Shown here: piece by piece, positions 1 through 64,000 of the stretch
Layout: each line of letters opens with the position of its first letter
Position numbering within the stretch: position 1 is the first letter of the stretch
Source: an uncultured Gemmatimonadales bacterium
GTDB taxonomy: Bacteria > Gemmatimonadota > Gemmatimonadetes > Gemmatimonadales > GWC2-71-9
Reading direction: 5' to 3'
NCBI GenBank assembly: GCA_963821525.1
Contig: CAWGED010000019.1
Location: 544,001 to 608,000 of the forward strand
Length of the DNA stretch: 64,000 bases
The notes under the pieces: generated by a model
Databases searched by the model: none
What the model was told of the DNA's origin: nothing
What the model saw: only the letters and a program-made list of their open reading frames with translations
Made by a program: the position numbers and the translations under genes

Positions 1-117
1 CCGTGGCTCGGCGCCCATGCCCTGCACCAAGACCCAGGTCAGGACATTGAGCGCGATGATTCCGTAGGTCGCGTAGGGGGTTCGGAGGGTCGGATTCTCG
101 TCGCGAATCGGGAACAT
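1..117 (-). CDS. Rhomboid-family intramembrane serine protease, 5' part (runs off window)
   Basis: Reverse-strand translation from ATG 117 gives MFPIRDENPTLRTPYATYGIIALNVLTWVLVQGMG, the typical 'M(F/I)P(I/L)RDENP' rhomboid N-terminus plus a TM helix. Catalytic motifs are outside the window. Confidence 0.7.
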   Translation of the reverse strand, partial: MFPIRDENPTLRTPYATYGIIALNVLTWVLVQGMGAEPR

Positions 118-294
118 GCCTCAATATACGGCTCATTTCCCGCCCTGCTTCGGCGTGCAAATGGGTCGCTAACCCGGCATATTTCCCAGTCCTCATTTCA
201 CAGCCTTGGTAGGGCGGCGAGTGTCAGGAGGTCTTCCCTGTCCAGCCACGATCGCGACCGCTCCGTTCTCGGGGTACCCCGCTCTATTGGCGGG

Positions 295-2165
295 GTGTTC
301 GTGAGTCTGGCCGGAATGGTGTGCCTCGGATTGGTTGCCGCAGCTAATCCTGTCTCGCGGGTTACTCCGCGCTCCATGGATGGAATCGAGGCCAACGACA
401 ATCGCACCCCGGCTGGCCAGCTTCGGGATGATACGCTCAGCATCCAGCTAGAGGTCAGAATGGGCACGTGGCGCCCTGAGGCCGACAGCGGTCCGGCCAT
501 CGAGGTCGCGGCCTTCGCCGAGGCTGGTAAGCCACCACAGGTGCCGGGTCCGCTGATTCGGGTTAAGGAAGGAACCACGATTGCGGCGACCATCAGGAAT
601 GCCCTCCCGGACTCAACCATCTCGATTTTCGGCCTTTTAACTCAGTCGGCCGGTCTGAAGGACAGTTTGACCCTGCGGCCCGGAGAAGCCCGCCAGGTTC
701 GCTTCACGGCAACAGCGGCCGGCACCTACTTCTACCGTGCGGTGCTCGGCAAGCATTCACCGGACCGGCACGTCAACGATGAACGCGAGCAGGTGGCGGG
801 GGCTCTGATCGTGGATCCTCCGGGCCCTGTCGCTCCCGACCGGATTCTTGCGATCAATATCTGGGGTAGCCGGGTGGACTCAGCTGTGTATCGTCCGATT
901 GACTATCGGAACGCGATCACGATCAACGGCCGCTCCTGGCCCTACACCGACAGGATCGAGGCGACCACAGGAGATACCGTGCGCCTGCGGGTGATCAACC
1001 TGAGCGGCGCGCACGCATCCCATGCATCTGCACGGGTTCTACTACCAGGTACTGTCCCGGGGCGACGGTGTCTCAGACACGGTCTACGCGGCCGACGATC
1101 GGCGCATGGTCGTCACCGAGGAGATGCGGCCCTTCACGACGATGGCGATGAGCTTCGTGCCAAATCGTCCCGGCAATTGGCTCTTTCATTGTCACGTAGG
1201 CTTTCACGTCGTGCCGCAGTCCCGGCTCAACAAGGTGGCGGTTGGTAGCCATGACGAGATGTCCCACGATCCCATGGTTCACATGGCGGGGCTCGCGGTA
1301 GGGATCACCGTCCATCCGGCTCCGGGCTGGACGCCTCCGAACCAGGGAAAGGCGCGTCGCCTGCATCTCTACGTAGATGAGGGCAAGCAGCGGTATCGCG
1401 CGAAGCGGGCACTCGGATTCGTCCTGCAGCGAGGTGCCAAACCCCCGCAGCCCGACTCCGTGGAGATTCCCGGCTCAGTGCTGGTGCTCACTCGAGGACA
1501 ACCGACCGATATCGTCGTCACCAACCGGCTCCGCGAAGCCGCCGCGATCCACTGGCACGGGGTGGAATTGCTGAGTTACTCCGATGGTGTTGCAGGATGG
1601 AGTGGCGATGGCCAACAGCTCGCTCCGGTGATAGCACCGGGCGATTCATTCACGGCGCATCTCCTCCTGCCTCGCGCCGGCACGTTCATCTATCACACGC
1701 ACCTCAACGACCTGGAGCAGCTCTCCTCCGGTCTGTACGGGGCCATCGTGGTCCTCGAGCCCGGCCAGCGCTTCGATCCCCTCAGAGATCATGTGTTCGT
1801 GGCGGGATGGGATTCACCGAATCCCGAGCCGCCTCGGATTCTCATCAATGGTGATTCGCTGCCCGCCCCGCTTGAGCTGAAGTCCGGGGTGTCCGCATCG
1901 GTTCCGCTTCATCAACATTGGATTGGCGCTGCCCGTTGGATTCGGGATATACCAGGACAGCTCACTGGTCCGCTGGCGTCGAGTGGCCAAGGATGGCGCC
2001 GACCTTCCGGCGCATCAGGCGGTCGAAGTCAACGCGCTGCAGGCGGTCCAGGTCGGGGAAACCTACGATTTCGAATGGACTCCGGAGCGAGGAGAGTACC
2101 AGTTGCGGGCGGGGCCGCCGGGAAAGCCGTTCTGGGTGCAGCGGTTGGTTGTCGATGGTCGATAG
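295..2165 (+). CDS. Multicopper oxidase domain protein (secreted), frameshifted near 1010 and 1890
   Basis: ORFs 295-1248, 1022-2185 and 1923-2165 join into one protein with Cu-binding motifs HPMHLHG, WLFHCHVGFH, IHWHG and YHTH, and an N-terminal signal-like segment. Confidence 0.85.
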
Positions 2166-2320
2166 TCGATGGTCGTGGGTCATGAGTCATGAGTCTTGAG
2201 TCTTGAGATCTCCGAAATAGTACCCAGGGCCACTGGCTACCACCCAATCACTGACTATCGACCATCGACCATTGACACACGACCCACGACTCAAGACTCG
2301 CGACCACCATTGACCATCGA
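2151..2320. repeat. Heptamer-built (GACNNNN) inverted repeat cluster overlapping the MCO stop and the kinase start
   Basis: GTCGATGGTCGATAGTC (2151-2167) is the reverse complement of 2253-2269. GAGTCTTGAGTC (2191-2202) pairs with 2288-2299, and TCGTGGGTC pairs with GACCCACGA at 2281-2289. Confidence 0.85.
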
Positions 2321-4922
2321 CGATAAACTGTCGGCCGCACTCTCCGACCGCTACCGCATCGAGCGGGAGCTGGGACAGGGAGGCATGGCTACGGTGGTCC
2401 TGGCCCACGACCTCAAGCACGATCGCCAGGTCGCGATCAAGGTCCTGCGGCCGGAGCTCGCGGTCATGATCGGGAGCGAGCGGTTCCTGCAGGAAATCCG
2501 GGTCACCGCAAGGCTTCGTCATCCCCATATCCTGCCGCTCTACGACTCGGGCGCCGTGGACGGCGTCCTGTACTACGTCTCCCCTCTCGTCGAAGGCGGT
2601 TCCCTCAAGGCGCGGCTCGAGCGCGACGGCAAGCTGCCGGCGGTCGAGGCGGTCCGCATCGCGCGCGAGGTGGCGGACGCGCTGGATTTCGCCCACCAGC
2701 GCGGGGTGATCCATCGCGACATCAAGCCCGACAACATCCTGCTCGAAGCCGGACACGCGGTGATCGCGGATTTCGGGATCGCACGAGCGGTCTCCGCGGC
2801 CGGCGCGGATCGGATGACTCAGGCCGGGGTGAGTGTGGGAACGCCGGCCTACATGAGTCCCGAGCAGGCCAGCAGCGAACTGGAAATCGACGGGCGGGCG
2901 GATATCTACGGGCTGGGAGTCGTGCTCTACGAAATGCTGTCGGGGAAGCCGCCGTTCACCGGGCAAACTCTGCAAGGCTTGATCGCGGCCGTCCTGACCC
3001 GGGAGGCGACACCGCTCCCCGCGTCACCCGATGTTCCGCCTGAACTCAGCAAGGCGGTCTCCAGAGCGATGGCGAAGAAGCCATCGGACCGCTTCGCGTC
3101 GGCGCGCGAGTTCAGCGATGCACTACGGTTTCACGAAGAGCCACAGTCTGCCGCCGGAGCGTCGGCTCGTCGGATTCGAGTCCTCGCCTTCGCCGGCCTG
3201 GGGGCCCTCGCTGTCGTCTTCTGGCTGACCACTCACCGGACCCAGGCACCTCCACGAGCCGCCGCCACGCGACTGGCCCAGCTCACCTCGGACGAGGCGG
3301 TGGAGGAGTGGCCATCGTGGTCACCCGACGGGGCTCGACTGGTGTTTTCGCGGACGGTCGCGGGCTACCGAAACCTGTTCCTGCGAACCTATCCAGGTGG
3401 AGAGGAAACACAGCTCACCAGAGGCTCCCGGGACGATATCCAGGCTTCATGGTCGCCCGACGGTAGCGTGATCGCGCTGGTCCGTTCCAGTCTCTCCGAC
3501 GGCAAGCTCGAGCCCGGAGACGTGCTCGGCTTGTATGCCGAAGGCGGCGATGTCTGGACGGTCGATCCCAAATCGGGAGCCGAAGAGCATCTCCTCTCGG
3601 GAGCCTTCAGCCCCAGCTGGTCGCCCGATGGGAATCACATCGCGGTAGACGCCGGCTGGGGAGGAGCGCATCGGATCTGGGTTACCGACAAGAACGGTCA
3701 CAATCCGCGGCAGGTCACGAGCGACAGCTCGAACGAGGTGGCCCACATGAGCCCCCGCTGGTCGCCGGACGGGAAGCGCCTGGTCTTCCGGAGATTCCAG
3801 CAACCCAAGTCCGACATCGTCGTGGTGGATCTCGCGACCGGCAAGACGACGTGGGTGACTCACGACGATGTTACGGATGTGAATCCGGCCTGGTCCCCCT
3901 CAGGACGGTTCATCTACTTCTCTTCCCTGCGGGGCGGAGGACTCAACCTCTGGCGAGTGGCGGTTTCCGAGAGCGGCGAACCACGGTCGCCACCGGAGCA
4001 GCTTACCACGGGCGCGGGGGACGATCTCGAGCCCTCGATCGCACCCGACGGGAAACGCCTCGCCTTCTCGATCTTCCGCATCGAGGCCGACCTCTGGCGG
4101 CTGCCGCTCGACCCGGTCACCGGGAAAACGACCGGGAAGCCCGAGCCGGTCATCGCCACGACTCGGGTGGAGAGCCGGGGTGCCTGGTCTCCGGATGGAC
4201 GCACCATCGCGTTCAATTCGGATCGTAACGGAGACATGAACCTGTGGCTGCATTCGGAGGGCGAGACCGACCGGCAACTCACCAGTGGTCCGGGAGGCGA
4301 CTACCAGCCGAACTGGTCGCCGGACGGGAAGGTCATTGCGTTCTTCTCTTCCCGATCAGGCCAGAACGACATCTGGACGGTTCAGTTGGCGGATACCGCG
4401 CTCAAGCGGCTCACATCGGATACCGGGATTCACATCAATCCGTTCTTCTCCCCGGACGGGAAATACATCGCGTACCATGAGGACCGCGACGGCCGCTTCC
4501 AGCTCTGGGTGATGAACGCGGATGGCTCGAATCAGCACCAGCTCTCGAGTGATGGCGCGGCCGGCCATTTCATGCGCTGGTCGGCGGACGGCAAGAGCGT
4601 CATCATCCGGGCGGAACCTCCCGGAGGCACGCAGATTCTGTCAGTCAACGTCGAGACCGGGGCCGTCGAGCGCCTGCCGGATGTGGCGGGCGGCAGCCAC
4701 ATGTCCTTCTCGCCCGATCATAGCCTCGTCCTCGATGTGAAAGGCCACAAGACCATCTGGATCACCCCGATGAAAGGCGGCTCCCCGTATCAGATATTCG
4801 AGTTTCCCGATCCCGCCATTCGCATCGATTATCCAGTCTGGTCTCCCGACGGACATTTCCTGCTGTTCGATCACGACGCGCCACACGGAGGTGACATTTG
4901 GCTGCTGGATGGAGTCGAGTGA
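2310..4922 (+). CDS. Ser/Thr kinase K1: kinase + TM + PD40/TolB-like beta-propeller
   Basis: GQGGMA, VAIK, HRDIKPDN, DFG and GTPAYMSPE motifs, a TM segment, then many WSPDG repeats. TTG start at 2310 inferred from paralogue leaders (MTID..LS.AL.DRY). Confidence 0.93.
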   Translation: MTIDDKLSAALSDRYRIERELGQGGMATVVLAHDLKHDRQVAIKVLRPELAVMIGSERFLQEIRVTARLRHPHILPLYDSGAVDGVLYYVSPLVEGGSLKARLERDGKLPAVEAVRIAREVADALDFAHQRGVIHRDIKPDNILLEAGHAVIADFGIARAVSAAGADRMTQAGVSVGTPAYMSPEQASSELEIDGRADIYGLGVVLYEMLSGKPPFTGQTLQGLIAAVLTREATPLPASPDVPPELSKAVSRAMAKKPSDRFASAREFSDALRFHEEPQSAAGASARRIRVLAFAGLGALAVVFWLTTHRTQAPPRAAATRLAQLTSDEAVEEWPSWSPDGARLVFSRTVAGYRNLFLRTYPGGEETQLTRGSRDDIQASWSPDGSVIALVRSSLSDGKLEPGDVLGLYAEGGDVWTVDPKSGAEEHLLSGAFSPSWSPDGNHIAVDAGWGGAHRIWVTDKNGHNPRQVTSDSSNEVAHMSPRWSPDGKRLVFRRFQQPKSDIVVVDLATGKTTWVTHDDVTDVNPAWSPSGRFIYFSSLRGGGLNLWRVAVSESGEPRSPPEQLTTGAGDDLEPSIAPDGKRLAFSIFRIEADLWRLPLDPVTGKTTGKPEPVIATTRVESRGAWSPDGRTIAFNSDRNGDMNLWLHSEGETDRQLTSGPGGDYQPNWSPDGKVIAFFSSRSGQNDIWTVQLADTALKRLTSDTGIHINPFFSPDGKYIAYHEDRDGRFQLWVMNADGSNQHQLSSDGAAGHFMRWSADGKSVIIRAEPPGGTQILSVNVETGAVERLPDVAGGSHMSFSPDHSLVLDVKGHKTIWITPMKGGSPYQIFEFPDPAIRIDYPVWSPDGHFLLFDHDAPHGGDIWLLDGVE

Positions 4923-6756
4923 CTCTCAAAGCAGTTCTGTTCGTGGTCCTTGCGACTGGGTGGTCGTGGAGCACGCCGCGCAGCCCGGGCCTTCCCACGA
5001 TCGCCGCGAACGACAATCGCACTCCCGCCGGCCAGGAGAGGAACGACACTCTCCGGATCAGGCTCGAGGTCAGGATGGGCGTGTGGCGGCCGGAAGCTGA
5101 CAGCGGACCCTCGGCCGAAGTGGCCGCGTTCGCCGAGGAGACGCAATGCTCCGCAGATCCCGGGTCCGCTCATCCGGGTGAAGACGGGAACGATCATCAG
5201 TGCGACGGTGCGGAACGCACTTACCGACTCCACCATCTCGGTGCACGGCCTGCTCACTCGGCCAGCCGCAAGCGACGACAGCCTGATTCTCCGCCCCGGA
5301 GAAGTTCGCAGCGTCACCTTCGCAGCGGGACAACCTGGCACCTACTTCTACTGGGCGGTCCTCGGCAAGCACAATCCGGAAAAAGATGACGAGCGGGAGC
5401 AGCTTTCCGGCGCCTTCGTAGTTGATCCTCGTGAAGGGTCGCCACCCGACCGGATTCTGATGCTGAACATCTGGGGAAGGACCGTGGATTCGGCGAATTA
5501 CCGGAACGCGCTTGCCATCAACGGCCGGTCCTGGCCGTACACCGAGCGAATACACGCCACGGTAGGCGACACGATTCGCTGGCGACTGATCAATGCGACG
5601 ATGGCGCCCCCACCCCATGCATCTCCACGGCTTCTACTACAGCATAGACGCATCAGGAGACGGGTTGCGGGATTCGCTCTACCGGCGCGAGGACCGCAGG
5701 CTGGTCGTGACCGAGGATATGAGGCCATTCGAGACGAGATCGGTTTCCTGGAGTCCGGATCGCCCGGGGAACTGGCTCTTTCATTGCCACATCGGGTTCC
5801 ATGTCGTCCCTGATACCCGGCTCGACCCTCCGGCAGCCGACAGTCACGACCGCATGGCTCACGACCCTGGTGTTCACATGGCCGGCCTGGTTCTGGGAAT
5901 CACGGTTGATCCCCGTGAGCGTGGGCGGCGAACTGCCAAAGTGGTCGGCGAAGCGCGAGCACCTGTTCATCCAGGAGGGCGCCCGCCATCGGTTAGCGCC
6001 GCGCACGATGGCGTACGTGCTCCAGCGCGGGAGCTGTCCCCGCGTCCGATTCGATCCGAGGTACCCAGCTCCCTCTTGTTGCTGACCCGCGGCCAATCGA
6101 CCGACATGGTGATCATCAACCGTCTCAAGGAGCCAAGCGCGATCCACTGGCACGGAATCGAGCTGGGGAGCTACTCCGACGGAGTGGCCGGCTGGAGTGG
6201 CGCCGGCACCACCCTGGCCCCCTCGATTCAGCCGGGAGACTCGTTCGTCGCCCATCTGATCCTGCCTCGGGCGGGGACGTTCATCTATCACACCCACATG
6301 AATGATCTGGAACAGCTTACTTCGGGACTCTTCGGCGCGGTCCTGGTGCTGGAGCCGGGGAAACCATTCGACCCCGCGACCGACCACGTTTACGTGGCAG
6401 GCTGGGACGGGCCCGCCGATCCACCGAATGTCGTGGTCAATGGAGACACGACGGCGAAGCCGTTGTCGATGCGAGCCGGTGTCGACCAGCGATTCCGCCT
6501 GATAAACATCGGTCCCGCGGCGAGCCTCAAGTTCGCCATCTATCGGGATACGTCGGTGGTGACGTGGCGAGCCTTGGCCAAGGATGGAGCAGACCTGCCG
6601 CTGTCCCAGGCGACCACCAGGCCGGCTCGGCAATTCGTCCAGGTTGGAGAGACCTACGACTTTACGTTCAGGGCGGACCCGGGAGAGTACCGGCTGGTAG
6701 CGATCCTCAGGGGAACAGCTATACAAGTCTTCCGGCAGGCGCTGGTGGTGAACTAA
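4919..6756 (+). CDS. Multicopper oxidase domain protein, paralogue of 295-2165, several frameshifts
   Basis: GTG overlaps the K1 stop. ORFs 4898, 4950, 5593 and 5801 piece together ANDNRTPAG..., HPMHLHG, WLFHCHIGFH, IHWHG and YHTH. Confidence 0.85.
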
Positions 6757-6782
6757 ATGATCCCTATGAGGGAGGAATTGAA

Positions 6783-9023
6783 GTGACGCGTCATCCCCGC
6801 ATGGTTTACGTCGCGATTGCCACGCTTTGCGCTGCGTGCGCCTCCGCCTTCCCCTCTTCCTCCGACGGGGAGAGGCTCGTACAACAAGGGCAACGGGTCA
6901 CCATCATCCGCGACGACTGGGGTATCGCGCACGTCTACGGCAAGACCGACGCGGATGCCGTGTTCGGCATGATCTACGCCCAGGCGGAGGACGATTTCAA
7001 CCGGGTGGAGACCAATTACATCAACGCCATGGGGCGTCTGGCCGAAGCCGAAGGAGAGAAGGCGATCTATCAGGACCTTCGCATGAAGATGTTCATCAAC
7101 CCGGATGAGATGAAGGCGCTGTACAGATCGAGCCCCGCTTGGCTCAAGGAACTGATGATCGCGTGGGCCGATGGACTCAATTTGTACCTGCTCAAGCATC
7201 CCGAGGTGCATCCCAGGGTCCTCCTGTACTTCGAACCCTGGATGGCGCTGACCTTCACCGAAGGCAGCATCGGCAGCGATATCGAAAGCATTTCCCTCGA
7301 GGCCCTCGAGGCACTCTACGCGAAGACTTCCGGCGCCCAGGGAGAACGCGGTCCTGCCTTGCCACCAGAGACCACCGGATCCAACGGGATCGCCATTGCG
7401 CCGGCCAATGCGGTTTCCCACCACGCCTTGCTCCTGATCAATCCCCATACCTCCTTCTTTTTCCGGTCGGAGCTTCAGGCGGTGAGCGAGGAGGGCCTGA
7501 ACGTCTACGGCGCGGCCACCTGGGGGCAGTTCTTCATCTATCAGGGCTTCAACGATCGGCTGGGGTGGATGCATACCTCCAGCGGGGTGGATGCGATTGA
7601 CGAGTATGCCGAGACGATAACCCGGAAGGGTGACAGCCTGTTCTATCGTGACGGCAGTGTCGAACGGCCTCTTACTGTCGAGAAGATCACGGTGCCGTAC
7701 AAGCTGGAGGGTGGCATGGGTAAGAGAGAGTTCACCGTGTACCGCACCCGCCACGGCCCCATCGTCCGGGAGGCCGATGGCAAGTGGATAAGCGTGCGCC
7801 TGATGGAGGACCCGGTTCGGGCGCTCACCGAGTCTTATACCAGGACCAAGGCCAGGAACTACAAGGCCTTTCGCGAGACCGTGGATATGCGCACCAACTC
7901 CTCCAACAACACGGTCTACGCCGACGCCGACGGCAACATCGCCTACTTCCAGGCCAGCTTCATCCCCAAGAGAGATCCGAAATTCGACTGGACTCGCCCG
8001 GTGGACGGGAGCGACTCGGCGACCGACTGGAAGGGGCTGCTCACCCTCGACGAGATGCCGAACGTCTTTAACCCGCCCAACGGCTGGATCCAGAACACGA
8101 ACAACTGGCCCTACTCGGCGGCCGGGGAAAACAGCCCGAAGCAGAATGACTTCCCGCGCTATGTGGATACCTATGGCGAGAATCCGCGCGGCATTCATGC
8201 GATGCGATTACTGGAGGGGAAGAAGGACTTCTCTCTGCAGGGGCTGATCGACGCCGCTTACGACAGCTACCAGCCGACGTTTGCGGTCCTGGTCCCCCCG
8301 CTGATCAAGGATTACGACGCGCTACCTGCGTCGAGTCCGCTGAAATCGAAACTGGCCGAACAGGTGAAGGTGCTGCGCGGCTGGGACTACCGCTGGTCCG
8401 CCGAGTCGGTCCCGACCGCGCTGGCGATCTATTGGGCTGAAGACCTCTGGCGACGGGTACCACAGGACGCGAACGACGAAGAGCTCCCGGGGTGGGAGTA
8501 CATCGCAAAGAAGGCGACGGCAGATGAGCGGCTGGAGTCGCTGGCGGCAGCATCGGACAAACTGGCACAGGACTTCGGAACCTGGAAAACGCCCTGGGGA
8601 GACATCAACCGCTTCCAGCGGCTGACCGATGACATCGTCCACCGCTTCAGCGACGCTGCTCCCAGCATCCCGGTTCCCTTCACCACCGCACAGTGGGGAT
8701 CATTGGCGTCGATCGTGCCCCAGGCCAACAGTGGGACCAGGAAGCGGTACGGCAGGTACGGGAACAGCTTCGTCGCGGTGGTCGAGTTCGGCGATTCGGT
8801 CCGGGCCAGAGCGGTGACCGCGGGGGGCGAGAGCGGCGACCCCAAGTCCCAGCACTTCAAGGATCAGGCGGAGCGGTACAGCAAAGGGGACTTGCGAGAG
8901 GTGTATTTCTACCGGTCACAGCTCAAGGGGCATACGGAGAGGGAGTACCATCCGGGCGAGTGGAACGGGAGACGGCGTGACGAGGCCTGCGACCGACAAC
9001 CATACAGCGACACCTCATCCTGA
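6783..9023 (+). CDS. Penicillin acylase / AHL-acylase family Ntn-hydrolase
   Basis: IIRDDWGIAHVYG, GMIYAQAED, beta-chain start GSNG(IAIAP) with nucleophile Ser, LLINPH and QNTNN motifs. GGAGG RBS at about 6771 precedes GTG 6783. Confidence 0.9.
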   Translation: MTRHPRMVYVAIATLCAACASAFPSSSDGERLVQQGQRVTIIRDDWGIAHVYGKTDADAVFGMIYAQAEDDFNRVETNYINAMGRLAEAEGEKAIYQDLRMKMFINPDEMKALYRSSPAWLKELMIAWADGLNLYLLKHPEVHPRVLLYFEPWMALTFTEGSIGSDIESISLEALEALYAKTSGAQGERGPALPPETTGSNGIAIAPANAVSHHALLLINPHTSFFFRSELQAVSEEGLNVYGAATWGQFFIYQGFNDRLGWMHTSSGVDAIDEYAETITRKGDSLFYRDGSVERPLTVEKITVPYKLEGGMGKREFTVYRTRHGPIVREADGKWISVRLMEDPVRALTESYTRTKARNYKAFRETVDMRTNSSNNTVYADADGNIAYFQASFIPKRDPKFDWTRPVDGSDSATDWKGLLTLDEMPNVFNPPNGWIQNTNNWPYSAAGENSPKQNDFPRYVDTYGENPRGIHAMRLLEGKKDFSLQGLIDAAYDSYQPTFAVLVPPLIKDYDALPASSPLKSKLAEQVKVLRGWDYRWSAESVPTALAIYWAEDLWRRVPQDANDEELPGWEYIAKKATADERLESLAAASDKLAQDFGTWKTPWGDINRFQRLTDDIVHRFSDAAPSIPVPFTTAQWGSLASIVPQANSGTRKRYGRYGNSFVAVVEFGDSVRARAVTAGGESGDPKSQHFKDQAERYSKGDLREVYFYRSQLKGHTEREYHPGEWNGRRRDEACDRQPYSDTSS

Positions 9024-9102
9024 GCGCAGCGAAGGACCTAGTCTCCCAGCCTAGACGCCAAGGCTCGGACATTAGGTCCCTCGCTGCGCTCGGGATGAGG
9101 TG
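9011..9102. repeat. REP-like palindromic element (TCATCCYGAGCGCAGCGARGGACC...), possible terminator
   Basis: 30-bp arms at 9011-9040 and 9073-9102 are reverse complements with 2 mismatches. Related copies lie at 24096 and 52450. Confidence 0.85.
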
Positions 9103-9237
9103 CTACCCTCGCTCCTGCCTCGGTCACCTATCCCTGTTCCCATCTTGCCCGATTTCCCTGCCCTGTCCCTGTTGCCCTCATCCCCTCTCCCCGTAGTTTT
9201 TAGCCCTGTTCCCCCGTAGGTTTCAGCTTCTCTCCCC

Positions 9238-12200
9238 TTGGATCCACCATCAGTCTCGAGCCCCGGCTGCAAGCTGCTCTGGGTGATACCTACCGCGTCC
9301 TGAAAGAACTGGGAGGCGGGGGGATGAGCCGCGTCTTCCTCGCCGAGGAAACCCGGCTGGGGCGGCAGGTGGTCATCAAGCTGCTCCCGCCCGACATGGG
9401 CGCCTCGGTCAATGTCGAGCGGTTCGAGCGGGAGATCCAGCTCGCCGCCCGCCTGCAGCACCCGCACATCGTCCCGCTTCTCGCCGCCGCCGCTTCCGGC
9501 GATCTGCTGTACTACATCATGCCCTACATCGCGGGCGAGTCGCTCCGGGCCAAACTGGCGCGGGAAGGAGAGCTGCCCGTCGCGGAGGCCGCCAAGATCC
9601 TGCGCGAGGTGGTGGACGCGCTGTCCTACGCCCATCGCAATGGCGTCGTGCACCGCGACATCAAGCCGGACAACGTTTTGCTCTCGGATGGGCACGCCGT
9701 GGTCACCGACTTCGGCGTCGCCAAGGCGGTCACGGCCTCCAGTGGCAAGTCGTCACTGACTTCGCTCGGCGTGGCGCTGGGGACCCCGGCCTACATGGCG
9801 CCGGAGCAGGCGGCGGCCGATCCCCACGTGGATCATCGCGCCGACATCTACGCCGTGGGTGCCTTGGCGTACGAGATGCTCACCGGCCGCACGCCGTTCG
9901 TCGCACCCACACCGCAGGCGCTGCTCGCGGCCCACATCACCCAGGCGCCGGAGCCGGTCACCAGGCACCGTCCTGCAGTGTCCGCGGCGTTGAACGGCGT
10001 TCTGATGCGCTGCCTCGAGAAGCGTCCCGCAGATCGGTGGCAGAGCGCGGGTGAGTTGCTGGTCCAGCTCGAGGCGGCGACGACTCCCAGCACAGGCGGC
10101 ATGACTCCCACCGGAACCACGCCGGTTGTCTCGAGCGGCACCGAGGAGGCGATTCGAAAGAGTCACCCGCTCAGAGTCGGGTTGCTGTTCGGGGCCGCCT
10201 CGCTGGGAGTGCTGGGTCTCGTTTACCTGCTGGTCCACCAGCTCGGCCTGCCCGACTGGGTCTTCTACGGCGCCATCGGACTGCTCCTCATCGGGCTGCC
10301 GATCATGCTGATCACCAGCCGCTTCGAGCGCCGCAGAGCGCTGGCCCGCGCCAGCGGCCGGGTCTCGATGACACCGAATCAGGGTCTGCATCGCTGGTTC
10401 ACCTGGAAGAAGGCCATTCAGGGCGGCATCATAGCCTTCGCCACACTAGGTGTGATCGCCGTCGTCTACACCGCCATGCGCCTCCTCGGCATCGGCCCGG
10501 TCGGAACCCTCGTGGCATCAGGACGGCTCAAAGAACGAGACCGCCTGGTCGTGGCCGACTTCGAGAACCGGACTGCCGATCCAAATCTGGCTGGATCGAT
10601 CACCGAGGCATTCCGGATCGACCTCGGCCAGTCTCCTGTCGTTCAGCTCATGAGTACCGCCCAGGTCAGCGACGCGCTGCAGCGGATGCAGCGGGATCCG
10701 AATACCCCGATCACGAGCGCCGTGGCACAGGAGATCGCCGCCCGGGAAGGGGCAAAGGCGGTCGTGGCGGGGGAGATCAGCTCGGTCGGCAAGGGCTATG
10801 TGCTGTCGGCCCGCATCCTGAACGCCGGGGATGGTGCCGAGCTGGTGGCACTGCGGGAGACTGCGACCGATGACGCCGGAATCGTTGCTGCGATCGATCG
10901 GCTCTCCGGTCATGTTCGGGAGCGAATCGGGGAATCCCTCAAGACCATCCGGACCGGCGAGCCGTTGGATCAGGTCACGACCTCTTCGCTCGAGGCGCTC
11001 CGGCTCTACTCCGAAGGGTCGCGGCTCAACGACCAAGGCTCCCCCGACAAGGCGATCCCGCTGCTGGAGCAGGCCATCGCGCTGGACAGCGGCTTCGCCA
11101 TGGCGTGGCGCAAGCTCGCGGTCGCGCTGGGCAACACCCGCGCCAGTCAGGAGCGACAGATCCTTGCCACCACCAAGGCCTACCAGCATCGCGATCGCCT
11201 GCCGGAGGTCGAACGACAGTTCACCATCGCCTACTACTACGACAATGTGGAGATCGATCCGGCAAAGGTGGAGGCAGCCTACCGTCGCATCCTGGCCATG
11301 AGGCCGGAGAACTACGGAGCAACCAATAACCTGGCCCTGTTCCTGGGGCGGATGGGTCGAGCCGCAGAGGCGGAATCGGTGGCTGCCCCCATGGCGCGCT
11401 CGGCGACCACCGTGGGCAACATGAACATGCAGCTCCTCAACGCGCAGCTCGCCCAGGGACACGCGGCCGACGCGCGGCGCACGCTCGAGACGATGGCGAG
11501 GCTCGACTCGACCGCACCGGTCTATCTGCGCGGACGGGCCATGACTTTGGGTGCCATCGGGGAGTACGACAGCGCTCAGCGGGCGTGGCTGGATGTGGGG
11601 CTCAAGCTCCGCGATCCGAGCTATCAGAGCATGGCGTCCATGGGCCTTGCCACGATAGCCCAGACCCAAGGCAGACTGGCCGAGGCCGAGCGGCAGACTC
11701 AGCTCAACATCGGCATTAGTGAACGGCGTGGACTCCCGGGCGCCGCGTTGGAGGGAGCGGCGAGTATTGCCCTGCAGTACGCGCTGTTCCGTCGGGACAC
11801 GGTTGCGGCCCTCCGCCTCATCCGCTCGGCTCTCCAGCAGCGGCCGCTCAACTCCATCCCGGCGCTCGATCGCCCCGGTGATGCGATTGCGCTGGTTTAC
11901 GCCGTTGCGGGGCAACCTGCCGAGGCACGGCAGTTCCTCCGAGAATACGAAGCGACGGTCCCCGAAGGGGTCCGACGCGGCAACTGGGGATGGTACGTCG
12001 CGACGGGATGGTTGGCCCTCGCGGAGAACCGACCGGGGGACGCGGTCGCCGCCTTTGTGCGAGGCAGAACTGCGCCCAGCTGTCCCGACTGCGGAGCCTG
12101 GCAGGAAGGCATCGCATTCGAGCGGGCCAACCAGCCGGACTCGGCGATTGCCGCCTACCAGCGTGCGGTTGGCCCGGGGACCGGCTGGAAGTCGCTGGCG

Positions 12201-12395
12201 GACCCCTGGGGACTGGCGCCGAGCCTCAAGCGACTGGGTGAGCTCTACGAGGAGCGGGGCGACAAGGCAAAGGCACTCGACTACTACACCCGATTCGTGG
12301 CGCTCTGGAAGGACGCCGATCCCGTGCTCCAGCCGAGCGTGCGCGAGGTGCGGGGGCGGATGGCGAAGCTGGCGGGGGAATCGGTGAGGCAATAG
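9238..12395 (+). CDS. Ser/Thr kinase K2: kinase + about 3 TM + TolB_N-like + TPR repeats
   Basis: ORF 9324-12395 extends upstream in frame as RLQAALGDTYRVLKELGGGGMSRVFLA. It has HRDIKPDN, DFG, three hydrophobic helices, a VVADFENRT domain and TPR-like helices. The probable TTG start at 9238 needs a 1-nt indel, so the start is uncertain. Confidence 0.9.
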
Positions 12396-12402
12396 GCGGG
12401 AA

Positions 12403-12622
12403 GGCGGAATGGCGGAATGGCGGAATGGCGGAATGGCGGAATGGCGGAATGGCGGAATGGCGGAATGGCGGAATGGCGGAATGGCGGAATGGCGGAATGG
12501 CGGAATGGCGGAATGGCGGAATGGCGGAATGGCGGAATGGCGGAATGGCGGAATGGCGGAATGGCGGAATGGCGGAATGGCGGAATGGCGGAATGGCGGA
12601 ATGGCGGAATGGCGGAATGGCG
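12403..12622 (+). repeat. Perfect octamer tandem repeat (GGCGGAAT)x27 plus 4 nt
   Basis: Counted directly. It starts 8 bp after the K2 stop, with a short inverted partner CCGCCATCCCGCC at about 12663-12675. Confidence 0.97.
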
Positions 12623-12717
12623 CCCCGAAGGTAAGCAGTCAGCGAAGCGATCTCCAGCCCGACCGCCATCCCGCCCCACTCGACTGACAAAGACCCACGA
12701 CTCACGACCACCGACCA

Positions 12718-12777
12718 TTGACTATCGACCAGCAGCTCTCGACCTCACTCTCCGACCGCTACCGCATCGAGCGGGAA
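12718..12777 (+). pseudogene. Orphan kinase 5' stub (MTIDQQLSTSLSDRYRIERE)
   Basis: TTGACTATCGACCAGCAGCTCTCGACCTCACTCTCCGACCGCTACCGCATCGAGCGGGAA, preceded by GACNNNN heptamers. Similarity to kinases ends abruptly. Confidence 0.85.
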
Positions 12778-12941
12778 CACCGCCAGCTCAGGCGTGAAGC
12801 AGCGGGAGGCAACTCCGCTGTCTGCCTGATCGAGTGCAGCAAGGCACAAGGCGGACGCAGCGCGTCTGCAAGGTGACGCACAGGATTCAACCCTGCTCTT
12901 CTGTCGCGCTGGACCCGGCGACGTCGAGTAGCGATAGCAAC

Positions 12942-12976
12942 AAATTCAGCGCCCGGCCCCTAAGGACCGGGCACTG
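12942..12976 (-). terminator. Probable intrinsic terminator for the minus-strand lipoprotein genes
   Basis: Stem CAGCGCCCGG / CCGGGCACTG followed on the minus strand by AATTTGTT, about 25 bp downstream of the stop at 13001. Confidence 0.5.
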
Positions 12977-13000
12977 ACACGACCCCGCCAGAGCGGAGGT

Positions 13001-13552
13001 TCACCGTACCACGACCTGTCCCTGAGGTGTCGGGAAGAGTGGAATGACGTCGTCGAAAGCAGGGGCGCCGTTACAATCCACGTCCAAACCAGGGTAGTTG
13101 ATGGTGAGGGAGATCTGGTCCGGAGGATCCCTCGTGGAGCGGCCGTTGTCCACGACTTTTGTGAGTGCCAACTGGCCGATCTGGTCGCTATTCCCCTGAG
13201 TAATCACGCCACTGACATATGCCCGGTTGCCAATCACGTTGAGACAGTTGACGGCAACATGAACGCCGCCGCCGCCGCCGTTTACGTGTGAGCCTCGATC
13301 CACCCATTGCCCCGTCACGCTGCCATCGGCCCATTGAATCGCGGTAAGAGAGAAATTCGCGTCGCATCCGGGCTTATCCCCGACCGCGGAACAGATATCG
13401 GGGGAACCGGCGGTTGCCTGGTGTACCACTTGACTGCCCACATTGGCCGGCGACGCCGGGCCGTCCGACTGTGCGGTTGGCGGAATCGCACTCTCGGAAC
13501 AGCCGAACACAACTGCCGTCGCGAGGATCATGAGAATCCGGTTGCTCAACAT
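13001..13552 (-). CDS. Hypothetical lipoprotein
   Basis: MLSNRILMILATAVVFGC signal/lipobox-like N-terminus with an AGGAGG RBS upstream of ATG 13552. Confidence 0.7.
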   Translation of the reverse strand: MLSNRILMILATAVVFGCSESAIPPTAQSDGPASPANVGSQVVHQATAGSPDICSAVGDKPGCDANFSLTAIQWADGSVTGQWVDRGSHVNGGGGGVHVAVNCLNVIGNRAYVSGVITQGNSDQIGQLALTKVVDNGRSTRDPPDQISLTINYPGLDVDCNGAPAFDDVIPLFPTPQGQVVVR

Positions 13553-13624
13553 TGAGTACCTCCTGGTAAAGGGGCAGTACATGGTAAAGGCAGCCAGAAG
13601 TAGGGGGAGTCGGCCACGCCGTAC

Positions 13625-14134
13625 TTAACCCCGGCACTTCACGGTGAAGCCCTCCACCGTGGTCTTTACCCCTTGAGAGGTGTAAACAATGACTTGGTCG
13701 AAGCTAAGGAGGAGGTTGGGCAGCCCACCCGGAGAGATGAGGTCGACGTGCTGAGTTGTCGTACTCGTGCCGTTCGGCGCCACCAGACTCGGCGTGTTGA
13801 AGTTGAAGTGGTTCTGGACGCGGACCAGCCACTTGGTCCCGGTGTTGAGCCCGGTACCCGTCGCGACGAGCACCTCCTGGACCGAGATGTGATCATCGAA
13901 GCCGGGTTCCGACACGATGTTGGTCGAGGTCTTGAGAGTGCCAACGAACGCGATGTCCTCACTAGTGCAGAAGGATACCTCTTCGGCCCCGCTCTCGATG
14001 GGTATCGTTTCGGTGACGTGCACGGCGGTCTTGGCGAGACTGGGTTGGTTGGCTGCCGGGCCTACCAAGCTGCCACTCTGCTCGCAGCCTGCTAGAAGGG
14101 CGGTCGCTATGAGCAAGGGACGAAAGGTTCGCAT
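13625..14134 (-). CDS. Hypothetical lipoprotein
   Basis: MRTFRPLLIATALLAGC has a canonical LAGC lipobox, with an AGGAG RBS upstream. Confidence 0.75.
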   Translation of the reverse strand: MRTFRPLLIATALLAGCEQSGSLVGPAANQPSLAKTAVHVTETIPIESGAEEVSFCTSEDIAFVGTLKTSTNIVSEPGFDDHISVQEVLVATGTGLNTGTKWLVRVQNHFNFNTPSLVAPNGTSTTTQHVDLISPGGLPNLLLSFDQVIVYTSQGVKTTVEGFTVKCRG

Positions 14135-14359
14135 GGGATGGCTCCTGACCGAGTCGAGGGAGTAGAGGTGGACGGGCTCATCACCACCTCACGTCGTGTT
14201 CCGGCTAGAGACCCTGAGTCCAGTGGGCGCGAATGTGCCCGGTCTGGTAGCGCGCCCCGACGCCAGGGTTACATTCCGCTGCAGGACCCGACCAGCGTAC
14301 CGCCCCGCGGTGACCCACGCGTGATCAAGGCGTGACCCGGCCGTCCACCCCTCTCTCCG

Positions 14360-15157
14360 ATGCCCGGGACCGACACCCGGCTGATGTTGCGCACCCTGGG
14401 CGCGGTCGGCGTTGACGGCCACCGCGACGCGGGAGTAGTGCCGATCTCCATCCAGCCGAAACGGCTGGCCCTGCTGGTCTACCTCGTCCTTCATTCACCA
14501 CAGTTCTGTCGCCGGGATACCCTCGTCGCCCTGTTCTGGCCCGAGCTCGACCACGCGCACGCGCGTGGCGCGCTCCGACAGGCGGTGCGCGGGTTGAGGC
14601 GGCTCTTGGGAGAGGAGGCGGTAGTCACCCACGGCGAGGAGGAAGTAGGTGTCTCATCGGATCGGCTCTGGTGTGACGCCGCGGCGTTTGAGGCCGAGGC
14701 GTTGGCCGGTCGATCGCCAGCGGCGCTCGAGCTGTATCGGGGCGATTTCCTGGCGGGGTTCTTCGTGGACGATGCGGCGGCAGAACTCGAGTTCTGGGTG
14801 GATCAGACCCGCGCTCGACTCAAGAACCAGGCCCATGAGGCAGCCAGGCGGCTACTCGATGCCGCCGAGCAGAGCGGCGACCACCCGGGGGCCGTGTCAT
14901 GGGCCCGTCGAACGATGGAGCTGATGCCCGACGACGAGCGGGGAGTGCGTCACCTGATCCGGTTGCTCGATGCCCGGGGAGACCGCGCCGGTGCGTTAGG
15001 CGCGTACGAGGCCTTCCGAAAGCATCTGATCGCTGAACACGGGGTAGAGCCGTCGCCCGAGACGCTGGCGCTGATTGATCAGGTGCGCTCTCGGAAACAG
15101 CTGGTCTGGGAGTCACCGCTCAGGGGCTGGCCTCCGACAACCCCGTCCACGGACTGA
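14360..15157 (+). CDS. SARP-family transcriptional activator (wHTH + BTAD)
   Basis: LRTLG...PKRLALLVYL...RDTLVALFWPE...ARGALRQAV..LRR.LG, CDAAAFE, ALELYRGDFLAG and EPSPET are typical DnrI/AfsR-like wHTH-BTAD signatures. Confidence 0.88.
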   Translation: MPGTDTRLMLRTLGAVGVDGHRDAGVVPISIQPKRLALLVYLVLHSPQFCRRDTLVALFWPELDHAHARGALRQAVRGLRRLLGEEAVVTHGEEEVGVSSDRLWCDAAAFEAEALAGRSPAALELYRGDFLAGFFVDDAAAELEFWVDQTRARLKNQAHEAARRLLDAAEQSGDHPGAVSWARRTMELMPDDERGVRHLIRLLDARGDRAGALGAYEAFRKHLIAEHGVEPSPETLALIDQVRSRKQLVWESPLRGWPPTTPSTD

Positions 15158-15164
15158 CAGTCCG

Positions 15165-17795
15165 GTGACCGATCCGACCGAGCGCCTGCGCGCCGCATTG
15201 GCCGACCGCTATCCCATCGACCGGGAGCTCGGCCGGGGCAGGATGGCAAGGGTGTACCTGGCCCGCGACCTCCGGCACGGGCGCCAAGTGGCACTCAAGG
15301 TTTTGCACCCCGCCCTTGCGGTGGGCGTGGGCACCGAACGTTTCCTGCGTGAGGTCCGCATCGCCGCCGCCTTGCAGCATCCCCATATCCTGCCGGTCCA
15401 TGACTCCGGCGAGGCGGTCGGGCAGCTCTACTATGTCATGCCCTACGTAGAAGGCGAGACGCTGCGGGCGCGGTTGGACCGAGACGGCCCGTTGCCAGTC
15501 GATGAATCGGTGCGACTCGCGCGGGAGGTGCTGGACGCGCTGGGCTACGCGCATCGGCACAACGTGATCCACCGCGATATCAAGCCGGAGAACATTCTGC
15601 TCTCGGACGGCCATGCCCTGGTGGCTGATTTCGGGATCGCCAAGGCGCTGGTGACTGCGGGGGATAAGCACCTGACGGAGACCGGCTGGAGCATGGGCAC
15701 CCCGCCCTACATGAGCCCGGAGCAGATTGGCGCTGGGCCAGTGGATGGCCGGAGCGATCTATACGGGCTGGGCTGCGTGCTGCAAGAGATGCTCACCGGT
15801 GCGACACCCTTCACCGGTGCGACCCCACAAGAATTGTTCGCCAAGCATGTGCGGGACCGGCCACCACCCCTGCGCACCCTGCGGCCCGAGGCGCCGCTCG
15901 CGGTTGAGCAGGCGATCGAGGCCGCCCTGGCCAAGGCGCCGGCGCAGCGCTTTGCCACCGCAGCGGAGTTCGCTACCGCACTGGGAACTTCGTCGGGCGC
16001 TCCGCATGGCGCCAAGCCGCATCCTGAGCGCACCGTACTTCCTCCGGCAGGCCCGATGCTCGTGGTCGGGGCCCTGATTGCCCTCGTCGCCATCGGGGTT
16101 GTGGTCATGCGGCGAGGCTCGTCGCCAAGCCTGTCGCTAAGCAAGCGCACCGCCGTCACCCTGGAGCCAGGGCTCGAAATGACCCCGGCGATTTCTCCGG
16201 ATGGCAAAATGGTCGCGTACAGCCGCCTGACGCCTACCGGCAGTGCAGTGCTGGTGCAGCAGTTGGCTGGCGGCGCACCGGTCACCGTGGCCCATCTGCC
16301 TCCCCTCCAAGAGGGAATGCCTGCCTGGTCTCCGGACGGCGACCGGCTGCTTTATCTCTCGCCTCGCGGCCTCGAAGTGGTTCCCGCACTGGGTGGCGTC
16401 ACGAGGCTCATGGTCCCGCTGAGGGCGACCCGATTCGTCTCCCGGGTCCTGGGCTGGGGGTCCTGGGCTCCCGACGGGCAGCGCATCGCCTACGGCATCG
16501 GAGATACTCTCTTCACCCGTGCATTCGCCGACTCGGCACCGCGCCCGCTCGTCACGGGCGGCCAGCCGAACTCGCCGGCCTGGTCTCCTTCCGGGGAATG
16601 GATCGCCTACGTCGCAGGCAACATCGAGTATGTGCCGTACGCCAACCTGGCGCCCAGTAGCATCTGGGTGATTCGGTCCTCGGGAGGGCCTCCGGTGCGG
16701 ATCACCGGGGACCAGTCACTCCATGCCAGTCCGGTCTGGTTACCCGGAGGCCGTGATCTGCTTTTCGTTTCCAATGAGGAGGGTGGCCGTGACATCTACC
16801 GGGTGCGGCTGGCCCGCTCGGGTGCGCCCGAGGGTCCGCCCGTCCGGCTTACCACCGGCCTCAACCCGCACACCATCGCGCTTTCGAGTAACGGGCACCG
16901 GCTGCTGTACTCGCTCCACGTCGAGACCTCCAATGTCTTCGCGTTGACCATCCAACCGGGTCGATCGGTCTCCCTGGAGGAGGCCCGGCCAGTTACCAGC
17001 GGGACCCAAATCATCGAAGGATTCTCGGTCTCGCCCGACGGACGGTGGTTGGCCTTCGACTCCAATCGCCTGGGGAATCAGGACATCTGGCGGATGCCGC
17101 TCGACGGCAGTGCGCCGCCGGAACAACTTACCTCGACACCGGTGGACGAGTTCCAGCCGGCGTACTCTGCGGATGGGATGTTCCTCGCCTTTCATCAGAC
17201 CCGGAGCGGTTCCGTTCGCGGACTCTTCGTCATGCCGGCCTCCGGCGGAACCCCGGAGCCGGTCCGAACCACGACCAGCAACAACATTTCTCCGCTTTGG
17301 TCGCCGGATGGACAGGCGCTGGCCTACAATGACAACGACTCCGTGGTGACTGCCATCGTGCGTCGGAGACCGAATGCGCGATCCTGGCAGGAGACCAGCA
17401 CCAGGCTGTTTTCTGCCGGCAGTCAAGGCGCGGTATGGTCTCCAGACGGAAGGTGGATCACCTACGCGTCGAACGACAGCATCGCTGTCGCTGCCGCCGA
17501 CGGTGGAACACCGCCGAGGGTCAGGGCACTGCCGGCGGGCTTCTCCAACTTCGCCTATATCCGATGGGGCACCGACAGCCGCACGATCTACTTTTCTGGC
17601 CTCATGCCGGACGCGCGGTTTCTGGTCTACGCCGTGTCCCCCACCGGCGGCCCGCTTCGCGAGGTGGCACACTCTGACGGACCCTCCTTCCAGACCTATC
17701 GGTTCAGCATGGATGTTCAGGGCAACATTCTGTACCTCTCGCTTGCGGACCGGCAGAGCGACATCTGGATGGCCGAGGTTGAGTCCAGACCGTGA
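15165..17795 (+). CDS. Ser/Thr kinase K3: kinase + TM + PD40 beta-propeller
   Basis: GTG start 7 bp after the BTAD stop. Has [15 protein letters not shown], a TM and SPDG repeats. The Gly-loop variant is GRGRMA. Confidence 0.93.
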   Translation: MTDPTERLRAALADRYPIDRELGRGRMARVYLARDLRHGRQVALKVLHPALAVGVGTERFLREVRIAAALQHPHILPVHDSGEAVGQLYYVMPYVEGETLRARLDRDGPLPVDESVRLAREVLDALGYAHRHNVIHRDIKPENILLSDGHALVADFGIAKALVTAGDKHLTETGWSMGTPPYMSPEQIGAGPVDGRSDLYGLGCVLQEMLTGATPFTGATPQELFAKHVRDRPPPLRTLRPEAPLAVEQAIEAALAKAPAQRFATAAEFATALGTSSGAPHGAKPHPERTVLPPAGPMLVVGALIALVAIGVVVMRRGSSPSLSLSKRTAVTLEPGLEMTPAISPDGKMVAYSRLTPTGSAVLVQQLAGGAPVTVAHLPPLQEGMPAWSPDGDRLLYLSPRGLEVVPALGGVTRLMVPLRATRFVSRVLGWGSWAPDGQRIAYGIGDTLFTRAFADSAPRPLVTGGQPNSPAWSPSGEWIAYVAGNIEYVPYANLAPSSIWVIRSSGGPPVRITGDQSLHASPVWLPGGRDLLFVSNEEGGRDIYRVRLARSGAPEGPPVRLTTGLNPHTIALSSNGHRLLYSLHVETSNVFALTIQPGRSVSLEEARPVTSGTQIIEGFSVSPDGRWLAFDSNRLGNQDIWRMPLDGSAPPEQLTSTPVDEFQPAYSADGMFLAFHQTRSGSVRGLFVMPASGGTPEPVRTTTSNNISPLWSPDGQALAYNDNDSVVTAIVRRRPNARSWQETSTRLFSAGSQGAVWSPDGRWITYASNDSIAVAAADGGTPPRVRALPAGFSNFAYIRWGTDSRTIYFSGLMPDARFLVYAVSPTGGPLREVAHSDGPSFQTYRFSMDVQGNILYLSLADRQSDIWMAEVESRP

Positions 17796-20716
17796 GTTCG
17801 CCCCTCGACAGGCTGGGAGCCGCCCTCGCCGACCGATACCGGATCGAGCGGGAGCTGGGTCAGGGTGGCATGGCGACGGTTTACCTCGCCGAGGACCTGA
17901 AGCACCATCGCCGAGTGGCGATCAAGGTGCTGCGACCGGAGCTGGCCTCCGCCCTCGGCCCCGAGCGGTTCCTCCGGGAAATCGAGATCTCCGCCGGGCT
18001 GCATCATCCCCACATTCTGCCGCTATTCGACAGCGGTGCGATCCCCGACGCCATGGCGGGGCAGGCTGCCCTTCTGTATTACATCATGCCCTATGTCGAG
18101 GGAGAATCATTGCGGGACCGGTTGAACCGGGAACACCAGCTGCCCATCGACGATGCTGTACACATTGCGAGCGAGGTGGCCGATGCGCTGGCCCATGCGC
18201 ACGAGCGCGACCTCATTCACCGCGATATTAAGCCGGGAAACATCCTGCTGGAGGGCGGCCACGCGCTGGTGGCCGACTTCGGCATCGCGCGCGCGGTGGG
18301 TAGCGCGACGACCACGCGCCTGACCGAAACCGGGCTCGCCATCGGCACGCCCGCCTATATGTCCCCCGAGCAGGCCCTGGGCGAGGCGGGGGTCGACGCG
18401 CGGAGCGACGTCTACGCGCTCGGCTGCGTGCTCTACGAGATGCTGGCGGGCGAGCCGCCGTACACCGGAGCCACCGCGCAGGCGATCGTGGCCCGCCGGC
18501 TCAGCGAGCCGGTCCGGTCTCTGCGCGTCGTCCGGGAAACAGTGCCCGATCAGTTGGAGCGGGCAGTTATGCGGGCGCTGGCACGGGTGCCGGCCGACCG
18601 CTTCCCCTCGGCCACGGCCTTCCGCGAAGCTCTCGTCGTCGGCCGGGGGGCCACCGATCGCTCCGACGGGACGGAGGCGCAGCCGAGTCGGTCGACCAGC
18701 CGACGTCGGACCGTGCTTGGCATAGTCGCCGTGGCGGCGGTGGTGGGAGTCGCCATCGCGTTACCACGGAGGACGCGCGAGCGCGGTGGGGTTCAGCCCG
18801 TCGCTTCGGCCGCGGTGCCAGGCGTCGCCGTCCTGCCGTTCCGAACCGTGGGCGCGGATCCGGAGCTGTGGCACGAGGGGATCGTAGACCTGCTCTCCTA
18901 CAACCTCGACGGGATAGGGCAGCTGCGGAAGATCGATCCGGTGACCGTCCTCACCGGCTGGCGGCGGATGGGCGGGAGCGCTTCCAACCCGCTGAGTGCG
19001 GATGAGGCGCGGGAGGTGGGACGCCGGCTGGGCAGCCGCTACGTCGTCACCGGGAAAGCGGTGCAGATCGGAGCCGACGTCCAGCTCATCGCCGAGGTGC
19101 ATGACGTCGCGAGCGGCGAGATCCGAGGCGCCGTGCGGGTGACGCGGCCAGCCGACAGCGCGTCGTCGCTCGTGGACGAGCTGACGCTGGAGCTCCTGCG
19201 TCGCAATCTCCTGCCGACTGTCGGAGAGTACCCCCCGCCCAGCCTGAGCCGGGTAACGACGACGTCGCTCCCCGCGCTCAAGGAGTATCTGGCCGGCGAG
19301 CGAGAATACCGAACCGCGCACTGGACCGAGGCGGTTCCGCATTATCACCGCGCCATCGAGGTGGACTCGAATTTCGCCTCTGCGTGGTTTCGCCTGAGCA
19401 ACGCGTGCAGCTGGGGAGGGTGCGCAGACAAGCTCGCGGAAGACTATGGCAGACGAGCCCTGGAACTCGTGGATCAGCTCCCGGACCGTGACGCGAAGCT
19501 GATCCGGGCGATCTCGACGTTCGACGTCGCGGCGCTGGAGGCGTTGACTGCCACATACCCGGACGATGTCGAGGCGTGGGTCGCTCTAGGGGAGAGCTAC
19601 TTCCATCACGGCGGCGTCACCCTGCGTTCGACCGAAGCGTACCGGGGCGCGTTCACGCGGGCGGTGCGGCTCAGTCCCTACTACGGCGAGGCTTACATCC
19701 ACCTGATCGAGGACGCGTTTCTGCGCCTCGACAGTCTCGATGCCCAGCGCCTCATCGATGGCTACGTCGCCCTCGGCGGCAACCGCGCCTGCAGTCCCCA
19801 GGTGAGCCGTGACCTGGTCTGGGGCACCCCTGCCGCGCGCAAGCGGGCCATGGTCGTGCTCGACACTGTGGCGTTGATCGAGTGCGTGCAGGCACCATTG
19901 GCCGCGCCGCCGCAGGCCCTTGATCGCATGGCGCAGATCTACGCCGCAGGGGTGGACACATCCACCCAGGCAGACGTTCGAACGATTGCGCTCTGGCGCT
20001 TGCTCCAGGTCCGCGTCCCGAACGGCCAGATCACGGTGGCCCGACAGGCGCTGGCCCGGGTGGCCGGCGTACCGGTGACCGGCGATCGTGGCGCGCGATG
20101 GGAGATCATGCTGCACCTCTCGGGGTTCCCCGACTCGGCCACGGCTCGGCGTGCCGCGCGAGTGATCGCTACCGAGGGAGAGCCGACGGACCGCTTCTGG
20201 ATCGGTGCGCTCGCTATCGACGAAGGCCGCTGGACCGATGTCGAGGCGGTGCGGCGAGTGCTCGAGCGACCGGCGCAGGGTGTCGATTCTGAGGCTTCAC
20301 CGACGGACACCAGCGGCCCCGCATACGGAGCGGCTTTGGGGGCCTACGCTGGGCTGGTTAGAGGCGATCGCGGTCGGCTGGCGGAATTCGAAGCGGCGCT
20401 GGCCCGGCTACCCACAGCCGACTGGGAAAGTGAGCAGCCCCAACAGTATCTCCGCTATCGGGTCGGGAAGCTGTTGTACGACGCCGGCCAGACCCGCGAC
20501 GCCGAGCGGTATTTCCGGACGTTCCAGCAATACGACTTCTTCTACACTACCACGGCCGAGCTGTACCTCGGTCGGATCGCCGAAGCGCAGGGACGTCCGG
20601 AGGAAGCGGCAACGCACTACGGCAGGTTCGTTCGCTGGTCGCGATCTGCCGACGAGCCGCTCCGCCCGCTGTGGGAAGAGGCTCGCCAGGCGCTGAGGCG
20701 GCTCGCCGGGGAGTAG
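17792..20716 (+). CDS. Ser/Thr kinase K4: kinase + TM + TolB_N-like + TPR-like helical region
   Basis: Kinase motifs, a TM, VAVLPF domain, 'TTTSLPALKEYLAGE' and a helical C-terminus. GTGA overlap with the K3 stop. Confidence 0.92.
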   Translation: MSSPLDRLGAALADRYRIERELGQGGMATVYLAEDLKHHRRVAIKVLRPELASALGPERFLREIEISAGLHHPHILPLFDSGAIPDAMAGQAALLYYIMPYVEGESLRDRLNREHQLPIDDAVHIASEVADALAHAHERDLIHRDIKPGNILLEGGHALVADFGIARAVGSATTTRLTETGLAIGTPAYMSPEQALGEAGVDARSDVYALGCVLYEMLAGEPPYTGATAQAIVARRLSEPVRSLRVVRETVPDQLERAVMRALARVPADRFPSATAFREALVVGRGATDRSDGTEAQPSRSTSRRRTVLGIVAVAAVVGVAIALPRRTRERGGVQPVASAAVPGVAVLPFRTVGADPELWHEGIVDLLSYNLDGIGQLRKIDPVTVLTGWRRMGGSASNPLSADEAREVGRRLGSRYVVTGKAVQIGADVQLIAEVHDVASGEIRGAVRVTRPADSASSLVDELTLELLRRNLLPTVGEYPPPSLSRVTTTSLPALKEYLAGEREYRTAHWTEAVPHYHRAIEVDSNFASAWFRLSNACSWGGCADKLAEDYGRRALELVDQLPDRDAKLIRAISTFDVAALEALTATYPDDVEAWVALGESYFHHGGVTLRSTEAYRGAFTRAVRLSPYYGEAYIHLIEDAFLRLDSLDAQRLIDGYVALGGNRACSPQVSRDLVWGTPAARKRAMVVLDTVALIECVQAPLAAPPQALDRMAQIYAAGVDTSTQADVRTIALWRLLQVRVPNGQITVARQALARVAGVPVTGDRGARWEIMLHLSGFPDSATARRAARVIATEGEPTDRFWIGALAIDEGRWTDVEAVRRVLERPAQGVDSEASPTDTSGPAYGAALGAYAGLVRGDRGRLAEFEAALARLPTADWESEQPQQYLRYRVGKLLYDAGQTRDAERYFRTFQQYDFFYTTTAELYLGRIAEAQGRPEEAATHYGRFVRWSRSADEPLRPLWEEARQALRRLAGE

Positions 20717-20804
20717 GGGCCCGTCGTTATGCCCGCGAACGGTGGCCTGGTCGCGCCCGCCGGGCGAGCGGTTTCTGCACTGGGGAGGAGAATCGGATCG
20801 AGCG

Positions 20805-23450
20805 ATGAGTCCTGGAATGGAGCGACTCACCACAGCCCTCGCTGACCGCTACCGCATCGAGCGGGAGTTGGGCCATGGTGGCATGGCGACCGTGTACCTG
20901 GCCTATGACCTCCGGCACGATCGCAAGGTGGCAATCAAGGTTCTCCGTCCCGAGCTGGCAGCGCTGATCGGGGCCGACCGGTTCCTGGCCGAGATCAAGA
21001 CCACGGCCAACCTGCAGCATCCGCACATCCTGCCCCTGCATGACTCGGGAGAAGCGGGCTCCGCCCTCTTCTACGTGATGCCGTACGTCGAGGGTGAGTC
21101 GCTCCGCGACCGGCTCAACCGGGAGAAGCAGCTTCCTATTCCCGACGCGGTACGGATCGCCACCGAAATCGCGAGCGCGCTCGATTACGCCCATCGCCAC
21201 GGGGTGATCCACCGGGACATCAAGCCAGAGAACATCCTGCTGCACGACGGCACCGCCCTGGTCGCCGACTTCGGAATCGCGCTCGCGGCCAGCAAGGCAA
21301 GCGGCAGCCGGATGACCGAGACCGGGATGAGCCTCGGCACACCGCACTACATGAGTCCCGAGCAGGCGATGGGCGAGCGGGAGATCAACGCCCGCTCCGA
21401 TGTCTACGCCCTGGGCGCCGTCGCCTATGAAATGCTCACCGGAGACCCGCCCTTCACCGGCTCTACCGCTCAGGCCATCGTTGCCCGGGTCCTGACCGAG
21501 AGCCCGCGAAGTCTGACCGCCCAGCGCCATACCATCCCTGCCGCGGTCGAGAGTGCGGTGCTCACAGCGCTGGAGAAGCTGCCGGCGGACCGGTTTGGAT
21601 CCGCGGCCGAGTTTGCCGCGGCGTTCCGCGGCGAGGGGACCAGGGAACACCTGACCGAAAGGGCGGCACGGCACCTGCCCGCTGCGGGCCCCAGGTCCTC
21701 GCGGCTGCTGCGGATCGCGATGTTTGCCGCGGGACTGATCACGCTATTGATGGCGGGTTATTTCCTGGGTCACAAGAAAGTCCCATCCCGTCCGCTCCGC
21801 GCCAGCCTGCCCCCTCCACCGGGCTGCGAGTTTCAAGATGTAGGATCCACCAATCTGGTCCAGCTTTCTCCCGACGGCAGCATGTTGGCCTTCGTGGCTG
21901 CTTGCGGGGAGGAGGTCGGGTTATGGATCCGGAGCCTGGTGAGCGGAGACGTTCGGATGTTGGCCGGTACCACCGACGCCGCGTACCCATTCTGGGCGCC
22001 CGACGGTCGAAGCTTGGGCTTTTTCGCTCCCAACAAGCTCAAGCGGGTGGACCTGCAGAGCGGCGCGGTTCGAGACTTAGCCAGTCTCGTGGCCGGCAGA
22101 GGCGGAAGCTGGAGCCCGACCGGCGTCATTCTCTATACCCCGGACATCACGGGGCCGATCTACCGGATCCCGGCCGAAGGGGGAACCCCGGAGCCGGCTA
22201 CGGCCATCGCCGACGACTCGACCGGCATCACCCACCGGATACCCTACTTTCTTCCCGATGGGCGCAGCTTCCTCTTCACCCAGGGATTTCTCAATGGGAA
22301 CGAGGGGGCGCTACGAGTCGGCAAGCTGGGATCAACCGAGAGCCACATCGTGGCCGATTTTCCGAGCAATGTAGCCTATGCAGCAGGTCGGCTTCTATAC
22401 GTCAAGGACGGTTTGCTGATGGCGCAGCGCTTCGATGCCGGCAAGGCCAAGCTGAGCGGTAGTGCCGTCAGCCTGATTCCCGGGCTCGAGACCTGGCCAT
22501 TCCGGTACCTTGGGAACTTCTCGATCTCCTCGAGCGACTTGCTGGTCTACGAGCCGGCCCCCATCAACCGCGCGCGCGTAGTCTGGTTCGATCCGCGCTC
22601 GGGAGGTGTGGCGTCGGTTCTCGAGCCTGGGCCCTACCGTCTGGTCAGGGTCTCTCCGAAGGGTGACAGAATCCTGGTCGAGCGAGCCGAACGTGACAGC
22701 CCGCAGTTCGATCTCTGGGTATATGAGTCAGCCGGGCAGGCCTGGACCCGAGTGACTTCACATCCGGACCTGTACTACGACTTTGCCTGGTCGCCTGATG
22801 GTGCGCAGATCGGATATGGTGCCGCCAACGATTCCTCGGCGCACATCATCAGCCTCGACCGGACGATCTCGAGGGAAATCAACGTGAAGGGGAAGAATGT
22901 CCAGGCGATGATGGATTGGTCACCCGACGGGTCATTCCTGGTTGGACAGCGCCAGGTCGCGACGACTGGATTCGACCTTGTGATCATCCCCTTGAGCGGC
23001 AACTCTGAACCGCGGGTGCTCTATTCGACCCCCGGGAACGACAATGCGCCCCGCCTTTCTCCCGACGGGAAGCTGCTCGCCTACGTCTCGTCCCAGAGCG
23101 GGAGACCCGAGGTGTACGTGACCCGGATGCCGGATGCCAAGGCACACTGGCAAGTGTCTTCCGGAGGGAGCTCCATCCTGAGCGGATTTCGCGGTGCCCT
23201 GGCTTGGGGAAGGAGCGGACGAGAGCTTTACTTTCTGAACGCGGAGGGTCAGCTGATGTCGGCTATCATCACCGACCAGAATGGGTTACAGATCGGTCGG
23301 CCGGTTTCCTACCCAGCGGCGCCCAAGCATATCCTCACCTTCGATATCGGGCCGGACGGACGGTTGCTTCTGGTCTGCGATGACGCACCGGGCCAGATTC
23401 CGTTAGCCCTGGTCGAGCATTGGCCGGCCCTCCTCGAGCAGGCGCACTAG
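20805..23450 (+). CDS. Ser/Thr kinase K5: kinase + TM + beta-propeller
   Basis: Kinase motifs, a TM, SPDG/WAPDG repeats and C-terminal LALVEHW. ATG 20805 is in frame with ORF 20742. Confidence 0.93.
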   Translation: MSPGMERLTTALADRYRIERELGHGGMATVYLAYDLRHDRKVAIKVLRPELAALIGADRFLAEIKTTANLQHPHILPLHDSGEAGSALFYVMPYVEGESLRDRLNREKQLPIPDAVRIATEIASALDYAHRHGVIHRDIKPENILLHDGTALVADFGIALAASKASGSRMTETGMSLGTPHYMSPEQAMGEREINARSDVYALGAVAYEMLTGDPPFTGSTAQAIVARVLTESPRSLTAQRHTIPAAVESAVLTALEKLPADRFGSAAEFAAAFRGEGTREHLTERAARHLPAAGPRSSRLLRIAMFAAGLITLLMAGYFLGHKKVPSRPLRASLPPPPGCEFQDVGSTNLVQLSPDGSMLAFVAACGEEVGLWIRSLVSGDVRMLAGTTDAAYPFWAPDGRSLGFFAPNKLKRVDLQSGAVRDLASLVAGRGGSWSPTGVILYTPDITGPIYRIPAEGGTPEPATAIADDSTGITHRIPYFLPDGRSFLFTQGFLNGNEGALRVGKLGSTESHIVADFPSNVAYAAGRLLYVKDGLLMAQRFDAGKAKLSGSAVSLIPGLETWPFRYLGNFSISSSDLLVYEPAPINRARVVWFDPRSGGVASVLEPGPYRLVRVSPKGDRILVERAERDSPQFDLWVYESAGQAWTRVTSHPDLYYDFAWSPDGAQIGYGAANDSSAHIISLDRTISREINVKGKNVQAMMDWSPDGSFLVGQRQVATTGFDLVIIPLSGNSEPRVLYSTPGNDNAPRLSPDGKLLAYVSSQSGRPEVYVTRMPDAKAHWQVSSGGSSILSGFRGALAWGRSGRELYFLNAEGQLMSAIITDQNGLQIGRPVSYPAAPKHILTFDIGPDGRLLLVCDDAPGQIPLALVEHWPALLEQAH

Positions 23451-23492
23451 CAACCGGCCGGCCTTGTTATTCGAGCAGCACGGAGTAGAACC

Positions 23493-23729
23493 GTGGCATA
23501 CCGTCGCTTTACCGATCCTGAAGGAAACGAGTGGGAAGTCCGCGATTTCTCGAAGACGGCCTGGGAATTCCACCCGGTGGCCGGAAACCCGGGCAAGATT
23601 ACCCGGATCGATCCGCCGGGCTATGAATCCGATCCCTTCGAGATGAGCGAAGAGGAGCTCCAGCGTTTGCTGGGGCGATCCGGGGGCACCGGCCCATCCC
23701 GTTCCACCAAATCGCCCTTCAAGGACTGA
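23493..23729 (+). CDS. Small hypothetical protein (78 aa)
   Basis: Plausible ORF (YRRFTDPEGNEWEVRD...MSEEELQRLL) fills the intergenic gap, with a GGAG RBS upstream. Confidence 0.65.
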   Translation: MAYRRFTDPEGNEWEVRDFSKTAWEFHPVAGNPGKITRIDPPGYESDPFEMSEEELQRLLGRSGGTGPSRSTKSPFKD

Positions 23730-23768
23730 TCCTCATCTCTCGAACACGTTAGCGCAGGAGCAGCCTTC

Positions 23769-24056
23769 ATGTGCCGTAATATCAGAACGCTCTACCATTT
23801 CGATCCGCCGGTGACGACCGAGGAAGTCCGCGCGGCTTCGCTCCAGTTCGTCCGCAAGGTCAGCGGATTCACTAAGCCCTCCGCGGCGAACCAGGAGGCG
23901 TTTGACCGTGCGGTCCATGAGGTGTCGCACACCGTGCAGCACCTGCTGGATTCCCTGGTGACCACCGCACCTCCCAAGAACCGGGAAGCCGAGGCGGAGA
24001 AGCACCGGGCCCGATCCGCGAAGCGTTTCCCCGAGCGGCAGCAGAGGGTTGGGTAG
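23769..24056 (+). CDS. DUF2277 family protein
   Basis: MCRNIRTLYHFDPPVTTEEVRAASLQFVRKVSG matches the recognised DUF2277 signature. AGGAG RBS. Confidence 0.85.
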   Translation: MCRNIRTLYHFDPPVTTEEVRAASLQFVRKVSGFTKPSAANQEAFDRAVHEVSHTVQHLLDSLVTTAPPKNREAEAEKHRARSAKRFPERQQRVG

Positions 24057-24095
24057 TTCCAAAACAGCGGGAACGGGAAGGAGAAGCAAGAGGGC

Positions 24096-24199
24096 CACCT
24101 CATCGCGAGGACACCCCGAGCAAAGCGAGGGAGATCGAGGGATCTACTCCATGGACCCGAGTGGGACAGTAGGTCCCACGCTACGCTCGGGATGAGGTG
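24096..24199. repeat. REP-like palindromic element, degenerate copy of 9011-9102
   Basis: CACCTCATC...CCCGAGCAAAGCGAGGGA ... TAGGTCCCACGCTACGCTCGGGATGAGGTG. Confidence 0.75.
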
Positions 24200-24277
24200 C
24201 TTACACCGGTGCATTCCGCAGTTCCCTTTACTGTCCCCAATCACGTTCTACATCACTTCCACTCACGGTCTGTCCGC

Positions 24278-25187
24278 ATGCTCCGACCTCTCCCTGTCTG
24301 CCTCGGCCTCCTGCTCCTCGCCGCGGCTCCGACCGCCCACGCTCAGGTAGGTGGCATCGTCAAGAAGGCCACCGGTCAAGTCACACAAAAGAAGACCGAC
24401 TCGACCTCTGCACCGGCGGCCAAGCCCAAGTGTGATCCTTCCTCTATAGTGATCACCAATGACGTCGTGGACCGTTATCTCAAATCCCTCTCGGCGCGGG
24501 AGGCGGCGTTCCAGAAGCTGGCCAAGGAGCCGGGAACCACCGGTCAGCTACTACTCTGCCATTCTCAAGCGCCAGGCGATCCAGAAACGGAAGGATGAGT
24601 TCGAGCAGCAGCAGGGGCCGGACTTCGCCAAGTACGAGGCAATCCAGAAGCGGCTCGCGGCAGGAGATACGACCGCCGTTCAGGACCAGGTCGCCTTGTT
24701 CGCGTCGATGGACGCGAGTTCGGTGCCGCTTCCCCAGCTCGACTGGCAGTCTCAGCAGAACGCGAGCGCTACCATGGACAGCACCATGCGTACGGCCGGC
24801 GCGTTTAGTCCCTGTGACTGGCAAGACGTCGGCGAGCGTATGCCGCGCCTGGTCCAGATCCTCGCACAGGACCCCAATGCGACCAACTTTCAGGGCTACG
24901 GAACCTCGAAAGAAGCCGCAGCAGTGCAACCCAAGGTTCCCCAGCTGGCTTCCCTGCTCCACATCAGCCTCGCCTCAGAGGAGCGCGCCAAGAAGCAGGC
25001 GCCAGCCGCTGCGACCCAACCGGCCTCGAGCGGAGACCCTCAGATGGATTGCATGGCCAAGGCCCAGGCCGACTGGTCAAAGAAGCATCAGGCCGAGTTG
25101 GAGGCCGCCTCCAAGGCTCAGGACATGAACACCATCATGAAGCTGAACAGTGAGCTTCAGACCGAGATGGCGAAGTGTTCGCAGTAG
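24278..25187 (+). CDS. Secreted hypothetical protein, one frameshift near 24545
   Basis: Signal peptide MLRPLPVCLGLLLLAAAPTAHA. ORF 24197 continues into ORF 24459 after a frameshift. Confidence 0.65.
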
Positions 25188-26080
25188 CGGGAAGGGCACG
25201 CTTCGCTGCGCTACTCACCGTTCTCGTGGGCGGCACGGGCTCCCCTGCCCCGCCGCTTGCGGTAGTTAGTCCGAATGGATCCACCGCGCTGGCGGAGATT
25301 TCGAGGGGCGACGCCGCACGCGATGCGACATGGAAAGCGGCGCAACCCGGTCTCGAGTGGACCGAGCTCAACCTGAGTGGCCGAGGAGAGGCCCGTCGAA
25401 TCCGGGTGATCGCGGCACGACTCGACCCGGCTCGCTTCAGGCTGTCGCTCGAGAACGGGATGGCACCCGGCGGATTTCTCAATGTCTGGACCCTGGACAT
25501 GGCTCCGTCAGGGGCGGCGCTCGCGCTCAATGCTGGGATGTTTGCGGGTGATGGGGCCTGGGGGTGGGTGGTGCATGACGGTACCGAGTACCGAGTACCG
25601 CGTACGGGCCGGTTGGCTCGCGCGGTCGTGGTCGACACGTCGGGGGCGGTGAGGTTGTTGGATGATGAGGGAGTCAGGGCGGTCAGGGCGGACAGGGCGG
25701 TCAGGGAGGCCTTCCAGTCCTACCCTCTCCTGCTCGAGCACGGCGAACTCCCCGCTGCGCTCACTACCCAGGGGAAAGACCTCGATCTGCAGCATCGCGA
25801 CGCGCGCCTCGCGCTCGGAGTCGACGATCGCGGCAGGCTCATCATCGCCTTGACCCGGTTTGATGTTCTGGGCCCCTCGTTCGGCTCGATCCCATTCGGG
25901 TTAACCATTCCAGAGACCGCGATTCTCATGCGCGCTCTGGGAGCAGAATCGGCCGTGGCCCTCGACGGCGGCATCTCAGCGCAGTTACTGCTTCGCGATG
26001 CCGCTGGCGAGACTCACCAGTGGCCGGGCCTGCGTTCTGTGCCCCTTGGGCTGAGTGCGGTCCCGGTGGAGAACCAGTAG
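25175..26080 (+). CDS. Phosphodiester glycosidase (NAGPA-like) family protein
   Basis: ALNAGMF, QSYPLLL, ARLALG and ALDGGIS (LDGGxS-like) motifs. Confidence 0.7.
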   Translation: MFAVAGRARFAALLTVLVGGTGSPAPPLAVVSPNGSTALAEISRGDAARDATWKAAQPGLEWTELNLSGRGEARRIRVIAARLDPARFRLSLENGMAPGGFLNVWTLDMAPSGAALALNAGMFAGDGAWGWVVHDGTEYRVPRTGRLARAVVVDTSGAVRLLDDEGVRAVRADRAVREAFQSYPLLLEHGELPAALTTQGKDLDLQHRDARLALGVDDRGRLIIALTRFDVLGPSFGSIPFGLTIPETAILMRALGAESAVALDGGISAQLLLRDAAGETHQWPGLRSVPLGLSAVPVENQ

Positions 26081-26098
26081 ATCCTACCTCTACTGCAG

Positions 26099-27213
26099 TC
26101 ACGCCGTATAAGGAAACCGTCGCTTGAGCCGATTGATCGGCGCCTCATACCAGTGCCACGACATCGCCGCCAGGGCGATGGAGATTGTGCTGAAAACCAG
26201 GAAAATCCCCGGATTACGAGTCGGATAGGGGAGTCCTGCGGGGCTGGTCAGCCGATACAACAGGTCGGGCACGAAGAGGTGGATCAGGTACACACCGTAG
26301 CTGATGCGTCCTAGATAGACCAGTGGTCTGAAGCTGAGTATCCGACCCGCCGTGCCGCCGACACCGCGGGCCGCACGGTCGATCACCCAAACTCCGAGGA
26401 ATGCCCAGGCGGTTGTTTCGAACCCGAGCCGCAGCCAATCGGCTCGGGGCCACCAGCCAGTCGCACCACTGAACCAGGTTACCAGGGCCACCGGAATGGC
26501 CAGGAGCGCCACCCGGTCCACCTGTCCTCGATATCGACAGAGTTTCAGCTGAAGGTCGGGTGTAAATCCAGGCCAACCAGGCGCCCGCACCGAGGCTGTC
26601 GAAGGAAGCCGGTAACAGGGTCTGCAAGGCGATCCAGTTGAGTCCACCAAGGTATCCAGCCATTCGGAACAGCGGGCCGGTGAGTACGAAGGCAAGCGAT
26701 CACCGTTCGGAGGTGGCGACGAGGGACCAGCAGCATCAGGAGTGGCCAGATCAGGTAGAACTGTTCTTCGACGCTCAAGGACCAGAGATGTGCGGTCGTC
26801 GGAGGCCACTGATTCTCGATCGCGAAAAGAATGTTGGAACCGTACGCCAGGTGCCAAACGATCCCCGATCGGACATCGGGGAAGCCCAGGGCCCAGGTTA
26901 CGGCGAGAACGAGATAATAGATCGGGAAGATGCGGAGGAATCGTCTGATGTAGAACCGTCGGATGGCGAGGCCGGTTCCACGCCCAGAGTCTTCGACCAG
27001 CGCGCGGGAGCGGAGCAGGATACCGGTGATCAGAAACCCGCTCAGGACAAAGAACAGGTGGACCCCGCGAGCGCCCAGATCCAAGCCTGGCTGCAGCTCG
27101 GGCCAGAAATGGCGAATCAGGACCGCGGTGACGGCGAAGGCGCGCAGTGTATCGAGCTGATCGAGGTGCTCGCCGCTGCCCTCGCCCAGCGCACCGAGCG
27201 GGGTGACCGACAC
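26099..27213 (-). CDS. Acyltransferase-3 (OafA/YrhL-like) membrane O-acyltransferase, frameshifted
   Basis: LDTLRAFAV, GVHLFFVLSGFLIT, FYIRRFLRIFP, HLWSLSVEEQFY and LGRISYGVYLIH spread across three frames. Confidence 0.88.
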
Positions 27214-27367
27214 TTGGAAGCTTCCTTTATGAATGGGGGCCGAGTCCGGGCTGCAGGTGCTCGCTGCCGACCTGCCGGGGGATTACGTTAGCGTTCCACC
27301 GCCAGCGCCAATTTCTCAGATCTCAGGCTTAGGGCAAGGCCTGACGCTTCAGGACCAGGGGGATTCC

Positions 27368-29392
27368 ATGTTCCGTCGGATTGTCGGCTGCCTCTGGATC
27401 GCGACTCTAACCGTCGCACCGGCCGCCGCGCAGCAGCCATTTACCCTCGAGCATTTTCGGAAGTTCGTGGGCGTGGGCGGGGTGGAGCTGAGTCCCGATG
27501 GCCGGACCGCGGTGATCACCGTAGGCCGCCCCAACTATGATGCGGACAAGAACGAGACCGACCTCTATGCGGTGGACGTCGCCACCGGCACTCAGCGGCA
27601 GCTAACCTTCGGCCGCCACACCGCCGGCGGAGGCAAGTTCGCGCCCGACGGGAAGACTCTGGCTTTCCTCGCTCCAGACAGCACGGGAGAGAACCAGATC
27701 TGGCTGCTCCCGATGAATGGAGGCGAGGCGCGGCGACTCACGGCGCATCGTACCGGGGTGGAGCACTTCAGCTGGCGGCCCGATAGCCGCGCGATCGCCT
27801 ACGCGGCGGCGGACAGCGTACCGGCGCGGGAGGGCGAAGCGAAGCATCTCACCACCTTCCAAGTCGGCGCCCAGGATCTGTTCCTGAGGGAAAACATCCA
27901 GTCCCAGCATATCTGGCTGGTCAACACCGACAGCGCGACTCCCCGGCGCCTTACCAGCGGCACCTGGTCGCTCGAGTTCGTGCTGCCGCCGAGCAGTCCG
28001 CCGTCGGCGCTCAACTGGTCACCCGACGGGAGCGAGATTGCGTTCGTCGCGGTGGTAGCTCCGGAAAGCGGCAAGCTCGATTCGGTTCACGTTCAAATCC
28101 TGAATGTGGCGACCGGCGCTATCCGCTCTCTCACCGAAGCGCGCCGGTTCGAGAACAATCCGGTTTTCTCACCGGACGGCTCGACCATCGCGTATTGGTA
28201 CCCGCGCGAAGGGCGCGGAGACCTGGTCTGGGAGAATGAGGTCTGGGTGGCGCCCGCCAAGGGGGGAGCAGGGCGGAGCCTGACTCGCACGCTCGACCGA
28301 AATCTGTTCGGCGCGCAGTGGATGCCCGACGGGAAATCGCTGCTGATCGCGGGGAATGATCGCACCAGCGTCGGTGCGTGGATTCAGCCGCTCGACGGGC
28401 CGGCGCGCCGTCTCGACCTGGGCGATCTCGTGATCAACGGCGCCTTCGGTTACGACATCGCCGTCGCGGAGAAGAGTCCGGTCATCGCCTTTACCGCGAC
28501 CGCGCCCAACCGTCCCTCGGAGTTGTATGTAATGGATTCGCCGACCGCGAAGCCGCGGCGGCTGACCGATTTCAATGCCTGGGCCAAGGACGTTGCGTGG
28601 GGCGGAATGGAGCGAGTCACCTGGAAGTCTGACGCCTTCGAGTCGGACGGCGTCCTGGTATTGCCGCCGGGATATTCCAAGTCAAAGCAATATCCTCTCG
28701 TACTGCTGGTTCACGGTGGGCCGCAGTCGGCGTCCAAGCTGCAGTTCTCCGCCCTCGCTCAACTGATGGCGGCGCAGGGCTGGGTCGTGTTCCAGCCCAA
28801 CTACCGCGGCAGCGACAACCTCGGCAACGAGTACATGGGCGCCATCGTCGGCGACGCCGGTGCGGGTCCTGGACGGGACGTCATGGCCGGCGTCGCCATG
28901 CTGCGGAAACGATCCTACGTAGATCCCAAGCGCACTGCGGTCACCGGCTGGTCCTACGGTGGCTACATGACCAGTTGGCTGATCTCCAACTACCCGGAGG
29001 AATGGCAGGCCGCGATGGCCGGGGCGCCCGTCACCAGCTGGGAAGACCAGTACAACTACGGCGACGGGAGCATCACGGTCCGCTATCTGTTCGGCGGCTC
29101 ACCTTGGACGGATGGTCGGATCCAGGCGTACCGGGATCAGTCACCCATCACGTACGCGACGAAGATCAAGACTCCCACCCTCGTCATGTCCAACATGGAA
29201 GACTTCCGGGTTCCGCCGACCCAGGCCTTCATGCTGTATCGCGCGATGAAGGACAATGGAGTCGAGACCGAGTTCATCGGGTTCAGAGGAAGGACCCACG
29301 CCTCGGCCGACCCGGTCAACTCCAGAGAGCGGGCTCGGCTCTGGGTGGACTGGGTGAAGCGGCATCTGCCGGGGACGAGTACCGTCCCGTAG
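27368..29392 (+). CDS. S9-family serine peptidase (acylaminoacyl/dipeptidyl aminopeptidase-like) with PD40 propeller
   Basis: Signal peptide, SPDG repeats, VHGGP, NYRGS, nucleophile GWSYGG, D(FRVP) and the catalytic-His region. Confidence 0.92.
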   Translation: MFRRIVGCLWIATLTVAPAAAQQPFTLEHFRKFVGVGGVELSPDGRTAVITVGRPNYDADKNETDLYAVDVATGTQRQLTFGRHTAGGGKFAPDGKTLAFLAPDSTGENQIWLLPMNGGEARRLTAHRTGVEHFSWRPDSRAIAYAAADSVPAREGEAKHLTTFQVGAQDLFLRENIQSQHIWLVNTDSATPRRLTSGTWSLEFVLPPSSPPSALNWSPDGSEIAFVAVVAPESGKLDSVHVQILNVATGAIRSLTEARRFENNPVFSPDGSTIAYWYPREGRGDLVWENEVWVAPAKGGAGRSLTRTLDRNLFGAQWMPDGKSLLIAGNDRTSVGAWIQPLDGPARRLDLGDLVINGAFGYDIAVAEKSPVIAFTATAPNRPSELYVMDSPTAKPRRLTDFNAWAKDVAWGGMERVTWKSDAFESDGVLVLPPGYSKSKQYPLVLLVHGGPQSASKLQFSALAQLMAAQGWVVFQPNYRGSDNLGNEYMGAIVGDAGAGPGRDVMAGVAMLRKRSYVDPKRTAVTGWSYGGYMTSWLISNYPEEWQAAMAGAPVTSWEDQYNYGDGSITVRYLFGGSPWTDGRIQAYRDQSPITYATKIKTPTLVMSNMEDFRVPPTQAFMLYRAMKDNGVETEFIGFRGRTHASADPVNSRERARLWVDWVKRHLPGTSTVP

Positions 29393-29524
29393 GGCCAGAC
29401 CAGACCTGTGTCCGAAGCTTCGCAGCGCCTGGCGTAGGAGATCCTGAAGAATCTCCGGCGGCAGACGCCAGCTTTGTAAGCCGTCGCATCCTCGCTGGAC
29501 CAACCAACCTCCGAGAGGCTTTCA

Positions 29525-30001
29525 ATGGCCGTGCTTCGATCTGCTTTGCCTACCACTATGGTGGCCGTAATCGCGGTGGCTCTAGGCTGCGGCAGCGACA
29601 GCTCCACCGAGCCCGCCGACCCCGTCGCCGTCGCGCGCACCCAGACCTACGACCGCATCAACCAGCTCCGGGCCCTCGTCGCGCTCCCGCCCCTCACGGT
29701 GTGGACCGGCGGAGAAGACTGCGCCGATGGACAAGCCTTTGCCGATTACACGGCGGACACGCCGCACAGCACGTTCGGTCAGTGTGGAGAATCGGCCCAG
29801 AACGAATGTCCGGGCTGGCTCGCGATCTCCCAGATTCCGACCGACTGCTTGCAGGCGATGTGGGATGAAGGGCCGGGAAGCGATCCCCAGACCCACGGGC
29901 ACTACATTAACTTGACCAACACCTCCTACCACCAGGTTGCGGTCGGATTCTACGTATCGCCGACCAACGTCGTCTGGGCGACGATGAACTTCGCGCCGTG
30001 A
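29525..30001 (+). CDS. CAP/SCP-like domain lipoprotein
   Basis: ALGC lipobox plus INQLRA..ALPPL, GHYINL and VAVG motifs resembling CAP domains. Confidence 0.65.
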   Translation: MAVLRSALPTTMVAVIAVALGCGSDSSTEPADPVAVARTQTYDRINQLRALVALPPLTVWTGGEDCADGQAFADYTADTPHSTFGQCGESAQNECPGWLAISQIPTDCLQAMWDEGPGSDPQTHGHYINLTNTSYHQVAVGFYVSPTNVVWATMNFAP

Positions 30002-30106
30002 GCGCAGCTGGCGTTACCTCTCGTTCAGCGTAGGACCTCCTGGGAACTCCCTCGGCAGTGTTCCGGTCGAAGCGGGACCGCTTCCCTGGGCACTGACAGG
30101 CGTGAA

Positions 30107-30175
30107 TTGATCCATCGCCTCCCTCGGCGCTCTCTGACCGATACCGGATCGAGAGGGAGCTGGCTCAGGTATGGC
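30107..30175 (+). pseudogene. Degenerate orphan kinase 5' stub
   Basis: ...GCGCTCTCTGACCGATACCGGATCGAGAGGGAGCTGGCTCAGGTATGGC resembles [18 protein letters not shown] and ends at the MITE. Confidence 0.8.
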
Positions 30176-30178
30176 ATC

Positions 30179-30288
30179 CCGGTCCGTCGCTAAAGCGAGA
30201 CTGGCTATTGTCGCTCAAGCCACATGATTTGGGACACAGGAGTCACTTCAGTGACACCAGCCGAGTCGCGGCTTCAGCCGCGGACCGG
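30179..30288 (+). mobile_element. Non-autonomous IS200-like element (left + right hairpin ends, no tnpA)
   Basis: Bounded by CCGGTCCG...CGGACCGG. Internal hairpins match, in reverse complement, the ends flanking tnpA at 46081-46124 and 46579-46619. Confidence 0.75.
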
Positions 30289-30316
30289 CTGCTGGGCTCC
30301 AACCACCCGGAGCGCG

Positions 30317-32995
30317 ATGCCTGATTCGCCTTCTCGCCTCTCGTCCGCCCTCGCCGACCGCTACCGGATCGAGCGGGAGCTGGGTCAGGGCGGCATGGCG
30401 ACCGTCTATCTCGCCCAGGACCTGAAGCACGATCGCAAGGTCGCCATCAAGGTGCTCCGCGCCGAGCTGGCCGCGGTGATCGGCGCCGAGCGGTTCCTGG
30501 CGGAAATCAAGACGACGGCGAACCTGCAGCACCCGCACATCCTCCCGCTTCACGACTCGGGAGAGGCCGACTCTTTCCTTTATTATGTGATGCCCTTCGT
30601 GGAGGGCGAATCACTGCGCGATCGGCTGAACCGGCAGAAGCAGCTCCCTATCCCCGATGCGGTTCGAATCGCGAGTGAAGTGGCGTCCGCGCTGGACTAC
30701 GCCCACCGCCACAGAGTGATCCATCGCGACATCAAGCCAGAGAATATTCTGCTCCATGACGGGCGAGCGATGGTCGCGGATTTTGGGATCGCGTTGGCGG
30801 CCAGCAAAGCGGGCGGCACCCGGATGACCGAAACCGGCATGTCACTCGGCACCCCGCACTACATGTCGCCGGAGCAGGCGATGGGGGAGCGGGAGATCGG
30901 GCCGCCGAGCGACGTGTATGCGCTGGGTGCCGTGACCTACGAAATGCTGGTAGGCGAGCCGCCCTTCACCGGGCCCACGGCGCAGGCGATTGTGGCCAAG
31001 GTGATGACGGGCGAGCCGGCAGACATCACCGGACAACGGCGAACGGTTCCGCCGCATGTAGACGCCGCAGTACTGACCGCACTGGAGAAACTGCCGGCGG
31101 ATCGCTTCGAGTCCGCGGCGGAGTTCGCCGAGGCGCTGGCAGGAAATTCTTCGCGAAGCACCACACGACTGGCACACTCAAAGTCTGCCAGCGCCGCCGG
31201 TCCCTGGCGCGCCATCAGCGCCGTGCTCGGCGTGGTTGTCCTCGTGCTCCTGGGACTCGCGGCCTGGAACTTCAGCCGAGGGCGAGCCCCATCCGGCCCC
31301 AGCCTCTATGACGCCGTGCTCCCTGACAGCGCCCCAATGACCTTCGCCGCGGCGACGGCGACCACCTCCTACGGGACCTCGCTCCGGAACCTGTCGATCT
31401 CGCCCGCGGGCGACTTCGCGGTGTACGCGGCGCGGCAGGGCGACTCCACCCTCCTCTGGTACCGGAGCCTGCGGGACGCCACCGCCCGCCCGATCGCCGG
31501 GACACTCGGTGCAACCGCACCGCGCATTTCACCAGACGGAGCGCGCATCGCTTTCGTCATCGGTGAACGGGTCATGGTCGTCCCGGTCGCGGGCGGCGAG
31601 GTCCGCCGGCTGCTCGAAGGCGAAGCCGCGACTTCGCTGCAGTGGGTCTCGAACACCGAACTCCTCGCCGTGGACCTCGATGGCTACCGGCTCAAACAGC
31701 TGAACCGCGAAGGCAGCAGCGCGCAGACCAAGTCCATTCCGCGCTGCGTGCTCGCGCAATGGGTCCCGGAGCAGAAACAGCTGCTCTGCTCATTCAACCG
31801 GACCGCCCTGCTGTTCGATCCGGAATCGGGAAAGCAGTGGTCCCTCCGCGCAGCCCTGCCCGATGGGTCGCCGGGAAGTCTGCTGACGGGCTCCGCCTTT
31901 CGTATCGTGAACAACCGCTACCTCGTCTATCTCGCGGTGGACGGCAGCCTGCTTGCCGCCCGCTACGACCCCGCCACCCACGTGGCGCTGCGGTCGGTGA
32001 CGCTCCTGGCCGGGGTTCGGCGGGAGGCCATCGGCGAGGCGCAGTACGATCTCTCGGCGGATGGCACACTGCTCTACGCACCCGGCGCGGACGCGACGAT
32101 CGGCAGGATGGTCAGCCTTCGGGCTGGAGGAACGCCGCAGCCGCTGCCGGTGGAGACGGCAGACTTCCAGCGCTACGACCTGAGCCGCGATCGGCGCTGG
32201 CTGGCGGCGGCGGTACAGGCCACCGAGGGCCTTGAATTGCGGGTCTACGATCTGCGCGACGGGCAGCATTTCACCTGGCTCAAGGGCGGAAGTGGTGCGC
32301 CATCCGATCTGGAGTCCCGGATGGAGGGTGGCTGCTGGTGGCGGTGCGCGATTCCACACGCTTTACCATCCTCCGCGGCACACCAAGCTCGGGGGCCCGG
32401 CCGGACACGCTGGCGAGCTGGGAGTTCGACCGCGCGAATCCCGATCCGATCGACCTGCACGACGATCATCTGGCGGTGGCGCAGAACTGGGCCGGGTCCA
32501 CCGCCATGCGCTTCGACCCCAGTCTCGCCCATCCCACCTTCGACACCGTGCTCACCGGCGGGCGTTTCCCGTCGGTGTCCCGAACGGGAAGCTCCTGCTG
32601 TACCAGACACTCGAGGGAGGCAGGATCGAGGTCACCTCCTTCCCGGTGAGTGGGCGCCGCTGGCAGCTGGCCTCGGACGGCGCCGAGCCGCTCTGGCTCT
32701 CGGCCACCGAGGTGCTGTACCGCAAGGGAGTCTCCTGGTACCTGGCCCGGCTCAATCCGGAGACCGGCGAGCCCGCCGGCGCCGCGACCTTCTGGGCCCG
32801 CGATCCGCGCTTCTCCGACACCTCGGGCTGGTCCAACCGGCCGTCGCACGACGGAGGGATCATCTACGTCCAGGGTCCGGGAGAAGTGACGGCGTCGTAC
32901 TTCGCGTGATCCCGAACTGGGTGGAACAGATGAAGGCGGCGGTGGACGCGCTCCATGAGCGGCTCGGCGGGCGAAAATCGACAATAATTGCCTGA
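30317..32995 (+). CDS. Ser/Thr kinase K6: kinase + TM + beta-propeller, about 4 frameshifts in 32285-32900
   Basis: Intact kinase motifs. The C-terminus is stitched from frames 32232, 32338 and 30224 and ends LRVIPNWVEQMK. Confidence 0.88.
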   Translation: MPDSPSRLSSALADRYRIERELGQGGMATVYLAQDLKHDRKVAIKVLRAELAAVIGAERFLAEIKTTANLQHPHILPLHDSGEADSFLYYVMPFVEGESLRDRLNRQKQLPIPDAVRIASEVASALDYAHRHRVIHRDIKPENILLHDGRAMVADFGIALAASKAGGTRMTETGMSLGTPHYMSPEQAMGEREIGPPSDVYALGAVTYEMLVGEPPFTGPTAQAIVAKVMTGEPADITGQRRTVPPHVDAAVLTALEKLPADRFESAAEFAEALAGNSSRSTTRLAHSKSASAAGPWRAISAVLGVVVLVLLGLAAWNFSRGRAPSGPSLYDAVLPDSAPMTFAAATATTSYGTSLRNLSISPAGDFAVYAARQGDSTLLWYRSLRDATARPIAGTLGATAPRISPDGARIAFVIGERVMVVPVAGGEVRRLLEGEAATSLQWVSNTELLAVDLDGYRLKQLNREGSSAQTKSIPRCVLAQWVPEQKQLLCSFNRTALLFDPESGKQWSLRAALPDGSPGSLLTGSAFRIVNNRYLVYLAVDGSLLAARYDPATHVALRSVTLLAGVRREAIGEAQYDLSADGTLLYAPGADATIGRMVSLRAGGTPQPLPVETADFQRYDLSRDRRWLAAAVQATEGLELRVYDLRDGQHFTWLKGGSGAPSDLESRMEGGCWWRCAIPHALPSSAAHQARGPGRTRWRAGSSTARIPIRSTCTTIIWRWRRTGPGPPPCASTPVSPIPPSTPCSPAGVSRRCPEREAPAVPDTRGRQDRGHLLPGEWAPLAAGLGRRRAALALGHRGAVPQGSLLVPGPAQSGDRRARRRRDLLGPRSALLRHLGLVQPAVARRRDHLRPGSGRSDGVVLRVIPNWVEQMKAAVDALHERLGGRKSTIIA

Positions 32996-33006
32996 CACCT
33001 GACACC

Positions 33007-35645
33007 TTGACCATCGACCTCGACTATCGACCGCCCTCGCCGACCGCTACCGCATCGAGCGGGAGCTGGGCCAGGGCGGCATGGCCACCGTGTATCTCGC
33101 CCAGGACCTGAAGCACGACCGAAGGTCGCGATCAAGGTGCTGCGTCCCGAACTCGCCGCCGTGATCGGGGCCGACCGGTTCCTCTCCGAGATCAAGACCA
33201 CGGCCAACCTGCAGCATCCGCACATTCTGCCGCTCTTCGACTCCGGGCGACGTGCCGAGTCGGCCGACCTCGTTCTACGTCATGCCGTTCATCGAGGGCG
33301 AGAGCCTCGCGACCGGCTCAATCGGGAGAAGCAGCTCCCGATCACTGATGCGGTACGGATCGCCACCGAAGTCGCCTCCGCCCTCGACTACGCCCACCGG
33401 CACGGCGTCATCCACCGCGACATCAAGCCGGAGAACATCCTGCTGCACGATGGACGCGCGCTGGTGGCCGACTTCGGAATTGCGCTGGCCGCGAGCAAAG
33501 CCGGCGGCAGCCGGATGACCGAGACCGGGATGTCGCTCGGCACGCCGACACTACATGAGCCCCGAGCAGGCCATGGGTCAGCGGGAAATCACCGCCCGGA
33601 GCGACATCTATGCCCTCGGTGCGATGACCTACGAGATGCTGACCGGCGAGCCGCCGTTCAGCGGACCCACCGCGCAGGCCATCGTGGCGAAGGTGCTCAC
33701 CGAGGAGCCGCGGCCGCTGATCCCCCGCCGCCACACCATCCCCCCCGACGTAGAAGAGGCCGTCCTGACCGCGTTGGAGAAATTGCCCGCGGATCGGTTC
33801 GATTCGGTCGCGGAGTTCGCCCGGGCGATCGGCGGCGATGGCAAAGGAGTGCGCTCGCCTGGAAAGCGAAGGCCGGTCCCGGCTCCCCGCCCATCCCGTC
33901 AGCTCTACCTGGCCCTCGCCCTCGGATCAGTCGCGCTGCTCGCGGCAGGCTTCTACGCCGGTTCGCGCCGGGGCGCGAGCGATTCACCCATCAAGGGACT
34001 CGGTGTCTCCACCAAGGTCACCTGGGATCCTGGGCTCGAGATCGAGCCGGCGCTCTCTCCGGATGGTAAATACCTGGCGTACGCCGCCGGCAACACGACC
34101 AGCCTGCGGATCTACGTGCGGCAAGTGAATGGCGGACGCCCGATTCCGCTCACCGAGGATTCGCTGGAGGTGCAGACCAATCCGTCCTGGTCGGGGGACG
34201 GCTCCCGCATTCTGTTCCTTTCCAACGGCGGGGTATTCAGCGCACCTTCCGCCGGCGGGGCGGCCCGACCGGAGATGCGCTCTCCACCGGGACTGCAGAT
34301 CATCTCCGCGGTCATGTCGCCCGATGGACAGACTCTCGGATATGCCGCAGGGGACTCGGTCTATCTGCGCGATGCGTCGGGGGCCGGCCGGCCTCTGGCC
34401 CGAGTGGCCGAGGCCTCGCTGTGCCAGTGGTCTCCCCGAGGCGAACTATTGGCCTGTGCGTCCGGGAATTCCTTCTACTCACGGGTCGGCGCGTTCTTCG
34501 GCAACCTGTCGCCCAGCCGGGTGACCGTGATCCGGGTGAAGGACGGGAGGACGACGACGGTAACTGACAGTACCTCCATCAATCAGAGCCCGGTCTGGTC
34601 TCCCGATGGGAAATGGCTGTACTACGTCTCGAGCAACCAGGGGCCGAGAGACGTCTTCGCGATTCGGATCGGGCGTGACGGCCGACCGATCGGCGCAGCG
34701 ACGCGGCTTACTGCGGGGCTCGGGGCCCAGTCAATCGCGCTGTCCGGAGACGGGCGCCGGATCGCGTACGCTGCATACGTGGGAACCTCGAACATCTGGT
34801 CGCTGCCGTTTCCGCCCAACGGCGAGACCCAGGCGAACGCGGTGCCGGTCACCAGCGGATCGCAGACCATCGAAGGCGGCCGGCCCTCGGTCGACGGCAC
34901 CTGGCTCTACTATCCATCAGATGTCAGTGGCAACTCCGAATTGTACCGGATGCGGCTGCCACACGGAGAGCCGGAGCAGTTGACCACCGATCCCAGCGAC
35001 GATTTCTCCCCCAAACCTTCGCCTGATGGCCGTGAGCTCGCCTTCCATTCGTGGCGCGCGGGCACCCGCGATATCTATGTGCTCCCGCTCGATGGTGGAC
35101 CGATACAGCAGGTAACCTCCACCCCACTCCAGGAGTCAGGGCCCGACTGGTCGCCCGACGGGCGAGCGCTGGCCTACGCCATGTTTGGCCAGCCGGGAGG
35201 CATTCGAGTCGTGCGGCGGAATACGGCCGGCGTTTGGGGCACGCCGGTGGAGCGAAGCTCGGCTGGGGTCTTGCCGGAGTGGTCTCCCGACGGGCGCTGG
35301 ATCGCTTATACCAGCACATTCCTGGGTGGCTCACTCTTCATCGTTGGTCCTGATTCTGGGGCGCCCCGGCTGGTCCTGGATTCCACCAATACCTGGGGCA
35401 TCCGGGCGCAGATGGCACATTGGAGCCGGGACAGCCGGACCCTCTATTTCAAGTCGGGGGATGCCAGGGGGAACGCCGCCTTCTGGGCCATTCCAGTGAC
35501 CGGAGGCACCCCGCGTCTGCTCATCCGGTTCGACGATCCCACTCGTCCCGCCTCTCGCCCCGAATGGTTCATCGGCAAAGGCCGGATGTATTTCGCGATT
35601 CAGGATCGGCAGAGTGACATCTGGGTGATGGAGGTGCGGAGGTGA
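33007..35645 (+). CDS. Ser/Thr kinase K7: kinase + TM + PD40 beta-propeller, several frameshifts in the kinase domain
   Basis: TTGACCATCGAC leader at 33007. ORFs 33137, 33252 and 33555 give kinase motifs and a propeller ending QSDIWVME. Confidence 0.88.
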
Positions 35646-35735
35646 AAGGGGACTTGTCCAACATCTCGCCGTCCCTCACCACCGCCCTCGCCGACCGCTA
35701 CATGATCGAGCGAGAGCTGGGTCAGGGGGGCATGG
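35642..35735 (+). pseudogene. Orphan kinase 5' stub ([21 protein letters not shown])
   Basis: Overlaps the K7 stop. Kinase similarity ends at GGCATGG, immediately before the MITE. Confidence 0.85.
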
Positions 35736-35739
35736 TGCG

Positions 35740-35851
35740 CCGGTCCGTCGCTAAAGCGACGACTCGGCTATTGTCGCTAAAGCGACGTGACTTGGGAGGT
35801 AGGAGTCACTTCAGTGACATCAGCCGAGTCGCGGCTTGAGCCGCGGACCGG
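35740..35851 (+). mobile_element. Non-autonomous IS200-like element (best-preserved copy)
   Basis: The left part matches the reverse complement of 46579-46619 at 36/41 nt. The right part matches the reverse complement of 46081-46124, including a compensatory stem change (GTCACTTCAGTGAC vs GTCGCTTCAGCGAC). Confidence 0.82.
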
Positions 35852-35883
35852 CAGACTATAGACTCGCAACACACGACCGGCGA

Positions 35884-38236
35884 TTGACCATCGACTCTCG
35901 ACTCGCCGCCGCCCTCGCCGACCGCTACCGGATCGAGCGGGAGCTGGGCCAGGGCGGTATGGCGACGGTGTATCTCGCCCAGGACCTGAAGCACGACCGC
36001 AAGGTCGCGGTAAAAGTGCTGCGACCCGAGCTGGCCGCGGTGCTCGGCGCCGAGCGATTCCTGGCTGAGATCAAGGTCACCGCCAATCTCCAGCATCCCA
36101 ACTTGCTGCCGCTCTTCGACTCGGGTGAAGCGGGTGGCTTCCTCTACTACGTCATGCCGTACGTCGAGGGAGAGACGCTGCGAAGCCGCCTCGAGCGCGA
36201 GCGGCAACTCCCGGTCGACGAGACCTCCCGCCTGATCACACTGATGGCCGGAGCACTCGACTATGCCCATGCCCGCGGGGTGATCCATCGCGATCTCAAG
36301 CCGGAAAACATCCTGCTCCAGGCCGGCCAGCCGGTGATCGCCGACTTCGGCATCGCACTGGCGGTGGCCCAGGCCGGCGGCTCCCGGGTTACCGAGACCG
36401 GACTCTCACTCGGCACTCCGCACTACATGAGCCCGGAGCAGGCGGCCGGCGAGCGCAACATCGATGCGAAATCCGACCAATACGCGCTCGCGGCGGTGAC
36501 CTACGAGATGTTGAGCGGCGAGCCGCCTCACACCGGCCCCACTGCCCAGGCCATCATCGCCCGGATGATGACGGAGAAGCCCCGGAGCCTGCAGGCGACC
36601 CGTTCCAACGTGCCGGTGGGGGTGGATCTCGCCGTCGGGCGGGCGTTGGCCAAGTCACCGGCCGACCGGTTCCCGTCCTGCGACGCCTTTGCCCAGGCGC
36701 TGGTTGCCGGCATGACCTCGGGTGCGGCTACTGTCGCCGACGCGGCTGTCCCACGGCGTCGCGGGCGATGGGTCGCCGCCGCCATCGCCCTGGTTGTGTT
36801 GGCTGGTGCGGCCCTGGGACTGACACGCTATCTGGGTGGAAGCGCCAGCGACCATTGATTCGATTGCGGTCCTCCCGCTCGACAACTATTCCGCCGACTC
36901 CACCCAGGACTACTTCGCCGAGGGGATGACGGATGAGCTGACCAGCGACCTCGCCATGATCAGCCAGTTGCGGGTCACCTCGCGCGGGTCGGCGATGCAG
37001 TTCAAAGGCAGGAATCGCCCGCCGACCCCGGAGATCGCGAAGGCCCTCGATGTCGACGCCGTTGTGGAGGGCTCAGTGTCCCGCTCCGGTGATCGGGTGA
37101 GGATCACCGCCCAGCTGATCGATGCCAGGGCCGACCGGCATCTTTGGGCCGAGACCTTCGAGCGCAATTCGAGCGACGTACTGGCACTCCAGGCCGAGCT
37201 GGCGTCGGCCATCGCCAGTGCGATCAACGTGCGGCTGACGCCGGGGGAGCAGTCCCGCCTCTCGGCTGCGCCGACCGTGGATCCGGGAGCCCACGACGCC
37301 TACCTCAAGGGGCGGTTCTTCTTCAATCGTCCGAGCGACGAGAACCTGCAGAAGGCCATCGTACAGTTCAACGAGGCGATCAAGCTGAGCCCGAACTTTG
37401 CCCCGGCGTATTCGGGGCTCTCGGATGCCTACACCTGGGCGGCCTACAACGAGGGATTCATTCGTGCCAGCGAAGCGAAGCCCCTGGCGAAAGCCGCCGC
37501 GGAACGGGCGGTTCAGCTCGACAGCCTGTCGGCGGAAGCCCACACCTCGCTGGGGGTCTACCTCGCTTGGTTCGACTACGACTGGGACCGAGGCGAGCGG
37601 GAACTCCGTCAGGCGATCGCCCTCAATCCCAGCTACGCCTACGCGCACGACCAGCTGAACCAGCTGCTGGGAATCATCGGTCGCTTCGACGAGGCGATTG
37701 CCGAGGGCCAACGGGCCATCGCGCTCGATCCACTGTCGCCCTCGATCCTGGAGGACCTGGCGACGACGTTGATCTACGCCGGCAAGGCGGCGTCGGCGCT
37801 GGAGCTTGCGAAAAAAGCCGCGGAGCTCGACCCGACCTTCTTCTTCCCGCCGGCTACGGAGGGGATTCTGGCGCTCCAGACCGGCAACTACCGCGAGGCC
37901 ATCGCGAAGTTTGAGCGCTCGCGGGCCCTGGATGCCCCGCCGTTCGTGACCGCCTACCTGGCGTACGCGTAGGGCATCTCCGGTGACCGCAGCCGCGCGA
38001 TGGCGACGCTCGGAGAACTCCAGAAGATGTCGCACGGGGAGGAGGCAGCCCCGTTCAACCTGGCACTGGTGTATCTCGGCCTCGGCGATCACGCGCGCGC
38101 GCTCGACTATCTCGAGCAGGCACATGCGGCCAGCTCGGAGATGCTGGTCTGGCTCAAGGTGGACCGGATCTACGATCCGCTGCGGTCGGAGCCGCGCTTC
38201 GTAGCCCTGATGAAGCGCCTGAACTTCGTCCAATGA
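35884..38236 (+). CDS. Ser/Thr kinase K8: kinase + TM + TolB_N-like + TPR; frameshift near 36836 and in-frame TAG at 37970
   Basis: MTIDSRLAAALADRY leader, HRDLKPEN, SIAVLPL and YFAEGMTDEL, TPRs, and a C-terminal DPLRSEPRF in the same frame after the TAG. Confidence 0.88.
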
Positions 38237-38336
38237 GGCGCACGGGCTGAGCGGCTTGAGGAATCGGCGGCTCGGCACTATTCGGCAATCGGCAATCGAT
38301 AACGGGCAATAGCCTGACAACCTGACACCTGACACC

Positions 38337-40619
38337 TTGACCATCGACCCTCGACTATCTTCCGCGCTCGCCGATCGCTACCGGCTCGAGCGGGAGCTGG
38401 GCCAAGGCGGCATGGCGACAGTGTATCTGGCCGAGGATCTCAAGCACCGACGAAAGGTCGCGGTGAAGGTGCTGAAACCCGACCTGGCCGCGGCACTCGG
38501 CGCTGAACGCTTCCTGCGCGAAATCGAGACAACCGCGAATCTCCGCCACCCTCACATCCTGCCGTTGCTTCGACTCGGGCAGGTCATGGCGTCGACGGAC
38601 GATCTTTCTCTTACTACGTGATGCCGCTGGTGGAAGGAGAGTCCTTGCGCGATCGACTGAAGCGGGAGACGCAGCTGCCAATCCCGGACACGGTGGCGAT
38701 CATTCCGCGAAGTAGCCGACGCGCTGGCCTACGCGCACGGTCGAGGCGTGATCCATCGCGATATCAAGCCGGAGAACATTCTGCTCGAACGGGGCCATGC
38801 CGTCGTCGCAGATTTCGGTATCGCGCGTGCGGTGAGCACTGCGGGCGGCGAGAACCTCACCCAGACCGGCATGTCGCGTGGGCACTGCCGGCCTACATGA
38901 GTCCGGAGCAGGCCCTGGCCGATCAATACGCTCGACGCCCGAAGCGACCAGTACAGCTCTGGGCTGCTGTCCTCTACGAGTGCCTGACCGGCGAGATCCC
39001 CTTCGCCGGCAGCGCCGGTGCCATGCTGGGCGCAGCGGATAACCGAGTGCACCACCGTCCGCGCGCAACAAGCGGCCGGAGGTTACCGCCCAGGTTGACC
39101 ACGCCCTGTCGTACGCGCATTGAGCCACCGATCCATCGGCGCGGTTTGCCTCCTGCCAGGAACTGGCCGCGGCGCTGGTGGCGCCACACTTCGCTCCCAG
39201 GCCGGGTGCGCGGCACTGGCGCGGCGAGGCATCGTTGTCCTGCCATTCGCCAACCGGAGTCCCGACGCCGACAATGAATACTTCAGCGACGGGCTCACCG
39301 AGGAGATCATCGCCGACCTCGCCCGGATCAAGGCGCTGAGTGTCATCTCCCGCACCTCGGCGATGCAACTCAAGGGGACCGACAAGAACGTGAAGGTCAT
39401 CGGCCGGGAACTCGGCGTGCGCTACGTGCTGGAAGGAAGCGTGCGGAAGGCCGGCTCGAGCCTCAGGATCACCGCACAACTGGTCGATGCCGACACCGAC
39501 ACACCGCTCTGGTCGGAGAAGTACAGCGGCACCATGGACGACGTGTTCGAGGTGCAGGAGCGGGTGTCCCGCGAAATCGTGAAGGCGCTCGGCGTGACGC
39601 TGAGTCCCGACGAGGACCGTCACCTGGCGCAACGGCCGATCGAGAACGTGCAAGCGTTCGAGCTGTACCTGCAGGCGCGTCTCGAGTTCCGGCGCTACGG
39701 CGCCTCGATCGACCACGGCTTGGCGTTGCTCAACCGGGCCATCGAGATCGAAGGCGAAACTCCGCCGCTTCAGGCACTCGTCGCCTGGGCCAAAGTCTCC
39801 CTGGTCCGCTCCGGCCATGCACCCGATGGGCGACCGCTGGACGAAGCCGAGGCGGTGGCGAAGGCCCTGATCCTGCGTGCTCCGGAGGCGCCCTACGGCC
39901 ACGCCCTGCTGGGATTCATCGGCTATGAGCGCTGCCGAATGGCCGATGCGGTGCGCCATCTGCGGGCCGCACTCGAACGCGAACCCAATGATGCCGATGC
40001 CTTTTTCTTTCTCGGCGTTTCCTACATCGCAGCCGGCCAGGAGGCTCTGGCTGCGGAGACAGCGGCTCGGCTGATGGCATCCGATCCACTTTCACCATTG
40101 GGGTGGATGTTGACCGGCGTCGTGCCGTGGTTCATGGGGCGGCTCGGGGAGGGATTGCCAAGCCTGGTCCGAGCGGTGGAGCTGGACCCCGAAAACCTCC
40201 TGGCGCGTTGGTGCCTTGGGTACACCCATACCCTCGTGGGAGATGTGGAGGCGGGGACGAAGCATGCCGAGGTGCTCCGAACCAAATCGCCGGACCTGCC
40301 TTACACTCGCCATCTTCTGGCCCTGGTCGCGGCACTCTCCGGCCAGAGCGAAGCCGCTCTCAAACACCTGGCATCGGTGGAAGGTCTCGACGGCCACCAC
40401 AAGATGCATCTGGCCGAGGCCTTCGCGATGGCCGGTGACATCGACCGGGCACTCTCCCTGCTCGAGGAGGCGGTCAACCAGGGCTTCCATCCCTATCGCT
40501 TCATCGCGGAGTATTGTCCCTTCATGGCTCCGCTCCGCGGATTGCCGCGGTTCGAGGCGCTTGCCGCCCGCGCCCAGCGACTCACCGCGGAGTTCGGTAT
40601 CGCGGGAGGTAACTCATGA
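38337..40619 (+). CDS. Ser/Thr kinase K9: kinase + TolB_N-like + TPR, multiple frameshifts, no obvious TM
   Basis: [15 protein letters not shown], kinase pieces in several frames, [10 protein letters not shown]...YFSDGLTEE, TPRs and PLRGLPRF. Confidence 0.85.
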
Positions 40620-40646
40620 GCGACGCGAGGCCCGACTCGCCGCATA

Positions 40647-40695
40647 CCGGTCCGTCGCTAAAGCGACGACTCGGCTATTGTCGCTAAAGCGACGT
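40647..40695 (+). mobile_element. Isolated left end of the IS200-like element
   Basis: CCGGTCCGTCGCTAAAGCGACGACTCGGCTATTGTCGCTAAAGCGACGT is identical to 35740-35788. Confidence 0.82.
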
Positions 40696-40714
40696 CTCAC
40701 ACACACGACGTCCA

Positions 40715-43374
40715 TTGACCATAGACCATCGACTATCGACCGCGCTGTCTGACCGCTACCGCATCGAGCGGGAGTTGGGCCAGGGCGGCATGGCCACGGT
40801 CTACCTCGCCGAGGATCTCCGAGCATGGCCGCAAGGTGGCTATCAAGGTCCTCCGCCCCGAGCTCGCCGCGTCGATCGGGGCCGAACGGTTTCTGCGGGA
40901 GATCAAGACGATCGCGAAGCTGCAGCATCCCCACATTCTCGGTCTCATTGATTCCGGAGAGGTCGAGGGGGCCGCGTACTACGTGATGCCCTTCGTGGAA
41001 GGGGAATCGCTGCGGGACCGGCTCGATCGCGAGAAGCAGCTCGCCATCACCGACGCGGTCCGCATAGCCACCGAGGTCGCCTCGGCCCTCGACTATGCGC
41101 ACCGCCACGGGGTGATCCACCGCGACATCAAGCCCGAGAACATCCTGCTGCACGATGGCCAGGCCCTGGTCGCGGACTTCGGGATCGCACTCGCCGTGAC
41201 TCAGGCCGGGCGGCACCCGGATGACCGAGACCGGCCTGTCGCTCGGCACGCCGCACTACATGAGCCCCGAGCAGGCGATGGGCGAGCGCGAGCTAACCCC
41301 GCGGAGCGATGTCTACGCCCTCGGTTGTCTGACCTTCGAGATGCTCGCTGGAGACCCGCCCTTCACCGGGCAGCACCGCACAAGCCATCGTCGCCAAGGT
41401 CCTGAGTGAGAAACCGCCTTCGATCCGGCGGCTGCGCGACCGGGTTCCCGAATCGGTCGAAGAGGCGGTGTTCGTCGCCCTCGAGAAGCTTCCGGCTGAT
41501 CGGTTCGCGACCGCCGCCGAGTTTGCTACAGCACTGAACGGAGGCGGCACCAGCGCCCCGCGCCACGGCAGCACCAGTGCGAGGAGCCGAATCGCCGAGC
41601 CGCCGAGCCGTCGAGTAGCATTCCTCCTGCTCCTCGCCCTCATGCTCGGCGCTGGCTGGTTCCTCGGGCGTCGAAATAGCAACGCCGCCGCAGGACCGCC
41701 GTCGAGTCGTCTCGCGATGTTGTCACCCGCTCTGGGAGGGTCTGGGGCCGGCGGATTGCATCGCCAGCTGACGCTCACGCCCGACGGTTCCGCGGTGGTC
41801 TATGTCGGCGCTTCGGTTCGACAGGGGGCGACCACACTGTGGATTCAGCGAATGGACCAGCTCGAGCCCGCGCTGATTCCTGGGAGCGAACTCCTTCTCG
41901 CCCCTCAAGTGTCGCCCGACGGACGATGGCTCGCGGCCCAGAACGTCGCCGGCGATGTCATCCGCTTCCCCATGCAGGGCAGCACTGCCCAGCCGGCCCC
42001 TGTGTCCCGCGGGTTCTCCTTCTTTGCCTGGGGTCCCGACGGGAGTCTGTGGATTACCCGGGCACCGTTCCGCACAGTCGAGCGGGTGGCCCAAGGAAGT
42101 GATTCACTCGAGGTGCGCATCAAGGACCTGAGTCGAGGCCAGTACATCCAACAGATACTCGATGATGGGAGGCGCGCTGTCGTAGTTCAGGGCGACGGAT
42201 CTTCGAGTGGCCCATGCTTCATTATGGACCTCGCAACCGGCCGGTTGACCCCGCTGATCGAAACGCCCATCACCGCCGCGCGCTATGCCGCGGGATATCT
42301 GATTTACGCCCGGCCGGATGGAACCCTCCTCGCCGCTCCGCTCGATGCGCGTCAGACTCGAATCACCGGCGAGGCAGTTACCGTCGCAGAGGGAGTCTCC
42401 GTGACCGGAGGCGGCGACGCCCAGTTCGCGGTCGCGCCCAGCGGCACCTTGGTCTACGTCCCCGAGGAGCCGAGGTCACTGGTGTTCGTCGACCGGTCCG
42501 GATCGGCGCGGTCGGCGACCGAAGCGCGCCAGAACTTCCATGCCCCCTCGTTTTCGCCCGATGGGCGCCGCGTGTCGGTGGATTTCGTTTCCGCCGACGG
42601 CCGGGACGTGTGGATCCTCGATCTGGACCAGGGGACGCTTTCCGTGGTACCTTCGATCGCGACGGACACGACGCGGTGTGGACCAGAGACGGAAAGCAGA
42701 TCACCTACACGTCGTACCGCTCCGGCGTCTTCGGGGTCTATCGGACCCGCCCGGGCAGCGGCGCGCCCGCCGAATCGCTGCTGGCCTCGCCGTCGCTGGG
42801 CTACACCGGCCAGTGGCTGCCCGACGGTAGCGGGCTCGTGACCGTGACCTTCGACCTTCAGCCCCGATCGGGTCAGGACATCGGCCTCGTCACCCACGGC
42901 GGCCACGGACCGATCGAGCCGATCGTCGCCACGCCGTATCGGGAGTTGTACCCCTCCCTTTCTCCCGATGGCCGCTGGCTGGCGTTCGTCTCCGATCAGT
43001 CGGGACAGAGTCGAGTGTATCTGCGCCCGCTCCAGGGAGACGGTGATCAAGTTCAGATCTCCCAGGGCAACGCCGATGAGCCGGTCTGGGGGCCGGATAG
43101 CCGGGAGCTGTTCTATCGCGCCACCGATACCGGGCGACCCGAGCTGATTGCGGCCAGGCTCGAAACCACTCCGACCCTTCGAGTCCTTGAGCGGCGCCCG
43201 CTCTTCTCGGTCGAGAACTACGTACCGGCCACGCCACACGCCAGCTATGCCATCTCACCCGATGGCAAGACCTTCGTGATGGTCCAGCGCAACCCGGCGA
43301 GCCGCATCATGGTAATCCAGAATCTGCCGGGTCTGGTGGGCCGGCTGCGCGACGCGCAGAGTGCGCCCCATTGA
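40715..43374 (+). CDS. Ser/Thr kinase K10: kinase + TM + beta-propeller, several frameshifts
   Basis: MTIDHRLSTALSDRY leader. ORFs 40836, 41221, 41468 and 42214 stitch into kinase + TM + SPDG repeats. Confidence 0.87.
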
Positions 43375-43398
43375 GTCGGGGCCTCAGCCGCGAACTAG
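43373..43398 (+). mobile_element. Degenerate right-end remnant of the IS200-like element
   Basis: GAGTCGGGGCCTCAGCCGCG matches the MITE right end GAGTCGCGGCTTCAGCCGCG at 18/20 nt (21/26 when extended). Confidence 0.55.
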
Positions 43399-43445
43399 CG
43401 GCATATCGGCAACCGGCAATCACCTGACCCCGACACCTGACACCC

Positions 43446-45868
43446 TTGACCATCGACCATCGACTATCGACCGCGCTGTCTGACCGCTACCGCATCGAGC
43501 GGGAGCTGGGCCAGGGCGGCATGGCTACGGTGTACCTCGCACAGGACCTCAAGCACGATCGCAAAGTGGCCGTGCAAGCTGCTGCGTCCGAGGAACTCGC
43601 TGCGTCGCTGGGGCAAGGAGCGCTTCCTCCGCGAGATCAAGGTCGCGGCCAATCTGCAGCATCCGCACATCCTGCCGTTGTATGATTCGCGGTGAGGCCG
43701 ACGGGGTCTGCCTGTACTACGTCATGCCGCTATCGTCGAAGGCGCAGTCGCTCCGCGACAAGCCTGCACGAAGGAGAGGCGAGCTGCCGATCGGCGGACG
43801 CGGTGCGCATCCTGCGCGAGGTCGCCGACGCGCTGACCGTAAGCCCACGGTCACGGCGTGGTTCACCGCGACATCAAGCCGGAAAACGTGATGCTGCGCG
43901 GCCGGCACGCCGTGGTGATGGACTTCGGCGTGGCTAAGGCGCTCAGCGCGGCCCGGGCGGCAGTCAGCTCACCACGATCGGCGTCGCCCTCGGGCACGCC
44001 GACCTACATGGCGCCGGAGCAGGCAGTGGCCGATCCCCACGTGGATCATCGACGGAAGGCGCGACCTCTACGCGCTTCGGCGTGGTGGCGTACGAGCTGC
44101 TGGCGGGACAGCCGCCCTTCACCGGGACCACCCAGCAGGAGATCCTGGCGGCGCACGTGACCGCGGACGCGCCGAGCCGGTCGCCAACCACCGGCCGGCC
44201 ATGCCGCCGGCGCTGGCCGCCGCGGTGATGCGGTGCACTGGAGAATCGGCCCGCCGATCGGTGGCAGAGCGCCGAGGAGTTGATCACCCAGCTCGAATCG
44301 GTCTTGACCCGAGCGGCGGGATAACGCCGACGGCAACGTCTGCCGGTCACCGCGGTTCCCGCACCAGGGCTCCCGTCGCACGCTCGCAGCGTTCGCGGTC
44401 GGGGCGATTCTGCTGGTGGCCGGGGTCGAGGCGTGGCGGGTTGACCCACCACGCCGGGGAGAATCGTCCGGTGTTTCCTCCTCCGGGATCGCCAGGCGCG
44501 TCGGCTGTCTTTGCCTTTGCGAGTCGCGGAGCGCGGGACGACCTCGGATGCGTACCTGGGCGACGGCATGGCGACCGACTTGACCAACGACGCTGGCCGG
44601 AATGTGACCGGCCTCCATGCGTATCCGCGCGAACGTTCGCGCCTTCGCCCTGCGGGGCGAAGACCGCCCGCGAAGATGGGGCGGCGCTCACGGCGGACGC
44701 CATGGTGTCGAGGGTACCGTCGGCAAAGTCGAGAACCGGCTGCGGGTGACGGTGTCAGCTGGTGAACGTCGCGGATGAGGCGGTATCTCTGGAGTCAGCG
44801 ACTACGACGTGAGCGCGAAAAGGATCTCTACGCCCTCCAGGATTCGGCCGCGGCCGCGATCGCGATCGGCGCTAGGGGAAGTCGGTCTCGGCCGGCGAGA
44901 CGATCCGGCTCTCGTCGGCGCACCGCACCGCGAACCCGGAGGCCTACGATCTCGTCCTGCGCGGCCAGTTCCTGACGGAGCAGAACACCGAGGCCAGTCT
45001 CCAGCAGGCCATCGCGCTGTTTGAACGAGCCGCCGCTCTCGATTCCACGTACGCCGATCCGTGGAACGGGATCGCTCAGGCCTGGATCTTCCTCGCCGAT
45101 ACCTACCTGGCCCCGCGCGCGGCGGTTCCTCCGATGTCTGCCGCGATCGACAAGGCTCTGGCGCTCGATCCCAGGTCGGCGTGGGCGCACGCACTCAAGG
45201 GAAGCCTGCTCTCCGCGTATCTCCGTGACTACGCGGCCGGGGAACGGGAGTATCTCGCGGCAATCGCCCTGGACAGTACCACGACATTCGGCGGCGACTA
45301 TGGCTGGGTGCTGCATTCGCGCGGCCTGGAACCGATTCGGCATTGGCGGTTTTTCGCCGGGCGCGGCGGCACAATCCGTTTGCCTTCGCCCCGCTGAATG
45401 GAATCGTGGCCGTCATGAGTAATGCGGGGATGCTGGACAGCGCCATCAGTGCTTTGCCGCGCCCTCCAACAGATGGGCCCACACTCATGCGGAGATCAGC
45501 TGCTGATGCAGATGGGCCGGGCACGAGAGGTGGTCGTCGCGTGGAAGGCGAAGCCCTCCACCACACCGGATGAGACGCTGGACCTGGCCGAGGCGTTGGC
45601 GCTGGCCGGCGATCCCGCGGGCGCGCGACGCGAGCTCTCGGCGGCGCTCAGCGCCGCGGGGTCTCGCTATGTCCGCGAGGACAACGTCGCGGCCGTCTAC
45701 CTCGCCCTGAAAGACACCGCCAGGACACTGGAATGGCTCGGACGGGGCCTCGATGCCCAGGCGGCGAACATGGCTACGATCAATCGCAATTGGAGATTCA
45801 AGCCGCTGCATGGCTACCCGCCCTTCGACGCCATCGTGAGAAAGGCGGGGTTGCAGCCGTCGCCATGA
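43446..45868 (+). pseudogene. Ser/Thr kinase K11: kinase + TolB_N-like + TPR, very heavily frameshifted (pseudogene or low-quality sequence)
   Basis: Fragments in many frames: [57 protein letters not shown] pieces and PLHGYPPF. Confidence 0.78.
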
Positions 45869-45993
45869 ACCGACTGGCAGGGCGGTGAGGGGAGCAGTCG
45901 ATAGTCGATGGTCGATGGTACCGCACCGTACGGGAACGTAGTGTTTGCGCCGGTGTCCCAGGATTTGACCCCATATCCATGGACCACCGATCA

Positions 45994-46077
45994 TTGACCA
46001 TCGACCATCGACTATCGACCGCGCTGTCTGACCGCTACCGCATCGAGCGGGAGCTGGGCCAGGGCGGCATGGCCACG
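45994..46077 (+). pseudogene. Orphan kinase 5' stub ([28 protein letters not shown])
   Basis: The first 80 bp are identical to 43446-43525. It ends at the right-end hairpin of the IS200-like element. Confidence 0.9.
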
Positions 46078-46523
46078 CTTTCCGCGGCTGAGAGCCGCGG
46101 CTCGGCTGATGTCGCTGAAGCGACGGGCCGGGCGGTCCAACCCGGTATGGCCTCATCGGGATGGTGCGTGTGCTGATGGCGCACATAGGCTGCCGCCACA
46201 CCCCGTTGGCGAGGACTCACACTGATCACGCTGTATCCTTTGGCCCATCGCAGGGCGGGGTCCTGCAGTGGCGCGCCACGATTGATCAGGGTAGCGGTGC
46301 CGCCCTTCATGCGTTGCAGCAGTCGGGGAATGACGGTAGAAGGATGCAGGCGCACCAGCAAATGCAGGTGCGTGGTCACGATACCGAGCTCGAGTACCCG
46401 CGCCCGCTCCTGCCGAGCAATAATGGGGAGATGCTTCCAGAGGTACTCGGCACGGGGCCGATCTATGGTCGGCTGACGATCACGGGTGGTCCAGACGATA
46501 TGGACCAGGAGCTGATGATGCAT
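46035..46523 (-). CDS. tnpA: Y1 HUH transposase (IS200/IS605 TnpA)
   Basis: VHIVWTTRDR, HUH motif HLHLL, MKG, W..GY.V.SVS and catalytic YVRHQ (YxxxQ). Confidence 0.9.
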   Translation of the reverse strand: MHHQLLVHIVWTTRDRQPTIDRPRAEYLWKHLPIIARQERARVLELGIVTTHLHLLVRLHPSTVIPRLLQRMKGGTATLINRGAPLQDPALRWAKGYSVISVSPRQRGVAAAYVRHQHTHHPDEAIPGWTARPVASATSAEPRLSAAESVAMPPWPSSRSMR

Positions 46524-46620
46524 ACATCAGGATCGACGCATCCCTCGATTGCGGCGGTACCATTCCAACGCACCGCAGGTCGCTTTAGCGACCTCAGCCG
46601 AGCCGTCGCTTCAGCGACGA
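46078..46620 (-). mobile_element. IS200/IS605-family (tnpA-only) element with subterminal hairpins
   Basis: tnpA is flanked by hairpins CCGCGGCT-GAG-AGCCGCGG and GTCGCT-GA-AGCGAC (46082-46124), and by GTCGCTTTAGCGAC / CGTCGCTTCAGCGACG (46579-46619). Exact ends are uncertain. Confidence 0.8.
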
Positions 46621-46647
46621 GCGCGGGCGGCGATCCTGAGAATCACG

Positions 46648-49350
46648 ATGCTTGACTCGCTCTCCCGCCTTACCGCCGCCCTCGCCGACCGCTACCGCAT
46701 CGAGCGGGAGCTGGGCCAGGGCGGCATGGCCACGGTGTATCTCGCCCAGGACCTGAAGCACGAGCGCAAGGTCGCGGTCAAGGTGCTGCGACCGGAGCTC
46801 GCGGCGGTGATCGGCGCCGAGCGATTTCTGAGCGAGATCAAGACCACGGCGAACCTGCAGCATCCGCACATTCTGCCCCTGTTCGACAGTGGGCGGACGG
46901 GCGGCAACGGGGACGAGCGGGCGGACGACTTCCTGTTCTACGTCATGCCGCTGATCGAGGGCGAGTCGCTCCGCGACCGGTTGAATCGCGAGAAACAGCT
47001 CCCGATTGGGGATGCGCTCCGCATCGCAACCGAAGTCGCGAGTGCGCTGGACTATGCCCACCGCCACAACGTCATCCATCGCGACATCAAGCCCGAGAAC
47101 GTCCTGCTGCACGACGGGCGCGCGCTGGTGGCCGACTTCGGAATTGCACTGGCCGCGAGCAAGGCGGGCGGCAGCCGGATGACGGAGACCGGGATGTCGC
47201 TCGGTACTCCGACCTACATGAGCCCCGAGCAGGCGATGGGAGAACGGGAGATCACCGCCCGCTCCGACGTCTACGCCCTGGGCGCCATGACCTACGAGAT
47301 GCTGCTGGGGGAGCCGCCGTTCACCGGGCCCACGGCGCAATCGATCGTGGCGAAGGTGATGACCGAGAAGCCGGCTTCGCTCATCTCGCGGCGGGATCGG
47401 ATCTCACCGGCCGTCGAGGATGCGGTGCTGACCGCGCTGGAGAAGCTGCCGGCCGACCGGTTCGGGAGTGCAGCGGAGTTTTCGGCGGCGTTGAATGGGG
47501 ATAGCGGCTCGGCGACTCGGCGGCTCGGCGGCTCGGCCCCGCAGCCCGAGGCTCGGCGGGGCGTAGGCCGGCCCGCGCTTTATGCGATGCTGGTCATCAC
47601 CTCGCTGGCCGCGGTCTTCTTCGCCTGGCGCGCCGCGCATCACCCCGCCGGCCCGGTCACCCGACTCACACTCGACCTGCCGGAACTCAGGGTCAATCAC
47701 CTCAGCTACTACGGGAGCGCCCTCGCGGTGGCTCCCGACGGCTCGTCGCTGGTTTACGTCACCGAGAGTCCGGGCACGCCTACCCGGCTCATGGTGCGGG
47801 AACGCGGGAATCTTACGCCGCGGCTGCTCGAAGGGACCGACGGAGCGGATGGGCCGTTCTTTTCGCCCGACGGCCGCTGGGTGGCTTACACCGCCGCCAA
47901 GAAGATCTTCAAGGTGCCGGTCGCAGGGGGGACTCCGGTGCTCGTCGCGGATGCGGCGGCCAATGAGCTGGCCAGCGGAACCTGGCTGGACGACGGCCGG
48001 ATCGTCTTCACCAATCAGTCCTTCGAGATCCTTACCGTGCCGGCGGCCGGGGGGCAGGTTTCCCGGGTCGTACCACCACCCGTCAGCTTCGGCTGGGCCT
48101 TTCCCACCGCGCTGCCGGTCAAGGATGTCATCCTGATCACCGAGTGCAGCAACAACTGCTCGCGGATGAACCTGTTGGCCATGAATCTGAAAACGCTGGC
48201 GCGGGACACCATCCTTCCCAACACCTCACGGGGCTTCTACCTCCCCACCGGTGATCTCCTCGCGGTGCAGCAGGATGGCAACGTGGTGGCGGGACATTTC
48301 GATCTCGGCAAGCTGCGATATACCGATCCACCCGTCGTGGTGCAGAGCGCAGTCCAGCTCGAACTCGGCATCACGCCCGAGCTGGCCGTGGCAAATGACG
48401 GGACGCTCATCTACCTCGCCGCCAATCAGACGGGAACCGATGCGACCATCGCACGGGTGGATCGGACCGGCAAGGCTCGGGTGCTCGATCCCGACTGGAC
48501 GGCGCGGGTCAGCAGCCTGGCCCTCTCGCCCGACGGGCGCCGCGTCGGGATCAGCACCCTCGAGCAGTCCGGCAATGTGCTCTGGATGAAAGAGCTCGAC
48601 GCCGGCCCCCTGACCCAGCTCAGCTTCGACGGCACCATCAACTACCGCCCGTCGTGGCGCCCCGACGGACGCAGCATCAGCTTCACCTCGGACTTCAAGG
48701 GACTGGCCTCGTACCTGTACACGATGCGGGCGGATGGCAGCGACAAGCCGGAGCGAGTCCTGCCCAACGAACCGCTCCAGGTCGATGAAGCGGTCTGGTC
48801 ACGGGATGGCCGCTGGCTGGTGTACCGGACCGGCGTCACCGGAGGCTCGCGCGACATATACGCCCGGCAGCTCTCGGGCGACACCAGCCGGATCACCGTC
48901 GCGGCCGGCGCCGCCGATGAGTACATGGCGGCGCTTTCGCCCGACGGCCGCTGGATCACCTACGTCTCGGTCGAATCAGGCAAGGAGGAGGTCTACGTCC
49001 GGCCTTTTCCCGAGACCAGCAGGGCGCGGTGGCAGGTCTCCGCGGCGGGCGGATCCAATCCCGCCTGGTCGCACTCGGGACGTGAATTGTTCTATGTCGA
49101 CCGGGCCGACAGCCTGATCGCGGTGAGCGTGACCGGTACCACCGACTTCCAGATCGGCCCCAGGCGCGCGCTGTTCAGCACCCGGCCATTCCTGCTGCTG
49201 CCATTTCACCGCACGTACGACGTGTTCCCCGACGATCAATCGTTCCTGCTGCTCAAGCGTCCGTTCACCGCCACCACCGAGGCCAATCGGCTGACGGTCG
49301 TGCTGAACTGGTTCAGTGAGGTGAAGGCGAAGGTGAGACAGGGGAGGTGA
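46648..49350 (+). CDS. Ser/Thr kinase K12: kinase + TM + beta-propeller
   Basis: Intact ORF with all kinase motifs, a TM, SPDG repeats and C-terminal LTVVLNWFSE. Confidence 0.94.
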   Translation: MLDSLSRLTAALADRYRIERELGQGGMATVYLAQDLKHERKVAVKVLRPELAAVIGAERFLSEIKTTANLQHPHILPLFDSGRTGGNGDERADDFLFYVMPLIEGESLRDRLNREKQLPIGDALRIATEVASALDYAHRHNVIHRDIKPENVLLHDGRALVADFGIALAASKAGGSRMTETGMSLGTPTYMSPEQAMGEREITARSDVYALGAMTYEMLLGEPPFTGPTAQSIVAKVMTEKPASLISRRDRISPAVEDAVLTALEKLPADRFGSAAEFSAALNGDSGSATRRLGGSAPQPEARRGVGRPALYAMLVITSLAAVFFAWRAAHHPAGPVTRLTLDLPELRVNHLSYYGSALAVAPDGSSLVYVTESPGTPTRLMVRERGNLTPRLLEGTDGADGPFFSPDGRWVAYTAAKKIFKVPVAGGTPVLVADAAANELASGTWLDDGRIVFTNQSFEILTVPAAGGQVSRVVPPPVSFGWAFPTALPVKDVILITECSNNCSRMNLLAMNLKTLARDTILPNTSRGFYLPTGDLLAVQQDGNVVAGHFDLGKLRYTDPPVVVQSAVQLELGITPELAVANDGTLIYLAANQTGTDATIARVDRTGKARVLDPDWTARVSSLALSPDGRRVGISTLEQSGNVLWMKELDAGPLTQLSFDGTINYRPSWRPDGRSISFTSDFKGLASYLYTMRADGSDKPERVLPNEPLQVDEAVWSRDGRWLVYRTGVTGGSRDIYARQLSGDTSRITVAAGAADEYMAALSPDGRWITYVSVESGKEEVYVRPFPETSRARWQVSAAGGSNPAWSHSGRELFYVDRADSLIAVSVTGTTDFQIGPRRALFSTRPFLLLPFHRTYDVFPDDQSFLLLKRPFTATTEANRLTVVLNWFSEVKAKVRQGR

Positions 49351-49352
49351 GT

Positions 49353-49484
49353 GGAGACGGAGACGGGAGACGGGAGACGGAGGACGGGGGACGGGAGACG
49401 GGGCGGACGGGCGGACGGAGGGCGGACAGGGCGGACCGACGAACCGACGAACCGACGAACCGACGAACCGACGAACCGACGAAC
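49353..49484 (+). repeat. Compound short tandem repeats: GGAGACG-like, GGCGGAC-like and (ACCGACGA)x6
   Basis: Read directly between the K12 stop and the K13 leader. The perfect octamer run is 49435-49482. Confidence 0.92.
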
Positions 49485-49519
49485 GTTAACGGCTGACGGC
49501 ATCTAACAACCAACGACCA

Positions 49520-52194
49520 TTGACCATCGACCTCGACTCACGACCGCTCTCGCCGACCGCTACCGCATCGAGCGGGAGCTGGGCCAGGGCGGCATGGCCA
49601 CGGTGTACCTCGCCGAGGATCTCAAGCACCGGCGCAAGGTGGCGATCAAGGTGCTCCGGCCGGAACTCTCCGCCGTGATCGGAGCGGACCGCTTCGTGCG
49701 CGAGATTCAAACCATCGCGGCACTGCAGCATCCCCACATTCTCGGCCTGATCGACAGCGGCGAAGTGAACGGCACGGCGTACTACGTGATGCCCTTCGTC
49801 GAAGGCGAAAGCCTGCGGGATCGGCTCAACCGGGAGAAGCAACTTCCCATTCTCGATGCGGTGCGTATCGCGACCGAAGTGGCCTCGGCCTTGGACTACG
49901 CCCACCGCCATGGAGTCATCCACCGCGATATCAAGCCCGAGAACATCTTGCTGCACGATGGCCAGGCCCTGGTGGCCGACTTCGGCATTGCCATCGCCGT
50001 CTCCACGGCCGGTGGCAACCGAATGACAGAGACGGGAATGTCGTTGGGGACCCCGCATTACATGTCGCCCGAGCAAGCCATGGGCGAGCGCACCATCACC
50101 GCCCGCTCCGATGTGTACGCCCTGGGCTGCGTGCTCTACGAGATGCTCTCGGGAGACCCGCCGTTCACCGGATCGACCGCTCAGGCCATCGTGGCGCGGG
50201 TGATGACCGAGGCGCCCCGTTCCCTCCTCACCCAACGACGCACGATTCCGCCGCACGTCGAGGCGGCGGTGTTCACCGCGCTCGAGAAATTACCGGCCGA
50301 CCGGTTCGAGGGGGCCAGGGCATTCTCCGAGGCGCTGAGTGATTCCCGCTTCACCGCGACCGGGACAACCTCCAGCGCAGCGGTCGCGAGGGTCAAACCA
50401 AAGCTGGATCGCAGGTGGCTCTACACCGGGCTGGCCCTCGCCATGCTGCTGCTCGTCGTCGCGGCGGCCGGGTGGCTGCGTCCGATGCCGGGCGCCCCGA
50501 CCACGCGTCAGCGTGTGCTGCTCTGGCAGCATCCGGTCGGGCAATTCCTGACGCCGGGCTCGGAGCGAATCATGACCCAGGCCGCCATTGCGCCCGACGC
50601 CTCGAGCATCGTCTTCAGCGACCGGAGCAACGACTCGACCCCGCTCATGCGGAAGCTCCGGGATGAGACCCAGGCGAGACCGATTGCCGGGACGGAGGGA
50701 GGGCTGTCGCCGTTCTTCTCCCCGGACGGCAAGTGGGTCGGCTACATGACCATCGATGGTAGGCTGCGGAAGGTTCCGGTCGAGGGTGGAGGTGCCATCA
50801 CCCTCGCCACCGATGGCGACAACACCTACCCCATCGCCACCTGGCTGGATGACTGGACGATCGTGTATCCGGACGCCTCTCAGCGGCTACGCCGGATACC
50901 TGGGGACGGCGGTCCCAGCCGTCCAGTTCGGAGCGACACTACGCCGGGACGCCAGAACATTGGGACAATCGCGCCACTACCCGGCAGTCACGGGGTGTTG
51001 TACAGCGCCTGTCCCGGGAACTGTGCCATCGAGTCGTCGCTCTACGTGTTCGACTTTGCGGCCGACAGTGGCTGGCTTCTCGTCTCCGGTGCGGCCGGGG
51101 GCTGGTATGCGCCCACGGGTCACCTGCTGTACACCGATCGGGCAGGAGGATTGTTTGCTGTCGGGTTCAATCCCAAGACACTCAAGATTACTTCGGGCGC
51201 CATTCCCATCATAGACGATGTGGCGCCGGACGAATTCACCCTGTCGGCCTCCGGCAGCGCGCTCTACTCGCTCAATGTCGACCGTGGCGGCGGGGCGGAA
51301 CTGGTGCTGGTCTCGCTCGATGGGAAGGCCGAACCACTCGATTCGAGCTGGCGGGCGGACTTCGCGTATCCGGCAATCTCACCCGATGGTAAGGCACTGG
51401 CCGTGAGTGTGCGGGACGGTCCGACCCAACTCTGGATTCGGCGGTCCGACGGAACCCGGCAGAAGCTGACGCAGACCGGCTCGGTGAACTGGCGGCCCTT
51501 CTGGACCCCCGACGGACGATCGGTCGTCTTCCTCTCGGATGTGAGGGGCGGGGGAAGCCAGGACGCCTATGATATCTATCAGATGAGGGTCGACGGGAGC
51601 GGGCCGGCCCAGCTGCTTCTGCATCACAGCTCCGGGCTCTGGGAAGCCGAAGTGTCACGGGATGGGGAATGGCTGGTGTTTCGTTCCGATGAAGCCGGGG
51701 CCGATGCCAACATTCGGGCTCGGCGCCTTCACGGAGACACGGCCCTGGCGCCGGTGGTGGTCGACAAGAACACCAGCACCATGATTTCACTCTCCCCGGA
51801 CGGCCGCTGGCTGGCCTACGGATCCGATGCGACCGGACGGCGGGAGGTCTACGTCACGGCGTTCCCATCGGCGAGCTCGACTCATCTAGTCTCCCGCGGC
51901 GGCGGCATCGAGCCCCGCTGGTCGCACAGTGGCCGGCAACTGTTCTTCAAGAGCGGCAATCAGATGATGGCGGTGGACGTCACCCCCGGGACGACGTTTG
52001 TGGCCGGCACTCCTCGCCCACTCTTCTCCCTATCCGGTTACCGCTCGGCCCGAAATCGGCAGCAGTACGATGTGGCACCCGACGACAAGCACTTCGTGAT
52101 GATCCGGGAAAGGACCACTGACACCCCCACCAATGTGGTGTATGTCGAGAACTGGTTCGAGGAGCTCAAGGCGAGGGTGAAGGCGAAGCATTGA
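49520..52194 (+). CDS. Ser/Thr kinase K13: kinase + TM + beta-propeller
   Basis: ORF 49594-52194 extends upstream to ALADRY. The TTG leader at 49520 is 1 nt out of frame. C-terminal VVYVENWFEELK. Confidence 0.92.
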
Positions 52195-54541
52195 GCACGA
52201 TTCCGGAATCACTCATTGCCGCCCTCGCCGACCACTACAGGATCGAGCGGGAGCTGGGCCGGGGCGGGATGGCGGTCGTCTATCTCGCCGAAGACCTGAA
52301 GCACCACCGGCGGGTCGCGATCAAGGTGCTCAAGCCGGAACTCTCCGCGATAGTCGGGAGCGAGCGGTTTCTCCGGGAGATCGAGATCGCGGCGACGCTG
52401 CAACATCCTCACATCCTTCCGCTCTTTGACTCCGGACAAGTGACCGCAGGTCATCCCGAGCGAAGCGAGGGACCCCAGTCGTTCCTCTACTACGTGATGC
52501 CATTTGTCGAGGGTGAATCGCTACGGGAGCGGCTTACCCGGGAGACGCGGCTTCCCCTCGACACCGCTCTGCAGATCATCCGCGAAATCGGGAGTGCGCT
52601 GCAGTACGCCCACGAGCACAATGTGGTGCATCGAGATGTCAAACCAGAGAACGTCATGCTGTCCGGAGGCCATGCCGTCGTGGCGGACTTCGGCATCGCC
52701 CGGGCACTGCAGGCCAATGCGGAGCAGCTGACCATCACGGCATGGTGGTTGGTACCCCGCAGTACATGAGCCCGGAACAGGCCAGCGGTGAGGTCGTGGA
52801 CGGCCGGTGCGATCAGTACAGCCTGGCTTGCACCTTGTACGAGATGCTGGCCGGCAAGCCGCCCTTCGTCGGGCCCACGCCCCTCGTGGTCCTGGCCCAC
52901 CACTCGGCCGCGCCGATCCCGAGCTTGCGTGGGAGCCGGGAGGACGTGCCGGCAGCGGTAGCGGGTGCCGTTGCGAAGGCGATGGCCAAGCGGTCTGCGG
53001 ATCGCTTCCCCTCGATACCCCAGTTTCTCGATGCGCTGGATCCGCGGCAGATGACCGCCGTCATGCCGGTCTCGTCTCAACGCCGCTCGAGGCAAGCGAC
53101 TGCGATCGCGGCTGGCGCACTTCTGGTTGCGGCCTTGTGGTGGGTAATCATGAAACGCGGATCCCACCCGGTGCCGAGCGGAGTCACCGCGATCGCGGTG
53201 CTTCCCTTCCTCGATTTGGCCGGTAGCCCGGACACGACCTACCTGGGACTCGGAATGACCGATGGGCTCATCGCCGATCTGGCTGAGGTGGGCTCGCTGA
53301 AGGTCATCTCACGCTCCTCCGGTGCGACGGCCCAGGGCGCGGCACGATCGCTCGCGGATCTGAGCAGCGAGCTGGGAATTCAAGGCGTAGTGCAGGGCTG
53401 GATCGGCAGGATCGCCGATACGGTTCGCGTGAGGCTGCGATTCCTTCACGCCCCAGACAGCACAATACTTTTTGCGAAGGATTATCAGCGTCGCCTCGGT
53501 GAGCTGCCGGACCTGCAGCGGGAGATCGCGACGGCCCTCACCGGCTCAATCGGCGCAAGCGTCAAGGGGACCGAACAAAGCCGGCTCGCTGTACGCGGCG
53601 CAGTGGAGCAGCGCGCCTATGAAGCGTTCCTTCGCGGCCGGTTCTACCTGGAGCAGGAGGAAGTGGAACTGGCACGGGCCCAGTTCGAGCAGGCGAGCCG
53701 TATCGCACCGGACTGGGCCCCTCCTTACGTGGGCATGGCGAACTACTACACATCGCTTCCTTTCTACACCGACGTTCCACCGGCGGTGGTGCTGCCCAAG
53801 GCCCGTGCGGCGCTGGTCCATGCCCTGCAGCTGGACGAGACCCTGGCCGAGGCGCACGCGGTCAACGCCTACATCCGGGCCTACTATGAATGGGACTGGC
53901 GCGCGGCAGAGCAGGAGTTCAGGCGGGCCCTCGAGCTGAGGCCCAACTATGCAGACGCGTACTTTTCCTACAGTCGCTTTCTGGCCTCACAGCGCCGCTT
54001 CGATGAGGCCATTGCCCAACTCGGCCACGCCGTGGAGCTGGACCCGCTCTCTCTTTCCCTCCAGACCAACCGCGCCCTGCTCGAGTACTTCGCCGGACGC
54101 TACGACAAGGCCAAGCAGGGGCTCATGGACGTGCTCAAGAGCGACTCCACCGACAGGCTGTCCAAATGGGGGCTGGCACTGGTTGCCGAGCAGCAGGGGC
54201 GGGTGGATGAAGCGATCACGATCCTGGAGCGATTAGGCGGGACTAGCCTCAACACCAAGTCTTCGCTGGGTCATGCCTATGGGCTTGCGGGGCGAGCCAC
54301 GCAGGCCCGGAGTGTCCTGCGCCTCCTTCAGACCGAAGCCGAGCGCAGCTACGTGCCATCCTATTTCTTTGCACTCGTGCACACCGGGCTGGGCGAGCGT
54401 GATCAGGCGCTCCGGTATCTTGAAAAGGCTTATGAGGAGCGTTCTACCGTGTTGGCCTATGTCCAGATCGATCCGCGATTGGCCTCGCTCAGGACGGAGC
54501 CACGGTTTGTGGCTCTGGTCCGGCGTCTCAACGGCGAGTGA
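52191..54541 (+). CDS. Ser/Thr kinase K14: kinase + TM + TolB_N-like + TPR, one frameshift near 52740
   Basis: ORFs 52191 and 52742 give [18 protein letters not shown], TPRs and SLRTEPRF. Confidence 0.9.
52450..52474 (+). repeat. Half REP-like palindrome inside the K14 kinase domain, encoding HPERSEG
   Basis: GTCATCCCGAGCGAAGCGAGGGACC closely matches the arms of 9011-9102. Confidence 0.8.
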
Positions 54542-54596
54542 ATCGTGCCTTCATCCGCGGACGAGCAGACTCACGACTCACGACTCACGACGACCA

Positions 54597-57270
54597 TTGA
54601 CCATCGACCATCGACTCTCGACCTCGCTCGCCGACCGCTACCGCATCGAGCGGGAGCTGGGTCAGGGCGGCATGGCGACCGTGTATCTCGCCGAAGATCT
54701 CAAGCACCACCGGAAGGTCGCGATCAAGGTTCTCCGGCCGGAGCTCGCCGCGGTCGTCGGAGCCGACCGTTTCGTGCGGGAAATCGAGACCACCGCCGGC
54801 CTGCAGCATCCCCACATCCTCGGACTCATCGATTCCGGCGAGGTGAATGGCACCGCGTACTACGTCATGCCGTTCGTCGAGGGCGAGTCGCTGCGCGACC
54901 GGATCACCCGGGAGAAGCAGCTCCCGCTGGATGACGCACTGCGCATCGCACGGGAGGTCGCGGATGCGTTGAGCTACGCCCACAACAAGGGCGTCATTCA
55001 TCGCGACATCAAGCCGGAGAATATCCTGCTGACCAGCGGTCACGCGGTGGTCGCCGACTTCGGCATCGCCCGGGCCATCAGCGCGGCGGGCGGCGAACGG
55101 CTCACCGAGACCGGACTCGCGGTCGGCACGCCGGCGTACATGAGCCCGGAACAGGCCGCCGGGAGATCGCGACCTCGATGGGCGCAGCGACCTGTACGCG
55201 CTGGCCTGCGTACTCTACGAAATGCTGGCGGGTGAGCCGCCCTTCAGGGGACCAACAGTCGAGGCCGTAGTCCGGCAGCATCTCACCGTCGAGCCGCGAT
55301 CGGTCACCCAGTTACGGCCCGCGGTGCCGGCGGAAGTGGCGGAGGCACTGAACCGCGCGCTGGCCAAGACGCCGGCGGACCGGTTCAATCCAGTAGGGCA
55401 GTTCTCGGAGGCGTTGGGACGAGGAACCTTCGCGCCTCGCGATGGCGGGACTCGCGTCGTCTCCTGCCCCGCGCTCCAGCGCACCGGTCATCGCCGCACT
55501 TGCCATCCTCGCCCTCGGCGCGATCGGCATATGGTATTGGCGCCATCGTGGTCCTGCTCCGCTCGAAGTGCAACGGCGGACTCAGGTGACGATCGATCCC
55601 GGACTCGAGCTCGATCCGGCGCTCTCCCCCGATGGGAAGTTCATCGCCTACTCCGGGCCGAAGGGCGCGCTGATGGTGCGGCAGGTCGAAGGCGGGGTGC
55701 CAATCGCGGTCGTGCGCGATGGCGGCGGGACCGGGCGCTGGCCCACCTGGACGCCTGATGGTCAGCGTATCCTCTATATGTCGCAGCGCGGGATCGAGAT
55801 CGTGCCGGCGCTGGGCGGAAGCTCCCGTCTCCTGATGGCAGACAGCGCCAGGCCCCGCGGAGTGGCCATCGCGCCTGACGGGAAGTCGTTCGCGTTTGCC
55901 TCCCACGACTCCATTTTTGCCAAGCCGCTGGATGGCGGAGCGCCGCGACTCGTCACCGTGGGTTGGGAGGTGCATTCCTATGCCTGGTCGCCTGACGGCC
56001 GCTGGATCGCCTTCGTCTCGGGCAACCGCAGTACATCAACTCCAGCGACCTGGGGAACTTCGCGCCGAGCAGCATCTGGATAGCTCCGGCGGCCGGTGGC
56101 GCTTCGATTCGGGTGACCGACGACCAGTTCCTGAACGTCAGTCCCGCCTGGACTCGGCGGGGATCCCTGCTCTACCTCTCCTCTCGCGACGGGGGCCGCG
56201 ATGCATACGAGGTCAATCTGACCCGCTCCGGGGCGCCATCGGGTGCGCCTTCCCGACTCACCACCGGCCTCAATGCACTCAGCATCAGCATGTCGCTGGA
56301 CGGCAGCCGCTTCGCCTACTCGGCGTTCAGCGAGACGTCGAACATCTGGTCCATCGCCATTCCCACGAGCGGTGCCGTTTCGATCTCGCAAGCCACTCCG
56401 GTGACCGCCGGAAGCCAGATCATCGAGAACATCGGGGTGTCGCATGATGGTCAATGGGTTGCGTTCAGTTCTGATCGAGGCGCGGGTTCCCAGATCTACC
56501 GCCTGCGACTGGGCCCGGGGCCGGGGAACCGCAGCAGCTGACATCCGACTCTGTAGGCGCGTACTGGGCCGATTGGTCTCCTGATGGAAGGGAAATCGCC
56601 TTTCATGAATTCGTTGGGGATCACCGCGAAGTTTTCGTCATGTCCTCGGATGGGAACTCCCCCGTCCAGGTCACGAGAGGTGCGGGACGACGAGCGCTCA
56701 CCGGACTGGTCTCCGGACGGCAGGCACCTGATCCTGATCGCGAACTGGGGCACCCACCCTGCCCTTCACATAGTGACGCGCGGCCAGGATGGGAAATGGT
56801 CAGCGCCGCAGCCGTTTACCATCGTCATCGGCTCTGACACCATTGCCACGCGAATCGGGTCGTGGTCCCCCGATGGCAAGTACATCGCGTGTGGATGTGG
56901 CCCGGGAGGGGTTGTGCTCGCTCCGGTGGCGGGCGGCTCGGCCCGCCGACTGGCCTCTCCGTTCCCAACCAATGGCTGGACCTTTCCGCAATGGTCGGCG
57001 GATGGGAAAGTCATTTACCATATCGTCGAGGATTCGGGCAGGGTAATGGGCGTCGCCGCGGTTCCGGTTTCCGGAGCGCCGCCCCGACTCGTCCTGCGCT
57101 TCGATGACCCGGCACGTCCCTGGCACCGCTATGGATTCCGGGTTCGCGGCGACCGGATCTATTTCACCCTGGGCGACCTGCAGAGCGACATCTGGGTCGC
57201 ACGAGGTAGGGAGACAATGAGGCGATTTCAAATTGGCAAATTTCAAGTTTGCAAATTTCTGATTTCATGA
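54597..57270 (+). CDS. Ser/Thr kinase K15: kinase + TM + PD40 beta-propeller, several frameshifts
   Basis: MTIDHRLSTSLADRY leader. ORFs 54273, 55222, 55442, 56113 and 56584 stitch to ...QSDIWVA. The exact stop is uncertain. Confidence 0.86.
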
Positions 57271-57328
57271 CCATCGACCAGCGACTTTCGACCGCCCCTT
57301 CGGCGCCAAAGCATCCTCTGGAGTCAGG

Positions 57329-59959
57329 ATGAGTAGTGAGCGCCTCAGGGCAAGCCTCTCCGACCGCTACCGCATCGAGCGGGAGTTGGGCCAAGGCGGC
57401 ATGGCGACGGTATACCTCGCCGAGGACCAGAAGCACCGGCGCAAGGTCGCGATCAAGGTGCTCCGGCCGGAACTCGCCGCGGTGATCGGCGCGGATCGGT
57501 TCGTCAGAGAGATTCAGACGATCGCCGCGCTGCAGCATCCCCACATCCTGGGCCTCATTGACTCGGGTGAGGTGAATGGCACCGCCTACTACGTGATGCC
57601 GTTCGTGGAAGGCGAATCACTCCGGGACCGCCTCAATCGGGAGAAGCAGCTCCCCATTCCCGATGCGATCCGCTTCGCGACCGAAGTGGCAGGGGCCCTC
57701 GACTACGCCCACCGGCACGGCGTCATTCATCGCGACATCAAACCTGAAAACGTGATGTTGCACGATGGCTCCGCTCTGGTGACCGACTTCGGCATCGCGT
57801 TGGCAGTCACCTCGGCGGGTGGAAACCGGATGACCGAGACGGGGATGTCGCTGGGCACCCCGCACTACATGAGCCCCGAGCAGGCGATGGGCGAACGGGA
57901 GATTACCGCCCGGAGCGACATCTACGCCCTCGGTGCGATGACCTACGAGATGTTGACCGGCGAGCCTCCGTTCAGCGGACCTACGGCCCAGGCGATCGTC
58001 GCCAAGGTGCTCACCGAGGAACCGAGACCTCTTGTCCCGCGACGCCACACCATTCCGGCAAACGTCGAGGACGCAGTGCTGACTGCTTTAGAGAAGCTCC
58101 CCGCCGACCGCTTCGGAACTGCGCAGGAGTTTGCCAATGCACTGAAAGACGGAAAGGCGGAGACCCGGGAAGAAAGAAGACGACAGTCGAGCGCGCCTGC
58201 ATCGCAGCATCGCCTCCCGTTGATGGTTGGAGCAATCGCGCTGCTCGGGGCTGCGTTCTGGCTGGGGCGCGGAAGTGCCCGCAGTGAACCGCTGCCCCTG
58301 AGTTTCGGCCCGGCGATCAAGGTGACCTGGGATCCTGCGATGGAAGTCCTCCCCGCCATTTCCCCGGACGGGAAGAGCGTCGCCTACGCAAGCGGGAACA
58401 GCACTCGCACCCGGATCTTCGTCCGTTCGATCGCTGGAGGTCGGTCCATTGCCCTCACCGACGACACCAGCCAGGTGCAGTCCCATCCCCGCTGGTCGCC
58501 GGACGGAAGTCGAGTGCTGTTCCTCCAACGGGGAGGGGTGTTCAGCGTCCCGGCCTCTGGTGGAGCGGAAACGCCGGAGGTCCCACCGAGCCGGACCAGT
58601 CCCGTGGGGTCGGCGGCCTGGTCCCCGGATGGCAAGAGCATCGGATACGTCATCGGAGACTCGCTGTTCGTTCGTGATCCGGGAGGCGCGTCTCGGGCGA
58701 TTGCGGGTTTCTTCGAGCCCAGCGGTTGTCAGTGGAGTCCCGATGGGGAGTACATCGCGTGTACCTCGGGCAATGCGGTGTCGACCACGATCGGCCAGCT
58801 CTTTGGAAATCTCTCTCCCAGCAAGATCGTCACCGTCCGCGTCAAGGACGGCTTGGTCTCTCCCATCACCGATAGCCTTTCGTTTAATCTGAGTCCCATC
58901 TGGTCGCCCGATGGCCGGTGGCTCTATTTCGTCTCCAATCGCTATGGCCCTCGTGACGTGTTCGGGGTGCGGATGAGCGGGGGCAAGCCCTCGGGAACGG
59001 TCTTGCGATTGACTACGGGGCTCAAGGCACACACGATCTCGATTTCTGCCGATGGGCAGCGGCTGGCCTTCGCCAACTTTGAGGTCGAAAGCAATGCCTG
59101 GTCGTTCCCGATCCCAGCCCATCCACCGGTGATCGCCACGGGCGAAACCCAGCTCACCTTCGGGATGCAGCTGGTGGAGTCGGCCGATCTTTCCCCTGAC
59201 GGACGCTGGCTACTCTATGACTCCGACGTGAGCGGGAACGCAGATGCGTATCGGATGCTGCTGCCAAACGGTACCCCGGAGCAACTGACTACCGACCCCA
59301 GCGATGACTTCTTCCCCACCTATTCGCCCGATGGCAAAGAGGTCGCTTTTCATTCCTGGCGGGGAGGATCGCGTGACGTCTACGTCTTGCCGCTCGATGG
59401 CGGCCCACTTCAACGGGTGAGTTCCTCGCCCCGCCAGGAAGCGATCGCGGACTGGTCACCCGACGGCAACCACCTCACCTTCTCCGATTTCTCCAGCACC
59501 GGTGGGATCTGGACCGCCGAGCGACGCAACGGCGTGTGGCAGCAGCCGGTGCTGCGGCTCTCCCACGGATACTGGTCCCGCTGGTCCCCCGACGGCGGAT
59601 TCATCGCGTTCAGCAGCCAGCTTGCCGGCGGCTCCATCTGGGTCATGCCGGCGGACTCGGGTCCGCCGCGCCTCCTCGCCGATTCGACCGGGCCCGACGC
59701 CTTCGTCGGCGATCAGCCAGTGTGGACATCAGACGGGCAATCGATCATCTCCCGCCGGGACACTCCGGAAGGGGCGACCCAGTTCTGGTCGGTCCCCGTT
59801 CACGACGGCCCTCCCCGGTTACTCATCACCTTCAATGCCGGGGGCCTGACGCCGAGTCGCGGAGGATGGGTAGTTCGGGCCAATCGCTTCGTGTTTACCG
59901 CGCAGGCCCAGCAAAGCGACGTGTGGGTGATGGAGGTCGGTGGGGCCTCAAGGAGATAG
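57329..59959 (+). CDS. Ser/Thr kinase K16: kinase + TM + PD40 beta-propeller
   Basis: Intact ORF with kinase motifs, a TM, WSPDG repeats and QSDVWVME. Confidence 0.94.
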   Translation: MSSERLRASLSDRYRIERELGQGGMATVYLAEDQKHRRKVAIKVLRPELAAVIGADRFVREIQTIAALQHPHILGLIDSGEVNGTAYYVMPFVEGESLRDRLNREKQLPIPDAIRFATEVAGALDYAHRHGVIHRDIKPENVMLHDGSALVTDFGIALAVTSAGGNRMTETGMSLGTPHYMSPEQAMGEREITARSDIYALGAMTYEMLTGEPPFSGPTAQAIVAKVLTEEPRPLVPRRHTIPANVEDAVLTALEKLPADRFGTAQEFANALKDGKAETREERRRQSSAPASQHRLPLMVGAIALLGAAFWLGRGSARSEPLPLSFGPAIKVTWDPAMEVLPAISPDGKSVAYASGNSTRTRIFVRSIAGGRSIALTDDTSQVQSHPRWSPDGSRVLFLQRGGVFSVPASGGAETPEVPPSRTSPVGSAAWSPDGKSIGYVIGDSLFVRDPGGASRAIAGFFEPSGCQWSPDGEYIACTSGNAVSTTIGQLFGNLSPSKIVTVRVKDGLVSPITDSLSFNLSPIWSPDGRWLYFVSNRYGPRDVFGVRMSGGKPSGTVLRLTTGLKAHTISISADGQRLAFANFEVESNAWSFPIPAHPPVIATGETQLTFGMQLVESADLSPDGRWLLYDSDVSGNADAYRMLLPNGTPEQLTTDPSDDFFPTYSPDGKEVAFHSWRGGSRDVYVLPLDGGPLQRVSSSPRQEAIADWSPDGNHLTFSDFSSTGGIWTAERRNGVWQQPVLRLSHGYWSRWSPDGGFIAFSSQLAGGSIWVMPADSGPPRLLADSTGPDAFVGDQPVWTSDGQSIISRRDTPEGATQFWSVPVHDGPPRLLITFNAGGLTPSRGGWVVRANRFVFTAQAQQSDVWVMEVGGASRR

Positions 59960-60088
59960 TCGTGGGTCGTGGGTCTTGAGTCACGACCAACGACCACGGT
60001 CAAATTGTCCCGCGTTTCCGGAGCCTGAGCGGTCCGCGCTCTGGCGTGTTCTGCACTGCCCGCCCATCTTTGCGGCCACCAGCCACTC

Positions 60089-61558
60089 ATGCAGCCAATT
60101 CCCGAACGTCTAAAAGCAGCCCTTGCCGACCGCTACCACCTCGAACGGGAGGTGGGACAAGGCGGAATGGCCACCGTGTACCTGGCCGAAGACCTGAAGC
60201 ACCACCGGAAGGTGGCGCTCAAGGTGCTCCGCCCGGAACTTGCAGCGGCACTCGGCTCCGAGCGTTTTGTCCGTGAAGTCGAAATCGCGGCCCATCTGCA
60301 ACACCCCCACATCTTGCCACTCTTTGACTCGGGCGAGGCCGACGGCTTCCTCTACTACGTGATGCCCTTCGTCGATGGCGAGTCCTTGCGGGAGCGGCTC
60401 AAGCGCGAACGAGCAATCCCCATCGTCGAAGGAGTACGCATCCTTCGCGAGGTAGTGGACGCGCTGGCCTACGCGCATCAGCACGGCGTCGTGCACCGCG
60501 ACATCAAGCCCGATAACGTGATGCTCTCCGGCCGGCACGCAGTGGTCACCGACTTCGGCGTGGCCAAGGCCGTGAGCGCAGCGGGTCAGGACAAGCTCAC
60601 GACTGTCGGCGTGGCCCTCGGTACTCCGGCATACATGGCGCCGGAGCAGGCCATGGGCGAGACCAATCTCGATCAGCGGGCCGATATCTACTCGGTCGGT
60701 GCGCTGGCCTACGAGCTTTTCACCGGTTCGCCCCCGTTCGACAAGGCCACCGCGCAAGCGCTGCTTTCGGCCCACGTCCTCGAGAAGCCGGTCCCTCCTT
60801 TGACCCGGCGTGCGGAGATGGCGCCCGCCTTGTCGGACCTGGTGATGCGCTGCCTCGAAAAGGAAAAGGACGCGCGCTACCAGACCGCTGATGAGATGAT
60901 CCCCGCCCTCGAGGTTCTGGGCACCCCTAGCGGCGGGGTCACTCCCACGCACACCCGTCCCCTGCTGGCGGCCAAGATCAGGCGAGGGCGGAGCGGGGGC
61001 ATCGTCGGTCTCGTCGCCGCGGCGCTCGTTGTGCTCGCAATGGCGGGTTGGATGCTCTTCCGTCGACCAGGAACGGGCAGTGGAAGGATCAATCAGTTGG
61101 CCGTGCTCCCAATTCAGGACCTTTCGGGGAAGGATCAGGTGTTCGTGGATGCCATGCACGACGCGTTGATCAGCGCCATCGCCCGGAAGCAGGTGGTGGG
61201 CGTGGTCTCCCGTTCGGCAGTGATGCGCTTCAAAGGCGCCTCCGGCACAACTGAGGAGATTGCAAGGGCGCTCCATGCCGATGCGGTCATCGAGGCCACC
61301 GTTTTCCGGGATGGTGACCGGATACGGATCAACGTCCAAATGACCGAACCCATTACCCTCCGCTACCTCTGGGCCCAAACCTATGAGCGAGATGTGAAGG
61401 ACGTGCTCGACGCCCAGCGGGAGATCGTAGACACCATCGCCGCCGAGGTGGCCGGCGCGCTCAAGGGACAGACTCCCGCGCCGCATGCCGGCGCCATGCT
61501 CAATCGACCCACAGGCGACCTTTACGTCCTCGTCCCCAGGGAGAAGCGGCCAACATGA
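60089..61558 (+). CDS. Ser/Thr kinase K17: kinase + TM + TolB_N-like domain only
   Basis: Kinase motifs, a TM and LAVLPIQD...LWAQTYER, with no TPR or propeller following. Confidence 0.9.
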   Translation: MQPIPERLKAALADRYHLEREVGQGGMATVYLAEDLKHHRKVALKVLRPELAAALGSERFVREVEIAAHLQHPHILPLFDSGEADGFLYYVMPFVDGESLRERLKRERAIPIVEGVRILREVVDALAYAHQHGVVHRDIKPDNVMLSGRHAVVTDFGVAKAVSAAGQDKLTTVGVALGTPAYMAPEQAMGETNLDQRADIYSVGALAYELFTGSPPFDKATAQALLSAHVLEKPVPPLTRRAEMAPALSDLVMRCLEKEKDARYQTADEMIPALEVLGTPSGGVTPTHTRPLLAAKIRRGRSGGIVGLVAAALVVLAMAGWMLFRRPGTGSGRINQLAVLPIQDLSGKDQVFVDAMHDALISAIARKQVVGVVSRSAVMRFKGASGTTEEIARALHADAVIEATVFRDGDRIRINVQMTEPITLRYLWAQTYERDVKDVLDAQREIVDTIAAEVAGALKGQTPAPHAGAMLNRPTGDLYVLVPREKRPT

Positions 61559-63486
61559 GAATCCCCCTTGTCGTGGTCACACTCGGCGCGCTGGCAGTCA
61601 TGGGGTGCCGTGAGAAATCCGCGGGAACGGAGCGCACAGTGCTCACACCGGGCGAAGGGACCTACCGCTACGCTCGCTACTCGCCCGACGGAACTCGCCT
61701 CGCGTTCGTTACCGACCAGGGGGGCAAGCTGGCCGTGTGGACAGCCGGGGCGGACGGGAGTCGGGCCCGGGCAGTAAGTCCGGCATCCAGTTGGTTGATG
61801 TACCCACGCTGGTCGCCGGACGGAAAGTCGATCGCGTATTTGTCGGATGCCGCGGCCCCGCCGGACGTGTGGGCAGTGCCGGCCGACAGCGGAGAAGCGC
61901 GGCGCCTGACGAGCGCACCGAGCCTGGAATTCAACGAGCGCTGGTCGCCCGACGGCAGCCGCATCCTCTATTCCGGTAATCAGTCGGGGAATTTCGACCT
62001 GTACATGGTCTCGCCCGAGGGAGGGGCATCCGAAATCCTGCCAGCCGGCGGGGGGAACAAGTTCGCCGAATGGTCGCCCGACGGGAAACGCATCCTGTAC
62101 AGCCGTGTCGAAGGAGGAAAGACCACGATCTGGGTCCTTACGCTCGACAGCAAGACGACGAAGCAGATCACGACCGAGGGCCATGAGACTCCCATAGAGT
62201 GGTCGCCGGACGGGAGAGAGATCCTCTACACCTCGGACCGCACCGGGCTGCGCGACGTGTGGGTGGTGCCGGTGGACAGCGGCGACCCACGGCAACTCAC
62301 CCGCGACATCCGCGGCGATTGGGCCCCGACCTGGTCGCCTGACGGACGCTGGGTGGCATATCTCTCGGGGGCCGGTGGGCAGCAGGATGTCTGGATCGTC
62401 GCAGCCCAGGGAGGTCAGCCGATCCGGGTCACGAACGACGCGGGAGAGGAGGAGCGACCTGATTTGGACGCCCGACGGCAAGGGGGTCACCTTCTCCTAC
62501 ACCGAAGGGGTCGCTCAGCTATGGGTGCAGCCCGTGGCGGGCGGCGAGCCGCGGCAGCTCACCACGGGCCTCAAGGAGCCGTTGGAGCCACAAGTCTCCC
62601 CGGACGGCAAGTGGGTCGCTTTCAACTCCTATCGAACGCGGGAAACAACGACGTGTGGGTCGTTGGCATTGCCGGCGGTGAACCCCGACAGCTCACCACC
62701 AGTGACGCTAACGACTTCACGCCTCGATGGTCGCCGGACGGGTCCCGCATCGCGTTCATCTCCTCCCGGAATGGGAATGACGACATCTGGGTCGTGCCAG
62801 CCTCGGGCGGCGAGCCCACCCGGCTTACCTCCTTCACCGGCGATGAGGGCGATCCCCAGTGGTCGCCGGATGGCCGCACCATCGCGTTCGATGCCAGCTT
62901 CGAAAGCTCAACCAACGACATCTGGAGCGTACCTGCGGAAGGCGGGACACCGACCCGGCTCACCCGACTCGGGAACGCCTCAACACCCCGGTGGTCTTCG
63001 GATGGGCGGACGATCGCATTCTTCATGGGAAAGACCGGCCAAGGCCAGATCGCTACCATCCCGGCAACCGGTGGTCAGCCGGTACAGCTCACGAGATCGG
63101 TATTCAGCGGCCTTCAAGAATGGTCGCCCGACGGCCGTCGGCTCGCGTTCGTAACTTTTACGGCGAAACAGTTCGAGGTGGCCATCATCGGAGCGGACGG
63201 TTCGAATCTCCGCACCCTCACGTCCAATGACGTGTGGGACCTCTTTCCGGTGTGGTCGCCGGACGGCTCAATGATCGCGTTCGCCACCCAGAACAAGGGC
63301 CACTACGACATCGCCGTGATGGATTCGTCGGGCGCGAACCTGCGGGTTCTTACCAACACGCCGGCAGACGAGGCGGCGCCCCAGTGGACGCCGGACGGAA
63401 AGTCGTTGGTCTTCTCTTCAGTCAACGAGAATCGCAAGCTGGTGACGGTACGGGTCGAGTCGTTGCTGGCGAGGAGTGCTCCTTGA
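61555..63486 (+). CDS. PD40/TolB-like multi-blade beta-propeller lipoprotein (compensating frameshift pair at about 62455-62630)
   Basis: ATGA overlap with the K17 stop, MRIPLVVVTLGALAVMGC lipobox-like signal, and about 14 SPDG-type repeats. Confidence 0.85.
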   Translation: MRIPLVVVTLGALAVMGCREKSAGTERTVLTPGEGTYRYARYSPDGTRLAFVTDQGGKLAVWTAGADGSRARAVSPASSWLMYPRWSPDGKSIAYLSDAAAPPDVWAVPADSGEARRLTSAPSLEFNERWSPDGSRILYSGNQSGNFDLYMVSPEGGASEILPAGGGNKFAEWSPDGKRILYSRVEGGKTTIWVLTLDSKTTKQITTEGHETPIEWSPDGREILYTSDRTGLRDVWVVPVDSGDPRQLTRDIRGDWAPTWSPDGRWVAYLSGAGGQQDVWIVAAQGGQPIRVTNDAGEEERPDLDARRQGGHLLLHRRGRSAMGAARGGRRAAAAHHGPQGAVGATSLPGRQVGRFQLLSNAGNNDVWVVGIAGGEPRQLTTSDANDFTPRWSPDGSRIAFISSRNGNDDIWVVPASGGEPTRLTSFTGDEGDPQWSPDGRTIAFDASFESSTNDIWSVPAEGGTPTRLTRLGNASTPRWSSDGRTIAFFMGKTGQGQIATIPATGGQPVQLTRSVFSGLQEWSPDGRRLAFVTFTAKQFEVAIIGADGSNLRTLTSNDVWDLFPVWSPDGSMIAFATQNKGHYDIAVMDSSGANLRVLTNTPADEAAPQWTPDGKSLVFSSVNENRKLVTVRVESLLARSAP

Positions 63487-63564
63487 AAGTCGACTGTCAT
63501 GTGTCGTCGGTCGTCACGACTCACGACTGCAGACTCTCAACTCTAGACCCACGACCAACGACCA

Positions 63565-63677
63565 TTGACCCTCGACCAGCGATCTCCTCCGCACTCGCCG
63601 ACCGCTACCGCATAGAGCGGGACCTGAAGCACCACCACAAGGTGGCGATCAGAGCTCCAGCCGAACTCGCGTCGTAA
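63565..63677 (+). pseudogene. Orphan kinase 5' stub with internal deletion
   Basis: ALADRYRIER is joined directly to DLKHHHKVAI (the [14 protein letters not shown] segment is missing). Flanked by GACNNNN heptamers. Confidence 0.85.
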
Positions 63678-63958
63678 GTCTTGAGTCGTAGGACCCACGA
63701 CCACTGACCATCGACTATCGACGGCCGCCCAGCGACTTTTCCGACGGCCGAGACCAATGATGGCGGGCAGAGGTCATCCGGGTAGCTTTAGAACGCACTC
63801 CTGATCCAAATAACGCGAGACAGACCAGCACCCCCGCTTGGGGGAATAACATGCTGAGCCGGCGGTGAGGTAACCGTTATAACGCTCCTCGACACCAAGG
63901 CACGCTCGGAGCGACCGTCTTTCCCGTCTCCCCGTCTCCCATCTCCCAGGGTTAGGCC

Positions 63959-64000
63959 TTGACCATCGACCAGCGACTTTCGACCGCTCTCGCCGACCGC
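63959..64000 (+). CDS. Start of next kinase or stub (MTIDQRLSTALADR), truncated by window end
   Basis: TTGACCATCGACCAGCGACTTTCGACCGCTCTCGCCGACCGC. Confidence 0.75.
   Translation, partial: MTIDQRLSTALADR

Follow-up and report, generated by a model that had tools for sequence, protein, structure and literature searches.

A probable gene-cassette array of receptor Ser/Thr kinases, joined at the kinase head, in a soil Gemmatimonadales genome

The DNA analysed here, a stretch of 64,000 nucleotides referred to as the window, probably belongs to a self-assembling array of gene cassettes that encode receptor Ser/Thr kinases and are moved by recombination at their heads. Seventeen full Hanks-type kinase domains were found by tblastn, all on the + strand of this 64-kb window, together with fragments that retain only the 5' end of such a gene, and twelve of the 17 (k6 to k17) span 30.3-61.6 kb; both counts had been given by a first-pass annotation and hold, and its idea of an expandable, cassette-like repertoire with a constant head and a variable tail finds support in the data presented below. 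The array runs past the window, with four further kinases at C19:607974-618969 that bring the total to 21, and its downstream end in this genome (G000) is marked by a Big_1 gene and dnaK. The expansion of bacterial signalling genes is commonly ascribed to dispersed duplication; here, the receptor repertoire would behave as a cassette array, with the start of the kinase gene as the joining site. The host order, soil Gemmatimonadales, is abundant and barely cultured, and some twenty orthologous sensor types vary in presence among strains, such that they could be matched to habitat. A literature search, mainly of open-access main texts, found no such array.

The catalytic motifs HRD and DFG occur in all 21 array kinases, counted in some frame, and the VAIK-type lysine motif was matched in 19 of them (k2 has VVIK, k11 is broken at the motif); Pkinase scores above the Pfam cut-off in every intact kinase ORF. 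By hydropathy only, a hydrophobic helix follows the kinase domain on its 3' side in 16/17 window kinases (KD19 1.65-2.76), the exception being k9 (KD19 1.01), and a membrane helix is predicted between kinase and tail in 20/21 members of the whole array. By these motifs and the membrane helix the array members are assigned to the Hanks-type receptor Ser/Thr kinases, with ligand-dependent activity predicted. M. tuberculosis PknD and PknB belong to the known membrane Hanks kinases to which these can be compared. TPR and PD40 domains are listed among the commonest partners of membrane Hanks kinases in PMC2877116, and the arrangement of kinase, membrane helix and extracytoplasmic repeat domain is the same, whereas the known examples are dispersed single genes. 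Pfam, NCBIfam matches to the N-terminal part of TolB (k8, k9) and a motif scan returned the tail split already annotated, with ten propellers by Pfam and motif scan (k1, 3, 5, 6, 7, 10, 12, 13, 15, 16), six TolB_N+TPR tails (k2, 4, 8, 9, 11, 14) and a TolB_N-only tail in k17, alone among the window's 17; k11, being in pieces, has no Pfam match and was placed in its class by eye. The short form of k17 is genuine, since its G001 orthologue likewise has 485 aa, and the free PD40 propeller lipoprotein that follows is likely to be its separate sensor part. Overlapping stop and start codons, described earlier as coupling several of the genes, do exist, but in the window only at k3/k4, k13/k14 and k17/propeller lipoprotein. 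The RNA runs screened contained no more than a 0.08 share of the words. The features of the window are as follows.

2310..4922 (+): k1, kinase-TM-PD40 propeller; conserved first array member in the genus
9264..12395 (+): k2, kinase, multi-TM, TolB_N+TPR; head divergent, start codon uncertain, slightly upstream
12718..12777 (+): kinase-head stub, 5' only; cargo genes next
14360..15157 (+): SARP-type regulator (winged HTH + BTAD), directly 5' of k3; candidate substrate
15165..17795 (+): k3, kinase-TM-propeller; missing from G003 and G004 arrays
17792..20716 (+): k4, kinase-TM-TolB_N+TPR; overlaps k3 by GTGA, missing from G003 and G004 arrays
20805..23450 (+): k5, kinase-TM-propeller
23770..30001 (.): cargo block with DUF2277 (called from the family match of the G003/G004 orthologues), secreted protein, NAGPA-like, acyltransferase, S9 peptidase, CAP protein
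30103..30289 (+): stub and REPIN-like element; two inverted arms, two hairpins per arm
30317..32995 (+): k6, kinase-TM-propeller; tail has frame slips
33007..35645 (+): k7, kinase-TM-propeller; frameshifted in G000, G003 and G002 copies intact
35654..35852 (+): stub and REPIN-like element; left edge of a 10.3-kb block absent from L115, L117, L130
35884..38236 (+): k8, kinase-TM-TolB_N+TPR; other order position in G004, tail 95.5% identical
38337..40619 (+): k9, kinase-TolB_N+TPR; no membrane helix, probably soluble
40647..40695 (+): one REP arm alone, preceded by a short remnant of a leader
40715..43374 (+): k10, kinase-TM-propeller; G003 copy intact, tail 99.5%
43446..45868 (+): k11, kinase-TM-TPR type; in G003 leader and head same, body different from about +45
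45994..46075 (+): 5'-only stub; right edge of the block absent from L115, L117, L130
46035..46523 (-): IS200-like HUH (Y1) transposase; HLH and Y---Q--HH motifs, no tnpB
about 46078-46127 and 46576-46622: REP arms flanking the transposase
46648..49350 (+): k12, kinase-TM-propeller
49520..52194 (+): k13, kinase-TM-propeller
52191..54541 (+): k14, kinase-TM-TolB_N+TPR; overlaps k13 by TTGA
54597..57220, end approximate (+): k15, kinase-TM-propeller; frameshifted in G000, G003 copy intact
57329..59959 (+): k16, kinase-TM-propeller; missing from G003 and G004 arrays
60089..61558 (+): k17, kinase-TM-TolB_N only
61555..63486 (+): free PD40 propeller protein; overlaps k17 by ATGA, lipoprotein-type signal as judged by eye
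63565..63625 (+): stub, degenerate and internally deleted
63959..64000 (+): k18 start
Beyond the window: k18-k21, PP2C phosphatase, another stub, PALP gene, then dnaK

Frame breaks in 7/21 kinase domains of the G000 assembly, like the 5'-only stubs, the REP-like elements and the transposase within the array, had gone unmentioned in the earlier annotation. Together with the several stubs, these breaks could be taken to indicate an assembly artefact or a decaying heap of pseudogenes, a reading which is extremely improbable: dnaK is likewise split into three pieces in the same assembly, the orthologues of k7, k8, k10 and k15 are intact in G003, and the kinase reading is open in 37/37 kinase units on G001/G002 contigs. 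Furthermore, contigs from independent runs correct the indels at 33019, 33121, 33548 and 49531 and span the junction of stub, tnpA and k12, and other genomes carry arrays at the same locus, those of two congeners lying between the same flanks, which is not what the suspected mis-assembly of dispersed paralogues would give. The array frameshifts in G000 are mostly sequencing errors, and for the whole array artefact or decay is refuted; individual members, e.g. k11, may be decayed.

The content of the array varies between relatives. The G003 array has 19 kinases and shares 14/21 G000 tails in collinear order, the G004 array has 13 kinases and shares seven, in the order 1,2,15,19,8,20,12, with PP2C and PALP relocated as well; one unit is third in G001 and G002 and eighteenth in G003. 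Arrays of 5-24 kinases were present in 5/5 further genomes of the family examined, one genome of another family has an array of seven, and matching tails occur in different genera, arranged in another order. It is rather doubtful that all this amounts to the ordinary birth and death of an ancient tandem cluster, with vertical descent, deletions and rare rearrangements but no cassette pool. Such a course would account for the collinearity of G003 with G000, for the old and conserved tails, and for kinase clades that largely track tail class (6 changes in the kinase tree vs about 20 in shuffles), and the evidence for transfer of units between species appears thin, since k8 (95.5%) and k20 (93.7%) compare to G004 as against flank windows with a median of 85.9 and a maximum of 94.3. 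On the other hand, it does not readily explain the changed order in G004 and between G001/G002 and G003, nor the second array of G004, with nine kinases at a site that is kinase-free in G000, nor a G000 array that has no recent duplicates, nor a difference of four units among contigs that are 97-98% identical. A static ancient duplication with congruent kinase and sensor trees, named beforehand as an outcome that would speak against cassettes, was likewise not what was found, as number and order differ between congeners and the six tail-class changes remain. The second G004 array was dropped as proof of transfer, because its units of 94-96% sit on a contig with flanks 90-98% like G000; contig joints at 90% likeness were set aside as short-sided and mostly belonging to other organisms' kinases.

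Within the G000 array no tail pair matches over 900 nt, and the propeller tails have a median of 27% aa identity (maximum 51%). Orthologous tails are under purifying selection, with a median dN/dS of 0.14 and a maximum of 0.33 in 18 pairs, these being whole-domain values in which a few selected sites may be hidden. Plant receptor-like kinase clusters also consist of kinase-TM-variable ectodomain genes, and the analogy drawn to them earlier stands for protein architecture; it fails for evolution, because the tails do not recur within the array and are under purifying selection, in contrast to a cluster built by recent local duplication with diversifying selection on whole tails. The same values bear on the proposal that the array recognizes phages or other non-self, i.e. 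an innate-immune receptor repertoire under arms-race selection, which is quite unlikely. In its clustering and in the fast turnover of entire units the array would resemble defence loci, and the kinase domains do score against the PD-T4-6 and MAD6 models; yet these matches in PADLOC and NCBIfam are generic ones that cover the kinase domain only and fall far short of the NCBIfam cut-offs (MAD6 169-187 bits vs a cut-off of 460), no full-length match with partner genes was obtained for the anti-phage kinases PD-T4-6, MAD6 and PglW, and PADLOC recognized 0/9 of the non-kinase proteins submitted. Moreover, the cargo consists of hydrolases, phosphatases and oxidases and, in G004, includes a polysaccharide cluster, and the kinase-head sequence gave 0 exact matches in viral contigs. 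A PDB sequence search with the tails returned only TolB and generic TPR proteins, and their Atlas matches are PD40/Tricorn_N clusters of Acidobacteriota and Gemmatimonadota; neither gave a clue to the ligand.

The kinase 5' end is common to all units and is best conserved in a core of about 45 nt (15 codons), in which synonymous codon identity reaches 0.83, as compared to 0.37-0.65 outside the core and to 0.49 for dispersed kinases. In five other arrays the values are 0.68-0.76 vs 0.42-0.86; the synonymous excess of the core appears clear only in this genus, and a universal att-like core is unsupported outside it. The longest exact match falls within the first 110 nt in 120/210 paralogue pairs, and exact runs of at least 30 nt number 48 pairs there vs 13 in the remaining 740 nt. 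Crossovers can be read from single cases: k11 and G003_k10 are identical to about +45 and then 70-80%, and the metagenome contigs L115, L117 and L130 (97-98% identical to G000) lack k8-k11, their k7 leader being joined to the stub before tnpA with a switch inside the core of about 45 nt, while L116 retains k11 at that position. Kinases k7, k13 and k14 are chimeric. The leader, or spacer, does not clearly seem to follow the upstream tail, against the prediction of a pure head-to-head model: leader identity is 0.58 if only the upstream tail is shared and 0.58 if only the own body is (33 and 44 pairs), 0.80 if both are and 0.49 if neither is, and the leader travels with the upstream tail in the single cases k10/k11, k8/k9 and the k7 stub, in others not. 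Several of the 3' breakpoints coincide with the stop codon, and therefore a second process would renew the spacers.

These joins and breakpoints are observed and suggest a mechanism in which a homologous crossover between two heads would remove, add, swap or relocate whole units, chimeras would arise from crossovers further into the kinase, and units may also come in from other cells. For RecA, 45 nt with imperfect homology is a short stretch; RecA and DNA uptake are presumed to take part, and ComEC is present. By their architecture and by analogy with known Hanks kinases, the products would have a cytoplasmic kinase, one membrane helix and a periplasmic propeller or TolB_N+TPR tail, which may bind a ligand or partner; peptides, envelope fragments or other organic matter of the soil are the likeliest candidates. 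Binding would activate the kinase, the near-alike kinases would feed overlapping substrates, and the PP2C of the array would reset them.

One of the closest parallels is the lpl tandem paralogue cluster of S. aureus (Tsuru and Kobayashi 2008, PMC2568036). Its paralogues likewise share one orientation, every ORF contains a conserved nucleotide stretch at which crossovers take place, and the cluster is rearranged between close genomes. Such a stretch is present in each ORF here, weaker outside the genus, and so are crossovers in it between close genomes; it lies, in contrast to lpl as described there, at the 5' end of signalling receptors of 2.4-3.1 kb with tails about 27% alike, the lpl unit of tail, spacer and next 5' end was not clearly recovered, and the junctions are used by a transposase/REP family. 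In rhs C-terminal displacement, for which Jackson et al. (2009, PMC2935791) propose homologous recombination with circular, laterally acquired units, the core is constant and the C-termini vary; there, orphan 3' tips lie behind one full gene and the products are toxins, whereas every unit here is a full gene, the orphans are 5' stubs and the products are sensors. Integrons, too, line up dissimilar units in order and in one orientation, with a content that changes, but differ in that no integrase and no attC series accompany this array, and the joining site is the cargo's own coding sequence. No recombinase was found near the array; as to IntI, the G000 genome (81% complete) has three tyrosine recombinases, the nearest more than 200 kb off, and in the same genome at that completeness no serine recombinase was found, while a simple attC pattern over 77 kb gave one complementary core pair.

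An IS200-like HUH transposase clade and REP/REPIN elements appear to exploit the kinase-head junctions. In the tnpA clade of the array's enzyme (SH-aLRT 96) a kinase head adjoins 27/29 labelled loci, always antisense, vs 0/33 loci outside it, and the neighbours of the kinase-linked loci are mostly non-orthologous. The protein scores 58.6 bits against NF033573 (IS200/IS605, subclass 1.1; cut-off 55), is single copy without tnpB, and has 2 matches at E<=1e-20 in G000; its motif is YVRHQHTHH, and Y---Q--HH lies in the aligned part of 22/27 kinase-linked proteins. Judged by described traits rather than subclass profiles, it appears to belong to TnpA_Y1 subclass 1.2 by motif, short core and low copy, and resembles it in the absence of tnpB as well; according to Quentin et al. 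(2018, PMC6006769) this subclass generally lacks IS200-type terminal structures and comes mostly from Cyanobacteria and Bacteroidetes, and the words 'Gemmatimonad' and 'kinase' do not occur in that text, whereas in the present case a single clade is linked to kinase heads. A RAYT/TnpA_REP (class 2) identity was rejected for want of a Y---NP motif, and an AlphaFold model of the transposase made without alignment (pLDDT 40) was set aside.

The arrays hold 8/13 REP matches in G000, within 1.7% of the genome, 7/12 in G003, 7/8 in G004, 9/19 in G496 and 10/32 in G155. Since the right side of an element brings a new leader and head core, entry at a head would spare the gene and leave the old start as a stub, so that transposase and REPs could be a passenger or an accelerator of array turnover and no requirement for it. 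It is alternatively conceivable, if unlikely, that the transposase is the array's integrase, cutting at the REP foot and just behind the glycine-loop codons of the head; kinase bodies would be excised and inserted as single-stranded circles, and stub-REP junctions would be empty landing pads that are completed in frame. The first REP hairpin does lie at +53/+54 from the head's Asp codon in 26/28 distinct stub junction sequences (some of them orthologous) despite linkers of at least five kinds, the catalytic motifs are intact, REPs are concentrated in the arrays, and a non-homologous step is required to explain the 3' breakpoints at stop codons. What counts against it are the arrays of G085 (24 kinases, no REP match in the whole genome), G080 and G194, which are without REP or tnpA; the same fixed spacing would also follow from a few founding junctions spread by core recombination, a search for orthologous pairs in which a stub-REP junction has gained or lost just one body gave none, and some of the elements follow a stop codon or a short leader rather than a stub. 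Were it true, a TnpA_Y1 subclass so far without a host function would have one, and soil Gemmatimonadales would trade a pool of periplasmic sensors through an integron-like system, its domesticated HUH transposase recognizing REP hairpins and the glycine-loop site, to which we give a small share of the probability. The tie between this clade and the kinase head, with a 45-nt target and a fixed distance, offers a sharp test of the role, helpful or harmful, that non-transposing Y1 enzymes and their REPs play in the host. The exact stub-REPIN pattern occurs in 3/401 genomes of the phylum, the pattern being rigid and missing tnpA-type linkers. CGTC-tagged REP families differ from the REPs here in stem and loop, and their paper has no mention of Gemmatimonas; REPtrons and REPINs are alike in their inverted REP-like arms and in having non-autonomous copies elsewhere.

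The kinase array is real and labile, and it is a collection rather than a duplication cluster. The source genome (G000; 4.33 Mb, 81% complete) holds about 85 kinase loci, and tblastn located 17 full kinase domains, all on the + strand, in the window at C19:544001-608000, with four more directly past its end, ahead of dnaK. The 17 co-oriented kinases of the first-pass annotation (here k1-k17) were thus recovered, and its tail-class counts match the classes found here; it had also described several stop/start overlaps, and the window has three. A membrane helix is predicted for 16 of the 17. Frameshifts interrupt 7 of all 21 kinase domains and are mostly sequencing errors, because dnaK is also split in G000, the orthologues of k7, k8, k10 and k15 are intact in the congener G003, all 37 units on contigs of G001 and G002 (37/37) are open through the kinase, and several indels were corrected by contigs from other runs.

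Within G000, no two tails (the variable C-terminal parts) match across 900 nt, and the best same-genome tail pair in any array reaches 67.6%; the tails have counterparts in other genera, there in different orders. Pairwise identity among 14 propeller tails is 22-51% (median 27%), and 57-85% (median 77%) among their kinases. For orthologous tails dN/dS is 0.03-0.33 (median 0.14; 18 non-independent pairs), for kinases the median is 0.05, and the kinase tree (66 labelled rows) requires six changes of tail class.

Between the same flanks, G003 carries 19 kinases and has 14 of the 21 G000 tails in common, order kept, and a second congener, G004, carries 13, with seven common tails in the order 1,2,15,19,8,20,12; the array is thus not constant in number and order among close relatives, in keeping with the expandable set proposed at first pass. 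PP2C and PALP are displaced in the G004 array, which also encloses a 27-kb exopolysaccharide cluster (L012-L014, G004 C1, about 1.396-1.424 Mb; no match in G000) followed by two stubs, i.e. 5'-only kinase head fragments. A second G004 array of nine kinases occupies a site that is free of kinases in G000. The flanks of its contig (L018-L023, G004 C5) are 90-98% like G000 C6, as against about 86% for G004 C1, so that the high identities of its units are no proof of transfer; the contig is either a shared island or a product of a mixed bin. Co-oriented arrays were found in five more genomes, with 24 (G085), 13 (G080), 15 (G155), 15 (G496) and 5 (G194) kinases. In G000, k1 lies between two multicopper oxidase genes that are paralogues of each other (65% alike; window 295-2185 and 4950-6756), followed by a penicillin-acylase gene, and the same oxidase or acylase anchors three of these five arrays (G080, G085, G194). 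Among five genomes of other families, one has seven kinases in a row and another three; one 7.5-Mb, three-contig genome of another family has dispersed kinases only. The unpublished genomes G018 and G148 enter tallies only.

In identity profiles of 37 pairs, many breakpoints lie less than 100 nt from the head, the shared 5' end with its ~45-nt core, and some lie 300-400 nt inside the kinase (k7, k13, k14). Identity between k11 and its G003 counterpart extends to about +45, beyond which the two are unrelated at paralogue level. The clearest case of joining in the head core is provided by the metagenome contigs L115, L117 and L130 (97-98% identical to G000), which may represent a single lineage: 10.3 kb with k8-k11 is missing, the path leads from the leader that belongs to k7 via the head core directly into the transposase element and on to k12, and only the ~45-nt core is common to both ends of the deletion. 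On a further contig, L116, k11 is present at the junction position. Exact runs of at least 30 nt link 48 of 210 paralogue pairs in the first 110 nt, versus 13 in the other 740 nt, and synonymous codon identity over the codons ADRYRIEREL is 0.83, versus 0.37-0.65 elsewhere in array kinases and 0.49 in dispersed kinases. Two results count against a universal site: this synonymous excess is not clear in the five other arrays, and leaders (the start pieces ahead of heads) track neither the upstream tail nor their own body, so that spacers must be renewed by a further process. Many TTG leaders come from heptamer repeats, which occur genome-wide in G000. Behind k11 (window 45868-45995), L116 has a short ATGA-coupled leader. 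In G000 the spacer there is a heptamer hairpin with a TTG leader at its end, which looks as though the start had been replaced by a repeat element.

The window contains five stubs, overlooked at first pass. Behind two of them comes a 110-nt REPIN-like element, and behind another the gene of an IS200-like Y1 transposase, with a REP arm on either side. The transposase motif, Y---Q--HH, is not that of a RAYT and fits TnpA_Y1 subclass 1.2 of Quentin et al. (PMC6006769); its nearest relatives belong to Gemmatimonadales or Gemmatimonadota. With nine loci omitted as duplicate or partial, 65 relatives remain, of which 27 adjoin a kinase head in antisense, 35 lie elsewhere and 3 are too short to tell. 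All 27 fall into one clade (SH-aLRT 96) with two exceptions and one unlabelled member, and the kinases they adjoin are mostly different genes. Stub junctions have linkers of at least five types, yet in 26 of the 28 distinct ones the first REP hairpin begins 53 or 54 nt past the head's Asp codon. Such regularity might suggest that the transposase acts as integrase of the array, with the stubs as landing pads, a bolder reading which we consider improbable. REPs are enriched within arrays, but the arrays of G085, G080 and G194 contain neither REP nor tnpA, and in G155 REPs precede heads without stubs and the transposase falls outside the kinase-head clade. Related REPIN-plus-leader pieces precede unrelated bodies, and the element therefore brings its own start. 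Away from kinases, another Y1 transposase (50% identical), accompanied by related REP arms, lies at G000 C12:49275-49970, and the stub-REP-full gene layout recurs at a tRNA-Ser outside the window (G000 C5:984243-984451), where the first 36 nt of the tRNA gene are duplicated upstream and the two copies are separated by a same-family REP arm and by heptamer repeats.

What was directly observed is that arrays vary in content and order, that units are joined in the head core, that chimeras exist and that transposase and head are linked. Head-to-head crossovers would move units out, in or across, and an incoming piece spanning two heads would insert at a resident head, which would explain co-orientation, full-length units and hitch-hiking cargo; the transposase element would exploit this recombination by carrying a replacement head. 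We regard this exchange of units, with the element riding along, as probable on the whole. ComEC is present in G000, and neither a site-specific recombinase near the array nor an attC series at it was found. The array would work in like manner to the S. aureus lpl cluster (PMC2568036) and rhs displacement (PMC2935791). Kinase-PD40/TPR fusions are long known (PMC2877116); a literature search of main texts gave no account of Gemmatimonadota kinase arrays or of Y1 transposases at kinase genes.

As to function, we settle on a putative role as periplasmic sensors, with peptides or fragments of envelope and organic matter as ligands, because the tails resemble TolB, DPP IV and tricorn propellers and TPRs, the cargo consists of hydrolases, phosphatases and oxidases, and a SARP-type regulator lies ahead of k3. 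SARP-type regulators are substrates of Hanks kinases. The earlier suggestion of non-self or phage recognition found no positive support in terms of defence. Cargo ORFs at window 13001-14134 and 24197-25187 have no Pfam, NCBIfam or PADLOC match. k17 has TolB_N as its last domain and is coupled to a propeller lipoprotein encoded separately (window 60089-63486), together a split TolB-like receptor kept in G001. Immediately 3' of the k2 stop codon (window 12395-12620), the octamer GGCGGAAT stands head to tail in about 28 copies, and ARAGORN places a selenocysteine tRNA at G000 C5:1056970-1057067.

Follow-up and report, generated by a model that had tools for sequence, protein, structure and literature searches.

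A REPtron-like IS200-type HUH gene with inverted hairpin repeats at kinase starts of a Gemmatimonadales array

Results

The window analysed here comprises 64,000 nt of an uncultured Gemmatimonadales bacterium (GCA_963821525.1, contig CAWGED010000019.1, positions 544,001-608,000, forward strand). From 2196 to 64000 (+) it holds paralogous Ser/Thr kinases in tandem, an array whose PD40/TPR sensor domains vary and which runs past the window end to about C19:621000. Within the array lies tnpA (46035..46523, -), a Y1 HUH transposase-like gene (162 aa) flanked on either side by a double-hairpin repeat of 41-44 nt, the two copies being inverted. The left REP-like unit (46081..46124, -) has its outer foot against a kinase 5' stub, here stub T (45994..46080, +), which has a heptamer-type leader and ends after GGMAT, and the tnpA reading frame passes through this unit into the antisense of the stub. 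The right unit (46579..46621, +), inverted relative to the left one, is followed by a restarted full-length Ser/Thr kinase with a PD40 beta-propeller (46648..49350, +). Stub T and the restart segment are identical at 49/51 positions, and the tnpA module is flanked by a direct repeat of 50-120 nt. An independent run yielded a contig (contig 23 of run X3) that spans 46044-46704 with 12 differences; this contig, and recurrence in other genomes, rule out an assembly artefact at the tnpA junction.

Elements at 30178-30289, 35739-35852 and 40646-40695 are related to the repeats of the tnpA module. REPIN A (30178..30289; inverted units 30183-30223, -, and 30242-30284, +) lies between a decayed kinase 5' stub (stub A, 30106..30177, +) and a restarted kinase (30317..32995, +). 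REPIN B (35739..35852; inverted units 35744-35786, -, and 35805-35847, +) follows stub B (35654..35738, +) and precedes a restarted kinase-TPR gene that is frameshifted in the present assembly (35884..38237, +). Element C (40646..40695, -) is a half-REPIN identical to the left unit of B across 49 nt. The initial annotation, which linked tnpA to these hairpin elements, is confirmed as to the tnpA gene, the left-end identity of 36/41 and the A-T/G-C stem swap, which is located in the inner hairpin. Its layout of stub, element and new kinase start for all four sites fails at C, where a ribosome-binding site, an ATG and about nine codons (40616..40645, +) precede a single unit and there is no Gly-loop stub. 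Two further kinase 5' stubs carry no repeat unit, one at 12730..12780 (+) and an internally deleted one at 63582..63626 (+).

TnpA matches PF01797 (E=1e-17) and carries the Y1 HUH superfamily residues H52-L-H54 and catalytic Y113, the latter within Y113-xxx-Q117-xx-HH (YVRHQHTHH). H52, Y113 and Q117 are unchanged in 10/10 aligned rows, and the tyrosine, glutamine and final histidine of the second motif are invariant in the aligned rows. The protein matches the IS200 model NF033573 (58.6 bits, cut-off 55), falls below the cut-off of the RAYT model NF047646 (21.3 bits, cut-off 80) and has IS200-family transposases as its closest solved structures (E 2e-8). A 16-row tree with four references gave long branches and no starred branch. 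The genome has one copy of tnpA and a paralogue about 50% identical; in genus mates a 46-54% identical paralogue is kept and could act in trans. Elsewhere, two tnpA copies within one array have diverged, to 62% and 69% identity with the query. A single 24-row clade (96/84) holds all 20 of the tnpA rows linked to kinases, with 0 among the other 23 rows, and 20/24 rows of the clade lie antisense and upstream of kinase starts. Within the array, one tnpA lineage has taken up an antisense position immediately upstream of a kinase start.

The repeat hairpins are more stable than shuffled sequence (z -2.3 to -6.5), and REPIN B as single-stranded DNA folds into one long hairpin (z -6.5). A repeat HMM, built from the very 13 units that it scores, gives genome matches of 24-47 bits; the reversed genome reaches 15.3 at best. 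The proposal of a Y1 HUH protein with putative cognate hairpins is supported. Inverted repeats border 17 GTDB orthologue loci, some of them degenerate. No guide/cleavage pairing rule of the kind in PMC8266576 could be derived from sequence. The tnpA copy had been described as inverted relative to the other elements; the outer-hairpin variants in the window agree, but among orthologous tnpA loci these variants occur at either end. Since both ends of the module belong to a single repeat family and are inverted to each other, as in a REPIN/REPtron layout, the 'inversion' carries no signal.

The repeats are not confined to kinase-stub junctions, as had been claimed: 6/13 units (4/8 loci) in the window's genome lie elsewhere, after a tRNA-Ser 5' stub, 3' of a tRNA-Leu, in a pair between genes, and on the flanks of a second Y1 gene. 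Neither a kinase start nor a stub adjoins 84/104 metagenome clusters and 21/23 genome clusters. Pattern searches gave up to 28 copies per genome and 0 matches in viral contigs, and a plasmid search gave one weak match. Mapping across the genome therefore places half of the loci away from kinases, yet the link between the repeats or tnpA and kinase starts is genuine and non-random. Enrichment at kinase junctions (4/8 loci, binomial p about 4e-8) is not itself proof, because the copies share kinship. REPINs also frequently lie just upstream of kinase starts that have no stub. In 177 clusters, flank-to-flank repeats were all but limited to kinases, tRNA-Ser and other local repeats (cross-locus control 4/400), and a general target duplication at all repeat loci is accordingly rejected. 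A look for excision circles in the contigs of four runs (mixed relatives) returned joints that are mostly kinase paralogues.

About seven types of stub junction were seen, one of them in tRNA-Ser, none ending more than about 8 nt from the repeat's outer foot. Most can be read at a CG common to repeat end and target, at several positions, in a genome where CG is frequent (64% GC). All 38 kinase-homology matches adjoining a repeat begin at the N-terminus, and 37 end by query residue 76, with one weak match ending at 105; none reaches deep into the catalytic domain, in a survey that under-detects sensor-domain truncations. The remainder of a split kinase follows the repeat in 0/744 distinct flanks. 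With REPINs also present before stubless kinases and most copies elsewhere, this count gives no support to the suggestion that the element simply targets Gly-loop codons. The window and L072/L145 have different Ala codons beside the junction. Private leader features are common to stub and restart in G253 and at the G252 tRNA-Ser site, a pattern that suggests local duplication or re-homogenisation. Stubs without repeats are common and bracket DUF1330, RHH, permease and PLP-enzyme genes.

The module of repeat pair, with or without tnpA, and new kinase start has different neighbours in close genomes. The array's most conserved segment is ~55 nt of kinase N-terminus, and fourfold third positions of 13 paralogues are 0.57-0.61 alike in the first 36 codons and 0.37-0.56 alike in the rest. 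The kinase after A has a 96.5% orthologue in G252 without a REPIN ahead, and in six cases an orthologous kinase module has a REPIN in one genus mate and none in another. Gene order in G252 is scrambled, with breaks at kinase starts. Stub B in L072/L145 carries the tnpA module instead of REPIN B. L072 (97% identical to the window) lacks the private changes of B that are common to G000 and G253. The only mappable crossover therefore falls within the shared kinase segment, about 45 nt upstream of the hairpin and not at the hairpin itself. Modules in G253 and G251 that differ in their neighbours have a derived junction-proximal change in common.

Repeats are absent from most module boundaries. The 21-kinase array of G017 contains no listed repeat unit across the 97 kb examined, and most arrays of G059 have none inside. 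A PF01797 match is absent from G221 (28 kinase starts) and G143 (14 starts), although absence in incomplete genomes may reflect loss or assembly gaps. TnpA is not required to build the kinase array, given the repeat-less G017 array, the kinase-rich genomes lacking a Y1 gene and the stubs that hold unrelated cargo instead of repeats.

Discussion

An IS200-type Y1 HUH gene is flanked here by inverted double-hairpin REPs, and gene-less pairs are scattered intergenically. REPtron/REPIN-RAYT systems (PMC3333891, PMC3116915) likewise have one REP-flanked HUH-Y1 gene per repeat type, inverted REP doublets that form a long single-stranded hairpin, extragenic copies, and loss of tnpA with REPs retained, as at C12:198.5k, where G119 still has the Y1 gene. 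With a REP-flanked HUH gene and inverted extragenic doublets, the present system counts as REPtron/REPIN in organisation. It departs from the RAYTs described there in that TnpA is IS200-type without the class-2 Y-xxx-NP motif, and in having no GTAG foot, few copies and, in some, a gene start. A CCGA-containing linker precedes the outer hairpin, whose start is the CCGAGCCGCG(A/G)C foot that Table S1 of PMC6006769 also gives for the CnGA-foot repeats of TnpA_Y1 class 3, which shares the REPtron-like layout. Unlike class 3, the repeats have perfect short stems, a CTT(T/C)AG-type loop and a second inner hairpin, and TnpA has Y-xxx-Q-xx-HH and no N-terminal extension, against Y-xxxx-Q and a 155-aa profile; a search around 34 class-3-type repeat loci recovered no class-3 protein. 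Subclass 1.2 (PMC6006769) has the same Y-xxx-Q-xx-HH signature, low copy number and non-IS-like character, but generally lacks terminal structures and is mostly from Cyanobacteria/Bacteroidetes, whereas the inverted repeats here are conserved and in Gemmatimonadota. By motif, the genome encodes just one 1.2-like protein, with 27% identity. IS200/IS605 elements (IS608, ISDra2) share the nearest solved structures and hairpin substrates; the module differs in its inverted, interchangeable ends in place of distinct LE and RE on one strand, its lack of tnpB and of near-identical multicopy spread, and its flanking 50-120 nt direct repeat.

Our preferred reading, to which we give a probability of roughly 0.6, is a REPtron/REPIN-like system on modules moved by recombination, with TnpA a passenger and not the array recombinase. 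In a few events the left repeat's outer foot would have become linked to the initial 10-30 codons of a kinase, possibly through nicking by TnpA or a template switch induced by the hairpin. The product would be the module seen today, the repeat pair with or without tnpA followed by leader and kinase N-terminus, between two copies of the ~55-nt segment. Such an insertion would be harmless because the module supplies a new gene start. Ordinary recombination in the ~55-nt segment would then move, duplicate and remove modules, in keeping with the observed pattern, and would also shuffle whole kinase genes and admit unrelated cargo. The tandem lpl paralogue cluster of S. aureus (PMC2568036) offers a parallel, with a unit made of the 3' part of one gene, intergenic DNA and the 5' part of the next, and exchange at a conserved intragenic segment; the kinase array differs in that its segment is N-terminal and its modules also hold cargo genes and REP elements, with 5' stubs left behind. 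Recombination alone does not account for junctions that hug the outer foot, and the Ala-codon difference also fits a fresh cut. The leader features common to stub and restart in G253 and at the G252 tRNA-Ser site, the genus-mate paralogue with its potential action in trans, and the incompleteness of genomes lacking a match also weigh against the preferred reading. Because of this closeness, TnpA nicking may seed the stub junctions.

That point leads to a second, rather doubtful reading, in which a HUH nuclease associated with REPs inserts in a self-repairing way. TnpA would make two cuts on the tnpA-coding strand, one 3' of the outer hairpin and a distant one in the 5' part of the downstream gene, and the excised circle, with its replacement start (a kinase N-terminus or tRNA-Ser 5' half), would reinsert where the 5' ends of kinase or tRNA genes carry the same motif. 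Since the mobile unit brings a replacement start, insertion could recur in one gene family without killing the gene. Foot-hugging junctions, mostly readable at a shared CG, are consistent with this, as are the tRNA-Ser 5' stub with one unit (the sole 5'-type tRNA duplication in the genome self-comparison), the nested stub-repeat-stub tandems in L001, L105 and G252, and the excess of synonymous over replacement changes in tnpA (29/17 and 32/21). TnpA_REP cuts at some distance from REPs, and gene-fragment capture has been proposed for it (PMC3333891). Against it stand the crossover mapped upstream of the junction, junction-proximal stub changes that travel with the module, four genus mates with mobile stub-REPINs and no close tnpA match, the near absence of a stub-restart repeat at non-kinase repeat loci, and the frequent stubs without REPs.

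We hold it improbable that REPINs inserted into, or were deleted back into, an upstream kinase, leaving stubs that are mere debris because REP-REP recombination removed the dead remainder. REPINs frequent just upstream of kinase starts would provide recombination partners, but no split kinase was seen in the 744 flanks and the 38 matches all start at the N-terminus, none deep in the catalytic domain. The proposal that TnpA is a domesticated recombinase which builds and shuffles the array draws on the tight link of one tnpA clade to arrays across genera, and is very improbable and already largely refuted by arrays that exist and shuffle without tnpA or repeats (G017, most of those in G059, Y1-less G221 and G143), by repeat-free module boundaries, by the crossover away from the hairpin and by the nearest genus mate, which lacks this tnpA.

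In the literature covered, which took in only a minority of subscription journals, we found no account of such kinase arrays or of this repeat family. The family combines an IS200-type Y1 protein with the 1.2 motif and class-3-like repeats in a REPtron-like arrangement, and bears on how IS200 transposases turned into REP enzymes. The Gemmatimonadales kinase arrays appear to behave as recombination-driven cassette arrays, in which a conserved N-terminal segment swaps sensor modules and admits cargo, with 5' stubs left behind. Should the stub junctions be the work of TnpA, they would represent a natural case of HUH insertion in which the gene that is hit is also repaired, and such self-repairing insertions would supply new leaders to a shuffling sensor-kinase repertoire.

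Results

The genome (G000; 4.33 Mb, 81% complete; window = C19:544001-608000) carries 86 kinase loci, of which ~23 form a tandem array across the window. Frameshifts affect many array genes and, as contigs of other runs show single-base indels at several such places, are probably read errors. The first array kinase is flanked by two related multicopper-oxidase loci (window 295-6756). Many array kinases, and tRNA-Ser, have leaders made of short heptamer tandem repeats (window 33000-33030, 38290-38345, 43400-43470 and 45895-46020, and genome-wide); similar tracts number in the dozens genus-wide.

The repeat unit (41-44 nt) comprises an inner hairpin, a GCCGAG linker and an outer hairpin, the ten commonest variants of which are all perfect stems (fixed-pattern set of 184 distinct units). 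Both 'ends' of the tnpA element are one unit in inverted orientation; the 36/41-nt end match and the compensatory stem change described in the initial annotation are both exact. Elements A (30178-30289) and B (35739-35852) are REP doublets, B folding into a single long hairpin. C (40646-40695) is a half element lacking a Gly-loop stub, and the stub-element-start layout ascribed to all four sites breaks down there. Outer-hairpin variants are found at either tnpA end, depending on locus, so the 'inversion' of tnpA relative to the MITEs, once thought unusual for strand-specific targeting, carries no strand signal.

The open reading frame at 46035-46523 encodes a 162-aa Y1 HUH protein (PF01797, E=1e-17), above the cut-off of the IS200 model and below that of the RAYT model, with its nearest relatives in Gemmatimonadota. 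Relatives at E<=1e-15 are present in 154 of the 401 genomes of the family, a tally that takes in one unpublished genome. The repeat lies close to nearly all of the 47 distinct tnpA copies with fetched flanks; 20 of the 47 lie antisense, directly before a kinase start or after a stub (a leftover 5' kinase start), all within one 24-row clade (96/84), and none of the 23 copies outside it is kinase-linked (flanks are short in a few). Kinase sensor parts upstream and downstream of kinase-linked tnpA are mostly unlike. The tnpA frame is open through the left repeat, its last ~30 residues reading across the repeat and the antisense stub (46035-46124); some orthologues end at 137 aa. A second kind of Y1 gene (C12:7151-7498 and C1:35930-36277; 27% identical, Y-xxx-Q-xx-HH) is flanked by other GC-rich palindromes, and the two contigs are near-identical around it, possibly through strain duplication in the assembly.

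A repeat HMM built from 13 units recovers those 13 at >24 bits, with <=15.3 bits in a reversed-genome control; two extra matches, at 17 and 15 bits, were excluded. Seven units lie within the window. The other six are found at a tRNA-Ser 5' stub, 3' of tRNA-Leu, in an intergenic pair and around a paralogous Y1 gene (~50% identity). A strict pattern is present in 24 of 251 genomes of the order. A metagenome scan gave at least 125 partly redundant stretches (45 with 300-nt flanks only), from which 104 clusters with >=150 nt on each side were kept among the matches listed; a kinase start lies within 250 nt of the repeat in 18 of these, a stub in 7 and either in 20. The corresponding figure for genome loci is 2/23, the script overlooking some short stubs visible by eye. 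On these counts and the loci outside the window, the repeat is dispersed and largely extragenic, but shows strong enrichment at kinase starts. Genome-wide mapping thus removes the 'only' from the claim that the hairpins occur only at kinase-stub junctions and leaves the enrichment standing. At C12:198478-198687 and L044, a repeat pair stands where a genus mate (G119) retains a Y1 gene, a decayed REPtron. Units also lie near several tRNA genes or close to their 3' side (L066, L098, L156, C14:2783-2921).

Approximately seven types of stub-repeat join were found, none more than ~8 nt from the outer foot. Two registers follow the Thr codon of GGMAT; the others come after Val, after GGMA (A, B and genus modules), in R-I-E, after RLAA, and at a degenerate paralogous repeat in G286. 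A further join, in tRNA-Ser, falls at the anticodon loop and keeps to the same ~8-nt limit. All 38 kinase-homology matches abutting the repeat are N-terminal, and none of 744 flanks holds a kinase remainder 3' of the repeat; no kinase was found split by it, and a complete new start comes after. At C5:984235-984451 (L022), a perfect 37-nt copy of the tRNA-Ser(CGA) 5' half, one unit and heptamer repeats precede tRNA-Ser(CGA). All three genus mates that can be matched at this site have the stub; it is decayed in G253 and G119, and in G252 it agrees with the restart, leader included.

Stubs that are REP-less stand before DUF1330, RHH, permease and PLP-enzyme genes, and two REP-less stubs occur in the window. 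The same stub-cargo-restart layout is seen at C5:581093-584070, where the 5' end of a TAT-signal amidase-like gene is duplicated over 135 nt around an antisense malic-enzyme-like gene, without repeats (gene names from translations by eye). Conversely, many kinases in G151 and G169 are preceded by REPINs (inverted unit pairs), with stubs absent. Stubs and repeats are therefore separable. An integron-like array at C3:5400-35750 holds dozens of ~105-bp attC-like repeats, 0.3-2 kb apart.

Among four genus mates, the stub-REPIN module precedes different kinases, and six orthologous kinase modules have a stub-REPIN (or tnpA) module in one genome and lack it in another. G252 has a tandem pair of such modules and a scrambled gene order, with breaks falling at kinase starts. 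No close copy of the window tnpA was found in the four (completeness 75-98%); three have paralogues at 46-54% identity. In two contigs (L072 and L145), the window's stub B is followed, through the same junction, by a tnpA that is 96-97% identical. The gene upstream in L072 shares 97.1% identity with the window and 95.7% with G253. The changes in B that are common to the window and G253 are missing from the L072 stub, which places an exchange ~45 nt 5' of the hairpin, inside the shared segment, although the same pattern would arise if a deletion had joined stub B to stub T (45994-46080). Likeness at fourfold sites is modestly higher over the first 36 codons than over the rest (13 paralogues; 3 frameshifted dropped).

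Discussion

The element works like a REPtron/REPIN. Its layout of tnpA and inverted repeats fits the REPtrons in passages of PMC3116915, and, in the parts of PMC6006769 consulted, its protein motif fits TnpA_Y1 subclass 1.2 and the repeat foot class 3. The searched rows of Table S1 in that source gave no gemmatimonad match, and Gemmatimonas is absent from the passages of PMC3733652.

A self-restoring HUH element, with each move driven by TnpA, is a plausible alternative, given that excerpts of earlier work describe TnpA_REP cutting at a distance with possible gene-fragment capture (PMC3333891) and cut sites set by guides (PMC8266576). Three features count against tnpA as a passenger on recombining modules: junctions hugging the outer foot, private features that the stub has in common with the restart in G253 and G252, and a differing codon beside the junction. 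An IS200 element was rejected since both ends are one unit inverted, although the protein passes the IS200 model, and a class-2 RAYT since the protein fails the RAYT model. The suggestion that tnpA builds or shuffles the array fails on arrays free of repeats and on genomes rich in kinases that lack PF01797 matches: no unit lies in the region fetched for G017 (21 kinase starts in ~91 kb; its 15 pattern matches are all elsewhere) or in 60 kb fetched for G059, G221 (99% complete, 28 kinase starts) has neither repeat nor PF01797 match, and G143 (one contig, 14 kinase starts) has a single repeat and likewise no PF01797 match.

Unit anatomy, scattered repeats, a kinase-linked clade and mobile modules with one crossover mapped in the shared segment are direct observations. 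In the favoured passenger reading, RecA-type exchange would move the modules, and the junctions may have originated from a TnpA nick or a hairpin-induced switch. Homology-facilitated illegitimate recombination offers a precedent for cargo capture (passages of PMC5361080), and the lpl-cluster model, as far as excerpted from PMC2568036, agrees with both the crossover site and the fourfold-site likeness of the kinase array.

Follow-up and report, generated by a model that had tools for sequence, protein, structure and literature searches.

A gene-start core as a crossover zone of a tandem sensor-kinase array in a Gemmatimonadales bacterium

Described arrays with exchangeable modules

Integron cassettes form long co-directional arrays whose content and order vary at a fixed locus and whose units are shared across species, and the kinase array described here is alike in all these respects. 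Unlike an integron, it has no adjacent intI and no attC, and the junction between units is the genes' own coding sequence. The encoded proteins resemble Hanks-type receptor kinases of the PknB/PknD kind in having a Pkinase domain above the Pfam cut-off, a TM helix and a PD40 or TPR tail, but they differ from these in standing, about 20 of them, in one tandem array with exchangeable heads. We found no paper on such kinase arrays in a search of mainly open-access literature.

In Rhs C-terminal displacement and in the T6SS effector-immunity arrays of Vibrio cholerae, a constant 5' part is joined to a variable 3' part, as here; such arrays are built by homologous recombination, partly with illegitimate joints and with no dedicated integrase, and modules are shared across strains and species (PMC8125069, PMC5361080). 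There, the orphans consist of 3' ends and the first gene alone is intact, whereas here nearly all units are full genes and the orphans are 5' heads of at most 70 nt; moreover, the anchor here is 44 nt long and the genes encode signalling receptors rather than toxins (PMC8125069, PMC5361080). Recombination in a constant 5' part that swaps variable 3' parts was found in our array as well, but orphan 3' modules behind one full gene were not, since the tally of kinase domains and remnants comprised 134 full domains, 29 head-only remnants and 2 doubtful headless matches.

The vpma genes of Mycoplasma agalactiae and the vsp genes of M. bovis hold the crossover in conserved 5' regions followed by unrelated bodies, again as here, but they use a linked tyrosine recombinase (Xer1), DNA inversion and one shared promoter, in contrast to our array, with one-way units, a site inside the coding sequence and no linked recombinase (PMC2268961). 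We observed the conserved 5' segment containing the crossover, but neither a linked recombinase nor a fixed crossover site. Finally, IS200/IS605 TnpA and the REPtrons/BIMEs share with the array a short Y1 HUH enzyme, inverted flanking hairpins and stand-alone hairpin doublets (PMC6006769, PMC3333891, PMC3733652). The Y---Q--HH motif is as in subclass 1.2 of PMC6006769, a match of motif only. The array hairpins differ in being rare in the genome and in lacking the GTAG tag, and a transposase clade at kinase gene boundaries, accompanied by a stub and a replacement start, is not described in the available portions of these sources (PMC6006769, PMC3333891, PMC3733652).

The array and its repeated heads

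The genome of the soil-type Gemmatimonadales bacterium (G000) carries about 20 sensor-kinase genes in a row, or 21 Ser/Thr kinase genes and six head-only stubs in all; Table 1 gives the features of the window, the whole stretch of 64,000 nucleotides that was analysed. Sequencing runs with small word shares were left out of any habitat reading. A profile search placed Pkinase (PF00069) above its cut-off in the intact ORFs of the array, neither of two array proteins tested reached an NCBIfam equivalog cut-off, and Rfam gave no match in the window. Frameshifts of K10 in the window are probably consensus errors, because the orthologue in the congener G003 is open over 879 codons. The many 1-nt insertions in K11, which is frameshifted and whose TolB-like/TPR part is a reading from the sequence, are probably of the same nature.

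Table 1. Features of the kinase array (positions in the window unless a contig is named)
Feature	Position	Strand	Remarks
Tandem co-directional Hanks-type Ser/Thr kinase array (kinase + PD40 propeller or kinase + TPR)	2310..64000	+	on to ~C19:620800
Kinase starts and stubs			window: 18 full starts, 5 stubs; entire array: 21 full starts, 6 stubs
Stub ending at +41	12718..12776	+	unrelated genes follow as a block; G003 and G004 carry a full kinase at this place
Stub and complete REP-like element preceding K6	30118..30289	+	
Stub and complete REP-like element preceding K8	35675..35855	+	long hairpin z = -6.2; orthologous copy in G003
REP-like hairpin half-element	40647..40695	.	directly upstream of K10 head; 49/49 nt identical to left arm of element at 35739
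K10 head	40715..40794	+	predicted heptamer-derived TTG start and core
K10, kinase + TM + PD40 propeller	40715..43374	+	body 99.4% identical to G003 orthologue
K11 head	43446..43525	+	44-nt core at 43482-43525; crossover boundary versus G003 at 43525/43526
K11, kinase + TPR-type body	43446..45868	+	run contigs from X4 and X5 match its 3' part
Heptamer-repeat inverted pair, left arm	45894..45919	-	right arm, 45997-46022, is the stub's first codons
Head-only stub	45994..46082	+	80 nt identical to K11 head; kinase homology stops at ~+70
Y1 (HUH) transposase gene, IS200/IS605 family	46035..46523	-	Y---Q--H motif; frame ends within the stub
REP-like arm, 3' side of tnpA	46081..46124	.	inverted relative to stand-alone elements
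REP-like arm, 5' side of tnpA	46576..46619	.	
K12, kinase + propeller, ATG-type head	46648..49350	+	G003, G002 and G004 share this body but have different heads; changeover at +3 to +18
Stub with internal deletion after +45	63564..63660	+	

A preliminary description had drawn attention to three near-identical gene starts, and its observation proved exact. Positions 43446-43525 and 45994-46073 show no mismatch over 80 nt, 40715-40794 differs from both at two positions, and a 15-nt variant common to all three occurs, with both strands scanned, exactly three times in the window (40742, 43473 and 46021); it is also present in three heads of G003. Three different bodies follow, namely a kinase with PD40 propeller (K10), a kinase with TolB-like/TPR part (K11) and a minus-strand Y1_Tnp gene, and the proposal that the head supplies the start codon and the first kinase strand is supported. 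Comparison of the heads places the 80 nt at the top of a continuum, with other pairs sharing exact runs of 65, 59, 58, 58, 55, 53, 53 and 52 nt (300 pairs from 25 array heads). The segment contains about 27 nt of a repeat of heptamers found genome-wide (two of its 14-mers have 20 and 12 copies outside the array) and a 44-nt core; no more than about 9 of its 80 positions are diagnostic. Exact copies of this core number seven in the 76-kb array and none in the other 4.26 Mb. Metagenome contigs searched for exact copies of a 42-nt head variant and of a 31-nt REP arm gave no match, a result without weight for the interpretation.

Homogenisation of synonymous sites is confined to the core, where the excess of synonymous-codon identity is 0.60 in G000, 0.53 in G003 and 0.49 in G004. 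In 14 other windows the excess is 0.02-0.38, and for 35 dispersed kinases it is 0.07. The core value is 0.59 without K10 and K11, and 0.60 in G002. The scan showed a weak head peak in G001 (0.32, lower than the HRD window of that genome at 0.38) and none in G019 and G027.

Exchange at the core, shuffling and stubs

Comparison with congeners locates the crossover. Between K11 and G003 there is one mismatch from -300 to +61, the first mismatch beyond falls at +62 (window 43526), and identity is 75% thereafter: in G003 the same K10 is followed by an exact copy of the 80 nt, and the body changes immediately after it. K12 shows the reverse, with a switch at +18, differing from G003 up to +17 and being identical from +19 on. 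Among 30 cross-species orthologue pairs, 16 differ at nine or more sites in the 36 nt before the core and mostly at 0-3 within it, by an ungapped count that a 1-nt indel inflates in at least one pair. The abrupt limit near +17 lies where protein constraint sets in, and rapid evolution of the N-terminus could account for some of it. We relied on this comparison and the named pairs, as many rows scored as shared bodies in a head/body scan reflect one upstream gene whose spacer has diverged. Conversion-like patches of variable length also lie deeper in the kinase, reaching +250 to +450 in 7 of the 30 pairs. The core is a genuine crossover zone between array genes.

Shuffling and sharing across species are equally evident. 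The order of units is B10<B14<B17<B21<B22 in G000 and B17<B21<B10<B22<B14 in G004, and some units are 96-99% identical between species while the flanks are 90% (G003) and 85-86% (G004) identical.

Truncation is asymmetric, with 23 of the 29 truncated remnants ending within 70 nt of the anchor, though several stubs are orthologous and hence not independent, and long headless remnants may instead be purged faster. REP-linked stub junctions, of at least three types that differ by several bases, all lie at +61 to +70, and other stubs end at +37 to +47 without REP. The preliminary description had also supposed that the segment is duplicated whenever a unit integrates, which the adjacent heads contradict: only 2 of 23 in G000 differ by at most 2 nt, and the corresponding counts are 2 of 22 in G003 (at most 4 nt), and 1 of 14 and 0 of 10 in G004. 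Flanking of inserted units by matching head copies is not the rule in these four arrays.

The window transposase scores above the PF01797 cut-off and reaches 59.1 bits with NF033573 (IS200/IS605 transposase; cut-off 55), and 21.6 bits with the RAYT profile NF047646 (cut-off 80). Hairpins flank it on both sides (z = -3.5 and -2.5), and its layout of stub, REP, tnpA, REP and kinase start recurs in G304 with 87% protein identity. An abundant genome-wide REP family was not found, the palindrome having 14 matches in the array and 8 elsewhere with both strands counted. All 13 array-adjacent transposases keep the HUH and catalytic Y motifs. Our best reading is that a kinase-boundary Y1 transposase clade and REP-like hairpins ride along at the head.

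Recombination at a shared head and its alternatives

We consider it probable that homologous recombination of the RecA type, together with gene conversion at the shared head, and not a dedicated integrase, shuffles the array; whole genes have been swapped, gained and lost among related species mainly at the short, nearly identical gene-start stretch, most likely by ordinary homologous recombination. The 80-nt copies would then represent one allele of a head common to all array genes, within which the 44-nt core (15 codons) is the longest near-identical stretch among paralogues. Crossovers would fall mostly in or just before the core, with DNA coming from sister chromosomes or related species, and the mobile unit would run from core to next core, comprising kinase body, spacer and next head. 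Units could be replaced, gained, lost and reordered while every body kept a working start. The core would stay the preferred site because gene conversion during exchange events homogenises it. Small bodiless units, made of a stub, a REP-like hairpin, in some cases the Y1 transposase gene, and a new head, may take the same route, and would be harmless because they bring a replacement start along. The alignments and gene neighbourhoods show where crossovers lie, that the core is homogenised, that units are shuffled and shared across species, that stubs are asymmetric and that the transposase is associated with them. We infer RecA as the enzyme, transformation as a DNA source, this feedback loop, and how events followed one another at K11 and the stub; recA, comEC and dprA are present in the genome. 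The variable kinase patches fit conversion tracts. On the other hand, 44-62 nt is short for efficient RecA exchange, and homologous recombination alone does not explain the REP-linked junctions at +61 to +70 or the first formation of the stubs.

The transposase as driver is a rather unlikely account, with REP-like hairpins guiding single-strand nicking at the core end, modules being excised and integrated with a replacement head, and the nicks making the core the recombination hotspot of the array, in trans where an array has no tnpA. The 13 transposases labelled as neighbours of a kinase start or stub fall in one 16-row subclade (93/90 support), against none of 24 other rows, with constant orientation and from genera g1, g13, g16 and g74. 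The tree omits L061 (<90 aa), and the label was set by hand from the neighbourhood listing, resting for L053, L055, L093 and L096 on an adjacent kinase start only and for L046 on weak stub-like matches; genome tallies include the unpublished G018 and G152, on which no claim rests beyond them. Immediately upstream of the stand-alone element any of the four bases can occur, like at the third position of the Ala codon in intact kinases, and E. coli TnpAREP cuts at a distance on either side of REP with strand transfer (PMC3333891). However, of the 21 full kinase starts in G000 only two follow a complete stand-alone element and one follows tnpA, most boundaries having no REP; the junction types lie several bases apart, stubs without REP end elsewhere, and no guide or target tetranucleotide is assignable from the junctions. 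In G001, G003 and G004 the homologues are all distant (49-55%) and lie on other contigs, and G002 gave no match with the window transposase query, yet their arrays are shuffled nonetheless. There is a similarly small chance that a domesticated, hairpin-guided Y1 HUH transposase nicks the end of the 44-nt core within the kinase coding sequence, inserts replacement-start modules and so makes the core the place where whole sensor genes are shuffled, also between species, in an integrase-free, integron-like repertoire of receptor kinases. Somewhat less probable still is that the core is kept by recent common descent or by selection on RNA or DNA, where a bulged hairpin directly follows the start codon, shuffling being passive. 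Folding energies are -20.4 kcal/mol for the K11 head (z = -2.65) and -19.0 for the commonest core, whose 2000 synonymous recodings average -11.1, with 2% of them folding as low; but the mean over all distinct heads is -13.2, essentially no compensatory changes occur among 96 distinct heads, many variants break pairs, and dispersed paralogues show no synonymous excess.

The att-like crossover site that had been proposed for the heads holds in so far as body exchange lies at the head, as K11, K12 and the remnants indicate, but not as a strict att site that a dedicated recombinase, e.g. an unlinked integron integrase acting in trans, would duplicate with every integration. This is very improbable, and as a general rule such duplication is largely refuted by the adjacent-head counts. 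Identical heads do flank K11, a few pairs of stub and next head are near duplicates (4 and 3 mismatches), and adjacent heads in G003 are slightly more alike than chance (p = 0.01), but not in the other three arrays (p = 0.07, 0.52 and 0.72). In most adjacent pairs the heads differ at 9-40 nt, genome-specific inserts lack matching heads on their flanks, and the patches deeper in the kinase also speak against it. G000 has three tyrosine recombinases, on C5, at C19:839 kb (XerD/XerC-like) and, above the TIGR02249 cut-off, an integron integrase on C3; near the array (C19:546-621 kb) no tyrosine or serine recombinase or resolvase was found in this 81% complete genome. The integron reading was rejected, since no integron integrase is adjacent and attC-like pairs, scanned as simple box pairs, number only two per strand in each of two arrays (66-75 kb), neither at a constant place nor, as a rule, at unit boundaries. 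Equally hard to credit is an assembly artefact, either a mis-join within the repeat or neighbouring heads overwritten with one copy during polishing. Extra bases do occur, 21 of them in K9 relative to G003 (38568-39393) and many in K11 relative to run contigs, while the heads are clean (we used only orthologue and run-contig comparisons for frameshifts because nearest-paralogue counting is noisy, intact K4 scoring 17); none of the independent contigs was seen to bridge 45868-46100, though missing coverage is no evidence in itself, and K11 has no match in the four congener genomes searched. Against this, G003, a separate assembly of another species, has the same 80 nt after the same K10, run contigs join the K10 end to the head (X2, 42622-43473; X5, 42251-43523), the transposase layout recurs in G304, and homogenisation holds in G002, G003 and G004. 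In one X5 contig the K11 end (45875) is joined to a head resembling the one at 49543; this may reflect the order in another strain or a different organism.

Recombination at the shared head narrows the site of exchange in a large and variable set of sensor kinases to a stretch of 44 nt, and shows whole receptor genes crossing species borders in a soil lineage that is abundant and mostly uncultured. The kinase-boundary Y1 clade offers a concrete substrate, hairpin plus core, for studying host roles of non-IS, low-copy TnpA-like enzymes. Cassette-like turnover, known for toxins and surface antigens, is seen here for signalling receptors, without an integrase.

A kinase head with a uniform core

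The window, positions 544001-608000 of contig C19, covers most of an array of Ser/Thr kinase genes that all point the same way and end in PD40-propeller or TPR tails. The whole array, ~76 kb long, holds 21 full kinase domains and six head-only stubs, in which the shared 5' segment (head) lacks a kinase body. The head was matched in 39 of 41 related genomes. Positions are counted from an anchor (0 = 43464 for K11, kinases being numbered along the array), which places the TTG start at -18 and the end of the 80 nt singled out in the preliminary description at +61. The near-identity reported for three copies of these 80 nt was reproduced (see table), and the 15-nt variant they carry is restricted to these three places within the window.

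The 80-nt identity is less special than it looks, being a common head allele and no private duplication. Exact runs of 65, 59, 58, 58 and 55 nt occur in other head pairs (300 pairs compared), ~27 nt of the 80 belong to a heptamer repeat present genome-wide, and heads at most six mismatches from the allele precede 13 starts, with many different bodies, in the source genome (G000) and two congeners (G003 and G004). In many heads, the native ATG start seems to have been replaced by a repeat-derived start, and no obvious Shine-Dalgarno site was found at these heads. The core, 44 nt from +18 to +61, is exact at seven array sites and absent elsewhere in 4.26 Mb.

The core is homogenised at the DNA level. 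Where two paralogues share a residue, codon sharing was compared with the expectation from codon usage; in the G000 core the same codon was found at 0.77 versus 0.43 expected, an excess of 0.60 (0.05-0.28 in 14 other windows), and the excess is still 0.59 with K10 and K11 left out. It is 0.07 for the dispersed kinases of G000 (n=35). Core excess reaches 0.53 in G003 (other windows 0.02-0.38), 0.49 in G004 (0.11-0.31), 0.60 in the congener G002 and 0.67 in the related genome G023; it is weak in the congener G001 (0.32), and in G019 and G027 the excess was not head-specific.

Features of the array and of unlinked loci in G000 (window positions unless a contig is named)
Feature	Position	Observation
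80-nt copy, K10	40715-40794	2 mismatches to each of the other two copies
80-nt copy, K11	43446-43525	0 mismatches to the third copy
80-nt copy, stub	45994-46073	
Core fold	43470-43520	+ strand, bulged hairpin
K9 insertions	38568-39393	Dense 1-nt insertions, clean head
K11 insertions	~43570-44900	Dense 1-nt insertions, clean head
Multicopper-oxidase-like ORFs	295-6756	Two pairs, one on each side of the first kinase gene; each pair possibly one frameshifted gene
Heptamer-repeat inverted pair	2151-2320	
Heptamer-repeat inverted pair	45894-46022	TTG start and first codons of the head form the right arm; 26-bp stem, z = -7.1
Tandem repeat	12395-12620	~30 copies of an 8-nt unit, directly 3' of the second kinase gene's stop
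Block after a stub	12777-15157	Two ORFs on the minus strand, starts signal-peptide-like, no Pfam match; next, a Trans_reg_C/BTAD gene that overlaps a kinase start
L026	C19 ~613400-615400	PP2C-like phosphatase and threonine-dehydratase-like ORFs (motif reading) on either side of an in-array stub; same ORFs elsewhere in the G004 and G001 arrays
L021	C12:49440-49781	Second transposase, same broad family, related palindromes, no kinase beside it
L028	C3:37989-38591	Integron integrase, TIGR02249 over cut-off

Crossover at the head

The core is a crossover zone. In G003, whose flanks are 90% identical to those of G000, the same 80 nt follow a K10 orthologue (99.4%). Around the K11 head, the two genomes differ once between -300 and +61; the next mismatch is at +62 (window 43526), from which a different kinase body follows at 75% identity. 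K12 is the mirror case, differing up to +17 and identical from +19. The crossover idea of the preliminary description stands. Among 30 cross-species orthologue pairs, 16 have at least nine differences in the 36 nt that precede the core (counted without gaps, and inflated by an indel in at least one pair), and the head is the main exchange site and not the sole one, because seven pairs also show patches of 13-21% divergence within +62 to +450.

The accompanying proposal, an att-like site duplicated at each integration, did not hold. Adjacent heads are near-duplicates in only 2 of 23 cases in G000 (≤2 nt), 2 of 22 in G003 (≤4 nt), and 1 of 14 and 0 of 10 in G004; permutation of adjacent-head likeness gave p = 0.07 (G000), 0.01 (G003), and 0.52 and 0.72 (two G004 arrays). 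None of the three tyrosine recombinases of G000 is near the array, the integron integrase included; no resolvase was found in this genome (81% complete), and no regular attC pattern was seen in the arrays scanned. The rarity of duplicate neighbours, the lack of a nearby recombinase and the missing attC pattern all speak against this strict reading.

K9 has 21 extra bases relative to G003 within 38568-39393, and several K11 bases are absent from the sequencing-run contigs. Polishing could have tidied the heads, and the K11-stub junction has no independent spanning sequence. Against this, G003 and contigs of two sequencing runs, X2 and X5, carry the K10-head junction, and a stub followed by a transposase gene (tnpA) is found again in another genome, G304. 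The feature is real. The extra bases appear to be consensus errors from long reads at low coverage and not decay, and the dense insertions in K9 and K11 may mark units carried by only part of the sequenced population.

Stubs, hairpins and the Y1 transposase

All arrays examined hold 134 full kinase domains, 29 head-only copies (23 ending by +70) and two doubtful headless matches, a tally in which some stubs are orthologous and some loci overlap in origin. In G000 and four congeners, where a stub ends at +61 to +64, a 115-nt hairpin doublet (z = -6.2) comes next and then a new head; complete doublets in G000 are confined to the array, with partial copies on contigs C5, C12 and C14. The third 80-nt copy is a stub of this kind: after it come an inverted arm, the gene for a Y1 transposase, another arm and finally the head of K12.

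The transposase scores over the IS200/IS605 profile cut-off and under that for RAYT, and its motif Y---Q--HH fits the signature of subclass 1.2, in the available text of PMC6006769 a low-copy group said not to act as IS. Relatives of the gene occur in records from Gemmatimonadales and other Gemmatimonadota, which suggests the same placement for the source organism. A homologue is present in 117 of 401 family genomes. Nine of the best 30 loci, the top seven among them, have a kinase start at most 450 nt past the 5' end of the gene; in four of the nine there is a stub, whose end falls at +66 to +71. In a 40-row tree, all 13 rows labelled as beside a kinase start or stub fall in one 16-row subclade, with none among the other 24. 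Two further IS200-like copies in G000, on C12 and C1, have other flanks. One genome has two transposase modules (L049 and L060) 12 kb apart; the unit boundaries that they occupy differ, but the type of junction is shared.

Probable exchange mechanism and transfer

The likeliest mechanism, which we favour with some confidence, is homologous exchange centred on the core, combined with conversion and passenger modules. Core-to-core units would be moved by such exchange, conversion would maintain core uniformity, and hairpin or transposase modules would ride along because they supply a replacement start; recA, comEC and dprA were found in G000. That the transposase drives exchange seems unlikely. 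This reading has in its favour the place of the clade beside kinase starts and stubs and the clustering of junctions at +61 to +70; E. coli TnpAREP cleaves to either side of a REP and performs strand transfer (PMC3333891, in part). Against it, the homologues in G001, G003 and G004 are all distant and lie on other contigs, and the arrays of these genomes are shuffled nonetheless. Selection on a hairpin in the core is quite improbable; an equally good fold arises in just 2% of synonymous recodings, but the hairpin shows no covariation in the form of compensatory changes.

In its working the array resembles Rhs and Vibrio T6SS displacement arrays, as far as the available portions of PMC8125069 and PMC5361080 describe them, but here the orphans are heads and full genes occur throughout. 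It also resembles Mycoplasma vpma loci, where crossover falls within a conserved 5' part, and differs from them, on the portion of PMC2268961 available, in having neither a linked recombinase nor inversions. Our literature search found no paper on these kinase arrays. Unit order is unlike among the G000, G003, G004 and G001 arrays, with the same flanking genes, and some shared units are 96-99% identical, five between G003 and G000 (flanks 90%) and two between G004 and G000 (flanks 85-86%). Units more alike than their flanks, in differing order, point to transfer between species.
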